Shown: piece by piece, positions 1 to 64,000 of the stretch
How the letters are laid out: each line of letters starts with the position of its first letter
Numbering within the stretch: position 1 is the first letter of the stretch
Origin: Planctomycetota bacterium
GTDB lineage: Bacteria > Planctomycetota > B15-G4
Assembly (NCBI GenBank): GCA_965248575.1
Contig: CBDFJQ010000002.1
Span: 1,367,574-1,431,573 of the forward strand
DNA length: 64,000 bases
Direction of reading: 5' to 3'
The notes under the pieces: generated by a model
What the model was told of the DNA's origin: nothing
The model's input: the letters and a program-made list of their open reading frames with translations, nothing else
The model's database searches: none
Program-made: the position numbers and the translations under genes

Positions 1-1425
1 GAGAGGGGCAGGTGGACAGCCATCTGGTCACCATCGAAGTCGGCGTTGAAGCCGGCACACACGAGCGGGTGAAGCTTGATGGCGTTGCCCTCGACCAGCA
101 CGGGCTGGAAGGCCTGGATGCCCATACGGTGAAGGGTCGGCGCGCGGTTCAGCAAGACCGGGTGCTCGAAGATGACCTCTTCAAGGATGTCCCAGACTTC
201 CTCTTCCTTGCGCTCGAGCATCTTCTTGGCCGACTTGATCGTGTCGGCGTAACCGAGCTCCTTGAGCCGGCGGATGATGAATGGCTGGTAGAGCTCCAGG
301 GCGATGACCTTGGGAAGCCCACACTGGTGCAGCTGCAGGTCCGGCCCCACCACGATCACGGAACGTGCGGAGTAGTCCACGCGCTTACCGAGCAGGTTCT
401 CGCGGAAGCGCCCTTGCTTGCCCTTGATCATGTCGGTCAAGGACTTCAGCGGGCGGTTGCTGGTGCCCAGCACCGGCCGGCGGCAGCGGCTGTTGTCGAA
501 CAGGGCGTCCACCGACTGCTGCAGCATCCGCTTTTCGTTGCGGATGATGACTTCGGGGGCGTTCAGGTCGAGCAGCTTCTTCAAGCGGTTGTTGCGGTTG
601 ATCAGCCGGCGGTACAGGTCGTTCAGGTCGGAGGTCGCAAAGTTGCCGCTGTCCAGCAGCACCAACGGACGCAGGTCCGGCGGAATCACCGGCACCACGT
701 CGAGCACCATCCAAGACGGCTTGTTGGGCGAATCGCGGAGCATCTCCACGGTCCGCAAGCGCTTGACGATCTCAGCCTTGCGCTGCTTGCTGCGAGTGGT
801 CTTCAGCTCCTCGCGCAGGGACTCCGACGTGGCGTTCAGGTCGAGGTTGACCAACAGCTTCTTGACTGCCTCGGCACCCATGTCCGCCTCGAAGCTCGCG
901 CCGAACTTCTGGCGAGCCTCGCGGAAGGCATCTTCAGAGAGCAGCTGCCCCACCTCGAGCGTGGTGTCGCCAGCCTCGGTGACGATGTACTCCTGGAAGT
1001 AGATCACCTTGTCCAGGTGACTCAGCTTCACGCCCAGCAAGTTGCCGATACGCGAGGGAGTCGCCTTGAAGAACCAGATGTGACCAACCGATGCGGCGAG
1101 GTTGATGTGCCCCATGCGGGTGCGGCGCACCTTGCTGTGCGTGACCTGCACGCCACAGCGATCACAGATGATGTTCTTGTGCTTGATGCCCTTGTACTTG
1201 CCGCAGAAGCACTCCCAGTCCTTGGTCGGACCGAAGATCTTCTCGCAGAACAGACCATCCTTTTCCGGACGGTACGTCCGGTAGTTGATGGTCTCGGGCT
1301 TGCGGACTTCGCCGAACGACCAGCTCCGGATGTCCTCATGGGACGCGAGGCGGATCGTGACGTAAGGGTTGTCGGTGGGGTTCTTACGGAGCGGGTTGAG
1401 ACCGCGAGGTTCCGTCGAATCCATG
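1..1425 (-). CDS. rpoC: DNA-directed RNA polymerase beta' subunit, N-terminal part (gene runs off the window start)
   Basis: Reverse-strand translation from ATG (complement of 1423-1425) reads [111 protein letters not shown], the canonical beta' N-terminus with the zinc-finger cysteines. It lies immediately downstream of rpoB. The ORF track misses it because it has no stop inside the window. Confidence 0.9.
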
Positions 1426-1451
1426 TGGCTTGTGCCTTCGAGTTGCATGAC

Positions 1452-5129
<3,678 letters not shown>

Positions 5130-5182
5130 CGGCGGACTTCAACATCGGGTAGGGACGGACGATCAGAGACACAACAGCGACG

Positions 5183-5212
5183 GACAGCGCCCGCGAAGAT
5201 CGCGGTGCTGTC
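5183..5212 (-). promoter_or_regulatory. Imperfect GC-rich hairpin in the rplL-rpoB intergenic region (candidate attenuator)
   Basis: gacagcgcccgcg-aagat-cgcggtgctgtc forms a roughly 11-bp stem with a 5-nt loop in the 118-nt gap between the rplL stop and the rpoB start. A partial terminator is known at this position in E. coli. Confidence 0.3.
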
Positions 5213-5247
5213 TCGTCCACTGGCGGTGCGTGACAAGCGGGAGGCGA

Positions 5248-5655
5248 CTACTTGACCTCGACGGATGCCCCGGCCTCTTCGAGCTCGCCCTTGACCTTCT
5301 CGGCCTCGTCCTTGGACACACCTTCCTTGACGGCCTTCGGCGCGCTCTCGACAAGCTCCTTGGCCTCCTTGAGGCCCAAGCCGGTGATGCCGCGGACAGC
5401 CTTGATGACTTGGATCTTCTTGTCACCAGGGCCGGTCAGCACGACGTCGAAGGCGGTCTTCTCCTCCTCCTCGCCGCCACCGTCGCCACCCGCTGCGGCC
5501 GCCATCATGACGGCGCCGCCGGAAGCGGGCTCAATCCCGTAGGTGTCCTTCAGATAATCGGAGAGCTGCTGCGCATCGAGAAGGGTCAGAGCGACAATCT
5601 TGTCGCCGAGGTCCTTGATCTCTGCCTTGAACTCGGTGGTTGCTGCTTCGGTCAT
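5248..5655 (-). CDS. rplL: 50S ribosomal protein L7/L12
   Basis: [43 protein letters not shown]...[51 protein letters not shown] is the typical L7/L12 sequence. Confidence 0.95.
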
Positions 5656-5749
5656 GCTCCTGGCTCCATGTCGGGCTCAAGCGCCCGGTACGGGATGTTC
5701 GGGCGTCTCCGCCCGGTGTTGGATGGTGGTGTGTTGAACGGTGTACTGC

Positions 5750-6298
5750 TCAGCTGCCGCTTTCGAGCTTCTCGATGTGGCTCTGGATCGCACCAGCGAT
5801 CTTCGAACCACGTGCGGTGAACTGGCCGGAAAGAGTGGATGCCGGCGAAAGAATCTGTCCCAGAAGCTTGGACTGCATTTCTTGCTTCGTGGGCAACTTG
5901 GATAGGGCCTTGGCGCGGTCGGAGTCGAGAACTTCGCCCTCCATGAAACCGCCCTTGACTGCAGGCAGCTCGTTACCGCTTTCCTTGCGCCACTTCTCGA
6001 TGACGCGAGCAGCCGCGATGGCCGCCCCTTCCACTTCGACGTCCTCCAGCCCAAGAATCAGGGCTGAGGGGCCTTCGAAGAGGGATTCTATGCCTGACAG
6101 GCCCTGAGCTTCGAGCGCGCGCCGGGCCAATGAGCCCTTCACCACTTGCATGCTCAGCTGAGCCTCTTCGAGCAGGCCGCGGAACGAGTTGACGTCCTCG
6201 ACGGTCATGCCGACGGGTTGCACCAACAGGGCGTCGACGCCGCCAGACAGGCGGCGTTCGTACTCGCTGGCAATGGAAACATTGACGATGTTCGGCAT
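5750..6298 (-). CDS. rplJ: 50S ribosomal protein L10
   Basis: ORF 5750..6334; likely start MPNIVNVSIASEYERRL... (ATG complement 6296-6298, GGAG 8 nt upstream). It aligns to L10 (…MTVEDVNSFRGLLEEAQLSMQVVKGSLARRALE…). This start overlaps the rplA stop by 17 nt. Confidence 0.85.
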   Translation of the reverse strand: MPNIVNVSIASEYERRLSGGVDALLVQPVGMTVEDVNSFRGLLEEAQLSMQVVKGSLARRALEAQGLSGIESLFEGPSALILGLEDVEVEGAAIAAARVIEKWRKESGNELPAVKGGFMEGEVLDSDRAKALSKLPTKQEMQSKLLGQILSPASTLSGQFTARGSKIAGAIQSHIEKLESGS

Positions 6299-6311
6299 CA
6301 GTTCGCTCCGG

Positions 6312-7004
6312 TCAGCTCGCCAGGTCCACGGCAACGCCGGGGCCCATGGTCGTGGCTAGGAAGACCTTCTTGAGGTAGGTGCCCTTGGAAGAGGCGGGCT
6401 TCAGCGAGTTGACGGCTGCCACGAAGGCGCGCACGTTGGCCACGAGGTTTTCGTCGTCGAAGGAGCGCTTGCCCACAGCCGCGTGGATCGTCCCACCGCC
6501 ATCGGCGCGGAACTCCACCTTGCCGGCTGCGAACTCTCGCACTGCATTCTCGACGTTGGGCGTCACCGTGCCGGACTTCGGAGTCGGCATCTTGCCCTGG
6601 GGTCCGAGGACCTTACCGAGCTTGCCGACCTTGCCCATCATGTCGGGCGAAGCCACGGCTACGTCAAAATCGGTCCAGCCATCCGCGACCTTCTTGACGA
6701 GATCGTCGTCGCCCACTTCCACGGCGCCGGCCTCGGCCGCAGCCGCCTGCTTGGCAGGATCCTTCACGAACGCGATGACGCGCCGGGTGCGCCCCGTGCC
6801 GTGAGGCAGCGACACCGCGCCGCGCACTGACTGATCAGACTTGCGGGGGTCGATGCCGAGGTTGATGGCGATGTCGATCGATTCGTCGAAGCGCGTCTTC
6901 TCGGACGTCTTGAGAATCGCGATGCCATCGAGGAGCGGGTAGACGATGTCCTTGTCCACCTTGATCGCATTGGCCTTCTTGCGCTTGTTTATGTGCGTCG
7001 TCAT
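6312..7004 (-). CDS. rplA: 50S ribosomal protein L1
   Basis: MTTHINKRKKANAIKVDKDIVYPLLDGIAILK...DESIDIAINLGIDPRKSDQSVRGAVSLPHGTG is the canonical L1 sequence. Confidence 0.95.
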   Translation of the reverse strand: MTTHINKRKKANAIKVDKDIVYPLLDGIAILKTSEKTRFDESIDIAINLGIDPRKSDQSVRGAVSLPHGTGRTRRVIAFVKDPAKQAAAAEAGAVEVGDDDLVKKVADGWTDFDVAVASPDMMGKVGKLGKVLGPQGKMPTPKSGTVTPNVENAVREFAAGKVEFRADGGGTIHAAVGKRSFDDENLVANVRAFVAAVNSLKPASSKGTYLKKVFLATTMGPGVAVDLAS

Positions 7005-7030
7005 GTGTCTAGCGTCCTTTGTTCACCGGC

Positions 7031-7450
7031 TCAGCCGGAGACCTCGATACCCATGGAACGAGCCGTGCCTTCGACCATCCGGCACGCTGCGTCGATGTTG
7101 CGAGCGTTCAGGTCGGCCATCTTGGTCTCGGCGATTTCCTTCACCTGATCCTTCGTGACCTGCCCCACGATCTCGAGATGAGCATTGCCCTTGACGATGC
7201 CCGCTGCGCGCTTCAGGAGCACGGCTGCCGGGGGCGTCTTGAGCACGAAGCTGAACGAGCGATCCTTGTAGACGGTGATCTCGGCCGGAATGATCAAGCC
7301 CATCTGATCGCGGGTCGAGTCGTTGTACTCCTTCACGAACTGCCCGATGTTGACGCCGTGCTGACCCAGCGCGGGTCCAACAGGCGGAGCAGGCGTCGCC
7401 TGCCCGGCGGCCAGCTGGAGCTTGAGGACGGATTGGATTTCCTTGGCCAT
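7031..7450 (-). CDS. rplK: 50S ribosomal protein L11
   Basis: [43 protein letters not shown]... is the canonical L11 sequence. Confidence 0.95.
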
Positions 7451-7542
7451 CTGATGTCGTCTTGCTTGGGGTCGGTCGGTTTGTGTTCGAAGTCGTTGGT
7501 TCGGCCTGTCGGGATCGACGAGGCCGATTCAGGAACTGGTTC
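7451..7542 (-). promoter_or_regulatory. nusG-rplK intergenic leader (candidate L11-operon promoter/leader and possible L1 autoregulatory site)
   Basis: 92-nt untranslated gap upstream of rplK. By analogy to the E. coli L11 operon leader bound by L1. I recognised no specific structure. Confidence 0.25.
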
Positions 7543-8115
7543 TTAGGTCTGCTCGACCTTCCAGTACTCCAGTTCCACGGGCGTTTCACGTCCAAAGATG
7601 GTCACGATCACCCGGACCATTCCCTTCATCTCGTTCACTTCGTCCACCACGCCCGTGTAGGACTCGAACGGTCCGTCGTTGATCTTCACGCGATCACCGA
7701 GCTTGAAGTTGATCTTGAGTTGCGGCGTCTCCTCGGTATCGCGCATGCCATTCAGGATGCGCTCCACCTCGTGATCCGCCATGGGCACGGGCGCGCGGGA
7801 CACACCCACGAAGTCACCGATGCCCTGGGTCTCCCGGATCAGGAACCACACGTCTTCCGGGATCTGCCCCTCTTCATCCAGATACATCTCCACCATGATG
7901 TAGCCGGGGTAGAGCTTGCGCTGGATGACCTTCTTCCGACCGCCCTTCATCTCCGAGATGGTCTCGGTGGGAACGAGCACGCTCGGAACCCGCTCCTCAA
8001 GACCGACGGCCTTCAGCCGGCGCTCGAGTTTGTCGCGCATCTTCTTCTCGAGGTTACTGGCGACCCGGAGGACGAACCAGCGAGAGGAGGCGGCGTTGAA
8101 AGCGGAGGGTTCCAT
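7543..8115 (-). CDS. nusG: Transcription termination/antitermination factor NusG
   Basis: 190 aa with an NGN domain (RWFVLRVASNLEKKMRDKLE) and a C-terminal KOW (KINFKLGDRVKINDGPFESYTGVVDEVNEMKGMVRVIVTIFGRETPVELEYWKVE). Position secE-nusG-rplK. Confidence 0.9.
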   Translation of the reverse strand: MEPSAFNAASSRWFVLRVASNLEKKMRDKLERRLKAVGLEERVPSVLVPTETISEMKGGRKKVIQRKLYPGYIMVEMYLDEEGQIPEDVWFLIRETQGIGDFVGVSRAPVPMADHEVERILNGMRDTEETPQLKINFKLGDRVKINDGPFESYTGVVDEVNEMKGMVRVIVTIFGRETPVELEYWKVEQT

Positions 8116-8129
8116 CAGTCAGGAGCCGA

Positions 8130-8582
8130 TCAGGAGAGGATGTTCTTCGCCACGATCTCGTTGAGCAGCATGTCCATCCCGGCGAGGAGCACCGTGAAGA
8201 CAAGCATGACGACGAGAATGACGATGGAGGAGGTGAAGGTCTCGTTCCAGCTGGGCCAGGTGCACTTGCGCATCTCGGTTTCGGAGTCGATCAGGAGGTC
8301 CGCAACCTTCGGCCGTTCCAGGAACTTCATGAGCGTGGCCAGGCCGACGGAGGCAATGACGACGGCGAGAATCAGCGCATAGGTGAGTGGAACTCCCAGG
8401 ACCGGGAGGTTGTCCTCCATCAGCCGGGTCGCCAACCCACCGGGTGCGGCGGCTTCTGGATCGCCCCGGAAGCTGCCGAGGAAGTAGTACATCTCGTAGC
8501 ATCCGAAAAGCCACAGCGAGCCCAGCAGCCAAAGGGCTGTGGTCCGTGAATAGGTGCCTTGATCAGCTTTGAACTTGGCCAT
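8130..8582 (-). CDS. secE: Preprotein translocase subunit SecE (N-terminally extended, 3-TM form)
   Basis: 150 aa hydrophobic protein ending ...MLVFTVLLAGMDMLLNEIVAKNILS immediately upstream of nusG, after tRNA-Trp. This is the conserved position. Confidence 0.75.
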   Translation of the reverse strand: MAKFKADQGTYSRTTALWLLGSLWLFGCYEMYYFLGSFRGDPEAAAPGGLATRLMEDNLPVLGVPLTYALILAVVIASVGLATLMKFLERPKVADLLIDSETEMRKCTWPSWNETFTSSIVILVVMLVFTVLLAGMDMLLNEIVAKNILS

Positions 8583-8642
8583 GGATGTTTCCGTCGTCTG
8601 TGACGCTTCGAACCTGTGAGCGAGAGGTGGCTGAGAGCCCGA

Positions 8643-8718
8643 TGGCAGGCCAGGAGGGACTTGAACCCCCGACCCTCGGTTTTGGAAACCGATGCTCTAC
8701 CAACTGAGCTACTGGCCT
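8643..8718 (-). tRNA. tRNA-Trp (anticodon CCA)
   Basis: Reverse complement AGGCCAGTAGCTCAGTTGGTAGAGCATCGGTTTCCAAAACCGAGGGTCGGGGGTTCAAGTCCCTCCTGGCCTGCCA has a 7-bp acceptor stem AGGCCAG/CTGGCCT, a D arm GCTC/GAGC, an anticodon loop TTCCAAA and an encoded CCA. Conserved rpmG-tRNATrp-secE position. Confidence 0.85.
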
Positions 8719-8759
8719 CCCGGGTGTGCGGGTGGACATCGGGCTCGCAGGGAAGCGAC

Positions 8760-8924
8760 CTACTTCTTGCGCTCCTTGTGAGAGGTGTGCTTCCGGTCGA
8801 ACCGGCAGTACTTGTTCAACTCGAGCTTCCACTGAGCCTTCGTGCGCTTGCGCAGGGCGTAGTTCCTGCGTCCGCACTCGGAGCATTCGAGGAAGACGAC
8901 GGTGCTGCTTTTGCCTTTGGCCAT
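8760..8924 (-). CDS. rpmG: 50S ribosomal protein L33 (54 aa)
   Basis: Reverse translation is MAKGKSSTVVFLECSECGRRNYALRKRTKAQWKLELNKYCRFDRKHTSHKERKK, with the L33 zinc-ribbon C-x2-C. It is embedded in a larger spurious ORF in the track. Confidence 0.85.
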   Translation of the reverse strand: MAKGKSSTVVFLECSECGRRNYALRKRTKAQWKLELNKYCRFDRKHTSHKERKK

Positions 8925-9000
8925 CTGGTATCCAGCCGTTCGATGTCACGCGAGCCGAACGCAGTGCTCAGCTCGCGTGCCACCAGTGTCTTGGTGAGAA

Positions 9001-10209
9001 CTACTCGACGATCTCGACGACCTTGCCCGAACCAACCGTGCGCCCGCCTTCGCGGATGGCGAACTTCAGGTCCGTGTCCATGGCGATGGGCATGATCAGC
9101 TCCACCACGACTTCAACGTTGTCGCCCGGCATCACCATCTCAGTGCCTTCGGGCAGGGTCACGTTTCCGGTCACATCGGTCGTGCGGAAGTAGAACTGCG
9201 GGCGGTAGCCGTTGAAGAAAGGCGTGTGTCGGCCACCTTCCTCCTTGCTCAGCACGTAGACGACGCCCTTGAACTTCTTGTGGGGCGTGATGCTCTTCGG
9301 CTTGGCCAGGACCTGGCCGCGCTCGATGGCATCCTTTTCGATTCCGCGCAGGAGCAGGCCCACGTTGTCGCCAGCGAGACCCTCGTCGAGGGACTTGTTG
9401 AACATCTCGACGCCGGTGCAGGTCGTGTTGCCGATCTCATCCTTCAGACCGACCAGCTCAAGCGAGTCGCCAACGTTCACCTTGCCACGCTCGATACGAC
9501 CCGTCGCCACCGTGCCACGCCCCTTGATGGAGAACACGTCCTCCACGGGCATGAGGAAGTCCTTGTCGATCTCGCGCTTCGGTTCCGGGACCCAAGAGTC
9601 AACGGCATCCATGAGCTCCCAGATGCAGGTGAAGCGGGGGTCGTCGACAGGCGCGCCCTCAACAGCAGCTTCGCCAGCCTTCAGCGCGGAACCCTGAATG
9701 ATCGGTGTGTCGTCGCCGGGGAAGTCGTAGCTGCTGAGCAGCTCGCGGATCTCCATGTCGACGAGCTCCAGGAGCTCGTCGTCATCGACCTGGTCGACCT
9801 TGTTCATGAACACCAGCACGCTGGGCACACCCACCTGGCGGGCGAGCAGGATGTGCTCACGCGTCTGAGGCATGGGGCCGTCAGCAGCGCTGCAGACCAG
9901 GATGGCGCCGTCCATCTGCGCGGCACCTGTGATCATGTTCTTGACATAGTCGGCGTGGCCAGGGCAGTCCACGTGAGCGTAGTGCCGTGTATCCGTCTGG
10001 TACTCCACGTGAGCGGTGGCGATGGTGATACCGCGCTCGCGCTCTTCGGGAGCCTTGTCGATGGTGTCGAAGCCACGTGCGTCCGCGAGGCCCTTGAGCG
10101 CAAGGGAGCCCGTAATGGCAGCCGTCAGGGTCGTCTTACCATGGTCAACGTGGCCGATAGTGCCCACGTTCAGGTGGGGCTTGGTGCGTTCAAAGGTGCC
10201 CTTAGCCAT
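9001..10209 (-). CDS. tuf: Elongation factor Tu
   Basis: [33 protein letters not shown]...; full-length 402 aa EF-Tu. Confidence 0.97.
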
Positions 10210-10442
10210 TTGGCTCTGATCTCCGTTTTCTGGTGCGCGACGTAGCGCGCGTGCTGTTGATCGGACTTGCGGTCATGCGACCTGGCCAGGGACGCCCAGC
10301 GGAACACCCGCTCGGAACTTCCTGACTCGCTCGCCTCGAAGGCCGTCTGCGGCCCCGGGTACTGCCTAACTCTCACTGCCTACTCGTGTCGCTCGCCATC
10401 TCTGGATGGGATGGCAACTGTCGTGCACTGCCTTGGACTGCT

Positions 10443-10517
10443 TGGAGCTGCTGATGGGATTCGAACCCATGACCTCGTCCTTACCAAGGACGTGCTCTAC
10501 CCCTGAGCCACAGCAGC
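10443..10517 (-). tRNA. tRNA-Thr (anticodon GGT)
   Basis: Reverse complement GCTGCTGTGGCTCAGGGGTAGAGCACGTCCTTGGTAAGGACGAGGTCATGGGTTCGAATCCCATCAGCAGCTCCA; anticodon loop CTTGGTAA. Confidence 0.85.
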
Positions 10518-10700
10518 TTCTTTCGTTCGTGTGTTCGCGGGGGCGGTGCTCCCAGGCTGTCGTGCTGCCGGTGCACCCGTCCTCGCCATATCCATACTCG
10601 TTGTCACTCGTTGTCGGTTGTCGGTTCGTTGAGTGGGTTGTCGGTCGTTTCAACGGTCGGGTCGGGTGAATCGCCCTGCTTCCAGTCACCATCCAAGCGA

Positions 10701-10774
10701 TGGAGCGGGTGATGGGAATCGAACCCACGCAACCAGCTTGGAAGGCTGGGGCTCTACCACTGAGCTACACCCGC
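10701..10774 (-). tRNA. tRNA-Gly (anticodon TCC)
   Basis: Reverse complement GCGGGTGTAGCTCAGTGGTAGAGCCCCAGCCTTCCAAGCTGGTTGCGTGGGTTCGATTCCCATCACCCGCTCCA; anticodon loop CTTCCAA. Confidence 0.85.
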
Positions 10775-10947
10775 ATCGGGCCGTGTGGGCCGTTCCGTCG
10801 TCACCATTCGCTGAGCGCCTGACCTGCGCGACCTCTGCGTCGGATCCCTCTGGACTCGCCTCGTCTGTCCTGTGTCCTCGCTACCTGTCGTCCGTGTTCG
10901 TTTCGTTGAATCCAGCTCTCAAGCACAGTCAGCACGACCGTCAGACC

Positions 10948-11032
10948 TGGTGGGGGAAGTAGGATTCGAACCTACGTAGGCAAAGCCAACGGGTTTACAG
11001 CCCGTCCCCATTAACCACTCGGGCATTCCCCC
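10948..11032 (-). tRNA. tRNA-Tyr (anticodon GTA, long variable arm)
   Basis: Reverse complement GGGGGAATGCCCGAGTGGTTAATGGGGACGGGCTGTAAACCCGTTGGCTTTGCCTACGTAGGTTCGAATCCTACTTCCCCCACCA; anticodon loop CTGTAAA. Confidence 0.85.
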
Positions 11033-11231
11033 AAGATCAGTTGCTTGCTGCTGGGATCGTCTTTCGGTTTCGAATCGCCTCGTATGTTCGCGCGCATGTC
11101 CTGCTTGGCACTCTTCTCCGCCCACGAGACACCGCCTGTCCGGAGACGCTTGCAGACGGCATGCACGCACTCGCCTCCATTCCAAAAGCGTCGCAAAACA
11201 CGGCTTTGAACGGCCTTGAGGCACGCAATGA

Positions 11232-11304
11232 AGCTAGCGACGGGACTCGAACCCACAACATCCGGTTTACAAAACCGGTGCTCTACCAGTTGAGCTACGC
11301 TAGC
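11232..11304 (-). tRNA. tRNA-Thr (anticodon TGT)
   Basis: Reverse complement GCTAGCGTAGCTCAACTGGTAGAGCACCGGTTTTGTAAACCGGATGTTGTGGGTTCGAGTCCCGTCGCTAGCT; anticodon loop TTTGTAA; CCA not encoded. It completes the thrU-tyrU-glyT-thrT-tuf arrangement. Confidence 0.8.
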
Positions 11305-11356
11305 GCCGGAGCGCCTCCCGACACGCAACTTTCGCGCACCGAGAAAACGGAGGATC

Positions 11357-11824
11357 CTAGCTCTGCCGGTTAGGCGAGTCAACACCCACCGAAGACGGAT
11401 CCTTGGGCTCCTCCCGCTCCGTTTCCACGCTCATTCCGAGCACCGAACGGACGTCCCGGGTGAGCTCCTTCAGCTCGAAGGGCTTGCGGATCACGCCTGC
11501 CACGGCGGGCTCAGCGCAGATCTGCGAGACCACGATCGGCTCCAGAAAGGCGCTCATAATAAGGTAGGTCGCGCGTACCCCCTTGGCCTCGAACTGCCTC
11601 ACAAGGTCCAACCCGCTGACCTCCGGCATCGTGTAGTCCGTGAGAATCAGCCGGCAGAGCGCGTTTTCCAGGAGCTGGAACGCCGTGGCGGCATCGTGGG
11701 CGTGCTCCACGGTCAGCCCCTCACGCTCCAGGACCACCCGCACCAGTCGGGCAACGGCCGGGTCGTCGTCGACCACGAGCACATCGAGAGAGGAGGGCCT
11801 TTCCACTGGGGACATGGGCGGCAT
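11357..11824 (-). CDS. Stand-alone response-regulator receiver (CheY-like) protein
   Basis: ORF 11357..12016; plausible start MPPMSPVERPSSLDVLVVDDDPAVARLVRVVLEREGLTVEHAHDAATAFQLLENALCRLILTDYTMPEVSGLDLV... with the acidic pocket DD...D and a conserved T/K. There is no output domain. Confidence 0.7.
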   Translation of the reverse strand: MPPMSPVERPSSLDVLVVDDDPAVARLVRVVLEREGLTVEHAHDAATAFQLLENALCRLILTDYTMPEVSGLDLVRQFEAKGVRATYLIMSAFLEPIVVSQICAEPAVAGVIRKPFELKELTRDVRSVLGMSVETEREEPKDPSSVGVDSPNRQS

Positions 11825-11933
11825 GACACCACGGCCGCAGGGGCGAATCCAATTCCCGAACGGAACGGCCCTAGGGCTCCAAACCCCGCGGTCTGCCCTG
11901 CTAGGATGCCCGGCCCAATCAGAGGAGTCCCTC

Positions 11934-13085
11934 ATGCGCTTCGGCACCACCGCCATCCACGCAGGCCAAACCCCGGATCCGACAACGGGGGCGATCATGA
12001 CCCCCATCTTCTGCACATCGACCTATGTGCAGGAGTATCCGGCGGTGGTGAAGGACGGCTACGACTACTCCAGGGGCAAGAATCCGACCCGCACGGCCCT
12101 TGAGGACAACCTGGCCGGGCTCGAGGGAGCCCAGCACGGGGTCGCCTTCTCGAGTGGTTTGGCCGCCATCCACGCCGTCATGACCTCTGTCGTCGGCACA
12201 GGTGAGCGGGTCATCTGCGGAAACGACCTGTATGGGGGGACCCTGCGCCTTCTGCGCCGGATCTTCGAGCCCCAAGGCATCCAGCTGGATGTGGTGGACA
12301 CCAGTGATGTGCAAGCCATGGCGGCAGCCCTGGCCAGCGGCCCCACCAAGTTGGTCTGGTTGGAGACCCCCACCAATCCCCTGCTCCGCATCACTGACCT
12401 GAAGGCAGTCGCTGCGATGGCCCACGAGGCCGGAGCCCTGGTGGCATGCGACAACACCTTTGCCACCCCCTACCTCCAAAGTCCCTTGGAGCTAGGCTGC
12501 GACTTCGCCATGCACAGTGCCACCAAGTACCTCGGTGGGCACAGCGACGTGATCGGTGGCGCCGTCATGCTCAACAGCGACGAGTTCGCCGAGAAGCTCC
12601 ACTTCGTGCAGATGGCGGTTGGGGCCGTCCCCGGTCCGATGGATTGCTTCCTCTTGCTGCGCGGCATCAAGACCCTGCACGTGCGGATGCAGCGCCATTG
12701 CGAGAACGCGCGCGCGATCGCCGGCATGCTCGACGCGCATCCCCGCGTCCGCAAGGTCTACTACCCAGGCCTCAGCACACACGCCGGCCACGGGTTGGCC
12801 AGCGAGCAGATGCGAGACTTCGGCGGCATGATCTCCTTCGTCCTGGATGGTTCGGTCGAGGACGGCATGAAGTTCACCAGCAAGACCAAGCTGTTCGCCT
12901 TGGCTGAGAGCCTGGGCGGAGTCGAATCGCTCATCGAGCACCCGCCGTCCATGACCCACGCCTCGATCCCCGCTGAAGAACGTCGAGCGTCTGGCCTGGA
13001 TGACGGGCTGATCCGCCTCTCGGTCGGCATCGAGGACATCGAGGATCTCAAGGCTGACCTCGATCAGGCCTTCGACCAGGTCTGA
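11934..13085 (+). CDS. PLP-dependent Cys/Met-metabolism enzyme (cystathionine gamma-synthase/beta-lyase family, MetB/MetC-like)
   Basis: True start MRFGTTAIHAGQ at 11934 (AGAGGAG RBS 7 nt upstream). Family motifs present: ...DLYGGT..., SATKYLGGHSDVIGGAV (PLP lysine). 383 aa. Confidence 0.85.
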   Translation: MRFGTTAIHAGQTPDPTTGAIMTPIFCTSTYVQEYPAVVKDGYDYSRGKNPTRTALEDNLAGLEGAQHGVAFSSGLAAIHAVMTSVVGTGERVICGNDLYGGTLRLLRRIFEPQGIQLDVVDTSDVQAMAAALASGPTKLVWLETPTNPLLRITDLKAVAAMAHEAGALVACDNTFATPYLQSPLELGCDFAMHSATKYLGGHSDVIGGAVMLNSDEFAEKLHFVQMAVGAVPGPMDCFLLLRGIKTLHVRMQRHCENARAIAGMLDAHPRVRKVYYPGLSTHAGHGLASEQMRDFGGMISFVLDGSVEDGMKFTSKTKLFALAESLGGVESLIEHPPSMTHASIPAEERRASGLDDGLIRLSVGIEDIEDLKADLDQAFDQV

Positions 13086-13133
13086 GACAAGCTGCTTGTG
13101 TCAGGCCTCGGGCAACGCCCTCAATCGGTGACC

Positions 13134-13520
13134 CTATGGCTTGCCTGATTCCGAGCTGGAGTCGGAGACATCGGTCGGCGGCGGCGCCGGAACGCGCTCG
13201 CGCATCACGCGACCCACCTTGAACTTGACGACGCGCTTCGGCGGCACGTCCACCTTCTCGAGCGTGCGCGGGTTCTGCGCCCGTCGAGCTCGTCGGGTGC
13301 GCACCTCGAAGACCCCGAAGTCGCGGAATTCCAAGCGATTCCCGCGGCTGAGATCCGCAACGATCTCATCCAGGAACATCTGGATGATCGTCTTCGTGAC
13401 CACCTTGGTCTCCCCGGTCCGCTCGGCAATACGATTCACGAGGTCCTTCTTCGTGATCGTGATACCGCCAGGGACCAGCTCCCCACCAGCCGACGCAGAA
13501 GATTCAGGAGTGGAATCCAA
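13134..13520 (-). CDS. HU/IHF-family DNA-binding protein with N- and C-terminal extensions
   Basis: Core ITKKDLVNRIAERTGETKVVTKTIIQMFLDEIVADLSRGNRLEFRDFGVFEVRTRRARRAQNPRTLEKVDVPPKRVVKFKVGRVM has the IHF/HU fold signature (R-N-P-T-E). Both termini carry Ser/Pro-rich tails. Confidence 0.75.
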   Translation of the reverse strand: MDSTPESSASAGGELVPGGITITKKDLVNRIAERTGETKVVTKTIIQMFLDEIVADLSRGNRLEFRDFGVFEVRTRRARRAQNPRTLEKVDVPPKRVVKFKVGRVMRERVPAPPPTDVSDSSSESGKP

Positions 13521-13685
13521 GAGGCTCCTTCATGGTTCCCCGAACGAAACGACCCGAGCAGGCATGCACGGTGTTCGAGCGTCTGACGCGATCAAATCCC
13601 GGCGCACCAAGCCCGCGCTCACGAGCGCAAAGCGGTCTGATGCGCGCTCACTCTAACAGTGTTCAAACCCTTGTCAAGAAAGCGG

Positions 13686-14159
13686 TTAGGACCCTGACTC
13701 CGCGCCGTGCTGGAAGCCTGGCCGCGAGTCCAGGTGCAAGGTGAACGGCCCGTCGTTGCACAGCGAGAGCTGCATCATTGCGCCGAAGCGTCCCTGAGCG
13801 ACCGGAACCCCGCGCGACTGGAGCTCCCTCTCAAACGCCGCCAACAGTTCCTGGGCCCGCTCTGGAGACGCGGCCTTCGTGAAGCCCGGCCTCCGTCCTT
13901 TCCTCCACTCAGCTGCCAGGGTGAATTGCGACACGACGAGAGCCGCCCCACCCACATCCATCAGTGACCGCTGGCTGCGCCCATCCTCATCCGGGAAGAC
14001 GCGCAGGTCGACGATCTTGTTGGCCAACCAGAGCACCTCTTCGCGTGTGTCTCCTTGGACGGCGCACACGAGAAGGCACAGCCCGGGACCGATCTCACCC
14101 ACGACCTCATCGCCCACGCGCACCGCGGCTTCGCGCACCCGTTGAGCGACGACGATCAT
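13686..14159 (-). CDS. dtd: D-aminoacyl-tRNA deacylase
   Basis: MIVVAQRVREAAVRV...SQFTLAAEW...GRRPGFT...FGAMMQLSLCNDGPFTLHLDS matches DTD family motifs (SQFTL, NDGPVT-like). Confidence 0.85.
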   Translation of the reverse strand: MIVVAQRVREAAVRVGDEVVGEIGPGLCLLVCAVQGDTREEVLWLANKIVDLRVFPDEDGRSQRSLMDVGGAALVVSQFTLAAEWRKGRRPGFTKAASPERAQELLAAFERELQSRGVPVAQGRFGAMMQLSLCNDGPFTLHLDSRPGFQHGAESGS

Positions 14160-15190
14160 GGAGCGCGCATCGCCCGACTCGCTCCGGCCATCCCCACGGC
14201 TTCCCGGGCCGCCCCCACCACCTCCGCCGCCACGGAACGCGCGCGGCCGGCGGCTGTCACCAGCACGTCCTCCACGAAGTCGGGATCCGCTTCCAGCGCA
14301 GCCCTCCGCTCGCGCGCTGCACTGAAGGTGGCATCGATGGCTGCAAGCAGTTCCTTCTTGGCGTCCCCATAGCCGTAGCCCCCCGCCCGCAGACGCTTCG
14401 CCATGCTCTCCGTCTCCTCAGCTGAGGCCACGAGCTTGTAGAGCTGCCACACCGTGCAGGCCTCGGGGTCCTTCACATCGTCGACGCCGAGACTGTCCGT
14501 GACGACAGACATGACCGACTTCTTGAGGGGCTTCCCCGTGGCGAAGATTCCGATGGTGTTGCCGTAGCTCTTGGACATCTTCTGTCCATCCGACCCAGGC
14601 ACGACCGCCCCCGATTCGGACAGCCGCCCTTCGGGGCGCCGGAACACCTCGCATTTGTAGGCGGCATGAAAAGCCTCCGCCATGTCCTGGGTCATCTCGA
14701 TGTGCTGGATCTGGTCCTTGCCCACCGGCACCACGTCCGAGTGGTAGGCCAGGATGTCCGCAGCCATGAGCACGGGATACAGGAACAGCCCTGCCCGGGG
14801 CCGGATCCCCTTGGCCACCTTGTCCTTGTACGAGGTCGCTCGCTCGAGCAGCCCCATCCCCGTCACCGTGGACAGGAGCCACGTCAGCTCGCAGACCTCC
14901 GGCACATCCGACTGCCGGAACAGGAGCGCCTTGGCGGGGTCCAGGCCCAGAGCCAGGTAGTCCAGGGCCACGTCCTTCACGGCGACGGCAAAGGCCGCAC
15001 GATCCTGGAAGGTGGTGAGGGCGTGATAGTCGGCAATGAAATAGAAGCCGTCTCCCTGGTCCTGCAGCGAGATGTGCTGCTGGATCGCCCCGAAGTAGTT
15101 GCCGAGGTGCAGCTTCCCGCTGGGCTGGATGCCGGACAGGATGCGGGTGGTGTTGGCGGGCACGAGGCTCTCCGGCCAGGGAGGAAACAC
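14156..15190 (-). CDS. trpS: Tryptophan--tRNA ligase
   Basis: ILSGIQPSGKLHLGNYFGAI (HIGH-type motif) and KMSKS (DGQKMSKSYGN). 344 aa. The start overlaps the dtd start region with ATGA coupling at 14156-14159. Confidence 0.9.
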   Translation of the reverse strand: MFPPWPESLVPANTTRILSGIQPSGKLHLGNYFGAIQQHISLQDQGDGFYFIADYHALTTFQDRAAFAVAVKDVALDYLALGLDPAKALLFRQSDVPEVCELTWLLSTVTGMGLLERATSYKDKVAKGIRPRAGLFLYPVLMAADILAYHSDVVPVGKDQIQHIEMTQDMAEAFHAAYKCEVFRRPEGRLSESGAVVPGSDGQKMSKSYGNTIGIFATGKPLKKSVMSVVTDSLGVDDVKDPEACTVWQLYKLVASAEETESMAKRLRAGGYGYGDAKKELLAAIDATFSAARERRAALEADPDFVEDVLVTAAGRARSVAAEVVGAAREAVGMAGASRAMRAP

Positions 15191-15347
15191 GGACGAATCG
15201 GCGAGGAAACCGTGGGGAAATCCTCAGGGCTGTCCAGCGGCGCGGAGCCGTCGGGCAGTGCCGACCTAGAACGGTACACCTCGTAGAATCGAAGTCTCAA
15301 GACACGAAGCGCTTGAGACCGGCGCTCCGCCTTGGGACGGTTGTCCC

Positions 15348-16844
15348 GTGCGGACCGGGAGACATCGACAATTCTGGTGGCACCCGGCTGGCGCGGGTGC
15401 CCTTTTCATGCTCTTGCTGGGCGGGTGTTCTTCCCTGCCTGAGCTGGACTGGAATCCGCTCATCCGCATCGAGCACACGCCGGATGGATCCGTCGAGATC
15501 GAGGCCCTGGGCCCGCTGATCGACATCCGTGAGGGCCCCGAAGGGACCTCCCACGCCCTGCGCCCGCTCTACCAGCACAAGGCCAACTTCGGCAAGCCGA
15601 TCACCGATTTCCTGGCGCCCTTCGGCCGGCGCTTCGTCACGGCCGACGCGACCCGCTGGCGCTTCTGGCCCCTCGTCTGGTCGGGTGAAACGCGCGACAG
15701 TCCCGAAGGTGCCGAGTGGGATGCGGTCCTGCTGCCCCTGATCTTCACCGGCGGCGGCCCGCGCCAGGGCGATGGCTACTTTGCCCTCTTCCCGTTGGGC
15801 GGGCGCATTCGCAACATCTTCGGCCTCGAGACCTTCGATTTCTTCCTCTGGCCCTTCTTCATGCGCACGCGCATGGACATCGACGAGCAATCCACCTCGT
15901 GGACGGTCTTGCTGGGCGGCGGCTGGACCACCGGCGGCCCCCGCGACGACAGCTGGCGGGCCCTGCCCTTCTACCGGCACCGCATCGTGCGCCATGTCGA
16001 CGGGACCCTGCGCACCGATCAACGCAGCGCGCTCTGGCCCATCTTCACTTGGGGGCTGGACCACGGCGACAGCGCCGACCCTTCCATGCGCTTTTCCGCC
16101 TGGCCGCTGTTCGGCCGCGAAGCGGGGGAGAGCTGGTCTCGAACCACCGTGCTGTGGCCCTTCTTCCGCGTGAACCGCGAGACAGAAGAGGCCGGCGGTG
16201 ACTACCTCTACGACCTTCCGTGGCCGCTGGTACGCGTCTCCAAGGACGAGAAGAAGTCGGTCACGCGCGTCTTCCCCTTCTACAGCCACCAGGTGAGTGA
16301 GGACTTGGACTCCCTCACGCTGCTCTACCTGTATTGGGACCGGGCCAGCACCGGCCGGACCTCCGACGAGGGCTGGCCGCCGCGGAACTACGAACGCCAG
16401 GACACCTACCTGTTTCCCTTCTGGCACAACTCTCACCGCACCGTGTCCGGGCGCGAGGGGGCCGACGTCCAACATCAACTTTGGCCGCTCTTTCACCGCG
16501 ACGCCGACGCACGCGGACGTCGGGATGCCGCCTTCCTTTCCCTGGTACCGACGCGTCACTTCGAATTCCTGCGCCCCGTCGACGAGCTCTACTCGTTCTT
16601 GTGGACCCTCTGGCGTTCGCGCTCGGACGGCACCAGCCACGAGACGCGCTTCCTCTTCGACACGGTTCTTTATCGCGAGTCCCCGGAAGGTCTCAGAATC
16701 TCGGTTCCCTTCCTCTATTCTCGGCGCCCAGACTCCGCAGGCCTCGACAAGCACCAGATCCTCTGGGGCCTGCTGGGCGCGGGAACGGACGCAGACGGTC
16801 TAGCCGAACTCAGCTTGGCGGGGTGGACGCTTTGGGCACGCTAA
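15348..16844 (+). CDS. Tryptophan-rich repeat lipoprotein of unknown function (signal peptide plus lipobox LLGGC)
   Basis: N-terminus MRTGRHRQFWWHPAGAGALFMLLLGGCSS is a lipoprotein signal. The body carries about eight degenerate copies of a (L/F)WP(L/F)(F/V) motif spaced 25-30 aa apart. Strong GC3 coding bias on this strand. Its 3' end overlaps the mlaE start. Confidence 0.6.
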   Translation: MRTGRHRQFWWHPAGAGALFMLLLGGCSSLPELDWNPLIRIEHTPDGSVEIEALGPLIDIREGPEGTSHALRPLYQHKANFGKPITDFLAPFGRRFVTADATRWRFWPLVWSGETRDSPEGAEWDAVLLPLIFTGGGPRQGDGYFALFPLGGRIRNIFGLETFDFFLWPFFMRTRMDIDEQSTSWTVLLGGGWTTGGPRDDSWRALPFYRHRIVRHVDGTLRTDQRSALWPIFTWGLDHGDSADPSMRFSAWPLFGREAGESWSRTTVLWPFFRVNRETEEAGGDYLYDLPWPLVRVSKDEKKSVTRVFPFYSHQVSEDLDSLTLLYLYWDRASTGRTSDEGWPPRNYERQDTYLFPFWHNSHRTVSGREGADVQHQLWPLFHRDADARGRRDAAFLSLVPTRHFEFLRPVDELYSFLWTLWRSRSDGTSHETRFLFDTVLYRESPEGLRISVPFLYSRRPDSAGLDKHQILWGLLGAGTDADGLAELSLAGWTLWAR

Positions 16845-17644
16845 AGACAACTCTCGAGTCTCGCGGCCGCGCGATTCGGGAGACGGTCACCGAAGCGGGC
16901 TTCGCCGTCACGATCCTGCTGCGCAGTGCCCAGCGCATCGTGCCCGACCTGCGGCACCGCTCGCGCTTCACCCTGGACCAGCTGGCGGTCTGTGGCATCT
17001 CGCCCCTGCCCGTGGTCTGCGTCGTGGGTCTCTTCACCGGCATGCTGCTCGCGCTGCAGGTCGGCATGGAGCTCTCGAAGGTCGGTCAGTCGGAAGCCAT
17101 CGCCAACATGCTCGGCGTGATCCTGTTCCGCGAGATGGGCCCCTTCATGACGTCCATGATCCTCACGGCCAGCGTCGGCAGCGCCATGGCGGCCGAGATC
17201 GGGACCATGCGCGTCTCCGAGGAGATCGACGCGCTGGAGTGCATGTCCGTCGACCCCATCTCCTTCCTGGTCATGCCGCGCATCATCGCCATGGCCATCA
17301 TGACGCCCATCCTCACCTTCATCGGCTGCATCCTGGGCTGCATCGGCGGCGGCATCGTGGCCAAGACGCAGCTGTCCGTCTCCGCCTCCGTCTACCTGCG
17401 CAACCTGCTCAGCTCGCTCGAGGCGGAGCCCAACAGCCTGGGCCCGTTCCCCGAGGAGATCTACACGGGGCTGATCAAGTCCGTGGTCTTCGGCGTGCTC
17501 GTAGCGACCATCAGCTGTGCGGCCGGACTCAAGGCAAGCGGTGGCGCCATCGGAGTGGGCCGCTGTGTCCGCACCGCCGTCGTGCGCTGCTTCCTGATGC
17601 TGATCATCATCGGCTACTACATCTCCTGGATGTTCTTCAAGTGA
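16823..17644 (+). CDS. mlaE: Phospholipid ABC transporter permease MlaE family
   Basis: In-frame GTG at 16823 begins VDALGTLKTTLESRGRAIRETVTEAGFAVTILLRSAQRI.... The 273-aa multi-TM protein has the MlaE/YrbE signature ...EMGPFMTSMILTASVGSAMAAEIGTMRVSEEIDALE.... The upstream part of ORF 16334..17644 overlaps the lipoprotein gene and is not coding. Confidence 0.8.
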   Translation: MDALGTLKTTLESRGRAIRETVTEAGFAVTILLRSAQRIVPDLRHRSRFTLDQLAVCGISPLPVVCVVGLFTGMLLALQVGMELSKVGQSEAIANMLGVILFREMGPFMTSMILTASVGSAMAAEIGTMRVSEEIDALECMSVDPISFLVMPRIIAMAIMTPILTFIGCILGCIGGGIVAKTQLSVSASVYLRNLLSSLEAEPNSLGPFPEEIYTGLIKSVVFGVLVATISCAAGLKASGGAIGVGRCVRTAVVRCFLMLIIIGYYISWMFFK

Positions 17645-18393
17645 TCCAACTCGAGAACGTTCACAAGTCCTTTGGCGATCTGCACATCTTGCGCGGCGTC
17701 GACCTCACCCTCGAAAGTGGCGAGACGCTCGTGGTCCTGGGCCTCTCGGGCACGGGCAAGAGCGTCACCTTGAAGCACATGGTGGGCTTGCTGAAACCCG
17801 ATTCGGGGCGCATCACCGTGGACGGCGTGGACGTACCCACCGCGAACGGTGAGCAGCTGCGGGATATCCGCCGCAAGGTCGCCTACCTCTTCCAGACGGG
17901 TGCGCTCGTGAACTGGATGAGCGTCCGCGACAACGTGTCCCTGCCGCTGGTTGAGAAGCGCTCGCTGCCCCCTGGCGAGATCCGTGAGCGCGTAGACGAA
18001 TCGCTGCAGTCGCTCGACATGTTGGAGGCGGCCGAGCGCATGCCGGCCGAGATCTCCGGCGGCATGCGCAAGCGAGCGGCCCTGGCCAGGGTGCTCGTCG
18101 CCCAACCCAAGGCCATCCTCTACGACGAACCCACCGCGGGCCTCGACCCCATCATGGCGCGCACCGTGGGCCACCTCATCCGGGACGTCCAATCGTCCGG
18201 TGATCGCACCGCCATGGTGGTCACGCACGACCTCGAACTCGCCTTCGCGGTCGCCACCCGCATCGGGCTCCACTTCGAGGGCCAGCTCATCGAGCTCGCG
18301 CCCCCGGACGAATTCAAGCAGAGCAGTCACCCCATCATCCGCGCCTTCCTCGACGGCAGCACCACCGTCGAGGGGGAGGGACTCAAGAAGTGA
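17641..18393 (+). CDS. mlaF: Phospholipid ABC transporter ATP-binding protein MlaF family
   Basis: GTG at 17641 overlapping the mlaE stop (GTGA). VIQLENVHKSFGDLHILRGVDLTLESGETLVVLGLSGTGKSV (Walker A), LSGGMRKRAALARVL (signature), ILYDEPTAGLD (Walker B). Confidence 0.85.
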   Translation: MIQLENVHKSFGDLHILRGVDLTLESGETLVVLGLSGTGKSVTLKHMVGLLKPDSGRITVDGVDVPTANGEQLRDIRRKVAYLFQTGALVNWMSVRDNVSLPLVEKRSLPPGEIRERVDESLQSLDMLEAAERMPAEISGGMRKRAALARVLVAQPKAILYDEPTAGLDPIMARTVGHLIRDVQSSGDRTAMVVTHDLELAFAVATRIGLHFEGQLIELAPPDEFKQSSHPIIRAFLDGSTTVEGEGLKK

Positions 18394-19604
18394 AGAACCG
18401 CAACAACGACGCAATCCTGGGCATCGTGTTCTTTGGCGCCTTGATCGGCCTGGGCGTCATGACGATCGTGCTCTCAGACTTTGCCCTCGGCGCGGAGACC
18501 TTCCGCGTGAAGGTCTACGCCACCGACATCGGCTACCTGCGAGCAGGCGACCCTATCCTTCTGCATGGCATGGCCGCCGGCAAGGTGGAGGAGATCAACC
18601 GGCTCCCGCAGCCGCTGCTCATCGCCGAGCCCCACGACTCCAGCGGCGCGAGCCCAGGCGAGGCCAACTGCACGGTGGAGGTTCAGCTGAAGATGGAGGT
18701 GGACCCCTATCTCTACCTGCGCCAGGACTACGACATCCTGATCGAGGACCTGGGCCTGCTGGGCGGCAAGATGGTGCGCATGGTCGTGGGGAGAGCAGAC
18801 GTCTTCATCCCCAAAGGCCAACAGCTCTACGCCTTGGCCCCCCCGTCGGCCGTCCAGGCTGCCAGCGAGATCCTCGAAGAGAACCGGGCCGACATCCGGG
18901 ACGCCATCGCCCAGATCAACGAGTTTGCCGAGAAGGCGAACCGGGGTGAGGGCACCCTGGGCCTGCTCATGAATGACGCCGAGACGCGGGCGCGCATCGA
19001 GGGCATCATCGACGACATCACCACGGTGGGCGATAGCCTGACCAACGGCGAGGGGACCATGGGCAAGCTGCTCAACGACAGCGCACCCTTCGACGACTTG
19101 AAGGTGGCCATGGCCGATGCTCGCAGCTTCACTGACCGCATCCGCAAGGGTGAAGGCACCGTGGGCAAGATGATCCAGGACGACACCATCTACGAGGACA
19201 TCCGTTCGCTGACAGAAGAGGCGCGGACAGGGCTCTCAGGCATCTGGGATGGCGAAGGAACCCTGGGCAAGCTGATCAACGACGACGCCCTCTACGCACA
19301 GGCCGAAGAGTTCATGGCGGATCTGCTCGAGATTGCCGAGAAGGTCTCCGACGGCGAGGGCACGCTCGGCCGTCTGCTCAATGACGCCCAGCTCTACGAT
19401 GACGTGGTGGCCTTCGTGAACGATGCGAGGGTCGTGTTCAGCGATCTGCGCGATGGCAAGGGGCTTGTGGCCGCGCTCATCAACGACGAAGAGCTACTCG
19501 ACGACTTCCGCTCCATCCTGAGCCAGGTGCTTGGGGCCATCGAGGACGCCCGGGAAACGACGCCCGTCACCAGCCTCGGATCCTTCCTGTTCGGCACCTT
19601 CTAG
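18390..19604 (+). CDS. mlaD: MCE-domain protein MlaD family with a long C-terminal tandem-repeat region
   Basis: GTG start overlapping the mlaF stop. N-terminal TM (AILGIVFFGALIGLGVMTIVL) then an MCE domain. C-terminal 185 aa consists of about six ~30-35-aa repeats centred on G-E-G-T-[LMV]-G-[KRL]-L-[LIM]-N/Q-D. Confidence 0.8.
   Translation: MKNRNNDAILGIVFFGALIGLGVMTIVLSDFALGAETFRVKVYATDIGYLRAGDPILLHGMAAGKVEEINRLPQPLLIAEPHDSSGASPGEANCTVEVQLKMEVDPYLYLRQDYDILIEDLGLLGGKMVRMVVGRADVFIPKGQQLYALAPPSAVQAASEILEENRADIRDAIAQINEFAEKANRGEGTLGLLMNDAETRARIEGIIDDITTVGDSLTNGEGTMGKLLNDSAPFDDLKVAMADARSFTDRIRKGEGTVGKMIQDDTIYEDIRSLTEEARTGLSGIWDGEGTLGKLINDDALYAQAEEFMADLLEIAEKVSDGEGTLGRLLNDAQLYDDVVAFVNDARVVFSDLRDGKGLVAALINDEELLDDFRSILSQVLGAIEDARETTPVTSLGSFLFGTF
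18945..19510 (+). repeat. In-frame coding tandem repeats (6 copies, about 90-105 nt each) inside mlaD
   Basis: Protein-level repeats: NRGEGTLGLLMNDAE / TNGEGTMGKLLNDSAPFDD / RKGEGTVGKMIQDDTIYED / WDGEGTLGKLINDDALYAQ / SDGEGTLGRLLNDAQLYDD / RDGKGLVAALINDEELLDD. Confidence 0.7.
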
Positions 19605-19608
19605 CCGG

Positions 19609-21033
19609 TCAGGCCTCGCCAGCGGTGGACAGCAAGCCGATGTAGCGTCGGAAACGCTGCAGCAGCAATTGCGGCCGGCGCAGCTCGCGCATGATGCGCG
19701 AGGGGCGCATGTAGAAGCTCCGGTAGGCCCGGCGGATGGCTGCGGACACCTGCTCGCTGCTCATGACCTTGGCCACACCCACAGGCGTGGTGCCCGTGAA
19801 CTTGTCGAAGTCGAACTCGTCCTCCTGCTCGGCCCGGCTCTCCTTGTAGAGCTTTGTGTCCGGGTACGGCGTCACCACCGTGAACTGGACGGTGTCGGGG
19901 TCGAGGTAGATCGCCAGGTCGATGGTCTCACGTGCCATCGCCGGGGTCTCCTCCGGGAAGCCGATCATGAAGAAGCCGCGCGTGGCAATGCCATGCTTCT
20001 TACAGGACTCCATGACGACCTTGGCGTGCTCGTGGCTCTTGATCTTGCCGCGGCTGTACTTCTTCTGCAGCCCTTCGTTGCCGGCCTCGATGCCGAAGGA
20101 GACCGAGACGCAGCCGCCGCGCGCCATGGCGGCGATGAGCTCGTCGTCCATGGTCTTGATGGCCGTCTCACACTGCCAGAGCACGCCGAGCTTTGCCTGT
20201 TCCAGCATGGCGCTCAGCTCGATGACGCGGTCGCGGTCGTAGGCAAACAAGGGGTCCCGGAACACGATGTTGGTCACACCTTGCTCGTGAACGATTTGTT
20301 TCAGCTCGTCGAACACATTGACGGCTGATCGGCCACGCCACGGAATGCCCTGCGCAACCACGTACCCGCAGTACGTGCAGTTGATGGGGCAACCCCGGGA
20401 GGACTGCACCGTCTGGATGGGCCCCTCCATCGTGGGGATGCGGTACGGCTCCACGGGCAACAGTGCGCGCGAAGGGAAGGGCAAGGCATCCAAGGCGTCA
20501 CCGCGCAACAGCGGGCGGTCCGGGTTGCTGCTGGCCCCGCTCCCACGACGCACCGTCAGGCCATCCACGGCCAGGGGGTCCTCCCCCGCCTCAAGAGCCT
20601 TGAGCATCTGCTCAATGGTCAGCTCCGGCTCGCCGCGCACCACCGCGTCCACCTGCGAACCCGCCATGGCCAGGTCCGGCACCTTGCTGCCCTGGCTGCC
20701 CGTGATGCAGACCACGCTGTCCGGGGACACCTCTTTGATGCGATCGACCAACGCCAGATCCAGCGAGATGGTCGCGCTGGACGTCGCCAGGACCACCAAC
20801 GGCGAGGGGTGGGCCGCCAGTGCCTCCAGCACCACGCTGTCGTCCGATCCGTCCGCCTCGGCGTCCACGACGCTGGCCTGGTGACCCGCCCGCTCCACGA
20901 TGGCCGCCACGTAGAGCAGGTCCAGGGGCGGATAACAGAGCCCTTCACCCACGACCATGCCAAAACCGCCCATGAGCCCTCGGCTCACGCGCTGACTAGG
21001 AGGTGGTGGTGGATTGACGAGCAAGACGTGCAT
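19609..21033 (-). CDS. Cobalamin-binding (class B) radical SAM enzyme
   Basis: N-terminal B12-binding Rossmann-like domain (MHVLLVNPPPP...LLYVAAIVERAGHQASVVD...), then the radical SAM core with the CxxxCxxC cluster motif (SSRGCPINCTYCG) and GGCVSVSFGIE. 474 aa. Confidence 0.85.
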   Translation of the reverse strand: MHVLLVNPPPPPSQRVSRGLMGGFGMVVGEGLCYPPLDLLYVAAIVERAGHQASVVDAEADGSDDSVVLEALAAHPSPLVVLATSSATISLDLALVDRIKEVSPDSVVCITGSQGSKVPDLAMAGSQVDAVVRGEPELTIEQMLKALEAGEDPLAVDGLTVRRGSGASSNPDRPLLRGDALDALPFPSRALLPVEPYRIPTMEGPIQTVQSSRGCPINCTYCGYVVAQGIPWRGRSAVNVFDELKQIVHEQGVTNIVFRDPLFAYDRDRVIELSAMLEQAKLGVLWQCETAIKTMDDELIAAMARGGCVSVSFGIEAGNEGLQKKYSRGKIKSHEHAKVVMESCKKHGIATRGFFMIGFPEETPAMARETIDLAIYLDPDTVQFTVVTPYPDTKLYKESRAEQEDEFDFDKFTGTTPVGVAKVMSSEQVSAAIRRAYRSFYMRPSRIMRELRRPQLLLQRFRRYIGLLSTAGEA

Positions 21034-21200
21034 GGGGCGGCGTGGATCCTATCAGGCTGCTCGCCAGAGTCGACGAGAGGCCTTCTTTCGCGCGTTTTCA
21101 CCACCCAACTTGAGGCATCTAAGTGCGTTGATATCAAAGGCTTAACCAAAGTCATCCAGAAGCACGTCCGAAGAAAGGTGTTCGAAACTTCATTGTCACT
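21034..21200. promoter_or_regulatory. Divergent promoter region with a locally AT-richer stretch, between the rSAM gene and the 1049-aa gene
   Basis: 167-nt intergenic gap between divergently oriented genes. The stretch aacttgaggcatctaagtgcgttgatatcaaaggcttaaccaaagtcatccagaagcacgtccgaagaaaggtgttcgaaacttcattgtcac is markedly less GC-rich than its surroundings. Confidence 0.35.
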
Positions 21201-24200
21201 TTGGACGGAGAGGAGCCGGGCCAGCAAAGCGATCTGCTGGACGACTCCGCGCAAGCCACCTTGAACGACTCACATCGGGCCTCAGCGAGGCCCTTTTTCC
21301 ATTTCGCCGGCGCAGCGACGCTTCTGACCCTCGTGGCCCTGGCCGCCGTGGTCGTGGAGCCCAGCGAGGCCCCGACGTCCTCGTCCGCAGGCATCAACTC
21401 GAGCGCAGCCTTGGCACTTGGCTCTGCAGGCGCAGCCTCAGAACGACCTGGGCTGGAGTTGCCCTCGGACGGTGACCAGGCTCGCAACACCCGGCTGGAG
21501 TTGTTTGACCGGAAGCCTAGCCAAAGCGTGCCGCTGCTCGTGGACGACCCTCAGCTTGGCGCCGAGCTGACGGGCAAGGAACAGAAGAAGCTGAACAAGC
21601 TGGCCAAGAAGTGGGCCAAGACAGGCGGAAAGATCGCCAAGAAGGAAGCGCTCGTGGTTCAGCGCATTGGCGAACTCGCCGCCGCTCAGGCCGCCCTCGT
21701 CGCAGCCAATGCCCTCCCGGACGGAACGCCTGAAGAGCTGACCCAGAAGGCGAAGGCCATCAAGAAGGCCGAGAAGAAGCTGCTCAAGGCACAAAAGAAG
21801 CTGCTCAAGGCACAGACCAAGTTGGTGGGCCTCAACTCCAAGCTCACGGCCTTTGTCGCGGCCATCGATGAGGTCGACCCTGGCTACTTCGAGAGCCAGA
21901 CGGGCCCCCCACCGGAGCCCGATCCGGACCCGACGGGCGAGCCGGACCCCGACCCCGCCACCAACCCCGGACCCGACTTCCAAGGCGCCGGCGTGCCCAC
22001 CCTGCCCGTCTTCGTGCAGGAAGCCCGGCCGAGCAACGGCACGGGGGTCACCCGCGCTGGAGACATCGCCACCTTCGGCATCCCATTCTCCGAGGGAGAC
22101 GTCGGCATCAAGTCGGGCCGCCCCGCCTTGGCCGTGTCCGGTGCGGACTCGTTTCAGTTCCGCACGCTGAAACTCTGGCCCGACGGCAGCGTCCAGTGGG
22201 CGCTCTGCGACCTGCAGACAGATGTCACCGCCGGCGTCATCAGCCAAGGTCTCGTGGTGCTGGGTGGCGACGGCCAATCGGTCCAAGCCAACCTCGCTGA
22301 CGAGAACGGCAGCTCAATCCAGATCGACACCGGCCCGCTGCAGGCGACAGTCCTCAAGACCACGTTCAACTTCCTCGACAGCGTCACCGTCGACGGGACG
22401 CTGCTGGTCGACGGCCCCAGCGGCCGTGGCCTCACGGGGCGGGCACCCAACGGCGACCTGCTGGTCCCAGCCCTGACGACTGTCACGCTGGAAGAGAATG
22501 GCCCCACCCGCGCCATGATCCGCGTGGACGGCACGATGGTGGACCCCGGCGCCGTGAAGTTTGTCGACTTCACCTTGCGCATCGTGGCACGCCGCGGCTC
22601 GCGCGACCTGGAAACGCAGCTCACGGTTCGCAACGCCAACATCGCTCGCCCCCAACACGCGGTGATCGAGTCCCTGGAGCTCTCCGTCGAGAGTCTGCTC
22701 GGGAGCAGTTCTAGCTCGGTGCGCATGGCCGGGCACGCTGGTGAGCACACCGGCATCCTGCTGTCGTCCCTGGACGCACACCTCTACCTGGCCCACACGG
22801 CCACCAACCAGGCGGGGCTGGGCGGGGCGCAGTATGTCCCCCACCTCCCCAACGTCAGCTCGGGGAGCAAGACGTTCACGCAGGAAGGCTACGAGGCCGC
22901 CATCGCCGGCTCCACGCTGCAGTCCCTGGGTAACGAGAACCTCTACCCCGAGCACGGATGGATCGACCTCACTGGCCCGAACGGCGGCGTGACGGTCGGC
23001 ATCCGACAGGCCCCGTACATGTACCCGGTCTCGCTCGAGGCGTACGGTTCGGGCAAGGTCACGGCGGGCATGTTCAGCTCACACAACCCGGCCGACTTCA
23101 CCTTCAGCTGGCAGCAGCACGAAAGCCGTTCGGCGGTGTTCTCGTTCCACACCGGAGTCGCAGCTGACCCCGAGGCTGTCGTGCGCCGGCTGGACTACCC
23201 CGTCGTAGGCCGCTTCGCGGACTACAAGGACTACGACCGCGCGGGCGTCTTTCCGTACCGCCTGCTCACCAAGCAAGAGCAGGAGGAAGCCCTCTCGCTG
23301 ATGGGCATCAACCACAACATCAGCGTGGGCAACAACACCTTCCTCGTCACCAAGTACCTCTACAAGGGGACGACCGGCGGCACGAACAACCACGCGGGCA
23401 TCGAGCTGCACCTCGGCGGCGATTGGTTGCGGCATGGCACAGGCGGCCAATACCTCTCCGCAATGAATCTGGCCCTCTACAAGTCGGAGTGGCAAGTCGC
23501 TCGTTCGGACAACTTCGAGGACGAAGATGATCCGGGCGCCAGCAACGACCAGGTCCCCCACAGCGTGGGCTTCCAGAGTGACGACGAACATCGCTACCGC
23601 GATGGCATGATCCTGGCGTACCACCTCACGGGTGACCGACGCCTGCGCGAAGCCCTCTACGACGAGGCCGAGGTCCTGCAGAGCGTGTCACTCTGGCCCC
23701 ATGAGCGCTCGATGTACCAGACGCTGCGTGCCATGGGCCTGGTGGCGGAGTTCACGGGCGACCCAGCCCTGATCCCCACGCTGCGCGCACGCCTTCAGTA
23801 CATCACGCAACCCACGGTCAACGTCAACACGGCGAGCAGCGGTTGGGGTTGGGAAACCAGTCAGGACGTGGGCCAACGCCGCTACTTCGTCAACAGCTCG
23901 GACAACAAGAACGAGAAGCCGCCGGGGGAGAACTTCCAGTGCCGGGGCTTCATCTCCGCCAGCCTCGGGCCGCTCGGCTACTTCCACGCCGCACGCTTCT
24001 TCGCCTCCAATGACCCTGACGGCATGGCAGCCAGGGGCCGCATGCGCGACCTCTCCTACTGGGCGCGGGAAGAAATCTTCAGCAACGACCCCAACCCGGT
24101 GAATCGCCGCCTCATGTACTCGTACGCCGTGACGCAGCAACAGGTGACGAACTGGGAGAACGTCGACTTCCATCCGATCTTGTTGGGCATGGCGGAGAGC

Positions 24201-24350
24201 TACCTGGACACCACCGACATCGTCTATCTGCTGCGCGGCGCCGACCAGCTCGAATCCGCGCAGGCGCACGGCGATCTCTACCGCTGGAACACGCGCATGG
24301 ACTGCCAGCACTTCCTCGCCATCTACCGCGACTGGGCCCTCTCCCTCTAG
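21201..24350 (+). CDS. Large (1049 aa) membrane-anchored or secreted protein of unknown function (possible polysaccharide-modifying enzyme)
   Basis: N-terminal hydrophobic anchor (FFHFAGAATLLTLVALAAVVV), a Lys-rich coiled-coil (KKLNKLAKKWAKTGGKIAKKEA...KKAEKKLLKAQKKLLKAQTKLVGL), an acidic Pro-rich linker (PPPEPDPDPTGEPDPDPATNPGPD), then an ~800-aa globular region. GC3 bias is consistent with coding. The exact start is uncertain. Confidence 0.55.
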   Translation: MDGEEPGQQSDLLDDSAQATLNDSHRASARPFFHFAGAATLLTLVALAAVVVEPSEAPTSSSAGINSSAALALGSAGAASERPGLELPSDGDQARNTRLELFDRKPSQSVPLLVDDPQLGAELTGKEQKKLNKLAKKWAKTGGKIAKKEALVVQRIGELAAAQAALVAANALPDGTPEELTQKAKAIKKAEKKLLKAQKKLLKAQTKLVGLNSKLTAFVAAIDEVDPGYFESQTGPPPEPDPDPTGEPDPDPATNPGPDFQGAGVPTLPVFVQEARPSNGTGVTRAGDIATFGIPFSEGDVGIKSGRPALAVSGADSFQFRTLKLWPDGSVQWALCDLQTDVTAGVISQGLVVLGGDGQSVQANLADENGSSIQIDTGPLQATVLKTTFNFLDSVTVDGTLLVDGPSGRGLTGRAPNGDLLVPALTTVTLEENGPTRAMIRVDGTMVDPGAVKFVDFTLRIVARRGSRDLETQLTVRNANIARPQHAVIESLELSVESLLGSSSSSVRMAGHAGEHTGILLSSLDAHLYLAHTATNQAGLGGAQYVPHLPNVSSGSKTFTQEGYEAAIAGSTLQSLGNENLYPEHGWIDLTGPNGGVTVGIRQAPYMYPVSLEAYGSGKVTAGMFSSHNPADFTFSWQQHESRSAVFSFHTGVAADPEAVVRRLDYPVVGRFADYKDYDRAGVFPYRLLTKQEQEEALSLMGINHNISVGNNTFLVTKYLYKGTTGGTNNHAGIELHLGGDWLRHGTGGQYLSAMNLALYKSEWQVARSDNFEDEDDPGASNDQVPHSVGFQSDDEHRYRDGMILAYHLTGDRRLREALYDEAEVLQSVSLWPHERSMYQTLRAMGLVAEFTGDPALIPTLRARLQYITQPTVNVNTASSGWGWETSQDVGQRRYFVNSSDNKNEKPPGENFQCRGFISASLGPLGYFHAARFFASNDPDGMAARGRMRDLSYWAREEIFSNDPNPVNRRLMYSYAVTQQQVTNWENVDFHPILLGMAESYLDTTDIVYLLRGADQLESAQAHGDLYRWNTRMDCQHFLAIYRDWALSL

Positions 24351-25084
24351 GCGCCGCCATCGGCCTCGAGGGGCTTGCGCAACACGCCGTAGAGCGAGAC
24401 ACCAAAGGGCAGGTCCAGCCGCTTCTCGATGGCGATCTCTGTGCGAGTGATGAGCCCTGCCAGCCACTCGGCAGGCGCAGGCATGGGCACCGCGAAGTCC
24501 GACGTGGCTTCCTCAGGCGGTGTGGGCGAGAGCCCGCGCAATTTGCGCAGCGCCCAGACCGGAGGGAAGAGCGCCATCGAGCTGTAGCTCATGCGCTCCG
24601 TGACGAAGCCCGCTTGCTCGAGCCGCCCCCGCAGTTGCGGGCGGCGGTAGCGTCGATGGTGGTGATAGGCCTCATCGTGAGGGCTCCACAAGGCCATGAA
24701 GGCGGGGACCGTGGCGACCAGGACGCCACCGGGGCGCAGCACCCGGTAAACCTCGCGCATGGCCGCCACGTCGTCCTCGAAGTGCTCGAAGGCATCCAGC
24801 GCCAACACCACATCGAAGCCGGCTTTGCGGAAGGGAAGCTCGAGCGCATCCCCTCGGACGATGCGATCGATCCCTCGCTCCCCGCACAGTCGGATCGTCT
24901 CCTCGGAGATGTCGATCCCCCTGATCTCTCCGTAGTCGGCGAGAAAACGGAAGCTCATGCCCGTGGCGCAGGCGAGGTCCAGGATCTGTAGCGGCCCCTG
25001 ACGGGTCACGTAACGGTCCAAGGCCGCGCGCACGAGGGCCCGCCGTCCTTGGTACCACCAATGAGTTTCCTCAATGGCGAACAT
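24347..25084 (-). CDS. Class I SAM-dependent methyltransferase
   Basis: ORF 24347..25345; likely start MFAIEETHWWYQGRR (ATG complement 25082-25084). Motif I ILDLACATGM and a post-I acidic residue GIDISEE. 245 aa. Its stop overlaps the stop of the convergent 21201..24350 gene (CTAG). Confidence 0.8.
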   Translation of the reverse strand: MFAIEETHWWYQGRRALVRAALDRYVTRQGPLQILDLACATGMSFRFLADYGEIRGIDISEETIRLCGERGIDRIVRGDALELPFRKAGFDVVLALDAFEHFEDDVAAMREVYRVLRPGGVLVATVPAFMALWSPHDEAYHHHRRYRRPQLRGRLEQAGFVTERMSYSSMALFPPVWALRKLRGLSPTPPEEATSDFAVPMPAPAEWLAGLITRTEIAIEKRLDLPFGVSLYGVLRKPLEADGGA

Positions 25085-25104
25085 GCGATCGAACTCGGCA
25101 GTGT

Positions 25105-26304
25105 TCACGGGGTGCCGTGTGCTCCACCGGGGCCAGCTACTCTGCCGTCCGACGCCGGTGCTTCCCCATCGGTGGTGCTCTTGTTGCGGGGGTCCACGGG
25201 GCCTCCATGCTTCTCCATGGCGATGATCTTGCGGGTGACCGCGATCATGAACAGGAAGCCACCAGCGAAGATCAGGTAACGGTAGGGGGCGCTGGTCTGG
25301 CGCGCCAGGATCCCGAGGTACGCGATGATCAACGCCAGGCCCCACAGGATCACGACGGCCTCTGCGCTGCTGAACCCACCTCGCACCAAGCGATGGCTCA
25401 GGTGGTGGCAGTCACCCAGGTACACCGGCCGCTTCTCCTTGATCCGCATGAAGACCACGAAGGCCGCATCGAAGAGCGGAATGCCCATGAACAAGACGGC
25501 GGGGATCAGGTGGCTGGCGCCGAAGTCGTGACTGCCAACGCCCATGAAGCCCTTGACCAGGTCGAACTGCACCCACGCCATCCAGAACCCGATGAACATG
25601 CTGCCCGTGTCGCCCAGGAAGACCCGGCTGCGCGGAAAGTTGTAGGGCATGAAGCCCAGGACGGCGGCGAGCAGCACGACGGCCACGGTCATGGACCTGT
25701 AGCTGTCCGTGTTGGACATGTAGAGGATGGCCGCCGCGAAGGAGATGACCGACAGACCGGACATCAGACCGTTCATGTTGTCCGAGAAGTTGAAGCTGTT
25801 GACGATGGTCAGATACCAACCCAGGAAGAAGAGCTGGTAGAGCCATTGCTCTGGACTCCCGCCGCCTGAGATCAGGTCTCTCAAAGTCGGCAGCATGAGC
25901 ACGAGCACGCCCACGATCTGCCCCAACAGCTTGGGCTCGAAGCCCATGGAGTCCTTGAAGATGTCGTCAACCAGCCCGATCAGGAAGATGACGATGCTGC
26001 CCGCTATCACGAAGCTGATGACGGAGAAGCGTAGTCCTTCATCACCCAGCTGGGACTCGGATTGGGTCCAGACCACGGCCAGGCCCGCCATGACGCCGCA
26101 GACGACACCCAGCCCGCCCAGCAAGGGGGTCACCTTCTCGTGGGTCTTGCGGCCCCCAGGCTTGTCCACGATCCCAAAGCGCCGTGCCAGGACGAGGAAG
26201 AGCGGAACGGTGACAAGAGCCACCGCAAGAGCCGCGCCAAAGCCCAAGGCAGCAATCCGAAGAACGGGTTCGTCGAACAAGGAGGAGGTGTCCCGGAAGT
26301 CCAA
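25105..26304 (-). CDS. Polyprenyl-phosphate N-acetylhexosamine-1-phosphate transferase (GT4/MraY-WecA family; initiating transferase)
   Basis: 11-TM protein with WecA/MraY signatures: GIVDKPGGRKTHEKVTPLLGGLG, LIGLVDD, NSFNFSDNMNGL, VFLGDTGSMFIGF. 399 aa. Confidence 0.85.
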   Translation of the reverse strand: MDFRDTSSLFDEPVLRIAALGFGAALAVALVTVPLFLVLARRFGIVDKPGGRKTHEKVTPLLGGLGVVCGVMAGLAVVWTQSESQLGDEGLRFSVISFVIAGSIVIFLIGLVDDIFKDSMGFEPKLLGQIVGVLVLMLPTLRDLISGGGSPEQWLYQLFFLGWYLTIVNSFNFSDNMNGLMSGLSVISFAAAILYMSNTDSYRSMTVAVVLLAAVLGFMPYNFPRSRVFLGDTGSMFIGFWMAWVQFDLVKGFMGVGSHDFGASHLIPAVLFMGIPLFDAAFVVFMRIKEKRPVYLGDCHHLSHRLVRGGFSSAEAVVILWGLALIIAYLGILARQTSAPYRYLIFAGGFLFMIAVTRKIIAMEKHGGPVDPRNKSTTDGEAPASDGRVAGPGGAHGTP

Positions 26305-26373
26305 GGTGACTCTATCCCGATCGGAGAACCGCGGCCAGCTCTAGAGCCTGTCCGCTCCCAAATCCCGGCGCGC

Positions 26374-27444
26374 CTACGTTCTCAAATTCAGACCGCGGCG
26401 GCCAAACCAACGAAAGACGCCATCCACCTCGCACATCACCTCGGACAGATCGCTGTCTTCATTCACCGCGATGCGCTTGAGGTCCAGCAGGGGCGTGGCG
26501 GCGTCATTCAGTCCAGGCATGGCAGTCGTCGAGCTGCGAAAGCCCAGCTCTTCGAGGATCGAGCGCGTCTCCTCGTTGTAGTCCCATGTCCTGCCGTAGG
26601 GATAGGCGAAGGACGCGATGCTGTGGCCCAACCAGGATTCCAGGTCGCGCAGTGAGCCCTCGATCTCCAGGCGCTGCTGCGTGGCATCCAGCGACGAAAG
26701 AATCAGGTGGTTCACGGTGTGGGCTCCGATCTCCACCCCTGCCTTGTCCAGAGCCCGACACTCATCCGGGCCGAGATAGACATGGCTCGCCAGCTCGGCA
26801 TCCACCCCCCCCAGGTCCGAGAAGATACGCGCCAGGATGGTGTCCCGCTCCTTGGGCGTGACCTCGTACTTCAGCAGGCGTTTCATCTCGTACTCGGCGG
26901 CAACGTCATCCTTGGGCAGGCTTCGCAGGTCCTCTCGCAGATGTTGCTTGTCCACCTGCTGGGCGAGACGCTCGGCGAGGTCGTGTGCCCCTCCCAAGTG
27001 CAGTGCCCAGAAGTAATGATGGAGCCAGTTGAGACGCCCCTTCATGGGACCGGTCTGAACGTAGATCGTCGCCGTAGCCCCCATGGACTGGAGCAGGGGC
27101 AGCAAGACGTCGTGGTTGTCGAGGTAGCCGTCATCGAAGGTCAGCACCACCGCATCGGAAGGCACGGCCCCCGATTGCAACTCGTCCACCATCTGGTCCA
27201 CGGTGCACGTTCGATAACCAGCCGCCTGAAGCATGCGTAGCAGGCGCCGCAACTTGGCCTCACTGATCTTCATGTGCCCTGGCAGATAATCCGTCTCCGC
27301 GGGGCTGCCCACGTTGTGGAACATGAGGATGGGCACTCCCTCCCGCGACGCCCGGAACAGCGACCTCAAGCCCGTCAGGTGGAAGGCCTTGGCCACGAAG
27401 GTGGAGAGCCAACGCTTGAGTGTGTGTTTCATCGAGTTCTGCAT
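26374..27444 (-). CDS. Polysaccharide deacetylase family protein (carbohydrate esterase 4)
   Basis: ORF 26374..27987; likely start MQNSMKHTLKRW (ATG complement 27442-27444; the upstream 180 codons overlap the next gene and look non-coding). Motifs ILMFHNVG, LTFDDGYLDNHDVLLPLL, GAHTVNHLIL. Confidence 0.8.
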   Translation of the reverse strand: MQNSMKHTLKRWLSTFVAKAFHLTGLRSLFRASREGVPILMFHNVGSPAETDYLPGHMKISEAKLRRLLRMLQAAGYRTCTVDQMVDELQSGAVPSDAVVLTFDDGYLDNHDVLLPLLQSMGATATIYVQTGPMKGRLNWLHHYFWALHLGGAHDLAERLAQQVDKQHLREDLRSLPKDDVAAEYEMKRLLKYEVTPKERDTILARIFSDLGGVDAELASHVYLGPDECRALDKAGVEIGAHTVNHLILSSLDATQQRLEIEGSLRDLESWLGHSIASFAYPYGRTWDYNEETRSILEELGFRSSTTAMPGLNDAATPLLDLKRIAVNEDSDLSEVMCEVDGVFRWFGRRGLNLRT

Positions 27445-27475
27445 GACGAAAGCTTCGAGAGGTGGTTCGGCGGCA

Positions 27476-28603
27476 TCAGGCGGACAGATGTTCGGCGTCC
27501 CGGTCACCATCGGCCAGATGCCAGCGGGAGATGTCGCCATCCTCCGGACGAGCATCCTTGCGACAAGCACGCACGATGAATGGGAAACGATCCCTGAACA
27601 GTTTACTGCCCGAGGGCTCAGGCCAGCCGAGCTCTCGCAAGGTGGCGGCTGCTGGGTGGTGTAGAAAACAGAGGGCCGTGGCCTCCAGCATCCCGCGTGC
27701 ATGGCCCATGGCGGTGAAGGCCAGCAGCAGCTCCCGTCGAGCCGCCTCGTCCCGGGCGACGTGATCCACAAGGAAGGCATTGCCACCGTGGAACTCCACG
27801 ACGAGCAGGCCGTCGAGCCGCGCAGCCCGCGCCCCGCCCGCTGCTGCCGACACAGCCTCGCCAGGGGCGGGCAACACGTAGCACTCCTGGCGGCCGCTTG
27901 GGGTGTCCACGTAGCGCCAGTTGAGCCAAGCCGCGTCGCGCTCCCCCACCAGCCCCTGGCAGGGCATGGCCGCTTCGCAGAGCTCATCGACGGATTCGGT
28001 CAATCCAACGACCCCATCGAAGCGAGCGACCCGGGTCAGGGGAGAGTGCCAAGCCTCGAATCTCTTGCGATCCCGCCGAAAGCGCCAGCCATCCAGGAGC
28101 GGCGCCAACTGCGCAGCCAGTGGCGCCACGCGCCCCAGTCGACGCAACCCCCGCTCGCTGCGATACCCGTAGCGGAACACGGAGGCTTGTCCGATGTCTT
28201 CCCAGCCGTTGCCCAGGAAGCCCGTGTAGGAGAGACGCCCTGAATAAGCGAACACCCACGGGATGCCCATCTCCCCGGCGGCCTCACACACGATGTCATC
28301 CAGCCCCGTGAAGATGCCCTGCCGTCGGGCCTCCGGAGCGACCATGGCATCGGAAGCCTGCATCAGGAGCAGGGGCTGGCCGTCCCGCCGGAATCTCCGC
28401 GGCACATAGCTGTAGGCACCCACCACCTTTCCCCGCCCGTCCACGGCCACACGCGAGATGGCCGGACCATGGGGGTTCTTTGCATACTTCCAGTCGAAGG
28501 TGTCGACCTGCTTGTCCTTCCGGAAGCAAGCGTTGAACAGCCGACACTGGTCCTCGCGGTCAGCCGCACCGGCCTCGCGCCAGGTCCAGGGGCGTTCGCT
28601 CAT
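27476..28603 (-). CDS. GNAT/FemAB-like acyltransferase (Acetyltransf_6-type, common in EPS loci)
   Basis: ORF 27476..28693; likely start MSERPWTWREAGAADREDQCRLFNACF... (ATG complement 28601-28603, overlapping the upstream gene stop as ATGA). Pattern FDWKYAKNP...VAVDGRGKVVGAYSYVPRRF resembles the BioF2/FemAB-like GNAT fold. Tentative. Confidence 0.5.
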   Translation of the reverse strand: MSERPWTWREAGAADREDQCRLFNACFRKDKQVDTFDWKYAKNPHGPAISRVAVDGRGKVVGAYSYVPRRFRRDGQPLLLMQASDAMVAPEARRQGIFTGLDDIVCEAAGEMGIPWVFAYSGRLSYTGFLGNGWEDIGQASVFRYGYRSERGLRRLGRVAPLAAQLAPLLDGWRFRRDRKRFEAWHSPLTRVARFDGVVGLTESVDELCEAAMPCQGLVGERDAAWLNWRYVDTPSGRQECYVLPAPGEAVSAAAGGARAARLDGLLVVEFHGGNAFLVDHVARDEAARRELLLAFTAMGHARGMLEATALCFLHHPAAATLRELGWPEPSGSKLFRDRFPFIVRACRKDARPEDGDISRWHLADGDRDAEHLSA

Positions 28604-29829
28604 CGGATGCCCGCCGGAGCGTCCACCCGCCCCCCGCCCAGCATCTTCACGGCCCGTTCTACGTCCGAGACCGACAGCTCGTTGTTCCAACACCCGGCAC
28701 CGGCCCGCGCCTCGTCCAGGCCCGGCTTGCCCTCACCTTGGGCACCCGCGTGCTGCACCAGCACCTGGGGTCGGACGGCGATGCGCCGGTCTGCAAACCA
28801 GCGTTGCCAGGCAGAGAGCATGGGGCGCGTCTGTCCGCTACGACCGAGGACGTGCAGCACCACGGCAGACATGCCCGTCACCCGCACGGCCTCGACGGCA
28901 CCTTCCAGACGCGGACGGACCGGGTCGTCCATGGGCGTCCGAGCCTCGGCCTCGATGTCCTCAGGCGAGACGACGAGCACTTCCTTGCAACCTCCTTGGG
29001 CCAAGGTCAGCACGAACGACGGCGAGACGTGATCGGCACGCACACGACAGCTCCAGGGCACACCCGGCGCCGCACCAAACATGCCCCGTGCCACCTCGTC
29101 AGTGAACTCCTGGTCCCGGCCGAGATCGCGATCGTCGAACACCAGCGCGCGGCAGCCGGAGCGCGTCACGGCATGCCGAACCTCTCGGAAGGTGTGGTCG
29201 GGGTCATCCCGCAGGGGACCGACGGTCGTCGTGCGCTGGCCATTGGTCATGCGCGCCGCATAGGCATCCAACGCGAACAACTGCCAGGCCGGCAAAATGT
29301 CGTTCTCGCGATCCGACTCCGCAAGATCGGTGACGTCCACGTCGCACTGCAGCCGCCCTCCATCGAGGCGGGCGAGACCGGGCGTGGACGGTGAGAATTC
29401 CCGCGCGAGGCTCTCGCCGACCGGCCCCAGCATGACCCCTTCCAAATTGGGCAGCAGGGCCATGAGCTCTGCGCCGTAGCGATGGGCCAGGGGGCCACAG
29501 GCCAAGACCGGCGCGGGCCAATCCCAGCCGCTCAGGAGGCTGATGAGCGGACGGGCATCGGGTACGGGGTTCTGGGCCACCGTACTGCCCCCCGCATGCA
29601 ACAACACGAGGTCGGGGCGCCACATCTTGAGTTCACGGCGCACAAGCCGGTGCCCCAGCTGCTCGGAGTCCTGGTCGAGAACGCGCACTTCCGCGCCGTG
29701 GCGCAGAAGCCGGGCGCTCATCATGGCCACATCCCACGAGGGTGGGCCCACGGTCTCGGCCGTTGCGAGGCGAAGGCCACGCTGAGGGCCCTTGGTCACG
29801 ACGATCATGACGCGCCAGCGTCTCTTCAC
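28600..29829 (-). CDS. Degenerate paralogue of class B radical SAM enzymes (B12-like N-domain retained, CxxxCxxC cluster motif absent); predicted pseudoenzyme
   Basis: Collinear with the 19609..21033 protein: MIVVTKGP...WDVAMMSARLLRHGAEVRVLD vs LLYVAAIVERAGHQASVVD; VTRSGCRALVFDDRDLGRD vs GVTNIVFRDPLFAYDRD; LAQGGCKEVLVVSPE vs MARGGCVSVSFGIE. Where the paralogue has SSRGCPINCTYCG this protein has TTTVGPLRDDPDHTF, with no cysteines. Confidence 0.6.
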   Translation of the reverse strand: MKRRWRVMIVVTKGPQRGLRLATAETVGPPSWDVAMMSARLLRHGAEVRVLDQDSEQLGHRLVRRELKMWRPDLVLLHAGGSTVAQNPVPDARPLISLLSGWDWPAPVLACGPLAHRYGAELMALLPNLEGVMLGPVGESLAREFSPSTPGLARLDGGRLQCDVDVTDLAESDRENDILPAWQLFALDAYAARMTNGQRTTTVGPLRDDPDHTFREVRHAVTRSGCRALVFDDRDLGRDQEFTDEVARGMFGAAPGVPWSCRVRADHVSPSFVLTLAQGGCKEVLVVSPEDIEAEARTPMDDPVRPRLEGAVEAVRVTGMSAVVLHVLGRSGQTRPMLSAWQRWFADRRIAVRPQVLVQHAGAQGEGKPGLDEARAGAGCWNNELSVSDVERAVKMLGGGRVDAPAGIR

Positions 29830-29842
29830 GGCAATCCGCCCT

Positions 29843-31096
29843 CTAGTGACTCATCAAATCGCGGTGGACGGCTTCCACCGCATCCAGCTGCTTCTCCAAG
29901 CTAAACATCTGAGAAGCCCGCATGCGCCCCGCCGCCCCCATTCGTTTGGCCAGAGCGGGGTTCAGCAGCAGGCGCCGCAGCCGGTCGGCCATGACCGCCG
30001 TCTGCAGGGGGTTCACCAGGAAGCCCGTCTCACCATCCACCACCACGTCCGAGGGACCGCCCCACATGGAGGCCACCACGGGCCGCCCGGCAGCCATGGC
30101 CTCCAGATTCACCAGGCCAAAGGACTCGAAGCAGAGCGAAGGGCTGACCACCACGGACGCCAGGGAGAAGGCCGCGGCCAGCTCGTCACCTGTCAACCAA
30201 CCGGTGCGGACGAGCCGTTCGGCCCCCAGTCCATTGCGCTCGGCCAGGGCCAGCATCTCCTCGAAGAAGCCCGGCAAGGCATCGCCCACCAACAGCAGGA
30301 CCAGATCGGGCACATCCTGCACCAGGGCGGCCAGGGACTCGACCAACTCGAGCCCTCCCTTGAGCCTGTCGATGCGCCCCCCATAGAGCACGCAGGGCTG
30401 GCCAGCGACACCTAGGCGCTCCGCCAGCTGGCGCGCTACATCAGCCTTTGGCACTGCAACCGCAGGGGGAGCGGCATTGAAGACCGTCGTGCAGGGCCCG
30501 ATACCGCTCTGCGCCAGGGCAGCCCCCATCTCGTCGCTTACGGCCAGCAAGCGATCCACATCCGACGCCAGCACCTTCTTGATGCGCCCATTGCGCAGCG
30601 GATTGAAGCGGCCGCGCACGCAAACGGCACACTTCAGGAGGCCATTCCGATAGGGAACGGGATCGCCCGGCTCGAGCCGCTCGTCCAGGTGACAGAACAG
30701 CTTCTGGTGGCACACGGGCATGATGTCATGCACGTGCAGGATCGTCCTGCAACCCGCAGACCCTGCGGCTGCAAGGGCAGCGTAGCTCAGGTGGATGTGC
30801 AGGTTGTGCACGTGAACGATCTCTGGCCGCACCTCGGCCACCACGCGCTGCATGGCCGAGACGCCCCCGGGGTTGTCCAGGCTGCGCCAAGCCTTCCAAC
30901 GGGGGTTGTAGGTCGGCGTGTACTCCAGGTGCACATCGACCCCGTTCTCGGTCCAGCGGCGAGCCTCAGCAGGCTTCTGGGTCGTAGCCAGGAAGGAGAC
31001 CTCATGCCCCCGACTGGCCAGCCCCTCCGCCATGCGGACCGCGACCCCCGCAGCTGAGGAACGCCCATAGAGATCGTTCGCGACGAGCAGCTTCAT
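29843..31096 (-). CDS. Glycosyltransferase family 4 (GT-B)
   Basis: 417 aa. The C-terminal domain has the GT4 E-x7-E region: VSPSLCFESFGLVNLEAMAAGRPVVASMWGGPSDVVVDGETGFLV. Confidence 0.85.
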   Translation of the reverse strand: MKLLVANDLYGRSSAAGVAVRMAEGLASRGHEVSFLATTQKPAEARRWTENGVDVHLEYTPTYNPRWKAWRSLDNPGGVSAMQRVVAEVRPEIVHVHNLHIHLSYAALAAAGSAGCRTILHVHDIMPVCHQKLFCHLDERLEPGDPVPYRNGLLKCAVCVRGRFNPLRNGRIKKVLASDVDRLLAVSDEMGAALAQSGIGPCTTVFNAAPPAVAVPKADVARQLAERLGVAGQPCVLYGGRIDRLKGGLELVESLAALVQDVPDLVLLLVGDALPGFFEEMLALAERNGLGAERLVRTGWLTGDELAAAFSLASVVVSPSLCFESFGLVNLEAMAAGRPVVASMWGGPSDVVVDGETGFLVNPLQTAVMADRLRRLLLNPALAKRMGAAGRMRASQMFSLEKQLDAVEAVHRDLMSH

Positions 31097-31176
31097 CGCC
31101 GCTCGACGGGGCCCCGTCGCCCCGACCGTCGTTCAACCTGTCCTGCAAGCCGTCCTGCAACAACGACCACGTCAGC

Positions 31177-32634
31177 TCAGATCTCGGGGAAGTCGCTGGA
31201 CACGGGAGCCTGGGTCTTGCCCAGCTTGAACGCACGGGCCACGCGCGCCTTGCCCTCGTCATCCCAGTTCTCGATGTAGTAACGAATCCGGGCCCAGTAG
31301 CGCTTCGCGCGCGAGGGGAAGGAGTCGTACCAGGCCTCATAGTCTTCCACGAGGCTGCGCTTGATGCGGTTCAGCTCATCGTTGCTGAAGTTCTCATGCA
31401 TGTAGGGCGAGCGGTCCGAGTCCACGTATTCGGTGCGCACGAGTTCCGGGTCGATGCGGTCCGCGTATTGCTCAAAGGAGGCAGTGGCCGTGAGCGGATT
31501 GAACAAGGACGTGCGCACACGGTCCGGCATCGCCGCCCGGATCCCGCGTGCCGTCTCTTCGATGTCCTCCATGGTCTCGCCGGGCGTCCCGACGATCAGG
31601 AAGACCTTCGACCAGATGCCTGCGCGACGGGTCATCTTCAGGCACTCGACCACCTTCTCGGCCTTGTAGTCCTTGATCAGCGTGTCGAGGCTGCGCTGGC
31701 TCACGGATTCCACACCGAAGTACATCCGGTTGAAGCCGGCCTTCTTCATGGTGCGGGCCATGTCGTAGTCGATCATGTCCACGCGCGTCTCGCAGGACAT
31801 GTTCAACTTCAGGCCACGCTTCATGATCCCTTCGCAGAGGTCGTAGACGCGCTGCTTCTGGCAGGTGAACAGCTCGTCGATGAACAGCACGTTGCCCGGT
31901 TCGTAGGTGTCCGAGATCTCCTGCAGCTCGTCCAGGATGTTCTCGACCGAACGCGTGCGGAATCCACGGCCCGTCAACTCCTTCTGGCAGAACACACAGC
32001 GGAAGGGGCAGCCGCGACTGGTGAAGATGTAGAACAGCTTCTCCTTGTTCATCGCGGAGTAGCGCGGGAAGGGAAGCATCTCCCAGGCCGGGAACGGGAT
32101 GCGGTCCAGGTCCTTGATGAGCGGGGGCTGGGGGTTGGCGTGCCGCGTGCCGTCTGCCTTGTTGAAGGCGATACCGGGCACCGACTCCAGGGCATCGCGG
32201 CCCTGGTCGACACCGCGGGCGAAGTCGACGATGGAATCCTCGGCCTCACCACCGATGACATAGTCGATAGCGCTGCCGGCATCCAGGAAGGTGTCCACGT
32301 CGACGGTGGCGTGCGGGCCGCCCATGACGGTGATCACTTCGGGCCGCGCCTGCTTCGCCTTCTCGGCGTAGCGGATGGCACGGTTCACGTGCGGCGTGAG
32401 CGCTGACAAGCCCAGGATGTCTGCCTTGGAGATGTACTCATCCACCTCGGCGGCGGTGCAGACGCGCTCGTCGCAGCACTCCACGTCGCAACCCGCCTCA
32501 CGCAGGATGGCGGACAGGTAGATGATGCCCAAGGGCATGGCGATGAAGAAGTCGTCCTGCCCCGGAGGGGTGACATACATCAGGATGATCTTCTTCTTGG
32601 TGACGGGGGCGCTAGGCGCGTTGTCGCTCATCAA
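31177..32634 (-). CDS. Cobalamin-binding (class B) radical SAM enzyme
   Basis: B12-binding N-domain (KKIILMYVTPPGQD...PLGIIYLSAILREAGCDVECCD) and the radical SAM motif FTSRGCPFRCVFCQ. 485 aa. Confidence 0.85.
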   Translation of the reverse strand: MMSDNAPSAPVTKKKIILMYVTPPGQDDFFIAMPLGIIYLSAILREAGCDVECCDERVCTAAEVDEYISKADILGLSALTPHVNRAIRYAEKAKQARPEVITVMGGPHATVDVDTFLDAGSAIDYVIGGEAEDSIVDFARGVDQGRDALESVPGIAFNKADGTRHANPQPPLIKDLDRIPFPAWEMLPFPRYSAMNKEKLFYIFTSRGCPFRCVFCQKELTGRGFRTRSVENILDELQEISDTYEPGNVLFIDELFTCQKQRVYDLCEGIMKRGLKLNMSCETRVDMIDYDMARTMKKAGFNRMYFGVESVSQRSLDTLIKDYKAEKVVECLKMTRRAGIWSKVFLIVGTPGETMEDIEETARGIRAAMPDRVRTSLFNPLTATASFEQYADRIDPELVRTEYVDSDRSPYMHENFSNDELNRIKRSLVEDYEAWYDSFPSRAKRYWARIRYYIENWDDEGKARVARAFKLGKTQAPVSSDFPEI

Positions 32635-32651
32635 TCTACCACTCGGTCAGT

Positions 32652-34100
32652 TCAGCCACGTCTGGGGACAGTCTGCTCTCGCGCCGGATCGTCAGGCGCC
32701 CCAGAGGCGTCTGCTGCACCGGCACTCCCCCCGGCCCTGGCCTTCATTCTGGCTGGAGCACGGCGAAAGTAGACGAATATGTATACCAGATGAAAAAGGA
32801 CAACGACCTGGCCGAAGCCCGCCGCCGCTGCAGCTCCCTTCGGCCCCCAGGCCGTCGTAGCTAAAAAGATCCCAACGGTCATCAGGGTGGAATACAGCAG
32901 GTTCTGGATCACGCAATGCCGCATGCGGTTCGCGTAGATGTAGAACGGCTCCACGATCACGGCGAAGCCGGTGAACAGATAGCCGGAGGCCAGCAACAGG
33001 TAGATCTCGAAGGATCCTGCGTATCGGCTGCCGTATCCGTAGGTGATGACCAGCCAGACGAAGGGGATCGAGAGCAGCGTCGCCCCGATGGCCAAGCCGC
33101 CTGCCGTCAGCGAAAGGCGCCGCAGCATGCCCCCCAGCTTGTCGATGGGAACATCCGACTGACCCATCTTCAGACCCAGGGTCGGCAAGATGTTCGTACC
33201 AATCGCTCCGATGGCCCCGCCCAGCACCATGGTCAGCACGCTGCCCACCTTGTAGACCCCGTTGTCCTCCATGCCCTCCACCGCCATGGCGTTGGCCGCG
33301 GCCACGGCGGGGATGAAGATCATGCCGAGCCGGGGCACCACGGCGGCCATGGACTTGCCGAGGGCCAGGAGGAAGGAGAGGCCAAAAAAAGTGGAAAGGG
33401 GAGCCTTGGGAATGGCCCGCAGCACCTTCCGGAAGGGTGGCGGCGCCAGATTGGGGTGCAGCTTGCGAGCCCAGCGATAGACGAACAGCCCGGCCACGCC
33501 CGACAGGATTCCATGGGCCACGAAGGCCCAGGCCGCCGAGGTGGGTGTCGCACTCACCCACAGAGCCCCCGAGACGAGGCCCACACGCAAGATGTTCGTG
33601 GCCATGTCAAAGGTGGCGTAGGTCCGCATCTGCCGCGTGCCGTTGAAGATCGCCAGCGTCAGGCTGCGCAGGATCTCCCCCACGACCGCCAGCGACAACA
33701 CCGCCGCCACCGCACCCACGTCGCGGTCGTCCAGGAACCTCTCGGCGAGCGCCGGCGCCGCGAACCAGGCCAGGAGCAAGACCCCCACGGACATCAGGGC
33801 GCCCAGCTTCAGCAGCGCCGCCAGCGCTTGGATGCTTCCCCCCTCGTCACTCAGCCCCTTCGCCTTGCTGTAACGGGACACGGCGGCGTTGGTGAGACCG
33901 AGGTTCACCAGGAAGAACAAGAACATGTAGAGCTCGCGCGATGTGGTCCATCGGCCGAACTCGTATTCGGACAACATGCGCGTCGTGATCAGCGACGTCA
34001 CGAGATAGGTCGCGCTCTGGACAAGGCTCGCGCCTTGCAAGACCAGCGTGTCACGTACGAACTTCTTCTGGCCGAAGGCCTTGATGCGATGACGGATCAC
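32652..34100 (-). CDS. Polysaccharide biosynthesis protein, Wzx-type oligosaccharide flippase (MOP/PST family)
   Basis: 482 aa, about 12-14 predicted TM helices. The N-terminus MIRHRIKAFGQKKFVRDTLVLQGASLVQSATYLVTSLITTRMLSEYEFG is typical of the PST family. Confidence 0.8.
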   Translation of the reverse strand: MIRHRIKAFGQKKFVRDTLVLQGASLVQSATYLVTSLITTRMLSEYEFGRWTTSRELYMFLFFLVNLGLTNAAVSRYSKAKGLSDEGGSIQALAALLKLGALMSVGVLLLAWFAAPALAERFLDDRDVGAVAAVLSLAVVGEILRSLTLAIFNGTRQMRTYATFDMATNILRVGLVSGALWVSATPTSAAWAFVAHGILSGVAGLFVYRWARKLHPNLAPPPFRKVLRAIPKAPLSTFFGLSFLLALGKSMAAVVPRLGMIFIPAVAAANAMAVEGMEDNGVYKVGSVLTMVLGGAIGAIGTNILPTLGLKMGQSDVPIDKLGGMLRRLSLTAGGLAIGATLLSIPFVWLVITYGYGSRYAGSFEIYLLLASGYLFTGFAVIVEPFYIYANRMRHCVIQNLLYSTLMTVGIFLATTAWGPKGAAAAAGFGQVVVLFHLVYIFVYFRRAPARMKARAGGSAGAADASGAPDDPAREQTVPRRG

Positions 34101-35329
34101 GAGCGGGCCCGCCTCCCGCGCACGGCGGCGAGTTCTGCGTAGATGTCCGCCACGCGGTTAGCAGCCCGCTCCCAGGTCTGGCCCTTGGCGCGCTCCAGGC
34201 CCGCGCGCCCCATGCTGCGTGCCCTCTCGTCGTTCTCCAGCAACAGACACAGGGCCTCGGCGAGTCCTGCCAGATCGTCGCGGCTGCGGAGGAAGCCGTT
34301 CTCCCCGTCGGTGATGGCGTCCTCGGCCCCGCTGTCCAGCACACCCACCACAGGCCGGCCGGCGGCGCCGGCCTCCAGGAACACGAGGCCGAAAGCTTCG
34401 AAGCCCCCTTCCTTGCTCGTCTGGGGAGTGAGCATGAAGGCCTGCGCTCCACGCATGAGGGCGACCTTGCGGCCCTCGGTCACATTCCCCAGGAAGTGCA
34501 CATGCTCCTGGGCCCCCGCCGCCTCGATCTGCGCCAGGAGGCCCTGGTAGTACGGGTCCTGCTCGGCGAAGCGCCCCACGATCACGAAGTGTGCCGACGG
34601 GCAACGCTCCCAGGCCTTGAGGAAGGCTGGCAGGGAGGTCTCATAGCCCTTGCGCTGCTTCACCTCGCCCACGCACAGGATGTACGGTTCGGGCACTTCG
34701 GGCGTCTCGCCGCGCGCGGCCAGCACGTCGTAATCGTCCGGCACGCAACCGTAGGGCACCACTTCCGCGTCGCCCGGGTCCACGACCCGCTCCACCTGGC
34801 GCAGGGCGAAGCGCGCACCCATCAGGAAGCGGTCGGCTCGCTTGTACATCCAGTTCAGGAGGTTCTGGTGAATGGGCATGGCGGCGGGAGTCACGGAGTA
34901 GGTGCCGTGACCGCTCACCACCACCGGGCGACCGGAGAGCACCCCGACGAGAACTGCCACGAAGCCCAGCGGGTAGTCGGACAGGCTGTGCACCACATCC
35001 GCGCGCCGCGCCGCGCGCACGAGCATGGGCAAGCTGCTGAACACCAACCACGCCAACTTGGGCAGGTTCAGGAAGGGGAAGTGGTTCATGGGCAACAGCG
35101 GATAGACCGTGACCCCCTTGCGCGGCATGTCGCTGGCGAAGCCCCGGTGCCCACGCCCGATGTACAGCTCGAGACCGGAACAACGCGGAATCAGGTAGCG
35201 CAGGGTCGACACGCTGTAGCGCCCCACGCCGTCCACCTCGGAAAGCGAATGGGTCAGCACCATGACCCGAGGCTTGGCTGCATCTCCGGTCCCGGTATCG
35301 ACGTTGGTCTCGAGCTCTGGCTTGCTCAT
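34097..35329 (-). CDS. Glycosyltransferase family 4
   Basis: ORF 34097..35374; start at MSKPELE (35329) or MVLTHSL (35263). C-terminal GT4 motif FMLTPQTSKEGGFEAFGLVFLEAGAAGRPVVGVLDSGAEDAITDGENGFL. Overlaps wzx by 4 nt. Confidence 0.8.
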   Translation of the reverse strand: MSKPELETNVDTGTGDAAKPRVMVLTHSLSEVDGVGRYSVSTLRYLIPRCSGLELYIGRGHRGFASDMPRKGVTVYPLLPMNHFPFLNLPKLAWLVFSSLPMLVRAARRADVVHSLSDYPLGFVAVLVGVLSGRPVVVSGHGTYSVTPAAMPIHQNLLNWMYKRADRFLMGARFALRQVERVVDPGDAEVVPYGCVPDDYDVLAARGETPEVPEPYILCVGEVKQRKGYETSLPAFLKAWERCPSAHFVIVGRFAEQDPYYQGLLAQIEAAGAQEHVHFLGNVTEGRKVALMRGAQAFMLTPQTSKEGGFEAFGLVFLEAGAAGRPVVGVLDSGAEDAITDGENGFLRSRDDLAGLAEALCLLLENDERARSMGRAGLERAKGQTWERAANRVADIYAELAAVRGRRARS

Positions 35330-37176
35330 CCGTCGCTCCCAGTCCCAGTGTCGAGTCGCCAGGCGCGGATCCAAGGACCCGGTCGCTCGTAGCTCCAGAG
35401 CTGCGTCAGGGCAAACTCCATGTCCGTCGGCAAGGCTGCTTCCCCGGGCGCCGACTGGCCCGTGGGCGAACGCTCGTACACGAGCGTGCCGTGCTGCGCC
35501 GTGAACTCGTCGATGGGCGCACGCGGCTCCGCCACGGGCGCACGGTCCACCCGCACGTAGACGTCAACACTCCACTCCTTCATCCAGGCGTCCAAAGACA
35601 TCTCGATGGGCGGCTTCCCGAACAGGAAGTCCGTCGGGTAGTAGCTGATGTACCGCCAGTAGCGCTGGATAGGCAACAGGTGTCGTGCGTGCAGAGGCGC
35701 TGGCACTCCAGCCTCGGCTTCGGCCACGGCGCGTTGCTCCTGTCGACCGAGCCAGACGGAGCCCGCCTGCGCATCCCCCACCGCGCGGCGCCCCTGATCT
35801 TCCAGCATGGCAACGAGTGTCTCGGCGCGCGGCGTCATGGGCGGACCGTATTGGGCACCGAGCCCATCAACGGCGGCGAGCTCTTCCGGACCGATGATTG
35901 CGAGCAACTCCTGGGACGCCAGCGAGCGTGTGTCCGTTCTCCCGAGCAAGGCGTCCAGACGAGCTGCCTGCACGATGGGGACCGCCAGCAATACGCAGGC
36001 CAGCACGCGCATGGCGCCTCCCCTGCGAGCCAGGGCCGTGAGCAGACGACCAGCACCCAGGGCCAGGAAGGGCACCGCCGTCATCATGTAGCGCACATGG
36101 CTGCCGTCGTAGACCAAGAACAGCGCGCAGGCCAGCAGGGCCGGAACGACCACCAGCAGCAGGCTCTCCCAGCGCGTCTGCCGACAGCGAGCCCAGAGCA
36201 GCAGACCCACCAGCCCGGCCAGCGCCAACACCGGGTCGTAGCCCAACCACGAGCGCAGCACGGTTCCGAAGCGCGCGCCCCCCAGCAGCCCCAGACTGAA
36301 GGCTTGTCCGCCCAGGTCCAGCACCTCGTCCCCGCCTTCCGCCAGGAGCTGGCTCTGGTCCGTCTGGAAACCGGCCCCACTGTCTGCGCCGTGCACCCAG
36401 CTGAACGGATAGCCGAGCGAGAGCAGGACCAGCCCCGCCGCCAGCACGCCGACAGCCAGCTGACCAAGCACCCGCACTCTCTTGCCCGGCTCCGCGCGCG
36501 CCGCGACACACAGCAGCCCCACACAGGGGACCGCCAGATAGAGCAGACCCACCTGGAAGCTCGCCCCGGCCAAGGCGCTGGCGCCGAAGGCGGCTAGCAC
36601 ATCCCGGACCCGACGCCGACGCTGCAGGCGCAGGGTCAACGCCAGACCCAAGGCCGCGAAACCCAGCATCGGCGCCCAGGGGCGAACGGTGTGTGCGAAC
36701 TGGACCACCATCAGGGATGAGCCCGCCAGCAGCGCCGCAACGGCTGCTTCGGCCTTGCTGCGTCTCAGCTCCCGGGCCGCCCGATAGACCCCCCAGGGCA
36801 GCAGCAGAGCCAAGAGCGCCGAGAGCACACGGCCGGGGAACCAGGCCAGCCCAGGGTCCTCGAAGATGGCTTCGGCGAAGGCGCCCGCCCCACCCCATTC
36901 GCCGCTCAGCTTGCCGACGGCAAAGCGCATCCCCAGAGCGCCGAGATTCAGATACGGCAAGAGGTAGGGATAGGTGGTGTAGACAGCGCCCTCGGGAACC
37001 AGCGCGCCCAGCCCGCCGCCGTCCGCTGCATCCCGGGCCATGCCCAACGCACAGCGCACCACCGTGTCGTCCGGCACATAGCGATGCGGCAAGCCATGGT
37101 CGAGCGACAAGCCCATCAAGACGGCCACCAAGACCATCACGGCGCGCAGGGGATGGTCTCGCCCCATAAGCATCAC
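35326..37176 (-). CDS. Polytopic membrane protein, putative GT-C-fold glycosyltransferase (ArnT/PMT-like) or polymerase/ligase-like component
   Basis: 616 aa. About 12 TM helices in the first 430 aa with an acidic PDD in the first loop, then a ~190-aa soluble C-terminal domain. Assignment is by architecture only. Confidence 0.4.
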   Translation of the reverse strand: MMLMGRDHPLRAVMVLVAVLMGLSLDHGLPHRYVPDDTVVRCALGMARDAADGGGLGALVPEGAVYTTYPYLLPYLNLGALGMRFAVGKLSGEWGGAGAFAEAIFEDPGLAWFPGRVLSALLALLLPWGVYRAARELRRSKAEAAVAALLAGSSLMVVQFAHTVRPWAPMLGFAALGLALTLRLQRRRRVRDVLAAFGASALAGASFQVGLLYLAVPCVGLLCVAARAEPGKRVRVLGQLAVGVLAAGLVLLSLGYPFSWVHGADSGAGFQTDQSQLLAEGGDEVLDLGGQAFSLGLLGGARFGTVLRSWLGYDPVLALAGLVGLLLWARCRQTRWESLLLVVVPALLACALFLVYDGSHVRYMMTAVPFLALGAGRLLTALARRGGAMRVLACVLLAVPIVQAARLDALLGRTDTRSLASQELLAIIGPEELAAVDGLGAQYGPPMTPRAETLVAMLEDQGRRAVGDAQAGSVWLGRQEQRAVAEAEAGVPAPLHARHLLPIQRYWRYISYYPTDFLFGKPPIEMSLDAWMKEWSVDVYVRVDRAPVAEPRAPIDEFTAQHGTLVYERSPTGQSAPGEAALPTDMEFALTQLWSYERPGPWIRAWRLDTGTGSDG

Positions 37177-38373
37177 TCAGTGAGCCCCCACCACGAGCTT
37201 CTCGCGCAGGAAGTTGGCCACGAGCCGGCCGCGCTCGGCCCAGTCGTAGGGCAGCACATCCTGTTCGGCCTGCAGTGCCAAGCGGGTGCGCAAGGCCTCG
37301 TCCTGGATCAAGGCGTCCAAGCCCTCGGCCATGGCCGTGGGGTCGTCGGGCGCCACGAGGTAGGCGTTGGCATCGTGCTGCAGCACCTCCCGCAGGGAGG
37401 GCAGGTCGGTGCCGAGGATGGCCCGACCGCTGGCCATGGCCTCGAACATCTTGAGCGGCGAGGTGTACTTGCGGCTGATGGTCTCGCGCGCGCTGTTGGG
37501 CAGGGCGATGACATCGCCGGCAGCTAGGTAGAAGGGCACGGCCTGATGCGGAACGCTGCCCGCGAGGATCACGCGCCCCGGCGCGTGTAGCGCTACCAGC
37601 TTCTCGATACGGGACAGGTTCGGCGCGTCGCCTCCGACCACCAGGAGTTGCGCCTGTGGCAGTTGGCCCATGGCCTGCACCAGGGTGTCCACTCCCTTCC
37701 ACTCGTAGAGCTGGCCCGCATACACCACGGTCGGGACATCGGCCCGCAGCGAGAGGTGCTGGCGTGCATCCTCGACACTGGGACGCGTGGCGAAGCGCGA
37801 CAGGTGCACCCCGTCACGCGCCACGAGGATCCGGCTGGACTCAAGGCCCTCGCGCTCCAGGTCCTGCTTCAGGCCGTCGCTGATGACCACCACGGCCCGC
37901 AGCGATTTGAGTGCCGCCACCACTCGTCGTAGACGCCCTCCTGCTTCGGGCAGGTTGTGGATCTCCGCCGCCACCCGGGCACGATCCCCCGCCCGCAAAC
38001 CACCCACCAGGATCTCCAAGGTGTAGTGATCGCGCACCAGGATGCCCGCGTCCCGCTCCACCGCCGCTCGCGCCAAGGCGCGCAACCCGAACGTGATGGA
38101 CTGCATCAGGAAGGGCACGCGCTGGGCCGAGGGCTTCACCATGTCGATGGTGTCGATGTTGGCGATGCGACAGACCTCGAAGTTGCGCCGCACGCCGTAG
38201 TGCGCCCAAGGGTCCACGGCGCGGTACGGGAAGCGGCGCGGCACCACCACATCCACCACCAGGCCCGTGTCCGCCAAGGCCTCGGCCATGGCCGCCACCT
38301 GGATGCCGTGCGCCCGCACGCCAGGGAAGCGCACGTTGACAATCAAGTCGAGACGGGTGAGGTCGCTGCTCAC
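37177..38373 (-). CDS. Glycosyltransferase family 4
   Basis: ORF 37177..38802, but the first 140 codons overlap the upstream gene. Likely GTG start (complement 38371-38373) overlapping the upstream stop (GTGA), giving VSSDLTRLDLIVNVRFPGVRAHGIQ.... C-terminal GT4 motif VIALPNSARETISRKYTSPLKMFEAMASGRAILGTDLPSLREV. Confidence 0.75.
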   Translation of the reverse strand: MSSDLTRLDLIVNVRFPGVRAHGIQVAAMAEALADTGLVVDVVVPRRFPYRAVDPWAHYGVRRNFEVCRIANIDTIDMVKPSAQRVPFLMQSITFGLRALARAAVERDAGILVRDHYTLEILVGGLRAGDRARVAAEIHNLPEAGGRLRRVVAALKSLRAVVVISDGLKQDLEREGLESSRILVARDGVHLSRFATRPSVEDARQHLSLRADVPTVVYAGQLYEWKGVDTLVQAMGQLPQAQLLVVGGDAPNLSRIEKLVALHAPGRVILAGSVPHQAVPFYLAAGDVIALPNSARETISRKYTSPLKMFEAMASGRAILGTDLPSLREVLQHDANAYLVAPDDPTAMAEGLDALIQDEALRTRLALQAEQDVLPYDWAERGRLVANFLREKLVVGAH

Positions 38374-40595
38374 GGTGAGTCGTCGCCTTCCGTGGGAGAG
38401 CTTCCGGCCGGCTCCTCGGGAGCCTGGCCGTTGAAGCCCGGCGGCCACTGGAACGGTCGGCGATAGAGATCCTCTTCGAGGATCTCGTTGGACCCCGTCA
38501 GCTGCCCGAGGTCGCCAGCCTGCAACAGCTTGAGCGCCTCCGCGCTGCCGGCCATGGCCGCGGCCTTCGCGTCTTCCGGCATGTCGCCTGCATAACCGAG
38601 CGCCACCAGACTCTTCATCTGGTTCAGCAGCGCCTGCTCGTCGCCCACCCCGGCCGACATGGGCACTTCCGGCATGGCGGCGTCGTGCAGTTTGTAACGG
38701 GCTGCGATCGCCGCGAAGGCCTGCGCGTAGGCCGGGTCGTTCAAGTCCAGGGGACTGTGCTCGCCGGGGTCGTCGATGAGATCGAACAAGCGCGTCGTCC
38801 ACTGCGCACCCTGCGCCTTGCTCAACGGTGCGAAGCGGCTCTGGGTGAGCTTGTAGCGTTCGTTGCGCATGGAGACGTAGCGCACGTTCTCTGCCACGAC
38901 GTGTCGCTCGTCTTCTCCGGGGTCGACGCCTGCAGCATCGGGCGCGAGGCTGCGCCCCGGTGACGGTCCTCCCGCGACCGCCAGGGTTCCGACACCCGCC
39001 ACGTCGAGCACCGTCGCGGGCAGGTCACGCATCTCCACCGGCCAGGTCACACGCGCCCCACCGTGTTGCTTGCCGGGGAAGCGCACGACCATCGGCACCT
39101 GCAGGTTGGTCTCGAACATCCAATCGTGTTCGAACAGGCCGTGGTCGTATAGCTCTTCACCGTGGTCCGAAGTGAAGATCACCAGGGTGTTCTCGTCGAT
39201 CTCCAGCTCGGCCAGCAGATCGAGCAGGCTGCCGAACATCTCGTCGGCAAAGCTCACGCCACCGTCGTAGAGCGCATTGACGTGTTCCACATCGCGGCCT
39301 GGGTCAAAATGCTCACAGCTCCAGGTCTGCTGACTGTCGTGTTCGCAAACGCCCTGCTGCTGCTGCTTCATGATCCACTGCCCGTGCTTCTGCCGGAAGG
39401 GGTGGAAGTAGCCCCCGTACTCAGGGTCGTAGCGACCGTCGTAGGGCGCCGGCGGCTCATAGGGTGTGTGCGTGCTGTAGTAGTGGACCAGCGCAAAGAA
39501 CGGCCGGTCGGCGTGCTTGCGGATCCAGCCCAGGGCCTCGGTGTTCACGAGCCGCGGGTCCATGGCCTGGCGCGTCTTGTTGTAGAGGATCCAGAGCAGC
39601 ATGCGACTGCGCACCACCGACCACTTGCTGTGCCGGTTCACCGCTTCGTGCCCGACGATGGTCTCGAAGTAGGTGTCGAAGCCATGCAGCAGCCCGGTGT
39701 CGTTGGACAGGGTCCCCGTCAGGAAGGCCCCCGTGGCGTAGCCCTGCTCCTGAAGCGCCTGGGCCAGCGTGCGGTTGCTGTCCACATCCAGTTGCTGCCC
39801 GGGCCACATCTTGATCAGGCCATGCTCGCGCGGGTACTTGCCCGTGAGAAAGCTGCCGAAGGAGGTCCAGGTGAAGGGTGCCTGGGCCCACGCGGTCTCA
39901 TAGACCACACCCTGTTCCGCCATGCGGTCCACGTTGGGAGAGATGTCAGGCGTCTTCTCGTAGCCGTAGCACCCCAGCCGATCGGCACGCAGGGCATCCA
40001 CCACCACATAGAGGACGTTGGGTGCGCCCTCCGGAGCGCCGCCCCGCCCGGCGGTGAGACTGGCCTCGCGCGCCATGGCCCAACTTCCAGCGACCGCGAG
40101 CAACAGCGTCACGACCAAGGTCGTCACCCGGCCCGGCACCCTGACCAGCCCGCCCTCCCGCACCAACATGCGGGCACCCAGGGCTGCCACCACGACCCAC
40201 GCCAGCGTCAGAGCGAGTCGCTTCGGGTGGTGGAACGGCAGCCCCCACGAGAAGTCCCAGAGCTGCTTGGTGTGCCAGTACAGGTTTACGAAGAGAGCTG
40301 AGGCCACCATCAGTCGCGGGGCCAGGAGTTCGGCGCTGCCTGGCGCGGGAGCACGACGCCTCAACCGACTCAGCATGATCACGGCCAGCGTGCAGCCGAG
40401 GGCACCGAGGACCCCGTAGTGCGCGGCCCCCAGGATCAGCGTCGCGGCAAGGTCCACCCCATCGAGGGGCGGCACATCACCCAGGCGCCCCCAGAAGCTC
40501 ATCCAGGGCCCCATGCGCACCACCAGGGCTTCGAGCAATCCCCACACAGCGCCCCACACGAGCCCAGAGGCCAGGGCTTGGCGCAGCTGATTCAC
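38370..40595 (-). CDS. Membrane-anchored alkaline-phosphatase-superfamily enzyme (sulfatase / phospho-substituent transferase-like)
   Basis: 741 aa. Five N-terminal TM helices, then a catalytic domain with PNVLYVVVDALRADRLGCYG and FTSDHGEELYDHGLFEHD, which are metal-ligand motifs of the sulfatase/LtaS/EptA superfamily. Confidence 0.75.
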   Translation of the reverse strand: MNQLRQALASGLVWGAVWGLLEALVVRMGPWMSFWGRLGDVPPLDGVDLAATLILGAAHYGVLGALGCTLAVIMLSRLRRRAPAPGSAELLAPRLMVASALFVNLYWHTKQLWDFSWGLPFHHPKRLALTLAWVVVAALGARMLVREGGLVRVPGRVTTLVVTLLLAVAGSWAMAREASLTAGRGGAPEGAPNVLYVVVDALRADRLGCYGYEKTPDISPNVDRMAEQGVVYETAWAQAPFTWTSFGSFLTGKYPREHGLIKMWPGQQLDVDSNRTLAQALQEQGYATGAFLTGTLSNDTGLLHGFDTYFETIVGHEAVNRHSKWSVVRSRMLLWILYNKTRQAMDPRLVNTEALGWIRKHADRPFFALVHYYSTHTPYEPPAPYDGRYDPEYGGYFHPFRQKHGQWIMKQQQQGVCEHDSQQTWSCEHFDPGRDVEHVNALYDGGVSFADEMFGSLLDLLAELEIDENTLVIFTSDHGEELYDHGLFEHDWMFETNLQVPMVVRFPGKQHGGARVTWPVEMRDLPATVLDVAGVGTLAVAGGPSPGRSLAPDAAGVDPGEDERHVVAENVRYVSMRNERYKLTQSRFAPLSKAQGAQWTTRLFDLIDDPGEHSPLDLNDPAYAQAFAAIAARYKLHDAAMPEVPMSAGVGDEQALLNQMKSLVALGYAGDMPEDAKAAAMAGSAEALKLLQAGDLGQLTGSNEILEEDLYRRPFQWPPGFNGQAPEEPAGSSPTEGDDSP

Positions 40596-40698
40596 AGGTC
40601 ACTCCAGGGGGAACCGATCGCGCATCGTAGATCCTTGGGCGGGGCCAGACTACGGCGCGCTAGAGAGCAGCTCCTCTCGACTGATAACCTCCCCCAGC
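40596..40698. promoter_or_regulatory. Divergent promoter region between the two AP-superfamily genes
   Basis: 103-nt gap between a minus-strand operon start (40595) and a plus-strand gene start (40699). Confidence 0.35.
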
Positions 40699-43600
40699 AT
40701 GAGTGAGGGGCACGACCGACATATGCGCCGCAACAGCATGCCGTTGCTCCTGTCCATCACGGGGCTGGTGTCCGCTCTGGTCTGGCCAGGGAGCGTGCTG
40801 GCCTGGCTGCCTCTGCTGCTCTGCCCGGGCTGGGGTCTGGCCAGGCTCGTCTCCGTCATCGACCGGAACTTTGGAGTTCTCGGTTCTGCCCTGTGCCTCT
40901 CCCCGCTCGTCCTGGGCTCCCTGACCCTCGTGAGTGCTGCCGCGGGCTGGCCGTCCGACCGGCTGGCCCTGGCCGTCCACATCACGTCGGTGGGCCTGTG
41001 CCTGCTGGGCCGCATCCGGCTCGCCGTCTACGACCGCTGGCTGGGGCGCCAACCTCCCATCGACGGGCCCATGCCCTGGTGGCCGGAGAAGCTCTGGGTC
41101 TGCGTGACGATCGTCGTGGTTGCCGTCGCCGCCGGAGCCGAGGTGGTCCCCCTGGACGAGGCTGCGGCCGGATCTCCCCGGCTCGTGGTGGCCAGCGAGG
41201 CGTTGGCCTGGCTGCAGGGCGCCGAGGATCCCATGCACGCCGGCCGGCCCTTGCCCATGGGCTCGCTCCTTTCCGGCGCCTCTGCGGCCCTGGCGGCGGG
41301 TGCCGGCTTGCACCCGCTGGAGTCCACGCAGTTGCTCTCGTGGTCAGCCCTCGTGGCCTGCCTGGTCCTGGCGGCGGAGAGCATCTCGCGACTTTGGGGC
41401 AATCGGGGCGCGGTGCTTGCGATGGCGGCAGTTCTGTTGGGGCTGAACCCGTTGGCCCTCGCCTTCCTGTTGGGCTCCGACGGTGTGCGCATCGACTCGC
41501 AACACCTCACCGCGGACTTCTCCCCCCAGCTCACCACGGCTATCGCTCCCTTCCTGGACGCAGCACCGCTGGCGCTGGCCCTGGCCTTCACGGCCATGCT
41601 GCTCTCGTCGACCCTCTCGATCCTTCGGCGCTCCAGCTATCACGTGCCACGACTCGCTGGCCTGGCAACCCTGGGCCTCGTGCTGACGGACGCCCGCGCG
41701 GCGCTGCTGCTGCTGCCCGGTTGGTTCGCTGGCCTGGCCCTCGCGCACCTCGCGTGCCGGGACAGCAAGGACAACGACCCGCAGCTCAACTCCAGTGTGC
41801 GCCGCCCGGGCGAACCGCTCATCCTCCGGGCTCCCTTCTGGAGACCCGCGCTGCACATCGCGTTGGGCGCGGCCGTGGGTTTCGCGCTCGTGGACCTCCC
41901 GACCTACGACGTGCAGCTTTCGCGCGTCGTGGTCTGGGGCTTGGTGGCCGCCGTGGGCCCGGGCTGCATCCTGTTCATGCCTGGGATTCGCCACCTGAAC
42001 GCCAGCCCAGGGCGCGAGGCGTACTTCTTCCTGCCCGCGGTGGCGGTCGCCGCGCTGTTGGGGATGACGGTGCAGTTCGATGGCGACCAAGGCAATCTGG
42101 TGGTGCGCTTGCTGGCCCTCGTACTCGCCGTCCCCGCGGCCAACGGCGCCATGAAGGTCATCGAGCTGCACGGCCTGCGCGCCACACTGCTGTTGATCTT
42201 CCTGACCTTGATCACGCTGCCTGGTCCGCTCGTCGTCCTCCGTGAAGCTCGCGACACAGCGCGACCGCTGCACTGCGTGGACCACGACTCGGTGCGCTGG
42301 GCCGAGTTGGATGAGGGCATCGCCAGTGCCCTCGCCCTGGTTCACGAGCGCAGCACCCAGGACGCCGTGCTGATCCTGGACGAGCTCCCGGACGCCCACG
42401 ACTTGTACGCGCTGTATCTCTTGTCAGGGCGTCCACTGGTGACCATCCCGAAGTCCACCCTGCTCGACAGCAGCAACGCCTATCAGCGTCAACCCGAGAC
42501 ACTCTCCCGCCCCGAGCGCACAGGCTCCCGGCGCGATCTCGTGAGCCGCCTCTCCCACGGTGATGGAACGGCACTCGCCCGCCTGCGCGGCAGTCGCGGC
42601 CTGCAGGGGCGGGAGATGTGGGCTGTGCACGAAGGGGACAGCTGGCCCGGCTTCCACCCCCAGCGCCAGGCCAGTGCATTGTTGGTGGAGCGCGCCGAAC
42701 TGCCGGACATCGTGCTCGTCACCATCTCGAGCCTGCGTGTGGACCGGGTCAACGCGGACTCCATGCCGGCCCTCGATGCCCGCAGCAAACAAGGCCTGCT
42801 GTTCGAGACAGCCATCACGCCAACGCCCAGCACGGGGCCGGGGCTCGCCAGCTTGCTTTCCGGCCTCTCCCCCGTGGAGCACGATGTGCGCGACGACGGC
42901 CGGCGCCTCTCCGCGGACATCCCAGGCTTGCAGCGACAACTCGCACTACGGGGTTACCGCTCCTCCGCCGTGGTCGCCCTGGGGTCCGACTCCGGATTGC
43001 TCAGGGGCTTTGAACAGGTGCGCGCTGAGTCGACTCTCGATGCGGAGCATTTGGTGGACCTAGCCACTCAACAACTGAGCCTGGCCGACCCCCGCCCTGT
43101 GTTTCTCTGGGTGCACTTCTCGGACCTGGAGCTGCCCTTCGAGGTTCCAGAGCACGCTCGCACGGCAATCACCGGTCCACACGACTTCCCCGACAGCTCG
43201 AATCTCGACGCGACGCGCTACGGCGTCGCTCCCTTTCCTCCCTCGGCGAATCACAGGGGAGAGGTGGATCTCAAGACGGGCGTGGCGCAATACGACGCCT
43301 TGGTGGGCATGGTCGACCGGGAGTTGGGCCGCCTGCTGCAGTCCATTCCGGAAGACGACCTGCTCGCGGTCACGGCCCCCCACGGCACCAGCCTGTCCGA
43401 GCACGGCGCCTACTTCATGCACGGCCCCGACCTCTTCGAACCGTCCATCCATGTTCCGCTGATCGTCGTCGGCGGTGGCATGCCCGTCAGTCGCAGCGGC
43501 AGCCTCACGAGCCTCGAGGACATTCCCGACCTGTTGCTCATGGGCCGGCTCCCTGTTCGCGAACGGGTGATGCTCGAAAGCGCGTGGCGCCCCGGTCTGG

Positions 43601-43857
43601 GCACCGGCGCCGCCTATCCGGCGGACATCGACCCGACGGCACGCGGAGCGGCGCGGCGCATCTGGGGCGAGCGTTCGGCCACCGGCAAGACCTTGTTGAC
43701 GATCAAACCGGATGCCGGTCAAGGCGCGCGCGGGCTCCGCTTTGATCTTGCGGCTGATCCGGATGAACTCCACGGCCAGGCGGCTGACCCCTTCGCCTTG
43801 CGACGGGTGGACACCTGGCGCAGACGCGGCCGACCGGCGAGCGTTGATCTGCCGTAG
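40699..43857 (+). CDS. Large polytopic membrane protein with a C-terminal alkaline-phosphatase-superfamily (sulfatase-like) domain
   Basis: 1052 aa. The N-terminal ~560 aa hold many TM helices (Wzy/O-antigen-ligase-like hydrophobic profile). The C-terminal domain begins PDIVLVTISSLRVDRVN...GLASLLSGLSP and contains APHGTSLSEHGAYFMHGPDLFE, both AP-superfamily-like. The exact start (40699, 40723 or 40738) is uncertain. Confidence 0.6.
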   Translation: MSEGHDRHMRRNSMPLLLSITGLVSALVWPGSVLAWLPLLLCPGWGLARLVSVIDRNFGVLGSALCLSPLVLGSLTLVSAAAGWPSDRLALAVHITSVGLCLLGRIRLAVYDRWLGRQPPIDGPMPWWPEKLWVCVTIVVVAVAAGAEVVPLDEAAAGSPRLVVASEALAWLQGAEDPMHAGRPLPMGSLLSGASAALAAGAGLHPLESTQLLSWSALVACLVLAAESISRLWGNRGAVLAMAAVLLGLNPLALAFLLGSDGVRIDSQHLTADFSPQLTTAIAPFLDAAPLALALAFTAMLLSSTLSILRRSSYHVPRLAGLATLGLVLTDARAALLLLPGWFAGLALAHLACRDSKDNDPQLNSSVRRPGEPLILRAPFWRPALHIALGAAVGFALVDLPTYDVQLSRVVVWGLVAAVGPGCILFMPGIRHLNASPGREAYFFLPAVAVAALLGMTVQFDGDQGNLVVRLLALVLAVPAANGAMKVIELHGLRATLLLIFLTLITLPGPLVVLREARDTARPLHCVDHDSVRWAELDEGIASALALVHERSTQDAVLILDELPDAHDLYALYLLSGRPLVTIPKSTLLDSSNAYQRQPETLSRPERTGSRRDLVSRLSHGDGTALARLRGSRGLQGREMWAVHEGDSWPGFHPQRQASALLVERAELPDIVLVTISSLRVDRVNADSMPALDARSKQGLLFETAITPTPSTGPGLASLLSGLSPVEHDVRDDGRRLSADIPGLQRQLALRGYRSSAVVALGSDSGLLRGFEQVRAESTLDAEHLVDLATQQLSLADPRPVFLWVHFSDLELPFEVPEHARTAITGPHDFPDSSNLDATRYGVAPFPPSANHRGEVDLKTGVAQYDALVGMVDRELGRLLQSIPEDDLLAVTAPHGTSLSEHGAYFMHGPDLFEPSIHVPLIVVGGGMPVSRSGSLTSLEDIPDLLLMGRLPVRERVMLESAWRPGLGTGAAYPADIDPTARGAARRIWGERSATGKTLLTIKPDAGQGARGLRFDLAADPDELHGQAADPFALRRVDTWRRRGRPASVDLP

Positions 43858-43879
43858 CCATGCCCTCTGCCGACGGGCC

Positions 43880-43982
43880 GGCTGGATCTGTCTTTGGACA
43901 GCAGATCTGCTGCTCAGACAACGAGGCAAACGGACGCCTCGAAAACTCGCCTCAGATCTGCTGTCCAAAGACAGATCCAGCC
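43880..43982. repeat. Perfect 30-bp inverted repeat with a 43-nt spacer at a convergent gene junction
   Basis: Left arm ggctggatctgtctttggacagcagatctg (43880-43909) and right arm cagatctgctgtccaaagacagatccagcc (43953-43982) are exact reverse complements. Each arm also contains the self-palindrome cagcagatctgctg / cagatctg. Confidence 0.9.
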
Positions 43983-43998
43983 TCATCGGTAAGAGGCT

Positions 43999-45891
43999 TC
44001 AGGCTTCGGTCCAGGTCTTCTTCCAGCTGCCTTGGACGGTCAGGGTGACGGGAGTGCCGGCGGCGCGTAGCTCCACCAGGTGGCCCCGTTTCGTGAGGTC
44101 GGCGCCATCGGCCTGGACGTCCACGTCCTGGAGTGCGACCGGGAGTTGGTAGCGCGCGAGGCCGTGGACATTCTCCAACCTCAAGACGTCCGTCAGGCGC
44201 ACGCGATCCTCTTCGAACGTGTAGTGGCGTTCCGTGCCGGTGCCGGGGACCCGCTGGCCCCGACCATCCGCCAGCGCCCCTTTGAAGGTGACGGACTGGC
44301 CGTCGAACTCATGCTCGGTCTGGATGTCCTGGTGCGCGGCGCACCAGGGGCTCGACTCCTGCACGCTGCGCACGAGGACGTGCCGCCAGGGGTAGGCCAG
44401 GCCGCGCAGCAGACCGTGGCGCGCCTTCAGTTCGATGCTGGTGACGTAGAGTCGGAAGCGGACGTCGCTCTTCTCTGCCTTCAGCCAGCGCACCCAGCGT
44501 GCGGTACGGGACCCAGCTTTCGACGGGCGCAGGAGAAAGCTCCCGGGTCGCTCACGCTGGAAGCGCACGCGCGGCACGTCTTCCCGGCCTGGTGTGCGAC
44601 CGTCGCTGGCCCATACCAGGGACTGCAGGCTTCCGCCGCCCAGGTCGCACCCGAACAGGTTGCTTGCCCCCAGGCTCTTGCCACGCAAGATTGCGGTGTA
44701 GGCGATGCGCTCCACGTGCAGCAGGCCCGAGTGCGCCAGGTCGATCGTCATGGGTTCGCGCGGGGCAGCGCGCAAGGACACATCGGACAGGACCCTCGCC
44801 GCCCAGGCGGCGTGCCCCGTCCAGAAGATGCGGCACTGGAAGTTCACACCGGCGCCGTGATGGCTGTCTGCGCCTCCGTCCAGGGGATCGATGTGGGCGA
44901 CCCACTCCTCCATGGCGCGACCGGCTTCATTGGCGAACATCGGTTCGTTCAACACCCGAGAGCCCGTCTGCAGCGCGTACGCGTCAAAGGGGTGGCTGGC
45001 GACTTCGTAGGCGCTGACCCAGTACCAGGCCTTGGCCTCGTTGTGCAGGACCTTCCGACCGAGCCCATCCCGGAAGGCCACAAGCGCCCGCAAGCTGGTC
45101 GTCAAGCGCTCGCGAGCCCAGTCACTCAGGCTGGCATCCACACCCTCCATCCGCTCCAGCACCTCGTGCACATAGAGCACGAAGCCCGGCGTCCGGGAGT
45201 GGTAGAAGGTCGAGGTGTCTGCCAACCCTGGATGGGTGCAGTGGTCCGTGTGCGCAGGGATGTACGGGGCCACCCCGTCCGGGGCCAACTCAGCGAGGGC
45301 TGACGCACAGCCCGTGAGAGCATCTTGCGCCCAGTCCTTGCGCCCCAAGCAGCGCGCGGCGCGGGCCACGCCCGTGGCCGCCCACAGGCGCTGCGCGGTA
45401 ATAGGCCGCTCCCGAGCGGCATGCCTCAGATAACCCTCAACGTGTCGTTCCAAAGCATCCCGGCAGCGGGCCGTCTCGGATTCATTGAACAGCTCCGGCA
45501 CGTCCTCCAGCAGCGTGGCGATGGAGTCCGCGCACGCCCCGCCATCAATGGCATTGGTCGACGCGTTGCGGTGGTCAATGCGTCCCGGAAGGAAGACGGG
45601 CACCTTGCTCTGGGGGTCCAGACCCAGGTGATCCACGCTGCGGAGCACCTGGCGCTTGCCGCGCTCGAGGAACTCCTCCTCGCGCGTGTTGCGCCAGGCC
45701 TCGAGGTTGATCACCGCGCCATACGTCAGCTTCCCCGTGTGCTCCACCCGATGGCGCGGGCACAGGCATTCGCCGTCGGGGCCCGTGTACTTCTCGAAGA
45801 AGTTGGACAGGCCCCGCAGGATCCCCAAGCGCAGTTGCACGTGATTCTTCATGCGCGTCTTGCCGCTACCAGGCGCAGGAGAAAGGCTCAC
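43999..45891 (-). CDS. Hypothetical 630-aa protein (Cys/His/Trp-rich; possible polysaccharide lyase/hydrolase-like accessory enzyme)
   Basis: Long ORF with good GC3 bias, translationally coupled to the upstream GT4 (ATGA overlap at 45888-45891). No motif I can assign with confidence. Confidence 0.5.
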   Translation of the reverse strand: MSLSPAPGSGKTRMKNHVQLRLGILRGLSNFFEKYTGPDGECLCPRHRVEHTGKLTYGAVINLEAWRNTREEEFLERGKRQVLRSVDHLGLDPQSKVPVFLPGRIDHRNASTNAIDGGACADSIATLLEDVPELFNESETARCRDALERHVEGYLRHAARERPITAQRLWAATGVARAARCLGRKDWAQDALTGCASALAELAPDGVAPYIPAHTDHCTHPGLADTSTFYHSRTPGFVLYVHEVLERMEGVDASLSDWARERLTTSLRALVAFRDGLGRKVLHNEAKAWYWVSAYEVASHPFDAYALQTGSRVLNEPMFANEAGRAMEEWVAHIDPLDGGADSHHGAGVNFQCRIFWTGHAAWAARVLSDVSLRAAPREPMTIDLAHSGLLHVERIAYTAILRGKSLGASNLFGCDLGGGSLQSLVWASDGRTPGREDVPRVRFQRERPGSFLLRPSKAGSRTARWVRWLKAEKSDVRFRLYVTSIELKARHGLLRGLAYPWRHVLVRSVQESSPWCAAHQDIQTEHEFDGQSVTFKGALADGRGQRVPGTGTERHYTFEEDRVRLTDVLRLENVHGLARYQLPVALQDVDVQADGADLTKRGHLVELRAAGTPVTLTVQGSWKKTWTEA

Positions 45892-46934
45892 GGGAGACGC
45901 CTCATGTCCGCAACAAGACGTGGTACGAGCTTGTCGAGATCGTGTTCGGCCAAGACGCGCCCACGGAGTTCCTGCCCCAGCGACTCCCGATCGCCTGGGG
46001 ACAGGGAGAGCAGGCGCTCCAGGCGCATGGCCAGGCCTTGGATATCACCCTTCGAGAACATCAGCGTCGCCGCCAGCTCGGGGCCGAGCACCCGTTCAAA
46101 GGACTCGTTGCAGGTCAGCACAGGTGTCTCGCACGCCATGGCCTCGAGCACGACCTTGTCCACGCTGCCGGTGCGACTGGCGTTGACCAGGACTCGAGCC
46201 CGACGCATCACGTCGGCAATGTGGGGATAGCTCACAGCCCCCAGCAGCCGCACGCCACCCAAGGCAGCCGCCTGGTGCCCCAAGCTCGAACGGTAGGAGA
46301 CATCCCGATCGAGAAGGACATCTCCAGCGATCTCCACCTGCGTTTCGCCATCGAGCAGACTCACCGCCTCAAGGATCTCGTGGTGCCCCTTGCTCGGCGC
46401 CAGACGCCCTACCGACAGTACATCCACGGGGCGCAAGGCATCACCCGGCCCGAAGTGTTCACAGTCGATGCCGTGGCCGGTGACCACGCGCTTGTCTGTG
46501 GCCGAGGCCAAGCGGAAGGACTCCTCGGAAGCGCTGAACACCCTGCGCACCAAAGGCACGGCCATCTTGAGCGCCCGATCCACCCCCTTGTGCGTGTACC
46601 AGAGGTAGAGGGGAATCCTGCGGGGAACCGTGACGGGCGCGGCGTAGAGAACGAACTTGGGCACCATGTGCGCCAAGAGCGCGTCCGGCCGTCGCTCACC
46701 TCGAAGCCCCATCAGCACGCGGACCAGCCGGGCCTCCATGGCGAGCAGGCCCGCCCCCCGCTCCTTGCCCAGCGACCGGACCTCGACGTTGGCGGGTAGC
46801 TGGGTGTCCCCGACCCGCTGAGCGATGACCGTGAGCTGCTCCACATTCTGGGCGAAGGATTCGCACCAGCGATGGAAGAAGCCCAGAACGGCATCCTGCC
46901 GGTCGAGCACTTGCGTCAGGAGGACGATGTGCAT
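45888..46934 (-). CDS. Glycosyltransferase family 4
   Basis: 348 aa. C-terminal LVNASRTGSVDKVVLEAMACETPVLTCNES is a GT4-like E-x7-E region. Confidence 0.8.
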   Translation of the reverse strand: MHIVLLTQVLDRQDAVLGFFHRWCESFAQNVEQLTVIAQRVGDTQLPANVEVRSLGKERGAGLLAMEARLVRVLMGLRGERRPDALLAHMVPKFVLYAAPVTVPRRIPLYLWYTHKGVDRALKMAVPLVRRVFSASEESFRLASATDKRVVTGHGIDCEHFGPGDALRPVDVLSVGRLAPSKGHHEILEAVSLLDGETQVEIAGDVLLDRDVSYRSSLGHQAAALGGVRLLGAVSYPHIADVMRRARVLVNASRTGSVDKVVLEAMACETPVLTCNESFERVLGPELAATLMFSKGDIQGLAMRLERLLSLSPGDRESLGQELRGRVLAEHDLDKLVPRLVADMRRLP

Positions 46935-48196
46935 GACGGCGCAGCATGACCGCTGTTCGCCATGGTCTCCAGCCCGGTCTCCAGGCCACTTTCCCGCACG
47001 GCTCTCAGCGCCTCATCGGTCACCAGGTCGGGGTCGATGGGAATCACCGACCCGCCCATGACCTCGGCGTAGATTTCTGCGAGGCGAGCCGCCACGGCCT
47101 GGGCCGTCATCTGGGGTCGCGGACGCAGGCGTGCAGCGGCCCCCATCGCCTGCCGCAGCTCGGGCTCCGCCGCCAGTCTTTCCAGCCCGGCTGCCAGACC
47201 GTTCACGCTGTCGGCTTCCGCGAGCAGGCCGTCCACACCGTGTCGAACCAACTCGGGCACTCCACCCACGGCACTGGCCACGACGGGCACACCCGCCTCC
47301 AAGGCTTCAACCAGGACTTGCGGCAAGCCCTCCCGGCGCGACGACTGCAGGAGCATGTCCAAGGCTCCGTAGACATCCCCCAACTGGGCCCGCCCCGGCA
47401 GGTGAAGGGCCCCCGGCAAGCCAGACAGCTGGTCACGGGCAGACTGATTGCCGCTCCCTTCGCCCACGACGAGCAGGCGCAGCGGTGCCCCTGCGGCCCG
47501 TGCCCGCCCGACCGCCTGCACGGCGAGGGGCAGGTTCTTCACCGGTTCCAGGCGACCGACCCAACCCACCAGCAGCTCGTCGGGGCGGACTCCCAGTTCT
47601 TCCCGCAACGCCGCCCCCGCAAGCTGGTCGGGCGCGGTCCGTTGGGCGTCGATGCCCGGAGGGATGATGGCGTATTGATCCCGGCGACCGACGTGGTGTT
47701 GGTCCACCAACTCGTCGCGCACGGCCTCGGCCACGGCGATCAGCTTGTCCGTGCGGCGGGCCAGATAGGATTCCGTCAGCGCGAAGGCCCGCGACGTCAG
47801 GCTGCCGAAGTAGCCCGAGAGAACGTGCCCATGGTAGGTGTGTACCCGACGGGGAGCGGGGTGCAGGGCTCCCGCCGCCAGCCGGCCGAGAACCCCGGCC
47901 TTGGCAGTGTGGGTGTGGACGAGAGCGGGTTTCACCTCACGCACCAGCCGACGCAGCGCCACGGCCGCCGCGATGTCCTGCCGAGGGCGCACGGCCCGGC
48001 CCAACTCGGGAATCACGTGCACGCGCATGCCCGCCTCGCGGGCCTCATCAATCAGGTCGGCTTCACCCTCTTCGACGGAACCCGTGGCCAGGACCGTGCG
48101 CCAGCCGTGACAGCGCAAGGGTGCCGTGACCCGGATCACATGGCGCGCCGGCCCACCCATGTTCAGGCGAGCGATGACGCGCAACAGCTCAGGCAT
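46916..48196 (-). CDS. Glycosyltransferase family 4
   Basis: 426 aa. LLQSSRREGLPQVLVEALEAGVPVVASAVGGVPELVRHGVDGLL is the GT4 signature. Confidence 0.8.
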   Translation of the reverse strand: MPELLRVIARLNMGGPARHVIRVTAPLRCHGWRTVLATGSVEEGEADLIDEAREAGMRVHVIPELGRAVRPRQDIAAAVALRRLVREVKPALVHTHTAKAGVLGRLAAGALHPAPRRVHTYHGHVLSGYFGSLTSRAFALTESYLARRTDKLIAVAEAVRDELVDQHHVGRRDQYAIIPPGIDAQRTAPDQLAGAALREELGVRPDELLVGWVGRLEPVKNLPLAVQAVGRARAAGAPLRLLVVGEGSGNQSARDQLSGLPGALHLPGRAQLGDVYGALDMLLQSSRREGLPQVLVEALEAGVPVVASAVGGVPELVRHGVDGLLAEADSVNGLAAGLERLAAEPELRQAMGAAARLRPRPQMTAQAVAARLAEIYAEVMGGSVIPIDPDLVTDEALRAVRESGLETGLETMANSGHAAPSCTSSS

Positions 48197-49115
48197 GTTG
48201 AAGCGCCTGCTTCAGGATGTCGTCCAGGGCCCAACGCGGCCGGAAGTCGATGCGGCGTCGCAAGGCCTTCAGGTGGGGTGCCCGGCGCGGCAAGTCCTCA
48301 CGGCCTGCTTCGGCTGGTGTGCACGTCACGCGCGCGCCGCGTCCAGCCAACTCCGCCATGCGCTGGGCCAGACCTGCAATGCTCGTGCGCTCTTCGGAAC
48401 CCAGCTCGATGACTTCGAAGCCTTCCGCCAGGGGTGCTCGCAGCAGTGACAGGGTCGCCGAGACGCAATCATCCACGTGCAGGAAGGAACGCTGCTGGAC
48501 GCCCGTGCCGTGCACCGGCATCTCCTGGCCAGTGCGGGCGGCGACGGCCATGGCCGGCAGGACCATCCCGGGAGCGCATTGTCCAGGCCCCACGATGTTG
48601 AACGGGCGCACGATGGTGACCGGCACCCCACCGGGTTGAGCCGCTTGCTCCGACAGGAGGGCTTCCGCCGCACGCTTTGCTTCGGCGTAGATGGAGCGCG
48701 GCCCCCGCCGCCCAGCATCTGTCACTTCGCTGGTGGAGAAGAAGAGCAGCGGAGCGCCCGCCCTGCGGGCAACAGCCAACGCGACGTCCGTCCCCTCAAG
48801 AATCACGGAGCCGGTGCGGGCGGGGTCGGCCAGAACAGCCTCCACGCCCACCACGGAAGCGAGGTGTACCACCGCATGCACACGGGTGGCACCGTTCATG
48901 TCAGCGGCGAACGCCCCCGCGGCCGTCTCCACGGGTGCCTGTCGCCGGACGTCCCCCACGTGGACCCGCAAGTGCGGGTGCTCTGGAAGCGGCAAGCTGC
49001 TGGGAGCCGAGAAGTCATCCAGGACGCTGACCCGGTCGCCAGCCTGCAAGAGCCGGCGCACCAAGTGCGTGCCGATGAACCCAGCACCTCCGGTGACGAG
49101 CAACGTACGTGTCAT
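48189..49115 (-). CDS. NAD-dependent sugar epimerase/dehydratase (SDR family)
   Basis: MTRTLLVTGGAGFIGTHLVRRLL (GxxGxxG) and a YxxxK equivalent (SIYAEAKRAAE). 308 aa. Confidence 0.85.
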   Translation of the reverse strand: MTRTLLVTGGAGFIGTHLVRRLLQAGDRVSVLDDFSAPSSLPLPEHPHLRVHVGDVRRQAPVETAAGAFAADMNGATRVHAVVHLASVVGVEAVLADPARTGSVILEGTDVALAVARRAGAPLLFFSTSEVTDAGRRGPRSIYAEAKRAAEALLSEQAAQPGGVPVTIVRPFNIVGPGQCAPGMVLPAMAVAARTGQEMPVHGTGVQQRSFLHVDDCVSATLSLLRAPLAEGFEVIELGSEERTSIAGLAQRMAELAGRGARVTCTPAEAGREDLPRRAPHLKALRRRIDFRPRWALDDILKQALQHA

Positions 49116-49274
49116 GAATGGCCTTGGACGAAGAAGGGGCTGCTCATCGTCCCACTGCCCCCGTCCTGATTTCCAGCCTTCTTCACGCTGCCACGACTCG
49201 TGGGGTGCTGGGCCTTGCCCGGGGCCAAGCCGTCCAGGACCTCAGAGCCCGCCTGGGACAGGACCCAGCCCCTG

Positions 49275-49982
49275 TCAGACCCGACTGGCGTGGGCCTGGA
49301 CGAAGACGGCAACAGCTCCAAGCCAATCCGGCATGGGCCCCAACTCCCGTTCATCCCGCTTGCGTCGCGCGAAGGAGTGATCCCCGCCAGGAATGAGCAG
49401 GAGTTCCGCCCTGCTGAGTCCGCCGACCACGGCCTCGAGTCGCTCCAAGTTGGCCAAGGGGTCGCGGGTCCCGGAGATGAACAACTGAGGCACCGACACC
49501 TCGGAAAGATGATCCGCCCGTTCTTTGCCTGGCTGGCCCGCAGGGTGCAGGGGATAGCCCAGGTAGACAGCCGCCCGCACCTGGGGTGCCCGGCCCGCCG
49601 CCAACACCATCGAAGCCACGCGCCCGCCCATGGACTTGCCAGCCATCACGAGCGGGCCTGCACCCGCCATCTTTCCGACCCGGTCGAGAATCGCGCACCA
49701 CGTGTCCAACAGCAAGGGAGCCCGGTCCGGCGGACGGCGACTCCCGTCATCCACTCGCTGCTGCATGTAGGGGAAGTGGAAACGCACGACGCAGAATCCG
49801 CGCCGCTCGAGCTCCTGGGCAGTGGACTCCATGAAGGGGCTGTCGAGTGCAGCACCCGCGCCGTGTGCCAGCACCAGCACCGGGCGTCCATCCAAGCTGC
49901 CTTGGCGCCGCCAGGCCGCGGGCCGCCCAGCAACCTGGAGACTGCCTCTCGATGTGCGCGCCATGATCATGGCCCTCGTCAT
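49275..49982 (-). CDS. Alpha/beta-hydrolase fold protein (dienelactone-hydrolase-like)
   Basis: ORF 49275..50096; likely start MTRAMIMAR (49982). Nucleophile elbow GKSMGG and a C-terminal GGDHSF. Confidence 0.65.
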   Translation of the reverse strand: MTRAMIMARTSRGSLQVAGRPAAWRRQGSLDGRPVLVLAHGAGAALDSPFMESTAQELERRGFCVVRFHFPYMQQRVDDGSRRPPDRAPLLLDTWCAILDRVGKMAGAGPLVMAGKSMGGRVASMVLAAGRAPQVRAAVYLGYPLHPAGQPGKERADHLSEVSVPQLFISGTRDPLANLERLEAVVGGLSRAELLLIPGGDHSFARRKRDERELGPMPDWLGAVAVFVQAHASRV

Positions 49983-50043
49983 TCCGTGTCGGGCAGCCCG
50001 ACATACAGGAAGCCTCTGACATCCAGGGCCCCCCGGACATGCA

Positions 50044-50079
50044 GAAGCCCCCCGAAGCATGGGCGCTTCGAGGGGCTTC
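50044..50079 (-). terminator. GC-rich hairpin downstream of hup (15-bp stem, 6-nt loop)
   Basis: gaagccccccgaagc-atgggc-gcttcgaggggcttc with one mismatch, 80 nt downstream of the hup stop. A second smaller hairpin ctgttcg...cgaacag lies at 50127-50158. Confidence 0.4.
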
Positions 50080-50160
50080 GTGTGTCGAGCCCGCACGCCG
50101 TGGGCGTGATGCGCTCAACTCATGCTCTGTTCGATTCGGAGCGAAACGCCCCGAACAGGA

Positions 50161-50484
50161 TCAGACCATGTCCTTCAGGTTCTTCAACGGCGTGGTCTTG
50201 ACGACCTTCCGTGCGGCCTTCGCCTTGAACATCATCTCTTCGCCCGTGAAGGGGTTGATGCCCTTGCGTGCCTTGACGGCAGGCTTGCTGACGACCCGGC
50301 ACTTGACGAGGCCGGGAATCGTGAAGACGCCCGGGCCACGACGGCCGAGGTCCTTCTTCATGATCAAGCCCATCTCGTCGAACACGGACACGACCTCTTT
50401 GCGGGTCAGGCCAGTGTTCTCGGAAATGGTTTTCAGGATGTCGGTCTTGGTGCGCGGCTTCGCGGCTGCCTTGGTAACGGCCAT
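50161..50484 (-). CDS. hup: HU-family histone-like DNA-binding protein with a Lys/Ala-rich N-terminal extension
   Basis: ORF 50161..50523; likely start MAVTKAAAKPRTKTDILKTISENTGLTRKEVVSVFDEMGLIMKKDLGRRGPGVFTIPGLVKCRVVSKPAVKARKGINPFTGEEMMFKAKAARKVVKTTPL. HU core motifs R-N-P-x-T-G and the FKAK arm. Confidence 0.8.
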   Translation of the reverse strand: MAVTKAAAKPRTKTDILKTISENTGLTRKEVVSVFDEMGLIMKKDLGRRGPGVFTIPGLVKCRVVSKPAVKARKGINPFTGEEMMFKAKAARKVVKTTPLKNLKDMV

Positions 50485-50869
50485 CTCTGTTGTCCTCTGC
50501 TTGGATTCGTGTGGGGTTTGCACTCATCAATAGAAGTGTGTCGAGACACTACCGGCGAAGATCAGCTCCTTCAAGCAGCGGATTCCCTATGTTTTTCGAG
50601 GTTTCTGACGGATTTTCGGGATGGCTTCCGCGAGCCGGCCCTGTTCATCGCCGGCGGGAGGGTGCCGCGCGCCGGCCGGCAGCTCCCGTCACGAGGGGTG
50701 CTGAGCGGGTCCGGCCCGGGTGCATGCGGGGTGTGACGAGGGGCGCCGGAAGTCCCGAAACACTCCCTCCTCGCCGACAATCTGGCAGCTCCCCTGACAC
50801 GCTCCTGGTGACGTAAGCAGCGCGCTGGACGGAACCTGCGGGATCGTCCTGCTCCCTTGTGCTTCCTTG

Positions 50870-50955
50870 TGGGGGCGCCGGGGCTCGAACCCGGACGGCC
50901 CATGCGGGCCAGGGGATTTTAAGTCCCCTGCGTCTACCAGTTCCGCCACGCCCCC
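50870..50955 (-). tRNA. tRNA-Leu (anticodon TAA, long variable arm)
   Basis: Reverse complement GGGGGCGTGGCGGAACTGGTAGACGCAGGGGACTTAAAATCCCCTGGCCCGCATGGGCCGTCCGGGTTCGAGCCCCGGCGCCCCCA; anticodon loop CTTAAAA; CCA not encoded. Confidence 0.85.
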
Positions 50956-51072
50956 TACGGAAGACCGACACAGATTCCTGCGTGAAACCGCTGAGTTGCG
51001 CAGGCTAGCAGCCCAGCGCCACTCCACTCCAGGACGGGCTGGCTCGGGCCCGCCCTCCCAGTCTTTTTGGGG

Positions 51073-52773
51073 TCACCCGGCCCCCTTCGCCTCCAGCTCC
51101 TGCTCCCGCAGCGTGCGCCTCAGTAGCTTCATCATGGCGCTCTTGGGCAGGTCGCTCCGGAAGGCAAAACCCCTGGGCACCTTGTAGGCCGCGAGGTTCT
51201 TGCGGCAATGCGCCTCGAGCTCTTCTGCGCTCACCTGCATGCCGGGCTCGAGCACGACGAAGGCCTTGACCGTCTCGCCCCGCTTCTTGTCGGGTAAGCC
51301 AATGGTGCAGGCCTCGGCGACGGCCGGATGGTCCGTCAGCACATGGTCGATCTCGTCCGGGAAGATGTTGTAGCCGCTGGCCAGGATCATGTCCTTCTTG
51401 CGGCCCACGATGCGGAAGTAGCCCTGCTCATCCATGGTGGCCAGGTCGCCGGTGTGCAGCCAACCATCCCGAAGTGTCAGCGCCGTTTCCTCTGGGCGAT
51501 TCCAGTACCCGGACATGACCTGCGGTCCCTGGATCACCAACTCCCCCTCTTGGCCGGGCGGCAACACCGTCGTCCCGTCCTCGAGGTCGACGATGCGGCA
51601 GTCGGTGTCGGGAAACGGCAAACCCACGGTTCCCGTCTTGCGTTGCCCCAAGAGGGGGTTGGCGTGAGTGGCTGGCGAACTCTCGGTCATGCCGAACCCT
51701 TCAAAGATGCGCGCGCCTGTCTTTTGCTCGAAGCGACGGCGGGTGTCTTCGGGCAGTGGCGCCGACCCACTGAAGACGGCCTTGACGCTCGTCAGGTCCA
51801 TGCCCTCCACGCCGGGGTGAGACACCATCGCACCCAACATCGCCGGCACGGCGGGGAACACACTGACACCATGCTTCGCGATGGAGGCGAGCAACGCTCC
51901 CGTGTCACGGGGGTTGGGCGCCAAGACGATCGTCGATCCCAAGGCGATGGGCTCGTTCAGTGCAATGGTCATGCCGAAGATGTGGAAGTAAGGCAGCGCC
52001 GCGAGGAAGACCTCCTCGCTCACCTCGAGGTCGGCCATCCAAGCGCAACACTGGTCCACGTTGTGCACCAGGTTGCGGTGGCTGAGCATCGCAGCCTTGG
52101 ACACGCCTGTCGTCCCACCGGTGTACTGCAACACGGCCAGGTCCGATGGGTCGATGTCCAGGAAGGCGCAGGGCTGGGTTGCCTCCAAGGAGGCCTTGAA
52201 GGGATGCAGGTTCTCGCCCTTGGGGAAGGGTGCGATGGCGGGCGGATTCTGCTTGCGCAATTTGAAGGGAGCGAGCTGCTTCAGCGGGAAGCGCAGGAAC
52301 TCGGGAATCGAAGCGATGATCACGTGCTTCACAGGCGTGGAGGGCAGGGCCGACCGTACAGATCGTTCGAACAGGAAATCAGTGGTGACAGCCAGCTCGC
52401 AGCCGGCGTCCGTCCACTGGTGCACGATCTCCCGCGCCACGTAGAGCGGGTTGGTCATGACCACCTGAGCCCCACAGGCCAGGGCTCCGTAGTACGCGAT
52501 GACCGTCTGGGGCAGATTGGGAAGGTGGATTGCCACCCGAGCCCCCGGCTTCACCCCCAGCGAGGCGTAGACACCTGCCATGCGGGCCACCAGCTGCTCC
52601 AGCTCGGCGTAGCTGATGCTGGCGTTGAAAAAGACCAGCGCGCTGCGACCCGGGGAGCGACGCGCCGAGCGCTGGAGAAGGCCCGGAACACTGAGGTCTT
52701 CCCGGTCGACGATGGATGCGGGCACACCTTCATCGTAGTGCTCGTGCCAGACCCGTTTGTCCATCGCAGACAC
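51073..52773 (-). CDS. fadD: Long-chain-fatty-acid--CoA ligase (AMP-binding family)
   Basis: 566 aa with the AMP-binding motif YTGGTTGVSKAAMLSHRN and adenylation-core motifs GYWNRPEET, LHTGDL, GRKKDMI. Confidence 0.9.
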   Translation of the reverse strand: MSAMDKRVWHEHYDEGVPASIVDREDLSVPGLLQRSARRSPGRSALVFFNASISYAELEQLVARMAGVYASLGVKPGARVAIHLPNLPQTVIAYYGALACGAQVVMTNPLYVAREIVHQWTDAGCELAVTTDFLFERSVRSALPSTPVKHVIIASIPEFLRFPLKQLAPFKLRKQNPPAIAPFPKGENLHPFKASLEATQPCAFLDIDPSDLAVLQYTGGTTGVSKAAMLSHRNLVHNVDQCCAWMADLEVSEEVFLAALPYFHIFGMTIALNEPIALGSTIVLAPNPRDTGALLASIAKHGVSVFPAVPAMLGAMVSHPGVEGMDLTSVKAVFSGSAPLPEDTRRRFEQKTGARIFEGFGMTESSPATHANPLLGQRKTGTVGLPFPDTDCRIVDLEDGTTVLPPGQEGELVIQGPQVMSGYWNRPEETALTLRDGWLHTGDLATMDEQGYFRIVGRKKDMILASGYNIFPDEIDHVLTDHPAVAEACTIGLPDKKRGETVKAFVVLEPGMQVSAEELEAHCRKNLAAYKVPRGFAFRSDLPKSAMMKLLRRTLREQELEAKGAG

Positions 52774-52857
52774 CTCCCTCGCGCCGAAGCGGCGCAGTCT
52801 ATCAACGCGCGACGAAGATCCTCAGCAAGGCTGCCAGGTCCCTTGGCCGGTCGAGGC

Positions 52858-54324
52858 TCATGAGCGCTTGCCTTCGCTCCCACGCTTGGTGGGGTCGGAC
52901 TCCACATAGAAGGACAGGCCGCGCACATTCTCATCCATGCCCAGGCGCGACCGGATCGGTGGGAACGCGCGCTGCCGGCAATCCATGCGCTCGCAGAGCC
53001 GGCACGTGGGGCCGATGGGCTCCGCCGCATCCAGGTTCTCGAGGTCGATGCCATCGGCGTAGACCAGCTCCCGAGCATGGGAGACATCACAACCCAGTCC
53101 GATGGCGAGGCGGCTCTGGGGCGCGCGGAAGCCGCCGCCCTCCTTGCGGACCGTGCGCGCGATGCAGAAGTAGGTCGTTCCATCGGGCATGCGCGAGAGC
53201 TGCGTCCGAATGAATCCCGGTTGCATGAACGCCGCGTGGACATTCCAACGCGGGCAGGCCCCGCTGAAGCGTGCGAAGCGGATGCCGCTCGCGCTGAAGT
53301 GCTTGCTGATGTTCCCTGCGATGTCGACCCGGACCATGTGCAAGGGCACGCCTGCTTCTCCGGGTCGGTTGAGTGACGTCAGCCGTTGGCACACCTGCTC
53401 GAAGCTCGTTCGGAAGCGGTGCCCCAGCATCTCGACGTCGTAGCGCATCGCCCGCGCCGCTTCCAGAAAGGGCGTGTACGGCATCAGCAGGGCACCGGCA
53501 AAGTAGTTGGCGAGAGCCACCCTGCCGAGAGTTCGGCTGTCTTCCGTGGACAGGTTGCCCTGGGCCAGATAACCATCCAGGACAGGTCGGTGCTCGATCA
53601 GCGCGATCTGGTGAGCCAGCTGGAAGCTCCGGCTGCGCGGGGGCAAGACCTCCGAGAGCACCAGGCGACCGCGCGCGGCGTCGAAGCGCCGGACCGCTGA
53701 ACCCGCTTCGTTGGCCGGAATGATGTCGACATCCACCCCATGGCGGTCGGCGAGATGCGCCATGAGCCCCCGGTCCAGGGATTCAGCCCGGGCGTCCGCC
53801 TCCGTCCGCAACTGGGAGGCTGCCGTCTCCAGCTCAGGAAAGTGGTTCATGCAGCTCTGCAGCAGGTCACTCACTTCCTCAGAAGGCAGGCGAGGGGGCT
53901 CCAAGCTCTCATCACCCCACCCGGTACCAGCCAGCTGTTCCACCAGGACCGTGCGGTCCGTGATGCTCGCCCGATAGGCGCGATACAGGGAGACCACGGC
54001 CCGAGCCACTTCTGGCGCCACGTCCACCACATCTTCCATCGCTGAGGGTGCCGGCGCGTCTCGCTCGAAGAGCCCATCACCGAAGACCTCTGTCAGGTCC
54101 TGGACCAGCAGGTTGCCGTCATCCTCCGCGAGGGATTGCAGCTCCAGCTCAAAGACCTGGGCGAGTTTGAGCAACAGGGCCACGGTCAGCGGCCGCTTGT
54201 CGTGCTCGAGCAGGTTGAGGTAGCTGGGCGAGATCCCCAGGGCCTCGGCCATCTGAGCCTGCGTCAAACCCCGGGCCAAGCGCTCCCTGCGCACGCGGTG
54301 CCCAAGTCTGTGGCGTCTGGCCAT
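52858..54324 (-). CDS. XRE-family transcriptional regulator with a C-terminal ImmA/IrrE-like (DUF955/DUF2083-type) domain; RamB/ScfR-like regulator of short-chain acyl-CoA and glyoxylate metabolism
   Basis: N-terminal HTH (LARGLTQAQMAEALGISPSYLNLLEHDKRPLTVALLLKLAQVF), a central peptidase-like region (HQIALIEH...ANYFAGALLMPY) and a C-terminal Cys cluster (CRLCERMDCRQRAF). Divergent from aceB. Confidence 0.75.
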   Translation of the reverse strand: MARRHRLGHRVRRERLARGLTQAQMAEALGISPSYLNLLEHDKRPLTVALLLKLAQVFELELQSLAEDDGNLLVQDLTEVFGDGLFERDAPAPSAMEDVVDVAPEVARAVVSLYRAYRASITDRTVLVEQLAGTGWGDESLEPPRLPSEEVSDLLQSCMNHFPELETAASQLRTEADARAESLDRGLMAHLADRHGVDVDIIPANEAGSAVRRFDAARGRLVLSEVLPPRSRSFQLAHQIALIEHRPVLDGYLAQGNLSTEDSRTLGRVALANYFAGALLMPYTPFLEAARAMRYDVEMLGHRFRTSFEQVCQRLTSLNRPGEAGVPLHMVRVDIAGNISKHFSASGIRFARFSGACPRWNVHAAFMQPGFIRTQLSRMPDGTTYFCIARTVRKEGGGFRAPQSRLAIGLGCDVSHARELVYADGIDLENLDAAEPIGPTCRLCERMDCRQRAFPPIRSRLGMDENVRGLSFYVESDPTKRGSEGKRS

Positions 54325-54339
54325 GGGATTCTCCTCGTT

Positions 54340-54529
54340 TGTGAAGCAAGGGCCCCATCGGCGCGTGACAAAGCTTTACAGCATTACAAATCCTATCTGT
54401 ATGGATGTATGCATCCTTACACCTTAACTAGCAATGACTTATTGACGATTCGGATTATTGGTCAATACTTCACATGTCGACAGAAGCGCCGCTCGACTGG
54501 GCCCGAAGCCTTCTCCGGACTTCCAGCAC
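54340..54529. promoter_or_regulatory. AT-rich divergent control region between the regulator and aceB, with candidate promoter and operator repeats
   Basis: The only strongly AT-rich stretch in the window. Direct repeats ACAAAgctttacagcattACAAA (54368-54390) and TGTATGgaTGTATGcat (54399-54415). Candidate -35 TTGACG (54442-54447), 16-17 nt spacer, -10-like AATACT/ATACTT (54464-54470), upstream of the aceB ATG at 54530. Confidence 0.45.
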
Positions 54530-56167
54530 ATGAATGTTCCACCCAGCGGTTCCGCAGCTGCCCCACGACCCAAGTCGGGGTCCATCGAGCTTCTCGCTCC
54601 GCGCAGCGACTTCTCGGATGTCGTCCTCAGCCCTGAAGCTCTTGAGTTCGCCGCCAAGCTCCAACGTCGTTTCGAACCTCGGCGACGGGAACTCATGGAG
54701 CGTCGTCGGATGCGCCAATCCGAACTCGACGCGGGCGATCGGCCGGATTTCCTGGAAGCCACCGCTGACATCCGCGCGAGCGATTGGACGGTGGCTCCGC
54801 TTCCGTCTGACCTGGCTGACCGGCGCGTCGAGATCACGGGCCCCGTCAGCCGCAAGATGGTCATCAACGCCCTCAACTCGGGCGCCAACGTTTTCATGGC
54901 CGACTTCGAGGACAGCAACTCCCCGACCTGGGCCAACGTCATCGAAGGACAGGTGAACCTCGCGGACGCCGTGCGCGGCAGCATCGAGTACACCCACCCC
55001 GACTCAGGCAAGCACTATCGACTCGTGGATCAACCGGCCACGCTGCTCGTGCGACCACGCGGTTGGCACCTGCTCGAGAAGCACGTGCTCGTGGACGGCC
55101 AGCCCATCTCCGCCTCCATTTTCGACTTCGCGCTGTACTTCTTCCACAACGCGCGAGCGCTGCTCGAGCGCAACACGGGCCCCTACTTCTACCTGCCCAA
55201 GATGGAAAGCCATCTCGAGGCCCGGCTCTGGAACGACATCTTCTGCGAAGCGCAGGACGAGCTGGGCATCCCTCGCGGAACCATCAAGGCCACCGTCCTG
55301 ATCGAGACCATCCTCGCTGCCTTCGAGATGGATGAGATCCTCTACGAACTCAGGGAGCACAGCGCTGGCCTGAACTGCGGGCGTTGGGACTACATCTTCA
55401 GCTTCATCAAGCGCTTCGCCAAGCAACCCGACTTCGTCCTGCCCGATCGCGCGCAGGTCGGGATGACGCAGCATTTCCTGCACAGCTATAGCCAACTGCT
55501 GATCAAGACCTGCCACCGTCGACGCGTGCACGCCATGGGTGGCATGGCGGCGCAGATCCCCATCAAGGGCGATGACACCGCGAACGAAGCCGCGCTCAAC
55601 TCCGTGCGAGCCGACAAGCAACGCGAGGTCAGCAACGGCCACGACGGCACCTGGGTCGCCCACCCCGCACTGGTCCCCCTCGCGAAGGAGATCTTCGACG
55701 CGCAGATGACTGGCCCGAACCAACTGGACATCGCTCGCGACGACGTGCACGTCACGGCCCGCGACCTGCTGTGGGTCCCCAAGGGGGACATCACGGAAGC
55801 AGGACTGCGACAGAACGTCAACGTAGGCGTCCAGTATCTGGAGGCCTGGCTGAACGGCAACGGTTGCGTCCCCCTCTACAACCTCATGGAAGACGCCGCG
55901 ACGGCCGAGATCTCACGCACACAGATCTGGCAGTGGATCCGGCACCACGCCCAGATGGACGACGATCGCGTCGTCACGGCGGAGCTCTTCCGCAGCATCC
56001 TGTTCGAAGAATTGAAGTCCATTCGCGAGACCCTCGGCGACGCCCGCTTCGAGGGCGGCCGGTTCGCCGAAGCAGCCGGTCTCTTCGATGCCATGAGCAC
56101 CGGCGAGGAGTGTGAGGACTTCCTCACGATCCCCGCCTACGAACGAATCCTCACGCGCACGACCTGA
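54530..56167 (+). CDS. aceB: Malate synthase A
   Basis: ORF 54458..56167; likely start MNVPPSG (54530). Malate synthase signatures [21 protein letters not shown], and the catalytic region ...NCGRWDY.... Confidence 0.9.
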
Positions 56168-56234
56168 GCCCCGCCCCCACCACGAATCCCCCTCTGAACT
56201 CTCCACCTCTCACCCACCATCGACGGACACCACC

Positions 56235-57521
56235 ATGTCAGCCAGCAACGGAAAGAACCGACTCCCCGCGGACGCCCCCCCAGCAGACGCGCCCAACCGT
56301 TTCGACGGAATCCGACGGGACTACACGCCCGAGGACGTGGCTCGCCTGGGCGGATCCCTTCCCATCGAGCAGACCCTCGCCAAGCACGGTGCTCAGAAGC
56401 TCTGGGGTTACCTGCACTCAGAGGACTACATCAACGCGCTGGGTGCCCTCACCGGCAACCAGGCCATGCAGCAGGTGCGTGCGGGCCTCAAGGCCATCTA
56501 CCTGAGCGGCTGGCAGGTTGCAGCAGACGCCAACAACGCTGGCCAGATGTATCCCGACCAGAGCCTCTACCCCGTCAGCAGCGTCCCCGATGTGGTCCGC
56601 CGCATCAACCGCACCCTGCAGCGCGCTGACCAGATCCAGCACATGGAAGGCGGGTCGGACACCGATTGGTTCCAGCCCATCATCGCCGACGCCGAAGCGG
56701 GTTTCGGTGGACCACTGAACGCCTTCGAGCTCATGAAGAACATGATCGAAGCGGGTGCCGCCGGCGTGCACTTCGAAGACCAACTGGCGTCCGAAAAGAA
56801 GTGCGGACACCTGGGCGGCAAGGTCCTGGTGCCAACCCAATCCTTCATCCGCACCCTGAACTCCGCACGCCTCGCGGCCGACGTCATGGGTGTACCGACG
56901 GTGCTCATCGCTCGCACGGATGCGGACAGCGCCAACCTGCTCACCGCGGACATCGATGAGCGGGACCGCCCCTTCTGCACGGGGGAGCGTACGCCCGAGG
57001 GCTTCTTCCGCATCAACGGCGGCCTCGACAGTGCCATCGCCCGCGGGCTCAGCTATGCCCCTTACGCCGATCTCATCTGGTGTGAGACCAGCACGCCAGA
57101 CCTGGATGACGCCCGGCGCTTCGCCGACGCCATCCATGCCGAGTTCCCCGGCAAGTTGCTGGCCTACAACTGCAGCCCGTCGTTCAACTGGCGCGCCAAG
57201 CTAGACGAGTCCACCATCGCGAAGTTCCAGCGCGAGCTGGGTGCCATGGGCTACAAGTTCCAGTTCGTGACGCTCGCCGGCTTCCACAGCTTGAACCACT
57301 CCATGTTCGAGCTGGCCCGGGGCTACCGCGAGCGTGGCATGGCCGCCTACTCCGAGTTGCAGCAGGCCGAGTTCTGCTCAGAGGAGCAGGGCTACGGCGC
57401 GACCAAGCACCAGCACGAAGTGGGCACCGGTTACTTCGACGCCGTCTCCAACGCGGTTTCAGGTGGCAAGTCGTCCACCACCGCCCTGGCGGGCTCGACG
57501 GAGACATCACAGTTCCACTGA
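56235..57521 (+). CDS. aceA: Isocitrate lyase
   Basis: Start [11 protein letters not shown] at 56235. ICL signature [15 protein letters not shown] and ...[19 protein letters not shown].... 428 aa. Confidence 0.95.
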
Positions 57522-57609
57522 TCAGCTCCGACCGTCGGGTCCCACGGCCCGGGGAATGGATGGGGGCCGGAACATGTCCCGGCTCCTGACCATCCTGCCA
57601 AGGTCCTGC

Positions 57610-57644
57610 GGGGGCGAGTTGCACTCTGCGCGCAGCTCGCCCCC
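57610..57644 (+). terminator. GC-rich hairpin downstream of aceA (9-bp stem GGGGGCGAG/CTCGCCCCC)
   Basis: gggggcgag-ttgcactctgcgcgcag-ctcgccccc lies 90 nt after the aceA stop. There is no U-tract, which is common in high-GC genomes. Confidence 0.35.
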
Positions 57645-57738
57645 GTTGCATTCGGCACCCCCGCTCCGGTCGGCGCCCCGCCCTAGTTGGCGAAGCCGTC
57701 ATCGGTGAGCCATGCCGTGCGAGGTAGACTCCCGAACG

Positions 57739-58350
57739 ATGACAACTTCGCCAAGGGTCTCTCTTGCGGCTTGTGGGTGTTGCGGGCTCGTGCAACAACT
57801 CCCGGCAGCCGAACCCAAGCAGCGCATCCGCTGCGTGCGTTGCCACACGTCCTTCGCCCAGCGACGTGATCGGCTGAGGAGCAACCGGCGCACCCTGGCC
57901 CTCGCCCTCAGCGCCCTCTTTCTCTACCCCTTCGCCGTGGGCCTGCCCATCATGGAGGTCGAGCGCCTCGGCGCGACGCACAAGGCCAGCGTGCTCTCGG
58001 GCGGCATGGCACTGCTCAGCGACGGGCAGGTTCTGGTGGGCGTGGTGGTCTTGCTCTGCTCCGTCGTGCTGCCGCTGGGAAAACTCGCCGGTCTTTTCCT
58101 GCTCGCGGGCGCAGGCACCAGACTTCGACCCACGCTCCGGGCCTGGACCTGGCACCTCGTCGAATGGACCGGACGTTGGGGCATGCTCGACGTGCTTCTG
58201 GTCGCCGTGCTGGTGGCCGTCCTCAAGCTGGGCCACATCGTGGAACTTCGTGCTGGCCCCGCGGCACTCGCCTTCACGGCCTGCGTGTTGCTCAACCTGG
58301 CGGCGAGCGCCAGCTTCCAGCCCCATAGTCTCTGGCGGAATTCCGCATGA
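57739..58350 (+). CDS. pqiA: PqiA-family integral membrane protein (paraquat-inducible protein A-like)
   Basis: ORF 57712..58350. Paired Cys zinc-ribbon-like N-terminus (CGCCGLVQQLPAAEPKQRIRCVRCHTSF) then four TM segments. The stop overlaps the pqiB start (ATGA). Confidence 0.7.
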   Translation: MTTSPRVSLAACGCCGLVQQLPAAEPKQRIRCVRCHTSFAQRRDRLRSNRRTLALALSALFLYPFAVGLPIMEVERLGATHKASVLSGGMALLSDGQVLVGVVVLLCSVVLPLGKLAGLFLLAGAGTRLRPTLRAWTWHLVEWTGRWGMLDVLLVAVLVAVLKLGHIVELRAGPAALAFTACVLLNLAASASFQPHSLWRNSA

Positions 58351-59750
58351 CGGACGACAGCCCTCCTGTGGCTCGCATCGACCCGGCGCCCTCGTGGTCC
58401 CCCATCTGGCTCGTGCCGCTGGCTGCGGCGGCACTGGCTGGCATCCTGGGCTGGCAGTCCTGGGGCGCCCTGGGAACGAGCATCGAGATCGCCTTCGAAC
58501 AGGGCCACGGCATCAAGACCGGCGACACCCTGCGCTACAAGGGCATCGTGGCCGGTGAGGTCACCGCCATGACCTTCGCCGATCGCCTGGGTGGGGTATC
58601 CGTGGAGGTCACACTCGACTCGGCCGCCACCAGCCTGGCCGTGGCGGGCAGCCGGTTCTGGATCGTGCGCCCTCGCTTCGGCTGGACCGGTATCACAGGC
58701 CTCGACACCTTGATCGGTGACCGCTACCTCGGCGTCATCCCCGGCGACGGCCCCGAACGACGTCAGTTCGTCGGCCTCGACCAGGCACCGATTCCCGACG
58801 CGCTCCTGCCTGGCTTGGACATCAAGTTGGAGGGCACATCGCGCGGCAGCATCGTCGCCGGCTCACCGGTCACCTACCGCCGCATCCACGTGGGCAGCGT
58901 GCTCTCGGTCAGCCTCGCCAGCGACAGCCGCAGCGTCGAGATCCTGGCACGCATCCGTCAGGAGTATTCGGCGCTGATCCAGGAAGGCACCCGCTTCTGG
59001 GAAACCAGCGGTGTCGGCCTCGATGTAGGCCTGACCGGTGCAGCATTCCACCTCGAAAGCCTGGAATCCCTGGTGCGCGGCGGCGTTTCCCTGGCCACGC
59101 CCACGGCAGACGGAGCACGTGTGTCCACGGGACACCGCTTTGACTTGGACTCCAAGCCCGAGTCTGCCTGGCTTGCATGGCGCCCCGCCGTGCCCATCGG
59201 CCATTCGCTCTTACCGCCCGGCACATCGGTCCCGCACCCGCGCCGCGTCCAGCTGAGCTGGAGGCAAGGCACGCTCTGGTCGGGCGACGAGGTGCGCGAA
59301 GGTTGGGGGTTGCCGCTCTCCGGCGCGCTGCTGGCGCCCGCCGACCTGTTGACCGCCCCCGAGAAGGCCGATGAGGCAAGCGCCGCCTTGGAGGTCGCGG
59401 GGCTACGCCTGCCCGTCGAATCTGCAGCGGACATCGTCACGCCAGGCCTGGCCACACGCTCCATGCCCGAGGGCGCCGGTATGCAGGCCTGGCCCCGCGC
59501 CCAACAACGGGTCCCCACGCAGCCCGAAGACTGTCTGGTGGTGGCCGACCCCGGCTCGGCACCGCTGAGCATCGCTCCCGGCGGCTTCGATGTCACAGAC
59601 GACGGCTGGCACGTCGACCGTGCTCTCCCGGTCGACAAGCGCTGGCACGGGGCACCGGTCCTCGCTCGCAAGGACGGCCGACTGATCGGGATCCTGCTCG
59701 TGGAGTCTGGAGGCGCCCGTGTGGTTCCCCTTCCGCGACTCCTTCCCTGA
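58347..59750 (+). CDS. pqiB: MCE-domain protein, PqiB-like, with a divergent C-terminal region
   Basis: N-terminal TM (IWLVPLAAAALAGILGW), MCE-type beta-barrel segments (IEIAFEQGHGIKTGDTLRYKGIVAGEVTAM...; ...SIVAGSPVTYRRIHVGSVLSVS...), then a C-terminal ~150 aa region ending HGAPVLARKDGRLIGILLVESGG. 467 aa. Confidence 0.7.
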   Translation: MTDDSPPVARIDPAPSWSPIWLVPLAAAALAGILGWQSWGALGTSIEIAFEQGHGIKTGDTLRYKGIVAGEVTAMTFADRLGGVSVEVTLDSAATSLAVAGSRFWIVRPRFGWTGITGLDTLIGDRYLGVIPGDGPERRQFVGLDQAPIPDALLPGLDIKLEGTSRGSIVAGSPVTYRRIHVGSVLSVSLASDSRSVEILARIRQEYSALIQEGTRFWETSGVGLDVGLTGAAFHLESLESLVRGGVSLATPTADGARVSTGHRFDLDSKPESAWLAWRPAVPIGHSLLPPGTSVPHPRRVQLSWRQGTLWSGDEVREGWGLPLSGALLAPADLLTAPEKADEASAALEVAGLRLPVESAADIVTPGLATRSMPEGAGMQAWPRAQQRVPTQPEDCLVVADPGSAPLSIAPGGFDVTDDGWHVDRALPVDKRWHGAPVLARKDGRLIGILLVESGGARVVPLPRLLP

Positions 59751-59810
59751 AGATCCTGCCCTCACACGTATCCGCCCGATCACACCTCACCCTCGCGACC
59801 TGACGCACCC

Positions 59811-60626
59811 ATGGCCCTCCCCGAAACGAACGCCATCGTCTCCCAGAAGATCGAGATTGCCCCTGGCCTCGCAATCCTGCGGGTGGTCCCGGATGGCTGG
59901 GACCTTCCCGACTTCACGGCGGGCCAGTTCGCAGTGATCGGGCTGCCACCGGACGCGCCCCGCTGCGCAGGCGCTGAAGTAGAAGAGGCCCCGCCGCCAC
60001 CGGAGCGCATGCTCAAGCGCGCCTATTCCATCGCCTCGTCCTCGCTCAGCAGCGAGTTCATGGAGTTCTACATCGCCTTGGTGCCCTACGGCGGGCTCAC
60101 GCCACGGCTCTTTGCGTTGGAGCCGGGAAGCCGCATCTGGTTGGGGGCGAAGACGAGTGGACACTTCACGCTCTCCGAAGCGCCGGACGATGCCCACGTC
60201 ATCTTCGTTGGCACGGGGACCGGCCTGGCACCGTACATGAGCATGCTGCGCACCTATCTAGAGGCTGGCTCCAGCCGCCACTTCGCCGTTCTGCATGGCG
60301 CCCGCCACTCCTGGGACCTGGGCTACCGCTCCGAACTCATGACGCTCACACGCCTCTGTGAGAACTTCCGCTACTTGCCGGTCGTCAGCCGCCCGGATGA
60401 AGAGCACGCCGGCTGGGATGGCCCCACGGGTCACGTCCAGGACCTGTGGAGCAGCGGCCAGGTCGAGAAAGCCTGGGGCTTCCACCCCACCCCCGAGAAC
60501 ACACACGTCTTCCTGTGCGGAAGCCCCGGCATGATCGACAGCATGGTGGAGATGCTCGGTGAGGAAGGCTTCGTGGAGCAAACCCGATCCCAACCGGGAC
60601 AGATCCACGTGGAGCGCTACTGGTAG
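59811..60626 (+). CDS. fpr: Ferredoxin--NADP(+) reductase (FNR family)
   Basis: FAD-binding motif RAYSIASS, GxxTP-type motif GGLTPRLF, NAD(P)-binding VIFVGTGTGLAPYMSML and C-terminal FLCGSPGMIDSM...VERYW. Confidence 0.85.
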   Translation: MALPETNAIVSQKIEIAPGLAILRVVPDGWDLPDFTAGQFAVIGLPPDAPRCAGAEVEEAPPPPERMLKRAYSIASSSLSSEFMEFYIALVPYGGLTPRLFALEPGSRIWLGAKTSGHFTLSEAPDDAHVIFVGTGTGLAPYMSMLRTYLEAGSSRHFAVLHGARHSWDLGYRSELMTLTRLCENFRYLPVVSRPDEEHAGWDGPTGHVQDLWSSGQVEKAWGFHPTPENTHVFLCGSPGMIDSMVEMLGEEGFVEQTRSQPGQIHVERYW

Positions 60627-60633
60627 CGCTGCC

Positions 60634-61869
60634 TCACTGCGGCTGGAGGCTCCGGGCCACCCACTCGGTGCGTGCTTCCAAGCTGGCGACGTCGGCTGGC
60701 ATCCGCAACAACTGGGCCCCCTGAGCGTGCCGCTCGAGGACGCCTTCGACGATGGTCTGGAACATGAACTGGACCCAACGGTTGGACGAGCGCACACCAT
60801 CGGCGTGCAAGGGCAACACGCCCCAGGGCAGCAACACGACCCTGTCCGTCCGTTCCAGCCGCTTGAGCGCGCGCGCCATGAAGCGATCCGTGTCGGCGGC
60901 GTCATGATGGAAGCCGTAGTAGATCCAGAAGGCCGCAAAGTCGGCGGCTGAACGGTCAGCGACGAAACCGTCTGTGGCGGCATCCTCTGCAGCGCACTGC
61001 TCGTCCCAGAGTTCGAGCAGCAGACGTCTCATCCCGCGGTGGTCGAGCTGATGCAGATCCAGACCGGCCTCCAGCCGGGTGCGCATGCCTTCCTCGATGA
61101 ACGGCAGCCCCAGGCAATCGGCGAGCCGTCGCCCCAAGGACGTCTTGCCGGTCCCCGCGGAACCGGAGAGCGACAGCCGCACGCCACGTGCGCTCTGCAA
61201 GCCGGCCGACAGGTCGTCGAGCGGCGCCGCGCCGAGCCCAGACTCCCCCATCCACGGCCGCTCCCCCATGCCGCTGAGGACTGCGCCCGCGACTGCCAAC
61301 TGCAATCGGGTGTGGGAGGCCGCTGGCGGCGCAAAGCGAAGCGCCTGGTCGAGGGGCAGCCCCAAGGACTCACACAGCACGATGCGGATGACACCGGAAT
61401 GGGTGACGACGACGAGCTTCGAGTCGTCGTAGGTCGTCGTGTTCTCCCGCCACCAACTGCCGATGCGCTGCGCGGTGTCCTGCAACGACTCACCGCCCGG
61501 AGGTCGCGCGTGAAGATAGTCGTCCCAATAGTCGTTGATGGCGTGCCCGAATTCTTCCGTCAGGCTACGCCAGGTGCGCCCTTCCCACTCGCCCATGGAC
61601 TGCTCGCGCAACTGCGGCGTCGCCTCATACGGGACACCCTTCGCTTCCGAGAGGCTTTGGGCAAGCTGCACGCAACGAGACAGGTCGCTGCAGACGATGC
61701 GGTCTGGGGCGGCCTCGCAGTTGGCGAACCAGCGCACGAGCCGCTCATGCTGTGCCAGACCCTCGGGCGACAAGGCCGCATCCATGTGACCGCGCACGAC
61801 CCTCTCTCCAAAGCCTTCGACCTCGCCGTGCCGCAGGAGGTGCACGTTGAGCGCACCCTGGGAAGGCAT
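60634..61869 (-). CDS. Fusion protein: histidine phosphatase (phosphoglycerate-mutase family, CobC-like) plus P-loop NTPase/kinase-like domain
   Basis: ORF 60634..62043; likely start MPSQGALNVHLLRHGEV (ATG complement 61867-61869). The N-domain has the RHG catalytic motif and VVTHSGVIR (His phosphatase). The C-domain has Walker A GSAGTGKTS and ...RVVLLPWGVLPLHADGVRSSNRW.... Confidence 0.65.
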   Translation of the reverse strand: MPSQGALNVHLLRHGEVEGFGERVVRGHMDAALSPEGLAQHERLVRWFANCEAAPDRIVCSDLSRCVQLAQSLSEAKGVPYEATPQLREQSMGEWEGRTWRSLTEEFGHAINDYWDDYLHARPPGGESLQDTAQRIGSWWRENTTTYDDSKLVVVTHSGVIRIVLCESLGLPLDQALRFAPPAASHTRLQLAVAGAVLSGMGERPWMGESGLGAAPLDDLSAGLQSARGVRLSLSGSAGTGKTSLGRRLADCLGLPFIEEGMRTRLEAGLDLHQLDHRGMRRLLLELWDEQCAAEDAATDGFVADRSAADFAAFWIYYGFHHDAADTDRFMARALKRLERTDRVVLLPWGVLPLHADGVRSSNRWVQFMFQTIVEGVLERHAQGAQLLRMPADVASLEARTEWVARSLQPQ

Positions 61870-61942
61870 GACAGACTGAGTGGGCTTGTCGAAGTGCTCT
61901 CCGGCCGCGTGACCGCTGCGCGAAATCGCACTGTCTCGCGCG

Positions 61943-62782
61943 TCACCCACCCGGGGACCCACCCTTTGCAGGCTTCTCGCGATTCGCCCATGGCACGACG
62001 ATCGGCCGCCCGTCCGGGGCCGTACCGAAGTGCAGGTGCTCACCGTAGACGGGCGTCAGCACTTCGGGCCGCAACACCTCCGCCGGCGGGCCGCGGGTCA
62101 CCACACGTCCGTTCTGCAGGATCAGCACGGACGTGGCGACCTGGCTCGCGAGATTGAGGTCATGGGTCACCAGGATCGCCGAACGTCCCTGGGCAACCTG
62201 GGCGGCTATGAGCTGGACAACGCGCACCTGGTGTTCGGGGTCGAGCCCCGTGGTGGGCTCGTCGACCAGCAGCACGCGCGCGTCACTCGCCAAGGCACGC
62301 CCTAGCAATGCCCGCTGGCGCTGCCCTCCCGACAGGGTGCTCATGGGCCGGTCGCTTAGCTCCTCGACTTCCGTGGCACGCAGGGCACCCTGAACCGCGT
62401 CGCGATCCACTTCGGTAGGCCCGCGCCAGCGATCGATACGGGCGTAGCGTCCTGCCACCACGAACTGCTCCACGGTTACGTCGGGCAGCGTGTGCAAGGA
62501 CTGCGGAACCAAGGTGATGCTTTTGGCGCGCTCGGACAGGGGTAGCGCCTGGAGGTCCCGACCGTCAAAGCTCACCTCTCCCTCATCTGCCTTCAGCAAT
62601 CCACACAACAGGCGCAAGAGTGTGCTCTTGCCCGAACCATTCGGCCCGCAGACCACGAGCAACTCTGCAGGACCCAGGTGGAGGTCAACGCACGAGACGG
62701 CGCGGACATCACCTGGGTACTCGTAGGACAGCCCCATGGCTTGCAACTCGGGAGAATCAGCGCCGACCGCGTCCTTCACCAC
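61943..62782 (-). CDS. ABC transporter ATP-binding protein (FecE/BtuD-type, iron-siderophore/cobalamin importer family)
   Basis: Walker A GPNGSGKST, signature LSGGQRQRALLGRAL, Walker B VLLVDEPTTGLD. 279 aa. Confidence 0.85.
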   Translation of the reverse strand: MVKDAVGADSPELQAMGLSYEYPGDVRAVSCVDLHLGPAELLVVCGPNGSGKSTLLRLLCGLLKADEGEVSFDGRDLQALPLSERAKSITLVPQSLHTLPDVTVEQFVVAGRYARIDRWRGPTEVDRDAVQGALRATEVEELSDRPMSTLSGGQRQRALLGRALASDARVLLVDEPTTGLDPEHQVRVVQLIAAQVAQGRSAILVTHDLNLASQVATSVLILQNGRVVTRGPPAEVLRPEVLTPVYGEHLHFGTAPDGRPIVVPWANREKPAKGGSPGG

Positions 62783-63915
62783 TGGTCCACCTCCCGCTTG
62801 TAGAAGCTGAGCAGGAACAGGAAGAATAGACCGCCCAGGAGCGACATCACGACGCCGGGTCGCAACGCGTGCTCCGCGAGCAGCGCATGATTGAGCAGCT
62901 CGATGCTCAGCAGGAAGACCGCACCGCCGGGCAGCGCCAGGGGAAGCAAGCCCTTGTGACGTCCGCCGCAGAGCATGCGCAAGAGGTGCGGCACCACCAG
63001 CCCCAGGAACGCGATCTGTCCGGCCACAGCCACGGCTGAGGCCGCTGACAACGCCGCTGCGCCAATGGCCAGCAGACGGACCTTGCGCACATCGACACCC
63101 AGGGCGCTCGCGTCCTCTTCACCGCCCGCGAGGAGATCCAGCTCCCAGGACACGAAGGGGATCACGGCGACGGCCAACGCAAGCCCGCCCCAGACAGTCA
63201 GCACGTGGTAGAGCGAGCGATCCGCCAGCGTTCCGAACGTCCAAGCAAAGATGGCGCGCGAAACCGCCCAGTCGTCCAGAAGCAGGGAGCTCACCAAGGA
63301 GAGCACACCTGCGATGCAGGTGTTCACGGCAATGCCGGTCAGCAACAGTGTCGGCACCGAGAAGCGCCCGCCACGCGAAGACAGCGTCGCCACCAACAAC
63401 ACGACGGCCACGGAACCCAGGAAGCCAAAAGCGGGGATCAAGAAGGTCAGCAGGCCGACGTGACGCAGGGACGCCAGCGCCATCTCACTGGAGTCCGAGA
63501 GCCCGCTGAGGAAAGCGGGGCCGTAACCGCTCATGAGCAGGATCGCGCAGGTCGCCCCGAGCGTGGCACCGCCCGTCACTCCGATCACGGAAGGAGCCGC
63601 CAAGCCGTTGCGGAACAAGCCCTGGATCAGGACGCCCGAGAAGGCCAGGGCTGCGCCCACGCCCGCCGCGGTCAAGGCTCGCCACAGGCGCAGCTCGACA
63701 ATAATCTGAGCCTGTCCGTCGAGCGCCTCGCCCAGACCCAACACCGCGAGGATGCCTTGCAGGGTCTCACCCAGATCCAAGACACCGGTCACGCCGACTC
63801 GGACGGACAGCAGCACCAAGACAGGCAGGGCCACGAGCAAGGTGACGCCCAAGGTGCGGGCCGAAAGCACCGCGCGTGAGCGGCTCAACGGGGGCCCCGC
63901 TCCGCGCGCCCCCAC
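62776..63915 (-). CDS. FecCD-family ABC importer permease (BtuC/FhuB-like)
   Basis: 379 aa. About 9-10 TM helices with characteristic FecCD stretches (...LTAAGVGAALAFSGVLIQGLFRNGLAAPSVIGVTGGATLGA...; ...AVAGQIAFLGLVVPHLLRML...). GTG start. Confidence 0.85.
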   Translation of the reverse strand: MGARGAGPPLSRSRAVLSARTLGVTLLVALPVLVLLSVRVGVTGVLDLGETLQGILAVLGLGEALDGQAQIIVELRLWRALTAAGVGAALAFSGVLIQGLFRNGLAAPSVIGVTGGATLGATCAILLMSGYGPAFLSGLSDSSEMALASLRHVGLLTFLIPAFGFLGSVAVVLLVATLSSRGGRFSVPTLLLTGIAVNTCIAGVLSLVSSLLLDDWAVSRAIFAWTFGTLADRSLYHVLTVWGGLALAVAVIPFVSWELDLLAGGEEDASALGVDVRKVRLLAIGAAALSAASAVAVAGQIAFLGLVVPHLLRMLCGGRHKGLLPLALPGGAVFLLSIELLNHALLAEHALRPGVVMSLLGGLFFLFLLSFYKREVDQW

Positions 63916-64000
63916 TCCGCGGACTGCTCCAACACCCGCTCAGCAGCGTCGAGCAGGTGGTGCGACAGGGTCGTATAGAGCCAGGAGTCGAGCACGATGA
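63885..64000 (-). CDS. 3' end of an upstream gene in the same importer operon (possibly the substrate-binding protein); partial
   Basis: Minus-strand frame reads ...IVLDSWLYTTLSHHLLDAAERVLEQSAEWGRAERGPR* with its stop overlapping the permease GTG start. Too short to assign. Confidence 0.3.
   Translation of the reverse strand, partial: IVLDSWLYTTLSHHLLDAAERVLEQSAEWGRAERGPR

Follow-up and report, generated by a model that had tools for sequence, protein, structure and literature searches.

Gene X, encoded in a 64,000-nt window of a Planctomycetota genome (the window being the whole stretch of DNA analysed here), heads a four-gene operon with mlaE-, mlaF- and mlaD-like genes and, judging from homology searches, belongs to a large, as yet uncharacterised family without annotation in Pfam or NCBIfam. 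Genes of this family show a near-universal adjacency to mlaEFD and a distribution complementary to that of MlaDs carrying a fused C-terminal domain. With roughly even chances of being right, X is proposed to be a dedicated fourth subunit at the outer end of the MlaD needle, analogous but not homologous to PqiC/PA3214. A broader and more tentative proposal, to which slightly less than an even chance is given, is that X represents a new kind of component at the outer end of MCE lipid bridges, ~470 aa long and with a fold absent from the PDB. Through the conserved C-terminal tails of long MlaDs that have no barrel, it would cap their needle or receive it, and in PVC bacteria, Desulfuromonadales/Thermodesulfobacteriota, and NC10 it would stand in for MlaA/MlaC, PqiC-like rings, or fused domains. 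Beyond a few proteobacterial models, it is an open question how diderm bacteria exchange phospholipids between their two membranes. Most phyla have just MlaEFD with a long MlaD, and Grasekamp et al. asked whether non-homologous proteins replace the missing MlaA and MlaC (PMC10665443). The X family, being large, constant in length, and nearly always found with tail-type mlaEFD, is a concrete candidate for the missing part of these MlaEFD-only systems, and if this is true the supposedly three-component "ancestral" MlaEFD systems of X-bearing phyla would be four-component machines.

Gene layout (Table 1) revealed that X is the first of the four genes, as the earlier note had anticipated for an mla-like operon, since the flanking genes are divergent upstream (trpS, 14156-15190, minus strand) and convergent downstream (19609-21033). 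A sigma-70 consensus scan of the operon region, including the trpS/X intergenic region, returned no match. All three junctions of X-mlaE-mlaF-mlaD are overlapping reading frames in the window, and the mlaF/mlaD junction is a GTGA overlap like that of mlaE and mlaF. Two in-frame starts are available for mlaE, GTG at 16823 (22-nt overlap with X) and TTG at 16832 (13-nt overlap); because the start at position -12 is kept in eight of nine relatives, mlaE probably begins at TTG 16832 rather than at GTG 16823, going by start conservation. The overlap between X and mlaE described earlier is therefore real at 13 or 22 nt, but it is one of reading frames, as the stop codon of X itself overlaps no start codon. 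The operon combines an MlaE permease, an ABC ATPase, and an MCE-domain protein, the set that marks an MCE/Mla-type ABC transporter. No MlaA, MlaC, or PqiC-like protein was found among the 32 window proteins scanned against Pfam, which lie between 1 and 40.6 kb of the 64 kb taken from this 5.29-Mb genome.

Table 1. Coordinates of gene X, its predicted parts, and the surrounding operon in the window.
Feature	Position	Strand	Description and basis
trpS/X intergenic region	15191..15347		Divergent; presumed promoter region of the four-gene operon; gene layout
Gene X	15348..16844	+	Exported all-beta hairpin-repeat protein of 498 aa, rich in Trp (5.2% W); ORF analysis
Lipoprotein signal peptide and lipobox	15348..15428	+	Signal peptide aa 1-26, predicted lipobox Cys27 (codon 15426-15428), L-G-G-C; sequence
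Main beta-hairpin repeat array of X	15444..16562	+	aa 33-405; DSSP of AF2 model, motif positions, shuffle test, invariant Pro columns
Single helix of mature X	16563..16601	+	aa 406-418; AF2 model
C-terminal beta region of X	16611..16838	+	aa 422-497, nine strands, fewer Pro-turn motifs; AF2 model, motif positions
mlaE-like permease	16832..17644	+	PF02405 at 9.2e-65, TIGR00056 at cutoff; start conservation in relatives
mlaF-like ABC ATPase	17641..18393	+	PF00005 at 7.7e-32; GTGA overlap with mlaE
Long MlaD/MCE protein	18390..19604	+	404 aa; PF02470 at 2.1e-06, PF28544, AF2, Foldseek
Conserved C-terminal tail of MlaD	19560..19601	+	aa 391-404, TPVTSLGSFLFGTF; candidate docking element for X; conservation across phyla

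The reading frame of X runs from a GTG start to a TAA stop (16842-16844). The public annotation (P0001) instead places an ATG start at 15408, giving 478 aa and leaving just MLLLGG ahead of the Cys. Because the 498-aa relatives P0002-P0004 have the MRT(G/A)R... N-terminus in common, GTG 15348 is the better start. The N-terminus, MRTGRHRQFWWHPAGAGALFMLLLGG followed by C27SS, comprises a basic n-region, a hydrophobic h-region, and the L-G-G-C lipobox, and it satisfies the lipobox pattern [LVI][ASTVIG][GAS]C (MRTGRHRQ...AGAGALFMLLLGG ahead of C27). The AF2 model has pLDDT <60 over residues 1-30, where residues 13-25 form a low-confidence helix, in line with a cleaved signal. An equivalent Cys was present in all 41 close relatives bearing the LPELD motif, supporting the earlier reading of the 498-aa product, with its LLGG-C27 lipobox, as a lipoprotein in the window's clade; none of the 41 has Asp at +2, although the +2 sorting rule is that of E. 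coli and may not hold in Planctomycetota. As a family trait, lipidation did not hold up. No Cys occurs within the first 50 aa of 15 of 69 distant members, AxA-type Sec signals were identified in X members of Desulfuromonas, Pontiella, and locus L063, and plain Sec signals without Cys characterise members from Desulfuromonadales, Verrucomicrobiota, and Kiritimatiellota. Lipidation, as read from these signal sequences, is specific to the window's clade. X would be exported to the periplasm and lipid-anchored via Cys27 in this organism and its Planctomycetota relatives, and would be a plain secreted protein in other phyla. Since the anchor is missing from many members, attachment to the outer membrane would not be family-wide, and those members would need another mechanism.

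Sequence search recovered 186 homologues of X, and the family comprises 2999 clusters at 50% identity (E<=1e-3), nearly all of 460-540 aa. X matched nothing in Pfam and NCBIfam at E<=0.01, and neither the single sequence nor a 45-member profile matched Pfam, NCBIfam, or PDB sequences. In particular, MlaA/VacJ (PF04333) had no match in X or in 45 family members at E<=1, in agreement with the earlier statement that X does not resemble MlaA/VacJ, and X fell into no known lipoprotein family, known unrelated ones having been named beforehand as a possible refutation. No paper on the family was found in the literature searched.

Conservation of X near mlaE in relatives had been set beforehand as a test, and it was borne out. 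A total of 95 X loci were fetched using two clade-specific alignments; eight end at a contig edge, and in all of the 87 informative loci X adjoins mlaEFD in one of two gene orders (X-E-F-D or E-F-D-X). X lies directly upstream of mlaE in 77 of the 95 loci and directly downstream of mlaD in nine, with locus L073 arranged like the latter at larger gaps. These loci belong to at least five phyla (Planctomycetota, Verrucomicrobiota, Kiritimatiellota, Desulfuromonadales/Thermodesulfobacteriota, and NC10), and individually annotated genomic contexts agree with the adjacency. In one clade of X loci, the E-F-D-X order mirrors that of Brucella mpcEFDA, where a lipoprotein gene follows D (PMC12436622), so that X fills the same slot. 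Adjacency in two gene orders argues for function, not inheritance alone. In addition, an HpnN-like RND gene was observed upstream of X in only two Verrucomicrobiota loci. The adjacent B12 radical-SAM enzyme is not HpnJ (198 bits against a cutoff of 577), and a hopanoid link was accordingly rejected as a general feature of X loci.

The partner of X is a long MlaD. Its AF2 secondary structure consists of a TM helix (aa 3-30), an MCE domain (aa 38-149), a helical needle (aa 154-390), and a hydrophobic tail; the needle is made up of six ~34-aa GEGTLGKLLNDD repeats, and the precomputed annotation of the protein contains PF28544 Helical_needle. The best Foldseek matches of the model were the Mce1 subunits 8fef/8fed over the full length, then MlaD, both with a probability of 1.00. 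The window's transporter is thus a needle-bearing type like Mce1 and PA3211-3214, and the designation mla operon in the earlier note is right as to the mlaE/F/D homologues but not in the sense of a canonical E. coli-type Mla system. Given the PF28544 needle and the full-length Mce1 alignment, a continuous conduit is expected rather than a shuttle system. Moreover, the tail of X-linked MlaDs is conserved across phyla as ...P-[VIL]-[ST]-x-[LF]-G-S-x-[LF]-F-G-[TA]-F, and such a conserved short C-terminal tail is common to X-linked MlaD, PA3213, and PqiB (PMC13631591). In PA3211-3214 and PqiABC, the C-terminal peptides of the MCE proteins dock in a hydrophobic groove of the outer-membrane lipoprotein (PMC13631591), and by this likeness the MlaD tail is a candidate docking element for X. 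A reverse test starting from MlaD homologues, covering seven loci in all, found an X-family gene upstream of mlaE in all four tail-type loci (E 6e-87 to 3e-116) and within 7 kb in none of the three loci whose MlaD has a fused C-terminal PF27164 domain, which is not equated here with the outer-membrane beta-barrel domain of long MlaDs. X and the PF27164 domain showed no homology, even with all filters off.

Close parallels among characterised systems include PA3211-PA3214 of Pseudomonas aeruginosa and MpcEFDA of Brucella. Like the X operon, they consist of four genes, for a permease of the MlaE type, an ABC ATPase, a protein with one MCE domain followed by a C-terminal helical needle, and an additional exported protein. 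The latter is a PqiC-like outer-membrane lipoprotein, and X is likewise a predicted lipoprotein in the window's clade. However, X resembles the PqiC-like or ABC-transport auxiliary lipoproteins (PqiC, PA3214, XCC0632) neither in sequence nor in fold: neither Pfam nor PDB sequences gave a match, and 8Q2C, 2IQI, and 6OSX were absent among the best 50 Foldseek PDB matches listed. X is also all-beta and, at ~470 aa, larger than PqiC-like proteins, and unlike them it usually precedes mlaE and lacks lipidation in many lineages. Its constant association with a needle MCE system (87 of 87 loci; MlaD with PF28544) is a trait shared with PqiC-like proteins that denotes functional analogy, not membership. 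In the E. coli MlaFEDB-MlaC-MlaA system, MlaA is also an outer-membrane lipoprotein working with MlaE/F/D homologues, but X matches neither PF04333 nor PF05494, the E. coli MlaD is short and served by a soluble shuttle whereas the window's MlaD is long and of the needle type, and mlaA has its own locus in E. coli (PMC10665443) whereas X is inside the operon. MlaABC has been reported to be mostly limited to Proteobacteria (PMC10665443). Systems termed "MlaEFD-only", Veillonella parvula with its long MlaD among them, resemble the window in having an MlaEFD core and a long MlaD without MlaA/B/C; the C-terminal beta-barrel was reported absent from PVC-group MlaDs, and in some barrel-less MlaDs single C-terminal strands were predicted to assemble into a tiny barrel of six strands (Grasekamp et al. 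2023, PMC10665443). These systems were described as three-component (PMC10665443), whereas the barrel-less, tail-type MlaDs found here come with a conserved fourth protein that has a gene of its own. Mycobacterial Mce1 (8fef/8fed) is the best structural match of the window's MlaD, from the TM helix through the MCE domain to the needle. Mce1 is built from six distinct MCE subunits together with accessory membrane proteins, and it is not known to contain anything X-like.

Taken with this context, X would be a dedicated fourth part of an MCE ABC lipid transporter of the needle type, alongside an MlaE permease, an MlaF ATPase, and a long MlaD. It would sit at the far end of the MlaD hexamer's needle, on the outer-membrane side, bind the conserved hydrophobic tails at the MlaD C-termini, and link the lumen of the needle with the outer membrane. 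The PqiC-like lipoprotein ring serves PqiB/PA3213 in this way, and in other long MlaDs a fused C-terminal domain may do so. Physical interaction with MlaD, an outer-membrane location, and any role in lipid transfer are inferred for X, as is, from context, the outer-membrane lipid-handling partnership raised in the earlier note.

An unlikely alternative is that X works in the periplasm as a lipid-binding carrier or a substrate receptor, in function like MlaC, taking up lipid or another hydrophobic substrate and passing it to the MlaD ring. Many X members are soluble, secreted, and without a lipid anchor, their aromatic residues (15.8%, with Trp 5.1%, as family means) could line a hydrophobic site, and MlaC is missing among the window proteins scanned. 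However, the partner MlaD has a long needle like that of Mce1/PqiB, and known systems built this way do without shuttles. Moreover, the lipid anchor of X in the window's clade is a misfit for free diffusion. MlaC has a mixed alpha/beta fold of about 200 aa, whereas X, at ~470 aa, is more than twice that size and shares neither fold nor sequence with it; the MlaC profile (PF05494) had no match in X or in 45 family members at E<=1, and MlaC structures were absent among the best 50 Foldseek PDB matches of X listed.

Equally improbable is a position at the inner membrane, where X would be an assembly factor, stabiliser, or regulator at the periplasmic face of MlaE or the MCE ring, comparable to the Mce-associated accessory proteins of mycobacteria. 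The overlap of X with mlaE, pointing to tight co-translation, and the usual place of X at the start of the operon are consistent with such a role, and the anchor could equally be in the inner membrane if sorting rules differ. On the other hand, the MlaDs in the complementary distribution are told apart solely by their distal C-terminus, which points to the far end of the needle, and in one clade X follows mlaD and does not precede mlaE.

The predicted structure of X bears on further alternatives. All eight (L/F)WP(L/F)F-type repeats listed in the earlier note are present, and the motif greatly exceeds random expectation, with 13 instances of [WFLY]P[LFIVW] where 2.5 +/- 1.5 are expected and seven of WP[LFIV] where 0.41 are, counts that none of 20,000 composition-preserving shuffles reached. 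Eight is nevertheless an undercount, as X has ~17-18 aromatic-Pro-aliphatic motifs, each marking where a beta-hairpin of ~20 aa turns tightly. According to the AF2 secondary structure, the prolines in 3-4-residue gaps between paired strands number 17-18 and lie 17-24 aa apart, and nine of the 11 invariant columns among 45 homologues are hairpin-turn prolines. The AF2 model (pLDDT 90.9, pTM 0.76) has ~47 short strands, most of 5-6 residues, of which the main array contributes ~38, with an (aromatic/Leu)-Pro-(Leu/Phe) tight turn at alternate turns, ~20 aa apart. X is predicted to fold as a compact all-beta array of ~23 beta-hairpins and, from the conserved aromatic-Pro turn at every second turn, would be expected to have its Trp/Phe-Pro motifs lining one sheet edge. 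Foldseek of the model against PDB and BFVD found no fold above TM ~0.2, and the best similarities were local antiparallel meanders of short hairpins with ~20-aa periodicity. These came from beta-hairpin repeat proteins (MORN, YD/Rhs shells, OspA, and TCP10 G-box single-layer sheets), including a MORN protein in BFVD (E 5.6e-5) and the teneurin YD shell (E 1.8e-4), both local only with TM 0.12-0.20 and rmsd >30 A. Global TM was 0.2 or less throughout, no sequence-profile match was found, and the MORN (PF02493) and YD-Rhs (PF05593) Pfam profiles had no match in 45 X members at E<=1. The signature of X is an aromatic-Pro tight turn, whereas MORN has a Gly-rich motif and YD/Rhs a YD motif. The family thus has, from the AF2 model of X, a confidently predicted beta-hairpin-repeat fold without a solved counterpart in the PDB.

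The possibility that X is an integral outer-membrane beta-barrel, in the role of TGD4 of the chloroplast TGD system or of the C-terminal barrel of Veillonella MlaD, is remote, even though X consists of beta structure behind a Sec or lipoprotein signal and its low-probability Foldseek matches include LptD, VDAC, and the FimD usher. Membrane-spanning barrel strands have about nine or more residues, and most strands of X are too short for this. X is also highly polar outside its aromatic positions (10% Arg, 7.4% Asp), its end (...AGWTLWAR) has no terminal aromatic beta-signal, and TM to the barrels VDAC, LptD, and FimD was 0.09-0.16. OMP barrel, LptD/beta-jellyroll, and PqiC-like folds were rejected alike, with Foldseek TM ~0.2 or less and local beta-meander similarity only.

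The earlier suggestion of a propeller or beta-sheet repeat architecture survives as an all-beta repeat array in the AF2 model, and its propeller half was not upheld by structure prediction and Foldseek, making a beta-propeller lipoprotein very improbable. X does have repeated short strands, and its Foldseek matches include propeller-containing IFT subunits, Sro7, Hsv2, and SCAP, but these matches reached TM 0.09-0.21 at rmsd 15-30 A, the unit is a two-strand ~20-aa hairpin as opposed to a four-strand blade of about 40-50 aa, and the sole propeller Pfam match in the family was PF23727 in one of 45 members (E=0.36). Least credible of all is that the adjacency is incidental and the function of X unrelated to the transporter, as it is kept in every informative locus, across several phyla and in two gene orders, and was found again at four further X loci reached from MlaD.

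Furthermore, X occurs in cultured organisms, namely Pontiella sulfatireligans, Desulfuromonas sp. DDH964, Desulfuromonas carbonis, and an Opitutaceae isolate, which makes the proposed role at the outer end of the MlaD needle directly testable. At least two RefSeq records of the family are titled "hypothetical protein".

Three genes lie 3' of X, the Trp-rich protein under study, encoding an MlaE-type permease (PF02405, 9.2e-65; TIGR00056), an ABC ATPase, and a 404-aa MCE protein, with GTGA overlaps at mlaE/mlaF and at mlaF/mlaD. Because the upstream trpS gene is divergent and the downstream B12 radical-SAM gene convergent, the operon was delimited as X-mlaE-mlaF-mlaD, with X as its first gene, in agreement with the earlier note. 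The overlap of X with mlaE described there was also present, but the start codon offset kept in 8 of 9 relatives corresponds to a TTG rather than to the noted GTG. No MlaA, MlaC, or PqiC-like gene was detected among the 32 window proteins scanned (1-40.6 kb). Coordinates are collected in the table.

Coordinates of features in the window and in fetched loci (L handles)
Sequence	Positions	Strand	Feature
Window	13134-15190	opposite to X	HU and D-Tyr-tRNA deacylase genes
Window	15297-16754	opposite to X	Shadow ORF
Window	15348-16844	+	ORF of X, 498 aa, from GTG 15348
Window	15348-15407		Codons of X ahead of the publicly annotated start, with n- and h-regions of the signal peptide
Window	15379-15401		Stem-loop
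Window	15408		Publicly annotated ATG start of X
Window	16823		mlaE GTG start (22-nt overlap with X)
Window	16832		mlaE TTG start (13-nt overlap with X)
Window	19560-19601		Hydrophobic MlaD tail
Window	19609-40595		Polysaccharide-type cluster
Window	19609-21033; 31177-32634		B12-binding radical-SAM enzymes
Window	21201-24350		PcRGLX-like protein, 1049 aa
L001	6819-7790		TPR protein gene
L063	3059-5800		HpnN/BstA-like gene
L070	2924-5596		HpnN/BstA-like gene
L097	7001-8698		Fused-type MlaD
L099	7001-8785		Fused-type MlaD
L100	4058-5839		Fused-type MlaD
L101	249-2707		HU and D-Tyr-tRNA deacylase genes
L102	5702-6931; 7001-8197		Tandem MlaD paralogues

Eight X/MlaD contexts were examined individually, 90 further loci (76 species-representative genomes and 14 metagenomes) were obtained via two clade-specific alignments, and the first 95 loci were scored by tblastn with MlaE, MlaF, and MlaD queries. 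X was located immediately upstream of mlaE in 77 of the 95 (X-E-F-D) and immediately downstream of mlaD in nine from Syntrophaceae/Thermodesulfobacteriota (E-F-D-X), with one further locus (L073) showing the latter order with larger gaps; eight were uninformative, having a contig end next to X. Conservation beside mlaE in relatives had been named beforehand as a check, and no informative locus lacked the association. By record title, the loci derive from Planctomycetota, Verrucomicrobiota (Opitutaceae, Limisphaerales), Desulfuromonadales/Geobacteraceae, Thermodesulfobacteriota, Syntrophaceae, and Methylomirabilales/NC10, to which a Pontiella locus adds Kiritimatiellota. Since the adjacency persists in two gene orders and, at 24-30% identity, between phyla, gene context provides strong evidence that X and mlaEFD form a functional unit. 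In L044 and L046 (Geobacter sp. H2geo and a relative), mlaD directly follows X-mlaE, no mlaF-like ATPase being found between them by tblastn; downstream of mlaE in L049, both mlaF and mlaD went undetected.

The X reading frame was present and its N-terminus (MRTGRHRQFWWHPAGAGALFMLLLGG, then C27SS) is a classical lipoprotein signal, bearing out the lipobox noted previously. The opposite-strand ORF was rejected as a shadow ORF, which is common in 65% GC DNA; the + frame has homologues of constant length at 24-77% identity. A Cys occupied the equivalent place in all 41 close relatives (those with the LPELD motif), with S, A, R, H, T, G, Q, or V as the +2 residue and Asp in 0/41; the +2 rule of lipoprotein sorting may not extend to Planctomycetota. 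The public annotation (P0001, 478 aa) starts 20 codons further in (MLLLGGC), which would cut the n- and h-regions of the signal peptide. Because this ATG leaves no functional signal peptide and the 498-aa relatives share the longer N-terminus, the GTG start was preferred, and the public annotation appears to start too late by those 20 codons. Between the two start codons, within the signal-peptide coding region, a GC-rich 8-bp stem-loop (GGCACCCG...CGGGTGCC) followed by CTTTTC was terminator-like by consensus scan. Family members from Desulfuromonadales, Verrucomicrobiota, and Pontiella had Sec signals with AxA-like sites and no Cys; judged from these predicted signals, lipidation is no family trait, and the conserved feature is export to the periplasm.

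Comparison of X with Pfam, NCBIfam, and PDB sequences, by single sequence and by profile, gave no match. Profile searching of 1.84 billion cluster representatives recovered 2999 proteins at E<=1e-3 (1165 at E<=1e-30), and the best 150 were nearly all 460-540 aa long with end-to-end alignment. All source names were 'hypothetical protein', including WP_066727291.1 (RefSeq, Desulfuromonas sp. DDH964) and a Desulfuromonas carbonis protein, and a full-text literature search of incomplete coverage found no description of the family. Its mean composition is unusual (5.1% Trp, 15.8% aromatic, 7.4% Pro, and 10.4% Arg). In mature X, [WFLY]P[LFIVW] occurred 13 times versus 2.5 +/- 1.5 in 20,000 shuffles, none of which reached 13, and WP[LFIV] seven times versus 0.41 expected from shuffles.

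Modelling of X by AlphaFold2 from an alignment of 45 diverse homologues gave a confident result, with a mean pLDDT of 90.9 and a pTM of 0.76, the high pTM being an indirect hint of a compact structure and not a flexible ribbon; only residues 1-30 were poorly predicted. The model comprised ~47 short beta-strands, mostly of 5-8 residues, and one helix (residues 406-418). Each of 17-18 prolines (P37, 56, 73, 91, 108, 130, 149, 169, 207, 231, 253, 271, 293, 310, 357, 380, (401), and 454) was located in a 3-4-residue gap between consecutive strands, at a spacing of 17-24 residues with two double spacings that contain a degenerate unit, and thus the repeat is a ~20-aa beta-hairpin with the closing turn (aromatic/Leu)-Pro-(Leu/Phe). 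All eight repeat strings reported earlier were found, but they undercount the units, of which X has more than double that number. Nine of the 11 invariant columns in the 45-sequence alignment were turn prolines. Given that every second turn of the up-down meander carries the motif, the conserved aromatic-Pro turns are predicted to share one edge of the sheet.

Foldseek of the model gave no convincing PDB match: the best E-values belonged to IFT/WD40 subunits, teneurin YD shells, Rhs cores, OspA, and the TCP10 G-box, with query-normalised TM-scores of 0.09-0.19 and rmsd of 10-37 A, and MORN-repeat proteins were best in BFVD (TM 0.15-0.20). All matches being antiparallel hairpin meanders, this is taken as the local architecture, whereas the predicted global fold is without a solved counterpart in PDB and BFVD. 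Propellers are abundant in PDB, and none there superposed; the propeller that the earlier note suggested as one option is not supported. Profile and structure comparisons placed X in none of the PqiC-like, MlaA, MlaC, and propeller families, in line with the earlier view that X is unlike MlaA/VacJ, and the MORN and YD repeat profiles did not match it, the structural similarity to those repeats being local. The protein family and its predicted fold appear new.

In the window MCE protein, which is unlike E. coli MlaD, an N-terminal TM helix and a single MCE domain precede ~240 residues of helical repeats, namely six ~34-aa units each beginning GEGTLGKLLNDD. The protein carries Pfam Helical_needle (PF28544), and in full-length alignment its model matched mycobacterial Mce1 transporter subunits best and MlaD only after. 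It ends in the hydrophobic tail TPVTSLGSFLFGTF. The MlaD C-termini of X-linked operons were conserved across phyla (...DTGPLSALGVVLGTLF, ...ETTPVTSLGSFLFGTF, ...DQGPLSIIGILFNGLF), taking the form ...(E/D)x(G/T/A)P(L/I/V)(S/T)x(L/F)G..G(T/A)(L/F)F-COOH in the MlaD genes of L001-L102, and the same tail occurred in most of the best 120 MlaD homologues; its pLDDT in the AF2 monomer model was <50. In L102, X-mlaE-mlaF is followed by tandem MlaD paralogues, of which the second alone shows the Helical_needle match and ends in the FNAF tail; the MCE ring at this locus might be hetero-oligomeric.

A reverse test of seven loci began at MlaD instead of X. All four loci with a hydrophobic-tail MlaD (L096 from Pontiella sulfatireligans, L098, L101, and L102) had an X-family gene that immediately preceded mlaE (hmmsearch E 6e-87 to 3e-116), whereas X was found at 0/3 loci whose MlaD (P0372, P0314, P0315) carries a fused ~190-aa PF27164 domain instead, within 7 kb and in any frame. 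X and this domain showed no homology. Small as the sample is (4/4 vs 0/3), the pattern would be expected if X supplied in trans what the fused domain supplies in cis. The fused-type MlaDs have the same GEGTLGKL needle repeats, with PF27164 (Aq_493_lipo) in place of the tail, and in all three operons, which are without X, a CTP_transf_like (cytidylyltransferase-type) gene lies directly upstream of mlaE.

MCE proteins assemble as hexamers, their C-terminal helices making up a needle or tube. By analogy with known MCE systems, X is most economically placed at the distal needle end, where it would engage the conserved MlaD tails and join the needle conduit to the outer membrane; its anchor would be lipid in Planctomycetota and elsewhere other means, conceivably an aromatic/Arg-rich rim. 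We consider the chances of this placement evenly balanced, while X is very probably a dedicated transporter component, whatever its exact place. For PqiABC and PA3211-3214, a PqiC-like outer-membrane lipoprotein forms an octameric ring that receives the needle tip; a hydrophobic groove in this lipoprotein docks the MCE C-terminal peptides, and groove mutations abolish binding (PMC13631591). PA3211-3214/Mpc is functionally most alike to the X-mlaEFD system, although X itself is non-homologous to the PqiC-like protein, and the PqiC-like lipoprotein gene of Brucella mpcEFDA occupies the position of X in the E-F-D-X order (PMC12436622). Grasekamp et al. described MlaEFD with a long MlaD as the widespread form and MlaABC as mostly proteobacterial, reporting PVC MlaDs without an outer-membrane barrel and, for some barrel-less MlaDs, a predicted tiny six-strand barrel from C-terminal strands (PMC10665443). 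X might alternatively be a periplasmic lipid carrier or an inner-membrane-proximal accessory, both rivals to a distal tail-binding component, whereas an integral outer-membrane barrel is unlikely given the short strands and polar composition. We class X-mlaEFD as an MCE lipid transporter in which X is very probably the fourth component, a new and non-homologous one.

A ~320-aa TPR protein gene was directly upstream of X in L001 and 44 other Desulfuromonadales loci, preceded in 13 of these 45 by the gene of a 269-aa protein without a Pfam match, and these genes may constitute a clade-specific operon extension. An HpnN/BstA-like RND (hopanoid/sterol transporter-like) gene, scoring 586 bits vs TIGR03480 (cutoff 752), was directly 5' of X-mlaEFD in two Verrucomicrobiota loci only (L063, with the record title Akkermansia muciniphila MAG, and L070) and not in other clades. 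Downstream of the window operon, a cell-envelope polysaccharide-type cluster includes, besides the tabulated genes, several glycosyltransferases of the GT1/GT4 type along with single genes for a methyltransferase, a Wzx-like flippase, a sulfatase, and a polysaccharide deacetylase. Moreover, HU and D-Tyr-tRNA deacylase genes lie upstream of X in both the window and L101, a local synteny consistent with a related Planctomycetota genome.

Follow-up and report, generated by a model that had tools for sequence, protein, structure and literature searches.

A locus of about 30 kb in a Planctomycetota genome is best read as native to its lineage and as directing the biosynthesis of a conserved envelope glycoconjugate, the glycan being assembled on polyprenyl phosphate and flipped by Wzx (probability about 0.6). 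This reading is favoured because of the domain content of 20 genes, the packed operon, its collinearity and the gene set retained in deeper lineages, together with the intact NodB motifs of a PplD-like CE4 enzyme, the CxxxCxxC motifs of radical-SAM enzymes resembling AprD4 and HpnJ, the metal ligands and invariant threonine of Sulf1, the GT-C folds and PMT_2 match and the lyase/epimerase fold of unk630. Pfam domains upheld the core recognised in the first-pass annotation (WecA, Wzx and several GT4s) as a polyprenol-linked, Wzx-dependent glycan pathway, a type already familiar. The tailoring set is, as that annotation had stated, not standard, and no characterised locus with the combination came to light, the literature yielding neither a publication describing the cluster nor a characterised homologous locus. 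No NCBIfam family model attains its curated cut-off for the locus proteins, such that each specific activity is inferred, as are the substrate, the order of steps, the radical-SAM chemistry, the AP-enzyme donor and the final acceptor.

Between positions 24347 and 40595 of the window (the whole 64,000-nt stretch analysed; Table 1) twelve co-directional, close-packed minus-strand open reading frames are, from their layout, a single operon. In order of transcription they encode a Sulfatase/AP-superfamily protein, a GT4, a PMT_2-like polytopic protein, a GT4, a Polysacc_synt protein (Wzx), a B12-binding plus Radical_SAM protein, a GT4, psrSAM and then Acetyltransf_9, Polysacc_deac_1, Glycos_transf_4 and Methyltransf_11 proteins. 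The Pfam scan agreed with the domains first assigned to the operon, psrSAM itself having no Pfam match, and confirmed all of the flanking genes (19609-24350 and 40699-49115). The junctions had been described as overlapping, abutting or 0-20 nt apart, which holds for 8 of 11 but not for three gaps of 43, 69 and 80 nt, in none of which a scan found a promoter-like or terminator-like site. A second coupled minus-strand operon, Epim-GT4e-GT4d-unk630, runs from 49115 to 43999, and the inverted repeat beyond its end is probably a bidirectional terminator hairpin. GC content (0.64-0.70 within the locus, 0.62-0.69 outside) has no step and no mobility genes were found across the entire window, as first noted.

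Table 1. Features of the locus, with positions in the window
Feature	Position	Strand	Evidence and remarks
rSAM2, second B12-binding-domain radical-SAM enzyme	19609..21033	-	Pfam; outside operon
big1049, 1049 aa, membrane-anchored	21201..24350	+	TM 34-52; convergent with operon
Class I SAM-dependent methyltransferase	24347..25108	-	Methyltransf_11 1.2e-22; start GTG 25108 from junction and orthologues; operon's last gene
WecA/MraY-family polyprenyl-phosphate HexNAc-1-phosphate transferase	25105..26304	-	Glycos_transf_4 1.3e-27
CE4 (NodB-type) de-N-acetylase, 352 aa	26374..27432	-	Polysacc_deac_1 2.2e-22; start set by orthologues; triad member
GNAT acyltransferase	27476..28603	-	Acetyltransf_9 6.4e-10; ATG 28603; triad member
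psrSAM, B12-domain/radical-SAM-derived protein	28600..29829	-	no Pfam match
GT4c	29843..31096	-	Glycos_transf_1 9e-27, Glyco_transf_4
rSAM1, B12-binding-domain radical-SAM enzyme	31177..32631	-	Radical_SAM 1.3e-26, B12-binding 6e-20
Wzx-family flippase	32652..34100	-	Polysacc_synt 1.1e-14; start GTG 34100
GT4b	34097..35329	-	Glycos_transf_1 1.8e-28; start ATG 35329
GTC, polytopic membrane protein, 616 aa	35326..37176	-	PMT_2 26.3 bits (cut-off 26.1)
GT4a	37177..38373	-	Glyco_trans_1_4, Glycos_transf_1; start GTG 38373 from junction and orthologue N-termini
Sulf1, membrane-anchored AP-superfamily enzyme, 741 aa	38370..40595	-	Sulfatase 2.3e-46; operon's first gene
Sulf2_1052, 1052 aa	40699..43857	+	divergent from operon, 103-nt spacer
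Inverted repeat	43880..43982		perfect 30-nt arms, 43-nt spacer; convergent Sulf2_1052/unk630 gap
unk630, 630 aa	43999..45891	-	modelled (alpha/alpha)-toroid and beta-sandwich; second operon's last gene
GT4d	45888..46934	-	Pfam; GTGA overlap with unk630 start
GT4e	46916..48196	-	Glycos_transf_1 9.9e-30; neighbour overlaps 8 and 19 nt
SDR NAD-dependent sugar epimerase/dehydratase, GalE-like	48189..49115	-	Epimerase 1.8e-39; second operon's first gene
Junction Sulf1/GT4a	38373	-	GTGA overlap
Junction GT4a/GTC	37176	-	abutting
Junction GTC/GT4b	35329	-	ATGA overlap
Junction GT4b/Wzx	34100	-	GTGA overlap
Junction Wzx/rSAM1	before 32631	-	17-20 nt gap
Junction rSAM1/GT4c	before 31096	-	80 nt gap
Junction GT4c/psrSAM	before 29829	-	13 nt gap
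Junction psrSAM/GNAT	28603	-	ATGA overlap
Junction GNAT/CE4	before 27432	-	43 nt gap
Junction CE4/WecA-like	before 26304	-	69 nt gap
Junction WecA-like/methyltransferase	25108	-	GTGA overlap

The WecA-like protein, with at least nine TM segments and the motifs VDDIFKD and NSFNFSDNMNGL, is predicted to initiate the pathway (NCBIfam ECA_wecA 118 bits against a cut-off of 326). Wzx has at least 11 TM segments and is the least conserved gene (33-73% identity), while the SDR epimerase scores 84.6 bits with the GalE model, under its cut-off. GTC is probably a GT-C (PMT_2-like) glycosyltransferase with at least eight TM segments and the motif PHRYVPDD after TM1, in which D35 is invariant and D36 present in at least 90% (16 orthologues); orthologues in planctomycete loci L054 and L056 likewise bear PMT_2, and its sequence found no match in the PDB. 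Sulf2_1052 is a fusion in which roughly residues 1-520 make up a membrane domain of GT-C fold, with D55 invariant in its first loop, and the C-terminal part is an AP-superfamily domain lacking conservation at the nucleophile position. Neither Wzy, Wzz or Wza, which had not been recognised before either, nor a WaaL ligase, LCP enzyme, oligosaccharyltransferase of a known family or GT2 synthase of polyprenyl-phosphate sugars to supply the GT-C enzymes was found within the window, and these absences count against the proposed pathway. The earlier proposal that GTC or the 1052-aa protein carries polymerisation or export survives in part, since periplasmic-side action fits a GT-C/AP fusion, but GT-C enzymes are transferases and neither Wzy-type polymerases nor exporters.

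Sulf1 has about four N-terminal TM helices, resembling those of LtaS, EptA and GacH, followed by a sulfatase-fold domain with choline sulfatase 7oz8 as top PDB match. The SDHG metal ligands are retained and T-W-T-S-F aligns to S-T-P-A-R of 7oz8, the sulfatase consensus at this site being C/S-x-P-x-R. Thr242 occupies the formylglycine position within a motif, QAPFTWTSFGSxLTGKYPRxHG, invariant in 11 orthologues; because threonine stands where sulfatases have the formylglycine motif, Sulf1 is probably a phosphotransferase.

Two further proteins have lyase-like folds or domains. The annotation of unk630 as unknown is revised: without a Pfam match (Alginate_lyase E=0.022), its AF2 model (pLDDT 92.4) gave Foldseek matches to GAGase II/VII, PL33, PL8, PL17 and DS-epimerase (E 1e-10 to 1e-7), the modelled fold being that known from lyases of uronate polysaccharides and from dermatan-sulfate epimerase (C5-epimerase). 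Most of its homologues carry no source name, and all 85 that do are planctomycete hypotheticals. No signal peptide was seen at its N-terminus, an unexpected feature in a lyase that processes polymers and one that counts against the proposed role. The rhamnogalacturonan-lyase-like domains of big1049 are barely over cut-off (PcRGLX_2nd 27.9 bits, PcRGLX_1st 23.6 bits) and its sequence has no PDB match; orthologues are conserved beside the operon in 7 loci, and L056 has a weak 806-aa counterpart (22% identity) that is placed convergently in the same way.

For both rSAM1 and rSAM2 the closest solved relative is AprD4, the substrate of which is reportedly paromamine; rSAM1 has QCMT 9ccb as its next PDB match, while rSAM2 matches AprD4 at 1.5e-40. 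Among NCBIfam models rSAM1 best matches BchE and HpnJ, far under cut-off, and rSAM2 matches HpnJ (198 bits) and AprD4 (170 bits), both under cut-offs. These had been called two intact cobalamin enzymes, to which the B12-binding and Radical_SAM domains and the CxxxCxxC retained in both (CPFRCVFC at residue 209 in rSAM1, CPINCTYC at residue 215 in rSAM2) conform, but a role for cobalamin is predicted at the domain level only and methylation is no more than putative, given relatives such as AprD4, which lacks cobalamin binding (PMC12931638), and BchE and HpnJ, which are non-methylases (PMC9204698). For the nearest relatives the substrates are glucosamine units that have been de-N-acetylated, HpnJ acting after HpnI and HpnK. 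In keeping with its description as a dead paralogue, psrSAM is homologous to rSAM2 (BLASTP E=1e-6), its orthologue profile matches AprD4 6fd2 (E=1.3e-4) and CxxxCxxC is absent, with no cysteine at the expected position in an alignment of eleven orthologues. Absent from L015, L054, L056, L057 and L058, psrSAM is by gene content an accessory limited to the closest clade. The CE4 enzyme retains its NodB motifs (TFDDGY, HTVNH, AYPYG), and its top PDB match, 6dq3 (E=3.7e-15), is PplD, which de-N-acetylates GlcNAc installed by WecA; GNAT gave weak GNAT matches only in the PDB.

In the proposed pathway the WecA-type enzyme would load HexNAc-1-phosphate onto the lipid carrier, with extension by cytoplasmic GT4s, three from the operon and two from the second operon. 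CE4 would then de-N-acetylate one N-acetyl-hexosamine, leaving a free-amine sugar for rSAM1 to remodel through a radical reaction, whether C-methylation, deoxygenation or ring contraction; a possible second catalyst is rSAM2, and psrSAM is a possible partner. Re-N-acylation of the amine by GNAT would follow, with a methyl group supplied by the class I methyltransferase. Deacetylation might instead occur after flipping, as CE4 has a hydrophobic N-terminal helix and PplD, its closest relative, is extracellular; radical-SAM enzymes and GNATs are cytoplasmic, so this would break the order CE4, radical-SAM, GNAT. In the next step Wzx would flip the lipid-linked glycan, to which two periplasmic GT-C types (PMT_2-like and the 1052-aa GT-C domain) may add sugars from polyprenyl-phosphate donors, or pass it onward. 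On the same face the Thr-type Sulf1 would attach a phospho-substituent drawn from a phospholipid, for example glycerol phosphate or phosphoethanolamine, and the lyase-fold 630-aa and 1049-aa proteins may epimerise, trim or release the product.

At least 10 other species-level MAGs share the full operon in collinear order, an arrangement which across 10 species-level genomes is not chance, and distant planctomycete lineages carry it in reduced form. L056 has Sulfatase-GT4-PMT_2-GT4-Wzx-rSAM-GT4-GNAT-CE4-WecA-MTase and then an rSAM2 homologue, in the same relative position as here (in L005 it adjoins the operon), and L054 has a gene set similar to other deeper-lineage loci. L057 and L058 begin with a GT2 polyprenyl-phosphate sugar synthase and carry unk630-like, (Sulfatase), GT4, GT4, Wzx, GT4, rSAM, GNAT and CE4. 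The invariant core is B12-domain radical-SAM, GNAT and CE4, never spread over more than 7 kb and in most cases adjacent, with GT4s and Wzx as usual neighbours and GNAT downstream of rSAM1 homologues in each locus extending far enough. L053 retains rSAM-GNAT-CE4 only, with no GT, WecA or Wzx gene beside the triad, which counts against the proposed pathway; retention of the triad in deeper lineages, including L053, argues that it is the functional core. The most constrained gene is rSAM1 (79-91% identity in 10 species; mean 83.6% compared with 51-73% for the others). A variable O-antigen island was rejected given this strong conservation, atypical of O-antigen or EPS islands, and the system earlier called native and lineage-specific extends across species and into deeper planctomycete lineages. 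Cross-species collinearity and the reduced forms argue for a conserved native pathway, and such conservation points to a core glycoconjugate: the set, common to a group of uncultured planctomycetes, most likely builds a lipid-linked surface sugar chain in which one amino sugar is remodelled by radical chemistry.

The glycan locus of this planctomycete is, we infer, a polyprenol-linked, Wzx-dependent glycan pathway with a conserved radical-SAM core. Frame-specific GC3 and the ORF listing resolve twelve consecutive genes on the minus strand (see the table), with Pfam bearing out both the domain calls made for each of them in the first-pass annotation and the flanking genes listed there, namely a second B12-domain radical-SAM, proteins of 1049, 1052 and 630 aa, two GT4s and an SDR epimerase. 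Overlaps of as much as 512 nt among the longest ORFs in the operon are artefactual, arising from alternative frames with few stops, and operon starts were set at the stop of the preceding gene and then checked against orthologue N-termini. That GNAT and CE4 truly overlap by 512 nt was rejected, the orthologues beginning at ATG 27432. Five gene pairs overlap by 4 nt (GTGA at 38373, 34100 and 25108; ATGA at 35329 and 28603) and one pair abuts at 37176, with small gaps of 13 and 17-20 nt and larger ones of 43, 69 and 80 nt before CE4, WecA and GT4c, respectively. The spacing of 0-20 nt originally described for the operon therefore holds at eight of the 11 junctions and fails at these three, in which promoter and terminator scans revealed no promoter-like or terminator-like sites. 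Over the operon the same scans gave nothing meaningful, with matches that were intragenic and at or below chance level. The same strand carries another translationally coupled operon, whose genes overlap by 8, 19 and 4 nt, with only the oppositely oriented 1052-aa gene between the two. In the convergent gap between the 1052-aa and 630-aa genes there is a perfect 30-nt inverted repeat with a 43-nt spacer, unique in the window, lacking a T-run and containing small palindromes within its arms (CAGATCTG), which is probably a bidirectional terminator hairpin.

Features of the glycan locus and its surroundings (mean identity is over the ten collinear loci)
Feature	Coordinates	Strand	Assignment	Mean identity (%)
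rpoB-tuf region	1-11304		conserved rpoB, rplL, rplA, rplK, nusG, secE, tuf; tRNA-Trp; tRNA cluster (Thr, Gly, Tyr, Thr)	
Left MCE/Mla module	16301-19604		MlaE, ABC ATPase, MlaD (lipid transport)	
rSAM2	19609-21033		second B12-domain radical-SAM	
big1049	21201-24350		1049-aa protein	
Twelve-gene operon	24347-40595	minus	genes 1-12 below	
Sulf1	operon gene 1	minus	Pfam Sulfatase/AP superfamily, N-terminal TM helices	57.8
GT4a	operon gene 2	minus	Pfam GT4	64.4
PMT_2-like polytopic protein	operon gene 3	minus	26.3 bits (gathering score 26.1)	54.2
GT4b	operon gene 4	minus	Pfam GT4	68.8
Wzx	operon gene 5	minus	Pfam Polysacc_synt	51.5
rSAM1	operon gene 6	minus	Pfam B12-binding and Radical_SAM	83.6
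GT4c	operon gene 7	minus	Pfam GT4	66.3
psrSAM (cysteine-less homologue)	operon gene 8	minus	no Pfam match	53.4
GNAT	operon gene 9	minus	Pfam Acetyltransf_9	58.1
CE4	operon gene 10	minus	Pfam Polysacc_deac_1	68.5
WecA (WecA/MraY family)	operon gene 11	minus	Pfam Glycos_transf_4	63.7
MTase (class I)	operon gene 12	minus	Pfam Methyltransf_11	72.6
Sulf2_1052	40699-43857	plus	1052-aa GT-C/AP fusion	
Inverted repeat	43880-43909 and 43953-43982			
Second operon	43999-49115	minus	epimerase, GT4e, GT4d, unk630	
unk630	43999-45891	minus	630-aa protein	
Glyoxylate-shunt unit	51073-57521		acyl-CoA synthetase, ScfR-type regulator (HTH, M78 peptidase, ScfRs), malate synthase, isocitrate lyase	
PqiA/MlaD module	57709-59750		PqiA, MlaD-domain protein	

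GC content of the window is about 65% with no compositional step over 19.6-49.1 kb, and outside these limits it carries housekeeping genes: those for RpoB, ribosomal proteins and Tuf together with tRNAs, for TrpRS, for the Mla-type ABC system, for PqiA and MlaD, and for the acyl-CoA synthetase, ScfR-type regulator, malate synthase and isocitrate lyase of the glyoxylate-shunt unit. The rpoB-tuf region places the glycan locus in a core chromosomal neighbourhood, and Rfam and tRNA scans of the window returned only tRNAs, all outside the locus. One MCE/Mla-type module adjoins the locus on its left and the PqiA/MlaD module lies about 8.6 kb to its right; a link between the two and export of a lipid-anchored product is possible. 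The glyoxylate-shunt unit has its own regulator and is unrelated to the glycan locus. No transposase, integrase, Wzy, Wzz, Wza, WaaL, LCP or GT2 gene was found in the window.

The operon radical-SAM protein rSAM1 was used to scan one genome per species, identifying 16 loci at 65-91% identity, almost all of them MAGs with a Planctomycetota or Phycisphaerales label, with the next matches at no more than 29%. Comparison of gene neighbourhoods by TBLASTN of all 20 window proteins showed the operon to be collinear in related genomes, being complete and with its order kept in the ten loci of sufficient length. Deeper rSAM1 homologues recovered by protein search fall into tiers of about 65, 53 and 48-50% identity, every named one coming from a planctomycete. 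In the 66% tier, locus L056 encodes Sulfatase-GT4-PMT_2-GT4-Wzx-rSAM-GT4-GNAT-CE4-WecA-MTase, then a convergent 806-aa gene and an rSAM2 homologue, which is the locus of the window minus the cysteine-less radical-SAM homologue psrSAM. Two loci of the 48% tier (L057 and L058) encode GT2, a 596-621-aa protein, (Sulfatase), GT4, GT4, Wzx, GT4, rSAM, GNAT and CE4, with L054 having the same gene set rearranged and L053 retaining only rSAM-GNAT-CE4, with no WecA, Wzx or GTs within 10 kb. Radical-SAM matches outside Planctomycetota (L017-L052) have no neighbours in common with the locus. These gene contexts and identities across tiers establish that the locus is native and old, with the radical-SAM/GNAT/CE4 triad as its invariant core and the flippase as its most variable part, a pattern opposite to that of a serotype-variable O-antigen or capsule island. 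The absence of a GC step and of mobility genes, together with the conserved synteny, agrees with the earlier description of the locus as native and lineage-specific, and on the same grounds a horizontally acquired island was rejected.

In one related MAG (L011), the operon is interrupted after the radical-SAM gene and before the next GT4 by a 4.2-kb insertion at 11450-15620, which codes for a beta-helix protein and a protein with FG-GAP repeats. A 6.4-kb contig (L004, JBLIMM010000276.1) with the same neighbours and an rSAM1 that is 82% identical was binned as Pseudohongiellaceae (Gammaproteobacteria), most likely being a mis-binned planctomycete contig rather than a horizontal transfer. At 1239-8791 of L053 the triad adjoins an alpha-2-macroglobulin gene and a class A penicillin-binding protein gene, a known pairing that is probably unrelated to the triad.

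Both rSAM1 and rSAM2 have CxxxCxxC in the Radical_SAM core (CPFRCVFC at 209 and CPINCTYC at 215, respectively) and an N-terminal B12-binding Rossmann domain (PF02310; 71.7 and 37.3 bits against a cut-off of 32.1). For neither protein did an NCBIfam model score above its cut-off (480-750 bits), the best for rSAM1 being BchE (172 bits against 481), HpnJ (163 against 577.6) and ApyD (161), with AprD4 at 98 bits against 500, and the best for rSAM2 being HpnJ (198 against 577.6) and AprD4 (170 against 500). The nearest solved structure to both is AprD4 (PDB 6fd2; 4e-18 for rSAM1 and 1.5e-40 for rSAM2), followed by the glutamine C-methyltransferase 9ccb. AprD4 binds no cobalamin despite a Rossmann-like domain (PMC12931638) and HpnJ and BchE are non-methylase members (PMC9204698), such that a cobalamin-dependent methylase is only one of several possibilities for rSAM1 and rSAM2. 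In keeping with this, the initial label of cobalamin radical-SAM is supported by the cysteine motif and the B12-binding domain but not by these nearest relatives. The Pfam-less psrSAM is a true radical-SAM homologue, matching rSAM2 by BLASTP (E=1e-6), with a profile of eleven orthologues that matches the AprD4 barrel core (E=1.3e-4) and an N-terminus that resembles the Rossmann domain. None of the eleven orthologues has a cysteine at the expected cluster-loop position and CxxxCxxC is absent, so that the homology and the motif loss behind its original description as a dead rSAM paralogue are both confirmed. Three dispersed conserved cysteines (C261, C281 and C380) are kept, and psrSAM, which was found only in the closest clade, may therefore still have a non-canonical metal site.

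Sulf1, the 741-aa protein encoded at the head of the operon, strongly matches arylsulfatases and choline sulfatases (PF00884 2.3e-46; PDB sulfatases down to 1.7e-28) and retains the first-strand Asp and SDHG ligands (VVVD...SDHG). It lacks the C/S-x-P-x-R formylglycine motif, with T-W-T-S-F there in all 11 orthologues and QAPFTWTSFGSxLTGKYPRxHG invariant among them down to 38% overall identity; the absence of the motif led to rejection of Sulf1 as a true sulfatase. The predicted architecture is one of N-terminal TM helices and an AP domain with Thr242 at the nucleophile position; such helices together with a Thr nucleophile characterise phosphotransferases of the LtaS, EptA and GacH type. These two features suggest that Sulf1 transfers a phospho group and does not hydrolyse sulfate. 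The EptA and CptA models aligned with only about 55 residues of Sulf1 at E around 1e-5, and the nucleophile-type Thr of GacH is T530 (PMC8807736). In four related species (L009, L011, L013 and L014) the operon lacks Sulf1 at its head, GT4a instead being directly preceded by the divergent gene for the GT-C/AP fusion and by the 630-aa gene, and the Thr-type AP enzyme is thus dispensable in part of the clade.

In the GT-C/AP fusion Sulf2_1052 the AP-domain nucleophile position varies (T, L, E, T), and with this unconserved nucleophile it resembles the non-catalytic PbgA/YejM, found among its structural matches. Its polytopic domain, the sole one without assignment in the window, has a GT-C fold, the fold of PglB, AglB, STT3 and PMTs, and an acidic residue is conserved in its first extracytoplasmic loop. 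The structural matches of this fold were ArnT and ALG12, with no PglB or STT3 match to the GT-C-type enzymes of the window in Pfam or among structural matches. Pfam at E<5 detected nothing on the N-terminal domain of Sulf2_1052, and an exhaustive HMMER search recovered only 17 close relatives of the membrane domain among 1.84 billion cluster representatives, providing no bridge to a named family. The 616-aa PMT_2-like protein has PHRYVPDD after TM1, with D35 invariant and D36 present in at least 90% of orthologues; a PDB profile search gave no match and hhalign detected no relation to the Sulf2_1052 membrane protein.

WecA matches Glycos_transf_4 (1.3e-27) with a DDxxD-type motif, its score of 118 bits being below the equivalog cut-off of 326 for the WecA model, and Wzx matches Polysacc_synt (1.1e-14) with at least 11 TM segments. 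No window ORF had a Pfam or NCBIfam match to Wzy, Wzz/PCP, Wza/OPX or WaaL, in agreement for the first three with the first-pass annotation, and such genes may be located in other parts of the genome. CE4 has intact NodB motifs (TFDDGY, HTVNH and AYPYG; PF01522 2.2e-22) and its nearest solved relative is PplD (E=3.7e-15), the de-N-acetylase of the WecA-type GlcNAc primer in streptococcal rhamnopolysaccharides. GNAT can be assigned only to Acetyltransf_9; as a single sequence it had no PDB match and as a profile it weakly matched PDB GNATs including aminoglycoside N-acetyltransferases and Eis, these matches being too weak for an Eis-like label, which was rejected. The 630-aa unk630 belongs to no Pfam family and has no visible signal peptide. 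Its model (pLDDT 92.4) is an (alpha/alpha)-toroid with a beta-sandwich, matching PL35-type GAGases, PL33, PL8, PL17 and human DS-epimerase in Foldseek (E 1e-10 to 1e-7, TM about 0.5) at 8-12% sequence identity, and the predicted fold is that of the polysaccharide lyase/uronate C5-epimerase class. In big1049 there is a single TM helix, with PcRGLX-like domains that score slightly over threshold and no match in a PDB profile search. Equivalog tests of the locus proteins against NCBIfam all fail and no specific activity in the locus is backed by an equivalog-level match.

In the proposed pathway WecA would prime polyprenyl phosphate and the GT4s would lengthen the chain in the cytoplasm, with CE4 de-N-acetylating one HexNAc, rSAM1 radically remodelling that amino sugar, perhaps together with rSAM2 and with psrSAM as a cysteine-less partner, and GNAT re-acylating the remodelled sugar. 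The class I MTase would add a methyl group and Wzx would flip the glycan, with the two GT-C-type enzymes and the Thr-type AP enzyme elaborating it in the periplasm and the lyase-fold proteins processing the product. No GT2 donor synthase for the GT-C enzymes was found within the window. At a probability of roughly 35%, rSAM1, GNAT and CE4 remodel a de-N-acetylated amino sugar on a polyprenol-linked oligosaccharide (by ring contraction to a carbocycle, deoxygenation or C-methylation), which would be the first radical-SAM step in a Wzx-dependent envelope-glycan pathway and would give a signature sugar for one entire lineage of Planctomycetota, with two further new enzyme types in the pathway, a Thr-dependent phosphotransferase of sulfatase fold and a GT-C/AP fusion. 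By analogy with PplD, CE4 may be extracytoplasmic, which would break the proposed order of CE4, rSAM1 and GNAT. One precedent for the logic of the triad is that of aminoglycoside pathways with AprD4, in which a radical-SAM acts on a glucosamine after a GT and a deacetylase. A further precedent is found in hopanoid side-chain synthesis, in which HpnI (GT) and HpnK (deacetylase) precede HpnJ, a B12-domain radical-SAM that acts on glucosamine by ring contraction (PMC13459092, PMC9204698).

The system-level analogues closest to the locus are the Caulobacter holdfast and the streptococcal group A carbohydrate (GAC), neither of which has a radical-SAM. Holdfast synthesis depends on HfsE/G/J/L, the CE4 deacetylase HfsH, the N-acyltransferase HfsK and the Wzx HfsF (PMC5362036, PMC6372794, PMC8449245). 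Like the locus described here, it makes a Wzx-dependent GlcNAc-containing surface glycan with an amino sugar modified by CE4 and an N-acyltransferase, the product being a conserved, non-serotype adhesin-type glycan. HfsK itself is of a different GNAT-related family. In contrast to the locus, the holdfast system has a PHPT initiator, Wzy polymerases (HfsC/I) and HfsABD export, with no GT-C or AP-superfamily enzymes; the HfsH model scored 32 bits against a cut-off of 400, and no HfsC/I or HfsABD-type polymerase or export genes were found in the window. In GAC synthesis, GacL is a polytopic GT that works outside the membrane on a lipid-P-sugar donor, as proposed for the polytopic membrane GTs here. 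The GAC pathway (GacO, of WecA type, GacI/J/K/L, GacH and PplD; PMC8807736) also resembles the locus in starting from a WecA-type enzyme, in its Wzx-like flippase and in a CE4 that de-N-acetylates the primer GlcNAc (PplD), and its GacH, an AP-superfamily transferase anchored in the membrane that adds glycerol phosphate with a Thr nucleophile, has a probable counterpart in Sulf1. Unlike the locus, GAC has no GNAT, its backbone is exported by an ABC transporter and LCP enzymes attach it to peptidoglycan, and the Sulf1 AP domain is nearer arylsulfatases and choline sulfatases than GacH or LtaS. Wzx/Wzy O-antigen and enterobacterial common antigen loci similarly place a WecA/MraY-family HexNAc-1-P transferase, cytoplasmic GTs and a Polysacc_synt flippase in one operon, whereas the window lacks their Wzy, Wzz, WaaL and Wza, adds two GT-C-type periplasmic enzymes, an AP-superfamily enzyme, radical-SAMs, CE4 and GNAT, and falls short of the WecA cut-off. 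A literature search found no paper describing this cluster or gene combination, in line with the earlier remark that no characterised O-antigen or EPS locus is known to have it.

Other functions for the locus have been considered. If a Wzx-flipped lipid-linked oligosaccharide of about six to eight sugars were moved whole to proteins or another acceptor by a GT-C-type oligosaccharyltransferase, as in general protein glycosylation, no polymer would be made, in keeping with the lack of Wzy, Wzz and Wza throughout the window, the pair of GT-C-type membrane enzymes, whose first loops have conserved acidic residues, a GT count (WecA and five GT4s) that suits a defined oligosaccharide and a cross-species conservation typical of general glycosylation or core glycans rather than O-antigens. 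Such en-bloc transfer is nonetheless unlikely, with the matches of the GT-C enzymes (ArnT, ALG12 and PMT_2) being users of polyprenyl-phosphate monosaccharide donors with no PglB/STT3 match, the two lyase-fold proteins suggesting a polymeric, uronate-containing substrate and no acceptor proteins or sequons being identifiable within the window. An ordinary serotype-type O-antigen, capsule or EPS locus, with polymerase and export genes elsewhere and the unusual enzymes as peripheral decoration (C- or O-methyl, acetyl, phospho), is essentially what was first proposed. The WecA, Wzx and GT4 core of that proposal stands, the best sub-threshold NCBIfam matches of the GT4s are EPS, PEP-CTERM, colanic-acid and Vi-type transferases, and lyase-type genes are frequent in EPS loci. 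Set against this are collinearity at 50-90% identity in at least ten species and several deeper lineages, unlike variable O-antigen/CPS islands, the absence of a GC or mobility signature and the finding that the supposed decoration genes for rSAM1, CE4 and GNAT are the invariant core with Wzx most variable, which make the proposal improbable.

Two further explanations take the radical-SAM enzymes as their starting point. The GT4/CE4/radical-SAM core, together with GNAT, could give a hopanoid or glycerolipid a glucosamine-derived, radically rearranged head group, with WecA and Wzx as secondary additions in some lineages, sharing the logic of cyclitol-ether formation by HpnI, HpnK and HpnJ, in which GlcNAc is added and de-N-acetylated before the B12-domain radical-SAM acts. 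HpnJ is the best NCBIfam model for rSAM2 and the second best for rSAM1, the triad stands alone in L053 and the Mla-type lipid-transport operon adjoins the locus. A glycolipid head group is still improbable given HpnJ scores far under the cut-off, the absence of squalene-hopene cyclase, hpnH and other hopanoid genes from the window, a carrier that here would be WecA-primed polyprenol with GNAT following, and five independent lineages in which Wzx and several GT4s surround the triad; the deacetylase is also a CE4, unlike HpnK, which is of another (YdjC-type) family. A diffusible aminoglycoside-like or glycolipid natural product, made by GT4 transfer of GlcNAc, deacetylation, AprD4-like radical deoxygenation and methylation with N-acetylation as self-resistance, is very improbable. 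AprD4, the radical-SAM diol dehydratase of apramycin C3'-deoxygenation, is the nearest solved relative of both radical-SAM enzymes and of psrSAM and acts on an amino-sugar ring bearing a free amine, the set of GT4, deacetylase, radical-SAM, MTase and GNAT parallels aminoglycoside pathways and the GNAT profile weakly matches aminoglycoside N-acetyltransferases and Eis. However, AprD4 belongs to a soluble natural-product pathway, Pfam revealed no gene for 2-deoxy-scyllo-inosose synthase, for an aminotransferase or for any other cyclitol step, the seven proteins that are polytopic or anchored in the membrane (WecA, Wzx and the two GT-C-type enzymes included) point to the envelope and the locus is a conserved core genomic feature beside housekeeping genes.

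The polyprenol-linked, Wzx-dependent type of pathway is known; its conserved radical-SAM core is unprecedented, and it comes with two unusual enzyme architectures. The locus is real, conserved and testable, though what it does is inferred, and phyla rich in MAGs commonly contain glycan loci that await characterisation. Little is understood about planctomycete envelopes, and most of the lineages concerned have yet to be cultured. That the pathway has stayed collinear over many species, its most constrained gene being a radical-SAM, points to a surface molecule of structural importance. With a source genome that appears to be closed, genetic work and analysis of the glycan may be within reach. 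If the triad does act in the way set out here, radical-SAM sugar chemistry would reach beyond antibiotics and hopanoids into envelope glycan assembly, and the locus would offer as targets for enzymology a B12-domain radical-SAM whose substrate is a lipid-linked amino sugar, a sulfatase-fold enzyme carrying Thr instead of formylglycine and a GT-C/AP-domain fusion that is nearly without sequence relatives.

Follow-up and report, generated by a model that had tools for sequence, protein, structure and literature searches.

A Planctomycetota bacterium (assembly GCA_965248575.1, contig CBDFJQ010000002.1) carries, within the 64,000-nucleotide stretch analysed here (the window), two genes for radical SAM proteins with B12-binding domains close to a set of glycan genes. 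What chemistry these enzymes perform, and on what, is the question that the locus raises. The preliminary description had read both as cobalamin-dependent enzymes embedded in a polysaccharide locus, which would make two distinct radical modifications of the repeat unit (C-methyl branches, for example) and, together with a conventional methyltransferase, produce a heavily methylated or alkylated polymer.

Three radical SAM paralogues and a glycan locus

Two intact copies were claimed, and two are present: the open reading frames at 19609..21033 (rSAM-A) and 31177..32634 (rSAM-B), both on the minus strand, carry the motifs CPINCTYC and CPFRCVFC and have GC3 values of 0.87 and 0.89 respectively (codon-position GC; the window has 65% GC), as in real genes. 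The pairing of a Rossmann-type B12-binding domain with a radical SAM core is likewise borne out by profile searches, in which PF04055 (Radical_SAM) matches rSAM-A at 64.7 bits (E 1.5e-17; Pfam cutoff 29.5) and rSAM-B at 94.2 bits, and the B12-binding domain PF02310 (Pfam cutoff 32.1) matches rSAM-B at 71.7 bits (E 6e-20) and rSAM-A, marginally, at 37.3 bits; the Rossmann-type B12-binding fold is also confirmed in the predicted AF2 models of rSAM-A (pLDDT 89.5) and rSAM-B (pLDDT 88.6). The cluster cysteines, C215/C219/C222 in rSAM-A and C209/C213/C216 in rSAM-B, show no variation in either family (43 of 43 members each). For rSAM-A the 474-aa start is preferable to the shorter database gene call (454 aa): 38 of 43 relatives conserve residues 1-20, which the AF2 model places in strand beta-1; for rSAM-B, the start is most likely the ATG one codon downstream of the called start, at 32631. 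Judged by sequence, both proteins are new members of the radical SAM superfamily, each intact and with a B12-binding domain. They are distant paralogues (27% identity, E 5e-36) that fall in two separate uncharacterised orthogroups, both restricted to Planctomycetota.

A third paralogue, at 28600..29829, is homologous to rSAM-A and rSAM-B across both domains, with the CxxxCxxC loop deleted, and is nearer to the rSAM-A family than to the rSAM-B family (hhalign 98.5% and 97.6%, respectively). The motif is absent from this protein and from 10 of 10 full-length orthologues, and dN/dS values of 0.25-0.36 point to purifying selection. This paralogue is probably a non-catalytic partner or substrate-binding subunit, and is thus a candidate case of a radical SAM scaffold retained for a non-catalytic role.

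The rSAM genes sit in a locus of about 30 kb, whose gene set is that of a Wzx-dependent, polyprenyl-phosphate-linked glycan pathway with WecA-like priming. It comprises a PF00953 WecA-like transferase, a CE4 deacetylase, a GNAT acyltransferase, six GT4 enzymes, a Wzx flippase, a PMT_2-like GT-C protein, sulfatase-family membrane proteins and an SDR:

19609..21033, minus strand: rSAM-A, radical SAM protein with B12-binding-type domain, 474 aa, CPINCTYC (Pfam, AF2, PDB match)
21201..24350, plus strand: signal-anchored protein, 1049 aa, weak PcRGLX-like lyase domains
24347..25108, minus strand: SAM-dependent methyltransferase (Methyltransf_11), last gene of the operon (Pfam)
25105..26304, minus strand: polyprenyl-phosphate HexNAc-1-P transferase (PF00953), about nine TM segments (Pfam, NCBIfam)
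26374..27444, minus strand: CE4 polysaccharide deacetylase, about 356 aa, no TM segment (conserved rSAM-B partner)
27476..28603, minus strand: GNAT acyltransferase, N-terminal Acetyltransf_9 domain plus about 250 aa (conserved rSAM-B partner)
28600..29829, minus strand: cluster-less pseudo-radical-SAM protein, 409 aa, third paralogue (hhalign, orthologues, dN/dS)
29843..31096, minus strand: GT4 glycosyltransferase
31177..32634, minus strand: rSAM-B, B12-binding radical SAM protein, 485 aa, CPFRCVFC (Pfam, motifs, operon position)
32652..34100, minus strand: Wzx-type flippase, Polysacc_synt / MATE-like (Pfam)
34097..35374, minus strand: GT4 glycosyltransferase
35326..37176, minus strand: polytopic PMT_2-like (GT-C type) membrane protein, candidate polymerase, ligase or periplasmic glycosyltransferase
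37177..38802, minus strand: GT4 glycosyltransferase, longest ORF given; true start probably downstream of 38370
38370..40595, minus strand: membrane-anchored sulfatase-family protein, 741 aa, four N-terminal TM segments, candidate phospho-substituent transferase or hydrolase
40699..43857, plus strand: 1052-aa protein, about 11 TM segments, C-terminal sulfatase-family domain
45888..46934, minus strand: GT4 gene, distal end of the locus
46916..48196, minus strand: GT4 gene, distal end of the locus
48189..49115, minus strand: NAD-dependent epimerase/dehydratase (SDR), distal end of the locus

rSAM-B lies inside the operon, 17 nt past the wzx stop and 80 nt ahead of a GT4 gene, with 4-nt overlaps among the genes downstream; the start of the methyltransferase, whose Methyltransf_11 match agrees with its earlier description as a conventional SAM enzyme, overlaps the wecA-like stop by 4 nt. 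rSAM-A, flanked by MlaD and the PcRGLX-like protein, is convergent with mlaD across a 4-nt gap and divergent from its neighbour on the other side, and is therefore monocistronic, a separate transcription unit; the 21201..24350 protein which parts it from the operon is not conserved between lineages. The best NCBIfam match of the PF00953 transferase is WecA, at 118 bits (cutoff 326). A PDB search yields no relative of the GNAT protein (best E 0.032), and no Pfam match covers its remainder of about 250 aa beyond Acetyltransf_9. Neither a TM segment nor a classical signal peptide was found in CE4 or GNAT by hydropathy scan, which, crude as such a scan is, would be consistent with action beside a cytoplasmic rSAM enzyme; many CE4 enzymes work outside the cytoplasm.

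Cobalamin-binding motifs and the nearest characterised enzymes

Base-off cobalamin binding is marked by GxSxL after beta-3, GG on beta-4 and GE where alpha-5 begins, together with some 11-14 residues in the beta1-alpha1 loop, and rSAM-B has the GxSxL, GG and GE that bind base-off cobalamin in MgmA, OxsB, TsrM, TokK and CysS (PMC9204698). In the family alignment G75, S77 and L79 are kept in 43, 36 and 32 of 43 members, G105-G106 in all 43, G129 in 40 and E130 in 43; the beta1-alpha1 loop spans about 13 residues in the model. On these motifs, rSAM-B is most likely cobalamin-dependent, in line with the preliminary description, which had extended this dependence to both proteins. rSAM-A keeps the motifs in part only: S85 alone is left of GxSxL, beta-4 has a single glycine (G112, 43/43) and no GG, G134-E135 is present (36/43 and 43/43), and the beta1-alpha1 loop runs to about 29 residues. 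Given the retained GE, the one beta-4 glycine and the invariant serine, rSAM-A may bind cobalamin after all; a PF02310 match is in itself insufficient for cobalamin use, because the Rossmann-related domain of AprD4 binds none (PMC12931638). We considered the long beta1-alpha1 loop of rSAM-A (R..GGxG..PPLDL) as an AprD4-specific anti-cobalamin trait and rejected it, as 42 neighbouring cluster representatives share the long N-terminal segment and AprD4 stands lower in rank than all 150 of the listed rSAM-A relatives. Elsewhere in the window, a CobC-like gene (152.5 bits; cutoff 162.9) and BtuC/BtuD-like genes (60634..63915) suggest that the organism handles corrinoids. No cobalamin riboswitch reaches the Rfam gathering score within the window, where only six tRNAs do so.

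All similarities of rSAM-A and rSAM-B to characterised enzymes are remote, at no more than 200 bits against cutoffs of 480-580. The top NCBIfam models for rSAM-A are HpnJ (198.5 bits; cutoff 577.6), AprD4 (170.4; cutoff 500) and BchE (151.4; cutoff 481), and for rSAM-B they are BchE (172.3; cutoff 481), HpnJ (162.8; cutoff 577.6) and ApyD (161). Both proteins fall below the cutoff of every curated family, and their best-scoring characterised relatives are non-methylases; non-methylase models are also the top scorers throughout both families (43 members each), and the methylase models HpnR, PhpK, KedN5, TsrM, MgmA and RiPP C-methyltransferases all give 136 bits or less. The methylation of the repeat unit proposed in the preliminary description is thus not supported by these comparisons, and C-methyl branched sugars become one possibility among several.

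Among solved structures, rSAM-A comes closest to AprD4 (PDB 6FD2), the radical SAM 1,2-diol dehydratase of the apramycin pathway, both in sequence (E 1.5e-40, core residues 179-397) and, for the predicted model, in fold (TM 0.80/0.83, whole length); the best rSAM-A-family member matches the AprD4 model NF033070 at E 6.9e-58 (n=43), and rSAM-B itself at 97.9 bits. AprD4 shares with rSAM-A the two-domain layout and the long beta1-alpha1 loop carrying GGxG...PPLDL, but lacks GG, GE and GxSxL at the aligned positions, where rSAM-A keeps GE, one glycine and one serine. AprD4, which has a Rossmann-related domain yet binds no cobalamin (PMC12931638), dehydrates the glucosamine ring of paromamine (3',4'-diol dehydration; PMC5461906), a ring made by GlcNAc transfer and deacetylation. 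Its substrate is a soluble pseudodisaccharide antibiotic, whereas the locus of rSAM-A is that of an envelope glycan, and no AprD3-type NADPH-dependent reductase is adjacent to rSAM-A, the sole SDR of the locus lying 27 kb off at 48189..49115. AprD4 moreover ranks beneath all of the cluster representatives, at least 150, listed as rSAM-A relatives, and 'AprD4-like' therefore describes the fold of rSAM-A, not its family membership.

HpnJ, a hopanoid-associated radical SAM enzyme, is proposed to contract a ring, converting BHT-glucosamine to the cyclitol ether; in the hopanoid route the GlcNAc attached by HpnI loses its acetyl group to HpnK, and the resulting glucosamine ring is contracted by HpnJ (PMC13459092). 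The order of GlcNAc transferase, deacetylase and radical SAM enzyme is paralleled here by WecA/GT4, CE4 and rSAM. HpnK and CE4 come from different families, and the chemistry and cobalamin use of HpnJ are known from genetics only. BchE, the cobalamin-dependent anaerobic Mg-protoporphyrin IX monomethyl ester cyclase, has a class B architecture like that of rSAM-B, but the rSAM-B locus has no pigment pathway context. The predicted structure of rSAM-B superposes about equally on six solved enzymes, namely MgmA (9CCB), OxsB (5UL4), TsrM (6WTF), TokK (7KDY), CysS (9N1B) and AprD4 (TM 0.62-0.70), a sign of a generic class B scaffold. The first five have 17-22% sequence identity to rSAM-B and act on peptides, nucleotides, carbapenems or tryptophan rather than glycans, and the C-terminal cap domain of the TokK/OxsB type is missing from rSAM-B (485 aa against 660-730 aa).

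Probable radical tailoring of an amino sugar and its alternatives

Gene order in the window (Wzx, rSAM-B, GT4, GNAT, CE4, WecA-like, methyltransferase, opposite-strand gene, rSAM-A) is kept in relatives at 48-83% rSAM-A identity, 83% being the best identity in the species-representative scan. The succession of rSAM-B, GNAT and CE4 is kept further, at 47-53% rSAM-B identity, in the GT4-rich loci L087, L088, L090, L092, L094 and L095, and the sulfatase-family genes of the window also recur in related loci. Relatives of rSAM-B at 37% identity or less have no GNAT/CE4/GT4-rich context; a metagenome scan with the rSAM-B family returned mostly such distant relatives (27-37% identity) without glycan context, which we took solely as negative controls of orthogroup specificity. 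Enzymes of the rSAM-B family turn up repeatedly in GT-rich loci throughout Planctomycetota, and in one such planctomycetal locus a SPASM rSAM accompanies three B12-rSAM genes in tandem. The preliminary description had held enzymes of this kind to be rare in cell-surface glycan loci; their recurrence implies that they are uncharacterised there, not rare. Within a limited literature, we found no report of a cobalamin radical SAM enzyme in O-antigen, capsule, EPS or planctomycetal loci, nor of one that acts on a lipid-linked cell-surface glycan. To our knowledge, and in the reviews cited here, characterised enzymes of B12-rSAM architecture have antibiotics, cofactors, peptides, pigments or hopanoids as their targets.

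The best explanation overall, which we favour at somewhat better than even, is that rSAM-B, as a cobalamin-type enzyme, and rSAM-A are radical sugar-tailoring enzymes of an amino-sugar glycan. The position of rSAM-B in the operon, and its travelling with GNAT and CE4 down to 47% identity, suggest the de-N-acetylated hexosamine of a lipid-linked intermediate as its substrate. In the proposed sequence, the WecA-like and GT4 enzymes would work at the cytoplasmic face and assemble, on the lipid carrier, a repeat unit that contains HexNAc; CE4 would strip off an N-acetyl group and so lay bare a hexosamine; rSAM-B, via the 5'-deoxyadenosyl radical, would alter an unactivated carbon of the exposed amino sugar or of its substituent; and GNAT would put an acyl group back on the amine, before Wzx flips the completed unit. 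The rSAM enzymes of the locus probably use radical chemistry to modify an amino sugar, methylation being one candidate reaction among others. For rSAM-B, C-methylation appears about as likely as a rearrangement or some other reaction that transfers no methyl group. Methylases make up the majority of characterised cobalamin-dependent radical SAM enzymes (bioRxiv 10.64898/2026.04.29.721654; PMC12931638), and methylation accordingly has a strong prior for rSAM-B. rSAM-A is probably a second, non-methylating, radical sugar-tailoring enzyme with a weaker tie to the glycan than rSAM-B; it is read as non-methylating because it is closest to AprD4 and HpnJ, which rework glucosamine rings without methylation, and, being independently transcribed, it could serve another pathway. 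More tentatively, and with a good deal of doubt, rSAM-B, GNAT and CE4 may form an undescribed module, joined in this lineage by rSAM-A and the pseudo-rSAM, that turns a lipid-linked N-acetylhexosamine into a radically rearranged amino sugar; candidate products would be a contracted ring or a carbocycle, along the lines proposed for HpnJ, a deoxygenated sugar of the AprD4 kind, or a C-alkylated one.

The weaker tie of rSAM-A leads to an account that we consider improbable, if a serious contender, in which rSAM-A lies outside the glycan pathway as a housekeeping or lipid-related enzyme by the Mla lipid-transport system, and rSAM-B alone belongs to the locus. Its monocistronic layout and the lack of homology across lineages in the gene between it and the operon agree with such a role, as does its distribution. 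In about 55 of 80 species representatives the rSAM-A homologue (43-45% identity) occurs without the window's glycan genes within 10 kb; in Saltatorellus and Engelhardtia it stands among unrelated genes (the L086 context was checked with Pfam); and GCA_030428395.1 has its rSAM-A homologue (L038) and its rSAM-B-GNAT-CE4 module (L092) on separate contigs. Against this, rSAM-A stays beside the methyltransferase/WecA end of the operon where its identity is only 46-48% and the spacer gene has been replaced; its best-scoring relatives, HpnJ and AprD4, both work on glucosamine rings; and the pseudo-rSAM within the operon is nearer to its family than to that of rSAM-B. The preliminary view that both genes are embedded in the polysaccharide locus accordingly stands for rSAM-B, whereas rSAM-A adjoins the locus only in closer relatives. 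The same description had allowed that BchE/HpnP-type enzymes might merely sit beside sugar genes and be transcribed independently, and in this respect rSAM-A is indeed its own unit, with a homologue that in most related species stands apart from glycan genes, while rSAM-B is in the operon. A conserved association of rSAM-A with a large secreted protein and a methyltransferase was also considered and rejected: the window, L002 and L086 carry large proteins without homology to one another, and only a generic fold unites the methyltransferases.

Less probable again, and in our judgement rather unlikely, is that rSAM-A and rSAM-B are both class B C-methyltransferases which place two C-methyl branches on the repeat unit of a polymer heavily methylated with the help of the conventional methyltransferase. 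GenK, GenD1, Fms7 and MoeK5 are among the class B methyltransferases (PMC12931638). These enzymes provide an antibiotic-pathway precedent for cobalamin-dependent methylation of unactivated sugar carbons. GenK and similar class B methylases act on glucosamine-derived rings in aminoglycosides. Methylation being the main reaction of cobalamin-dependent radical SAM enzymes, the B12-binding matches of both proteins above the Pfam cutoff, the three cobalamin-binding motifs of rSAM-B and the corrinoid-related genes of the window are all compatible with this account. It is countered by the profile scores, as rSAM-A scores lower with every methylase model (HpnR, PhpK, Sden_1168, KedN5, TsrM, MgmA and RiPP C-methyltransferases) than with HpnJ, AprD4 and BchE, and no methylase model exceeds BchE, HpnJ or ApyD for rSAM-B. 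Further, the closest solved relative of rSAM-A, AprD4, is non-methylating and uses no cobalamin (PMC12931638), rSAM-A lacks GxSxL and GG, and no sequence trait peculiar to methylases was found.

That the two are true BchE or HpnJ orthologues, as some public pipelines label them, is barely credible: BchE and HpnJ are top NCBIfam models and JGI labels some cluster members 'anaerobic magnesium-protoporphyrin IX monomethyl ester cyclase', but scores of 151-198 bits against curated cutoffs of 481 and 578 effectively refute the assignment, only 1 of the 95 nearest rSAM-A cluster representatives comes near HpnJ, and no hpn, squalene-hopene cyclase or bch genes were found among the window genes scanned. 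The public BchE label on rSAM-B homologues is over-annotation. It is equally far-fetched that the rSAM proteins are anSME-like maturases of the two sulfatase-family proteins, recurrent as the genes for these are: anSMEs carry auxiliary-cluster domains of the SPASM or twitch type and are not known to have a B12-type one, whereas neither rSAM-A nor rSAM-B has a SPASM match (Pfam), the C/S-x-P-x-R target motif was not found in the 741-aa sulfatase-family protein (38370..40595), and the conserved partners of rSAM-B are GNAT and CE4, not a sulfatase.

Implications for planctomycetal envelope glycans

The locus is at present a well-defined lead. The rSAM-B/GNAT/CE4 module offers an annotation handle for genes that public pipelines now call 'BchE cyclase' or 'YgiQ'. 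If rSAM-B acts with GNAT and CE4 on a hexosamine, then these genes would constitute a defined, widely conserved system in which to find a new envelope sugar modification, and one that would also help to reveal the role of cobalamin in enzymes of B12-rSAM architecture. If the radical-tailoring module is real, its product would be the first envelope polysaccharide with radical SAM chemistry of the antibiotic or hopanoid type, conserved across a deep branch of Planctomycetota.

Two radical SAM genes at a glycan assembly locus

The preliminary description of two intact B12-type radical SAM genes, rSAM-A and rSAM-B (A and B), was confirmed. Both are real minus-strand ORFs by codon-position GC, which tells genes from spurious ORFs in this 65% GC window, and both exceed the Pfam cutoffs for the Radical_SAM core (29.5 bits; A 64.7, B 94.2) and for the N-terminal B12-binding domain (32.1 bits; A 37.3, which is marginal, B 71.7). 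AlphaFold models built on family alignments, which are confident (pLDDT 89.5 for A, 88.6 for B), place a Rossmann domain before a partial TIM barrel and a helical tail. At only 27% identity, the two paralogues go back to an old divergence, not to a recent duplication. In the public record of the identical A protein (P0001, 454 aa), the gene call begins 20 codons inside the ORF; this appears to truncate the protein, since residues 1-20 are kept in 38 of the 43 relatives and make up strand beta-1 in the modelled Rossmann domain. The rSAM-B 90% cluster (P0121) includes a 991-aa JGI protein, P0394, on a 19.5 kb contig, which is either a gene-call fusion with its neighbour or a real fusion protein.

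Features of the window, by position
8646..11304, minus: five tRNA genes (Rfam) clustered around a 402-aa ORF (9001..10209)
16334..19604, plus: MlaE/MlaF/MlaD-type lipid-transport operon, adjoining rSAM-A convergently with a 4-nt gap
19609..21033, minus: rSAM-A, 474 aa, CPINCTYC
between the methyltransferase gene and rSAM-A, plus: 1049-aa signal-anchored protein with weak PcRGLX-like domains
locus after rSAM-B, minus: GT4, 409-aa protein (28600..29829), GNAT (Acetyltransf_9), CE4 deacetylase, WecA-like polyprenyl-phosphate HexNAc-1-P transferase, Methyltransf_11 methyltransferase
31177..32634, minus: rSAM-B, 485 aa, CPFRCVFC
locus genes ending in rSAM-B, minus: TM-anchored sulfatase-family protein, GT4, PMT_2-like GT-C protein, GT4, Wzx flippase, rSAM-B
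38370..40595, minus: membrane-anchored sulfatase-family protein, 4 predicted TM segments
40699..43857, plus: 1052-aa polytopic sulfatase-family gene (~11 predicted TM segments), interrupting the minus-strand genes
first minus-strand stretch of the locus: SDR epimerase/dehydratase, two GT4, 630-aa protein without family match
50870..50955, minus: further tRNA (Rfam)
51073..57521: acyl-CoA synthetase and ScfR-type regulator (HTH/M78/ScfRs), adjoining malate synthase and isocitrate lyase genes
58347..59750, plus: second MlaD-domain gene
60634..63915, minus: three adjacent, possibly corrinoid-related genes

The glycan assembly system is encoded at ~19.6 to 49.1 kb, its minus-strand genes separated by 80 nt or less or overlapping by 4 nt. 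rSAM-B lies inside this operon and rSAM-A outside it; as A is divergent from the 1049-aa gene (167-nt spacer) and convergent with mlaD, it has its own promoter. The proposal that both enzymes are embedded in a polysaccharide locus therefore holds for B and only in part for A, with its separate promoter and the plus-strand gene between. The Mla operon next to A is syntenic in related genomes, and the long C-terminal part of its MlaD contains repeats of G(E/K)GT(L/V)G(K/R)L(L/I)ND-like motifs.

The C/S-x-P-x-R formylglycine motif is absent from the sulfatase-family protein at 38370..40595, and the membrane-anchored architecture of the two proteins is closer to that of LtaS/EptA-type phospho-substituent transferases than to that of soluble sulfatases. 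Homologues of the two membrane-anchored sulfatase-family proteins recur in three related planctomycetal loci (L004, L087, L091). Just outside the glycan locus, the genes at 51073..57521 look like a regulated glyoxylate-shunt unit, and the 402-aa ORF is probably EF-Tu, judging from synteny with the related locus L001. Beyond the tRNAs, the Rfam scan of the window returned no family at gathering score.

Family placement and cobalamin binding

Neither enzyme reaches a curated NCBIfam cutoff. A ranks closest to HpnJ (198/578 bits), AprD4 (170/500) and BchE (151/481), with methylase models at 108 bits or less; B ranks closest to BchE (172 bits), HpnJ (163) and ApyD (161), with no P- or C-methylase model above 136 bits. 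The best E-values over 43 members of each family fall to the same models (HpnJ, AprD4, BchE for A; BchE, ApyD, HpnJ for B). One of the 95 cluster representatives closest to A comes near HpnJ (E 9e-114, under cutoff), and none matches AprD4 or BchE at that level. AprD4 is the solved structure nearest A (sequence E 1.5e-40; whole-chain TM 0.80/0.83), ahead of cobalamin-bound enzymes (TM 0.64-0.72), yet it scores under all 150 representatives listed, and so serves as the nearest characterised landmark for A without being of its family. The model of B fits MgmA, OxsB, AprD4, CysS, TsrM and TokK about equally well, which indicates a generic class B scaffold. Both proteins fit class B by architecture, B also by motifs, and neither belongs to the AprD4, HpnJ or BchE families. 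Their homologues carry the public labels 'BchE cyclase' and 'YgiQ', both of them over-annotations.

A match to the B12-binding profile does not settle cobalamin use, since AprD4 has a Rossmann-related domain that binds none (PMC12931638). Structures of OxsB, TsrM and TokK define base-off motifs, namely a Gly-x-Ser-x-Leu following beta-3, a Gly-Gly on beta-4 and a Gly-Glu where alpha-5 begins, with 11-14 residues in the beta1-alpha1 loop (PMC9204698). In the B family all of these are present and almost without variation (G75-x-S77-x-L79, G105-G106, G129-E130; loop of ~13 residues), and B probably binds cobalamin. Of the motifs, the A family retains no more than an invariant Ser85, one Gly112 and G134-E135, and conservation within its domain peaks in the beta1-alpha1 loop of ~29 residues. 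In AprD4 the aligned positions carry none of the three cobalamin motifs. The cobalamin-dependent label originally given to both thus probably fits B and may or may not fit A, which retains the motifs in part only. At 60634..63915, a His_Phos_1 protein fused to AAA_28 (152.5/162.9 bits for alpha-ribazole phosphatase CobC, just under cutoff) sits beside a corrinoid/heme-type, BtuD-like ABC ATPase and a BtuC-like FecCD permease, which suggests that the organism handles corrinoids and hints at their salvage or uptake. No cobalamin riboswitch turned up within the window.

Conserved neighbourhoods and a cluster-less paralogue

Nearly all homologues of A and B are from Planctomycetota metagenome-assembled genomes. 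Among species-representative genomes, a scan detected a relative of A in 186 species; two cultured ones, Engelhardtia mirabilis Pla133 and Saltatorellus ferox Poly30 (43-44% identity), are among the best 80. An exhaustive search of 1.84 billion cluster representatives returned three clusters at 43% identity to A or more, beyond which scores fall sharply; its orthogroup is small, nested in a very large superfamily (4,961 clusters at E <= 1e-30).

Where A is 46-83% identical, the order Wzx, rSAM-B, GT4, (409-aa gene), GNAT, CE4, WecA-like, methyltransferase is kept, followed by an opposite-strand gene, rSAM-A and opposite-strand MlaD/F/E, with housekeeping genes flanking. In the larger species set at 43-45% identity, the A homologue has no counterpart of the window's glycan genes within 10 kb, and in S. 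ferox it is surrounded by genes for PheRS, a DTW-domain protein, a DUF2807 protein and acetyl-CoA synthetase; in one assembly, the A homologue and the B-GNAT-CE4 module are on different contigs. A is therefore genuinely tied to the glycan locus, but in a limited set of lineages. That A serves a different pathway altogether, and not the glycan, is unlikely though far from negligible.

B homologues at 47-53% identity still lie in GT4-rich loci, followed by GNAT and CE4 in six (L087, L088, L090, L092, L094, L095), with CE4 only in L096 and neither gene within 6 kb in L093, and this persistence indicates that the three genes behave as a conserved module. Relatives of B at 37% identity or less lack any GT4-rich, GNAT or CE4 context. 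The related locus L091 (GCA_964455095.1) has three tandem B12-binding radical SAM genes (500, 447 and 550 aa) and a SPASM radical SAM gene, at 4100..8653 and 10869..11942 of that locus, interleaved with GT4, CE4, methyltransferase, SGNH and sulfatase genes. Together these loci make B12-type radical SAM enzymes recurrent in planctomycetal glycan loci, contrary, in this phylum at least, to their presumed rarity in cell-surface glycan loci. Downstream of B-GNAT-CE4, an opposite-strand set in L087 (14153..18259), L090 (10535..14366) and L092 (6622..10385), comprising a carbamoyltransferase (Carbam_trans_N/C), an SGNH/AlgX-like protein with DUF5989 and small ORFs, suggests that the same glycan is also decorated with O-carbamoyl or O-acetyl groups; the window does not have this set.

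The 409-aa protein has no Pfam or NCBIfam match, and is homologous to A and B over both domains (hhalign with an 11-sequence profile, 98.5% against the A family and 97.6% against the B family). The loop that would bear CxxxCxxC is deleted, and none of 10 full-length orthologues has the motif. The gene, present only in the window's closer relatives, has conserved motifs of its own in 10 related species (PMDDPxRP, GRPGH, AWQRWF, AGCWxNEL) and a dN/dS of 0.25-0.36 (A, 0.15-0.22), so that it is maintained, not decaying. Its product is a candidate non-catalytic 'pseudo-radical-SAM' subunit.

Candidate chemistry on the glycan

Radical SAM chemistry requires SAM and a low-potential reductant, from which we infer that A and B must act in the cytoplasm, before the Wzx flip. 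A crude hydropathy scan found no TM segment or classical signal peptide in CE4 or GNAT. The hopanoid pathway uses HpnI, then HpnK, then HpnJ on a glucosamine ring that originates from GlcNAc, is deacetylated and is then reworked (PMC13459092); the substrate of AprD4 is paromamine (PMC5461906). Both of the top-scoring characterised relatives of A, HpnJ and AprD4, rework a glucosamine ring that entered as GlcNAc and was later deacetylated, a logic paralleled here by the HexNAc-1-P transferase, GT4 enzymes and deacetylase. We accordingly propose a scheme in which CE4 would expose a hexosamine on a lipid-linked intermediate, rSAM-B with cobalamin would modify it, GNAT would re-acylate the amine, and Wzx would flip the finished unit after these cytoplasmic steps.

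Methylation, the reaction first put forward as an example for both enzymes, is the commonest in the cobalamin radical SAM class, and the known non-methylases all catalyse ring formation or rearrangement (bioRxiv 10.64898/2026.04.29.721654). B may methylate, and no sequence feature in it separates methylation from other chemistry, which we consider about equally likely. For A, a non-methylating reaction is favoured. That an amino sugar of a conserved envelope glycan undergoes radical rearrangement is a tentative and rather improbable reading.

The original observation is therefore upheld, and its interpretation supported in part. A and B add two new members to a known superfamily, in a context that has been little explored, and a limited literature search found no paper on such enzymes in envelope glycan loci. 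The conserved rSAM-B-GNAT-CE4 module and the putative pseudo-enzyme paralogue are new details, which make the locus a good lead, with its chemistry a candidate only.
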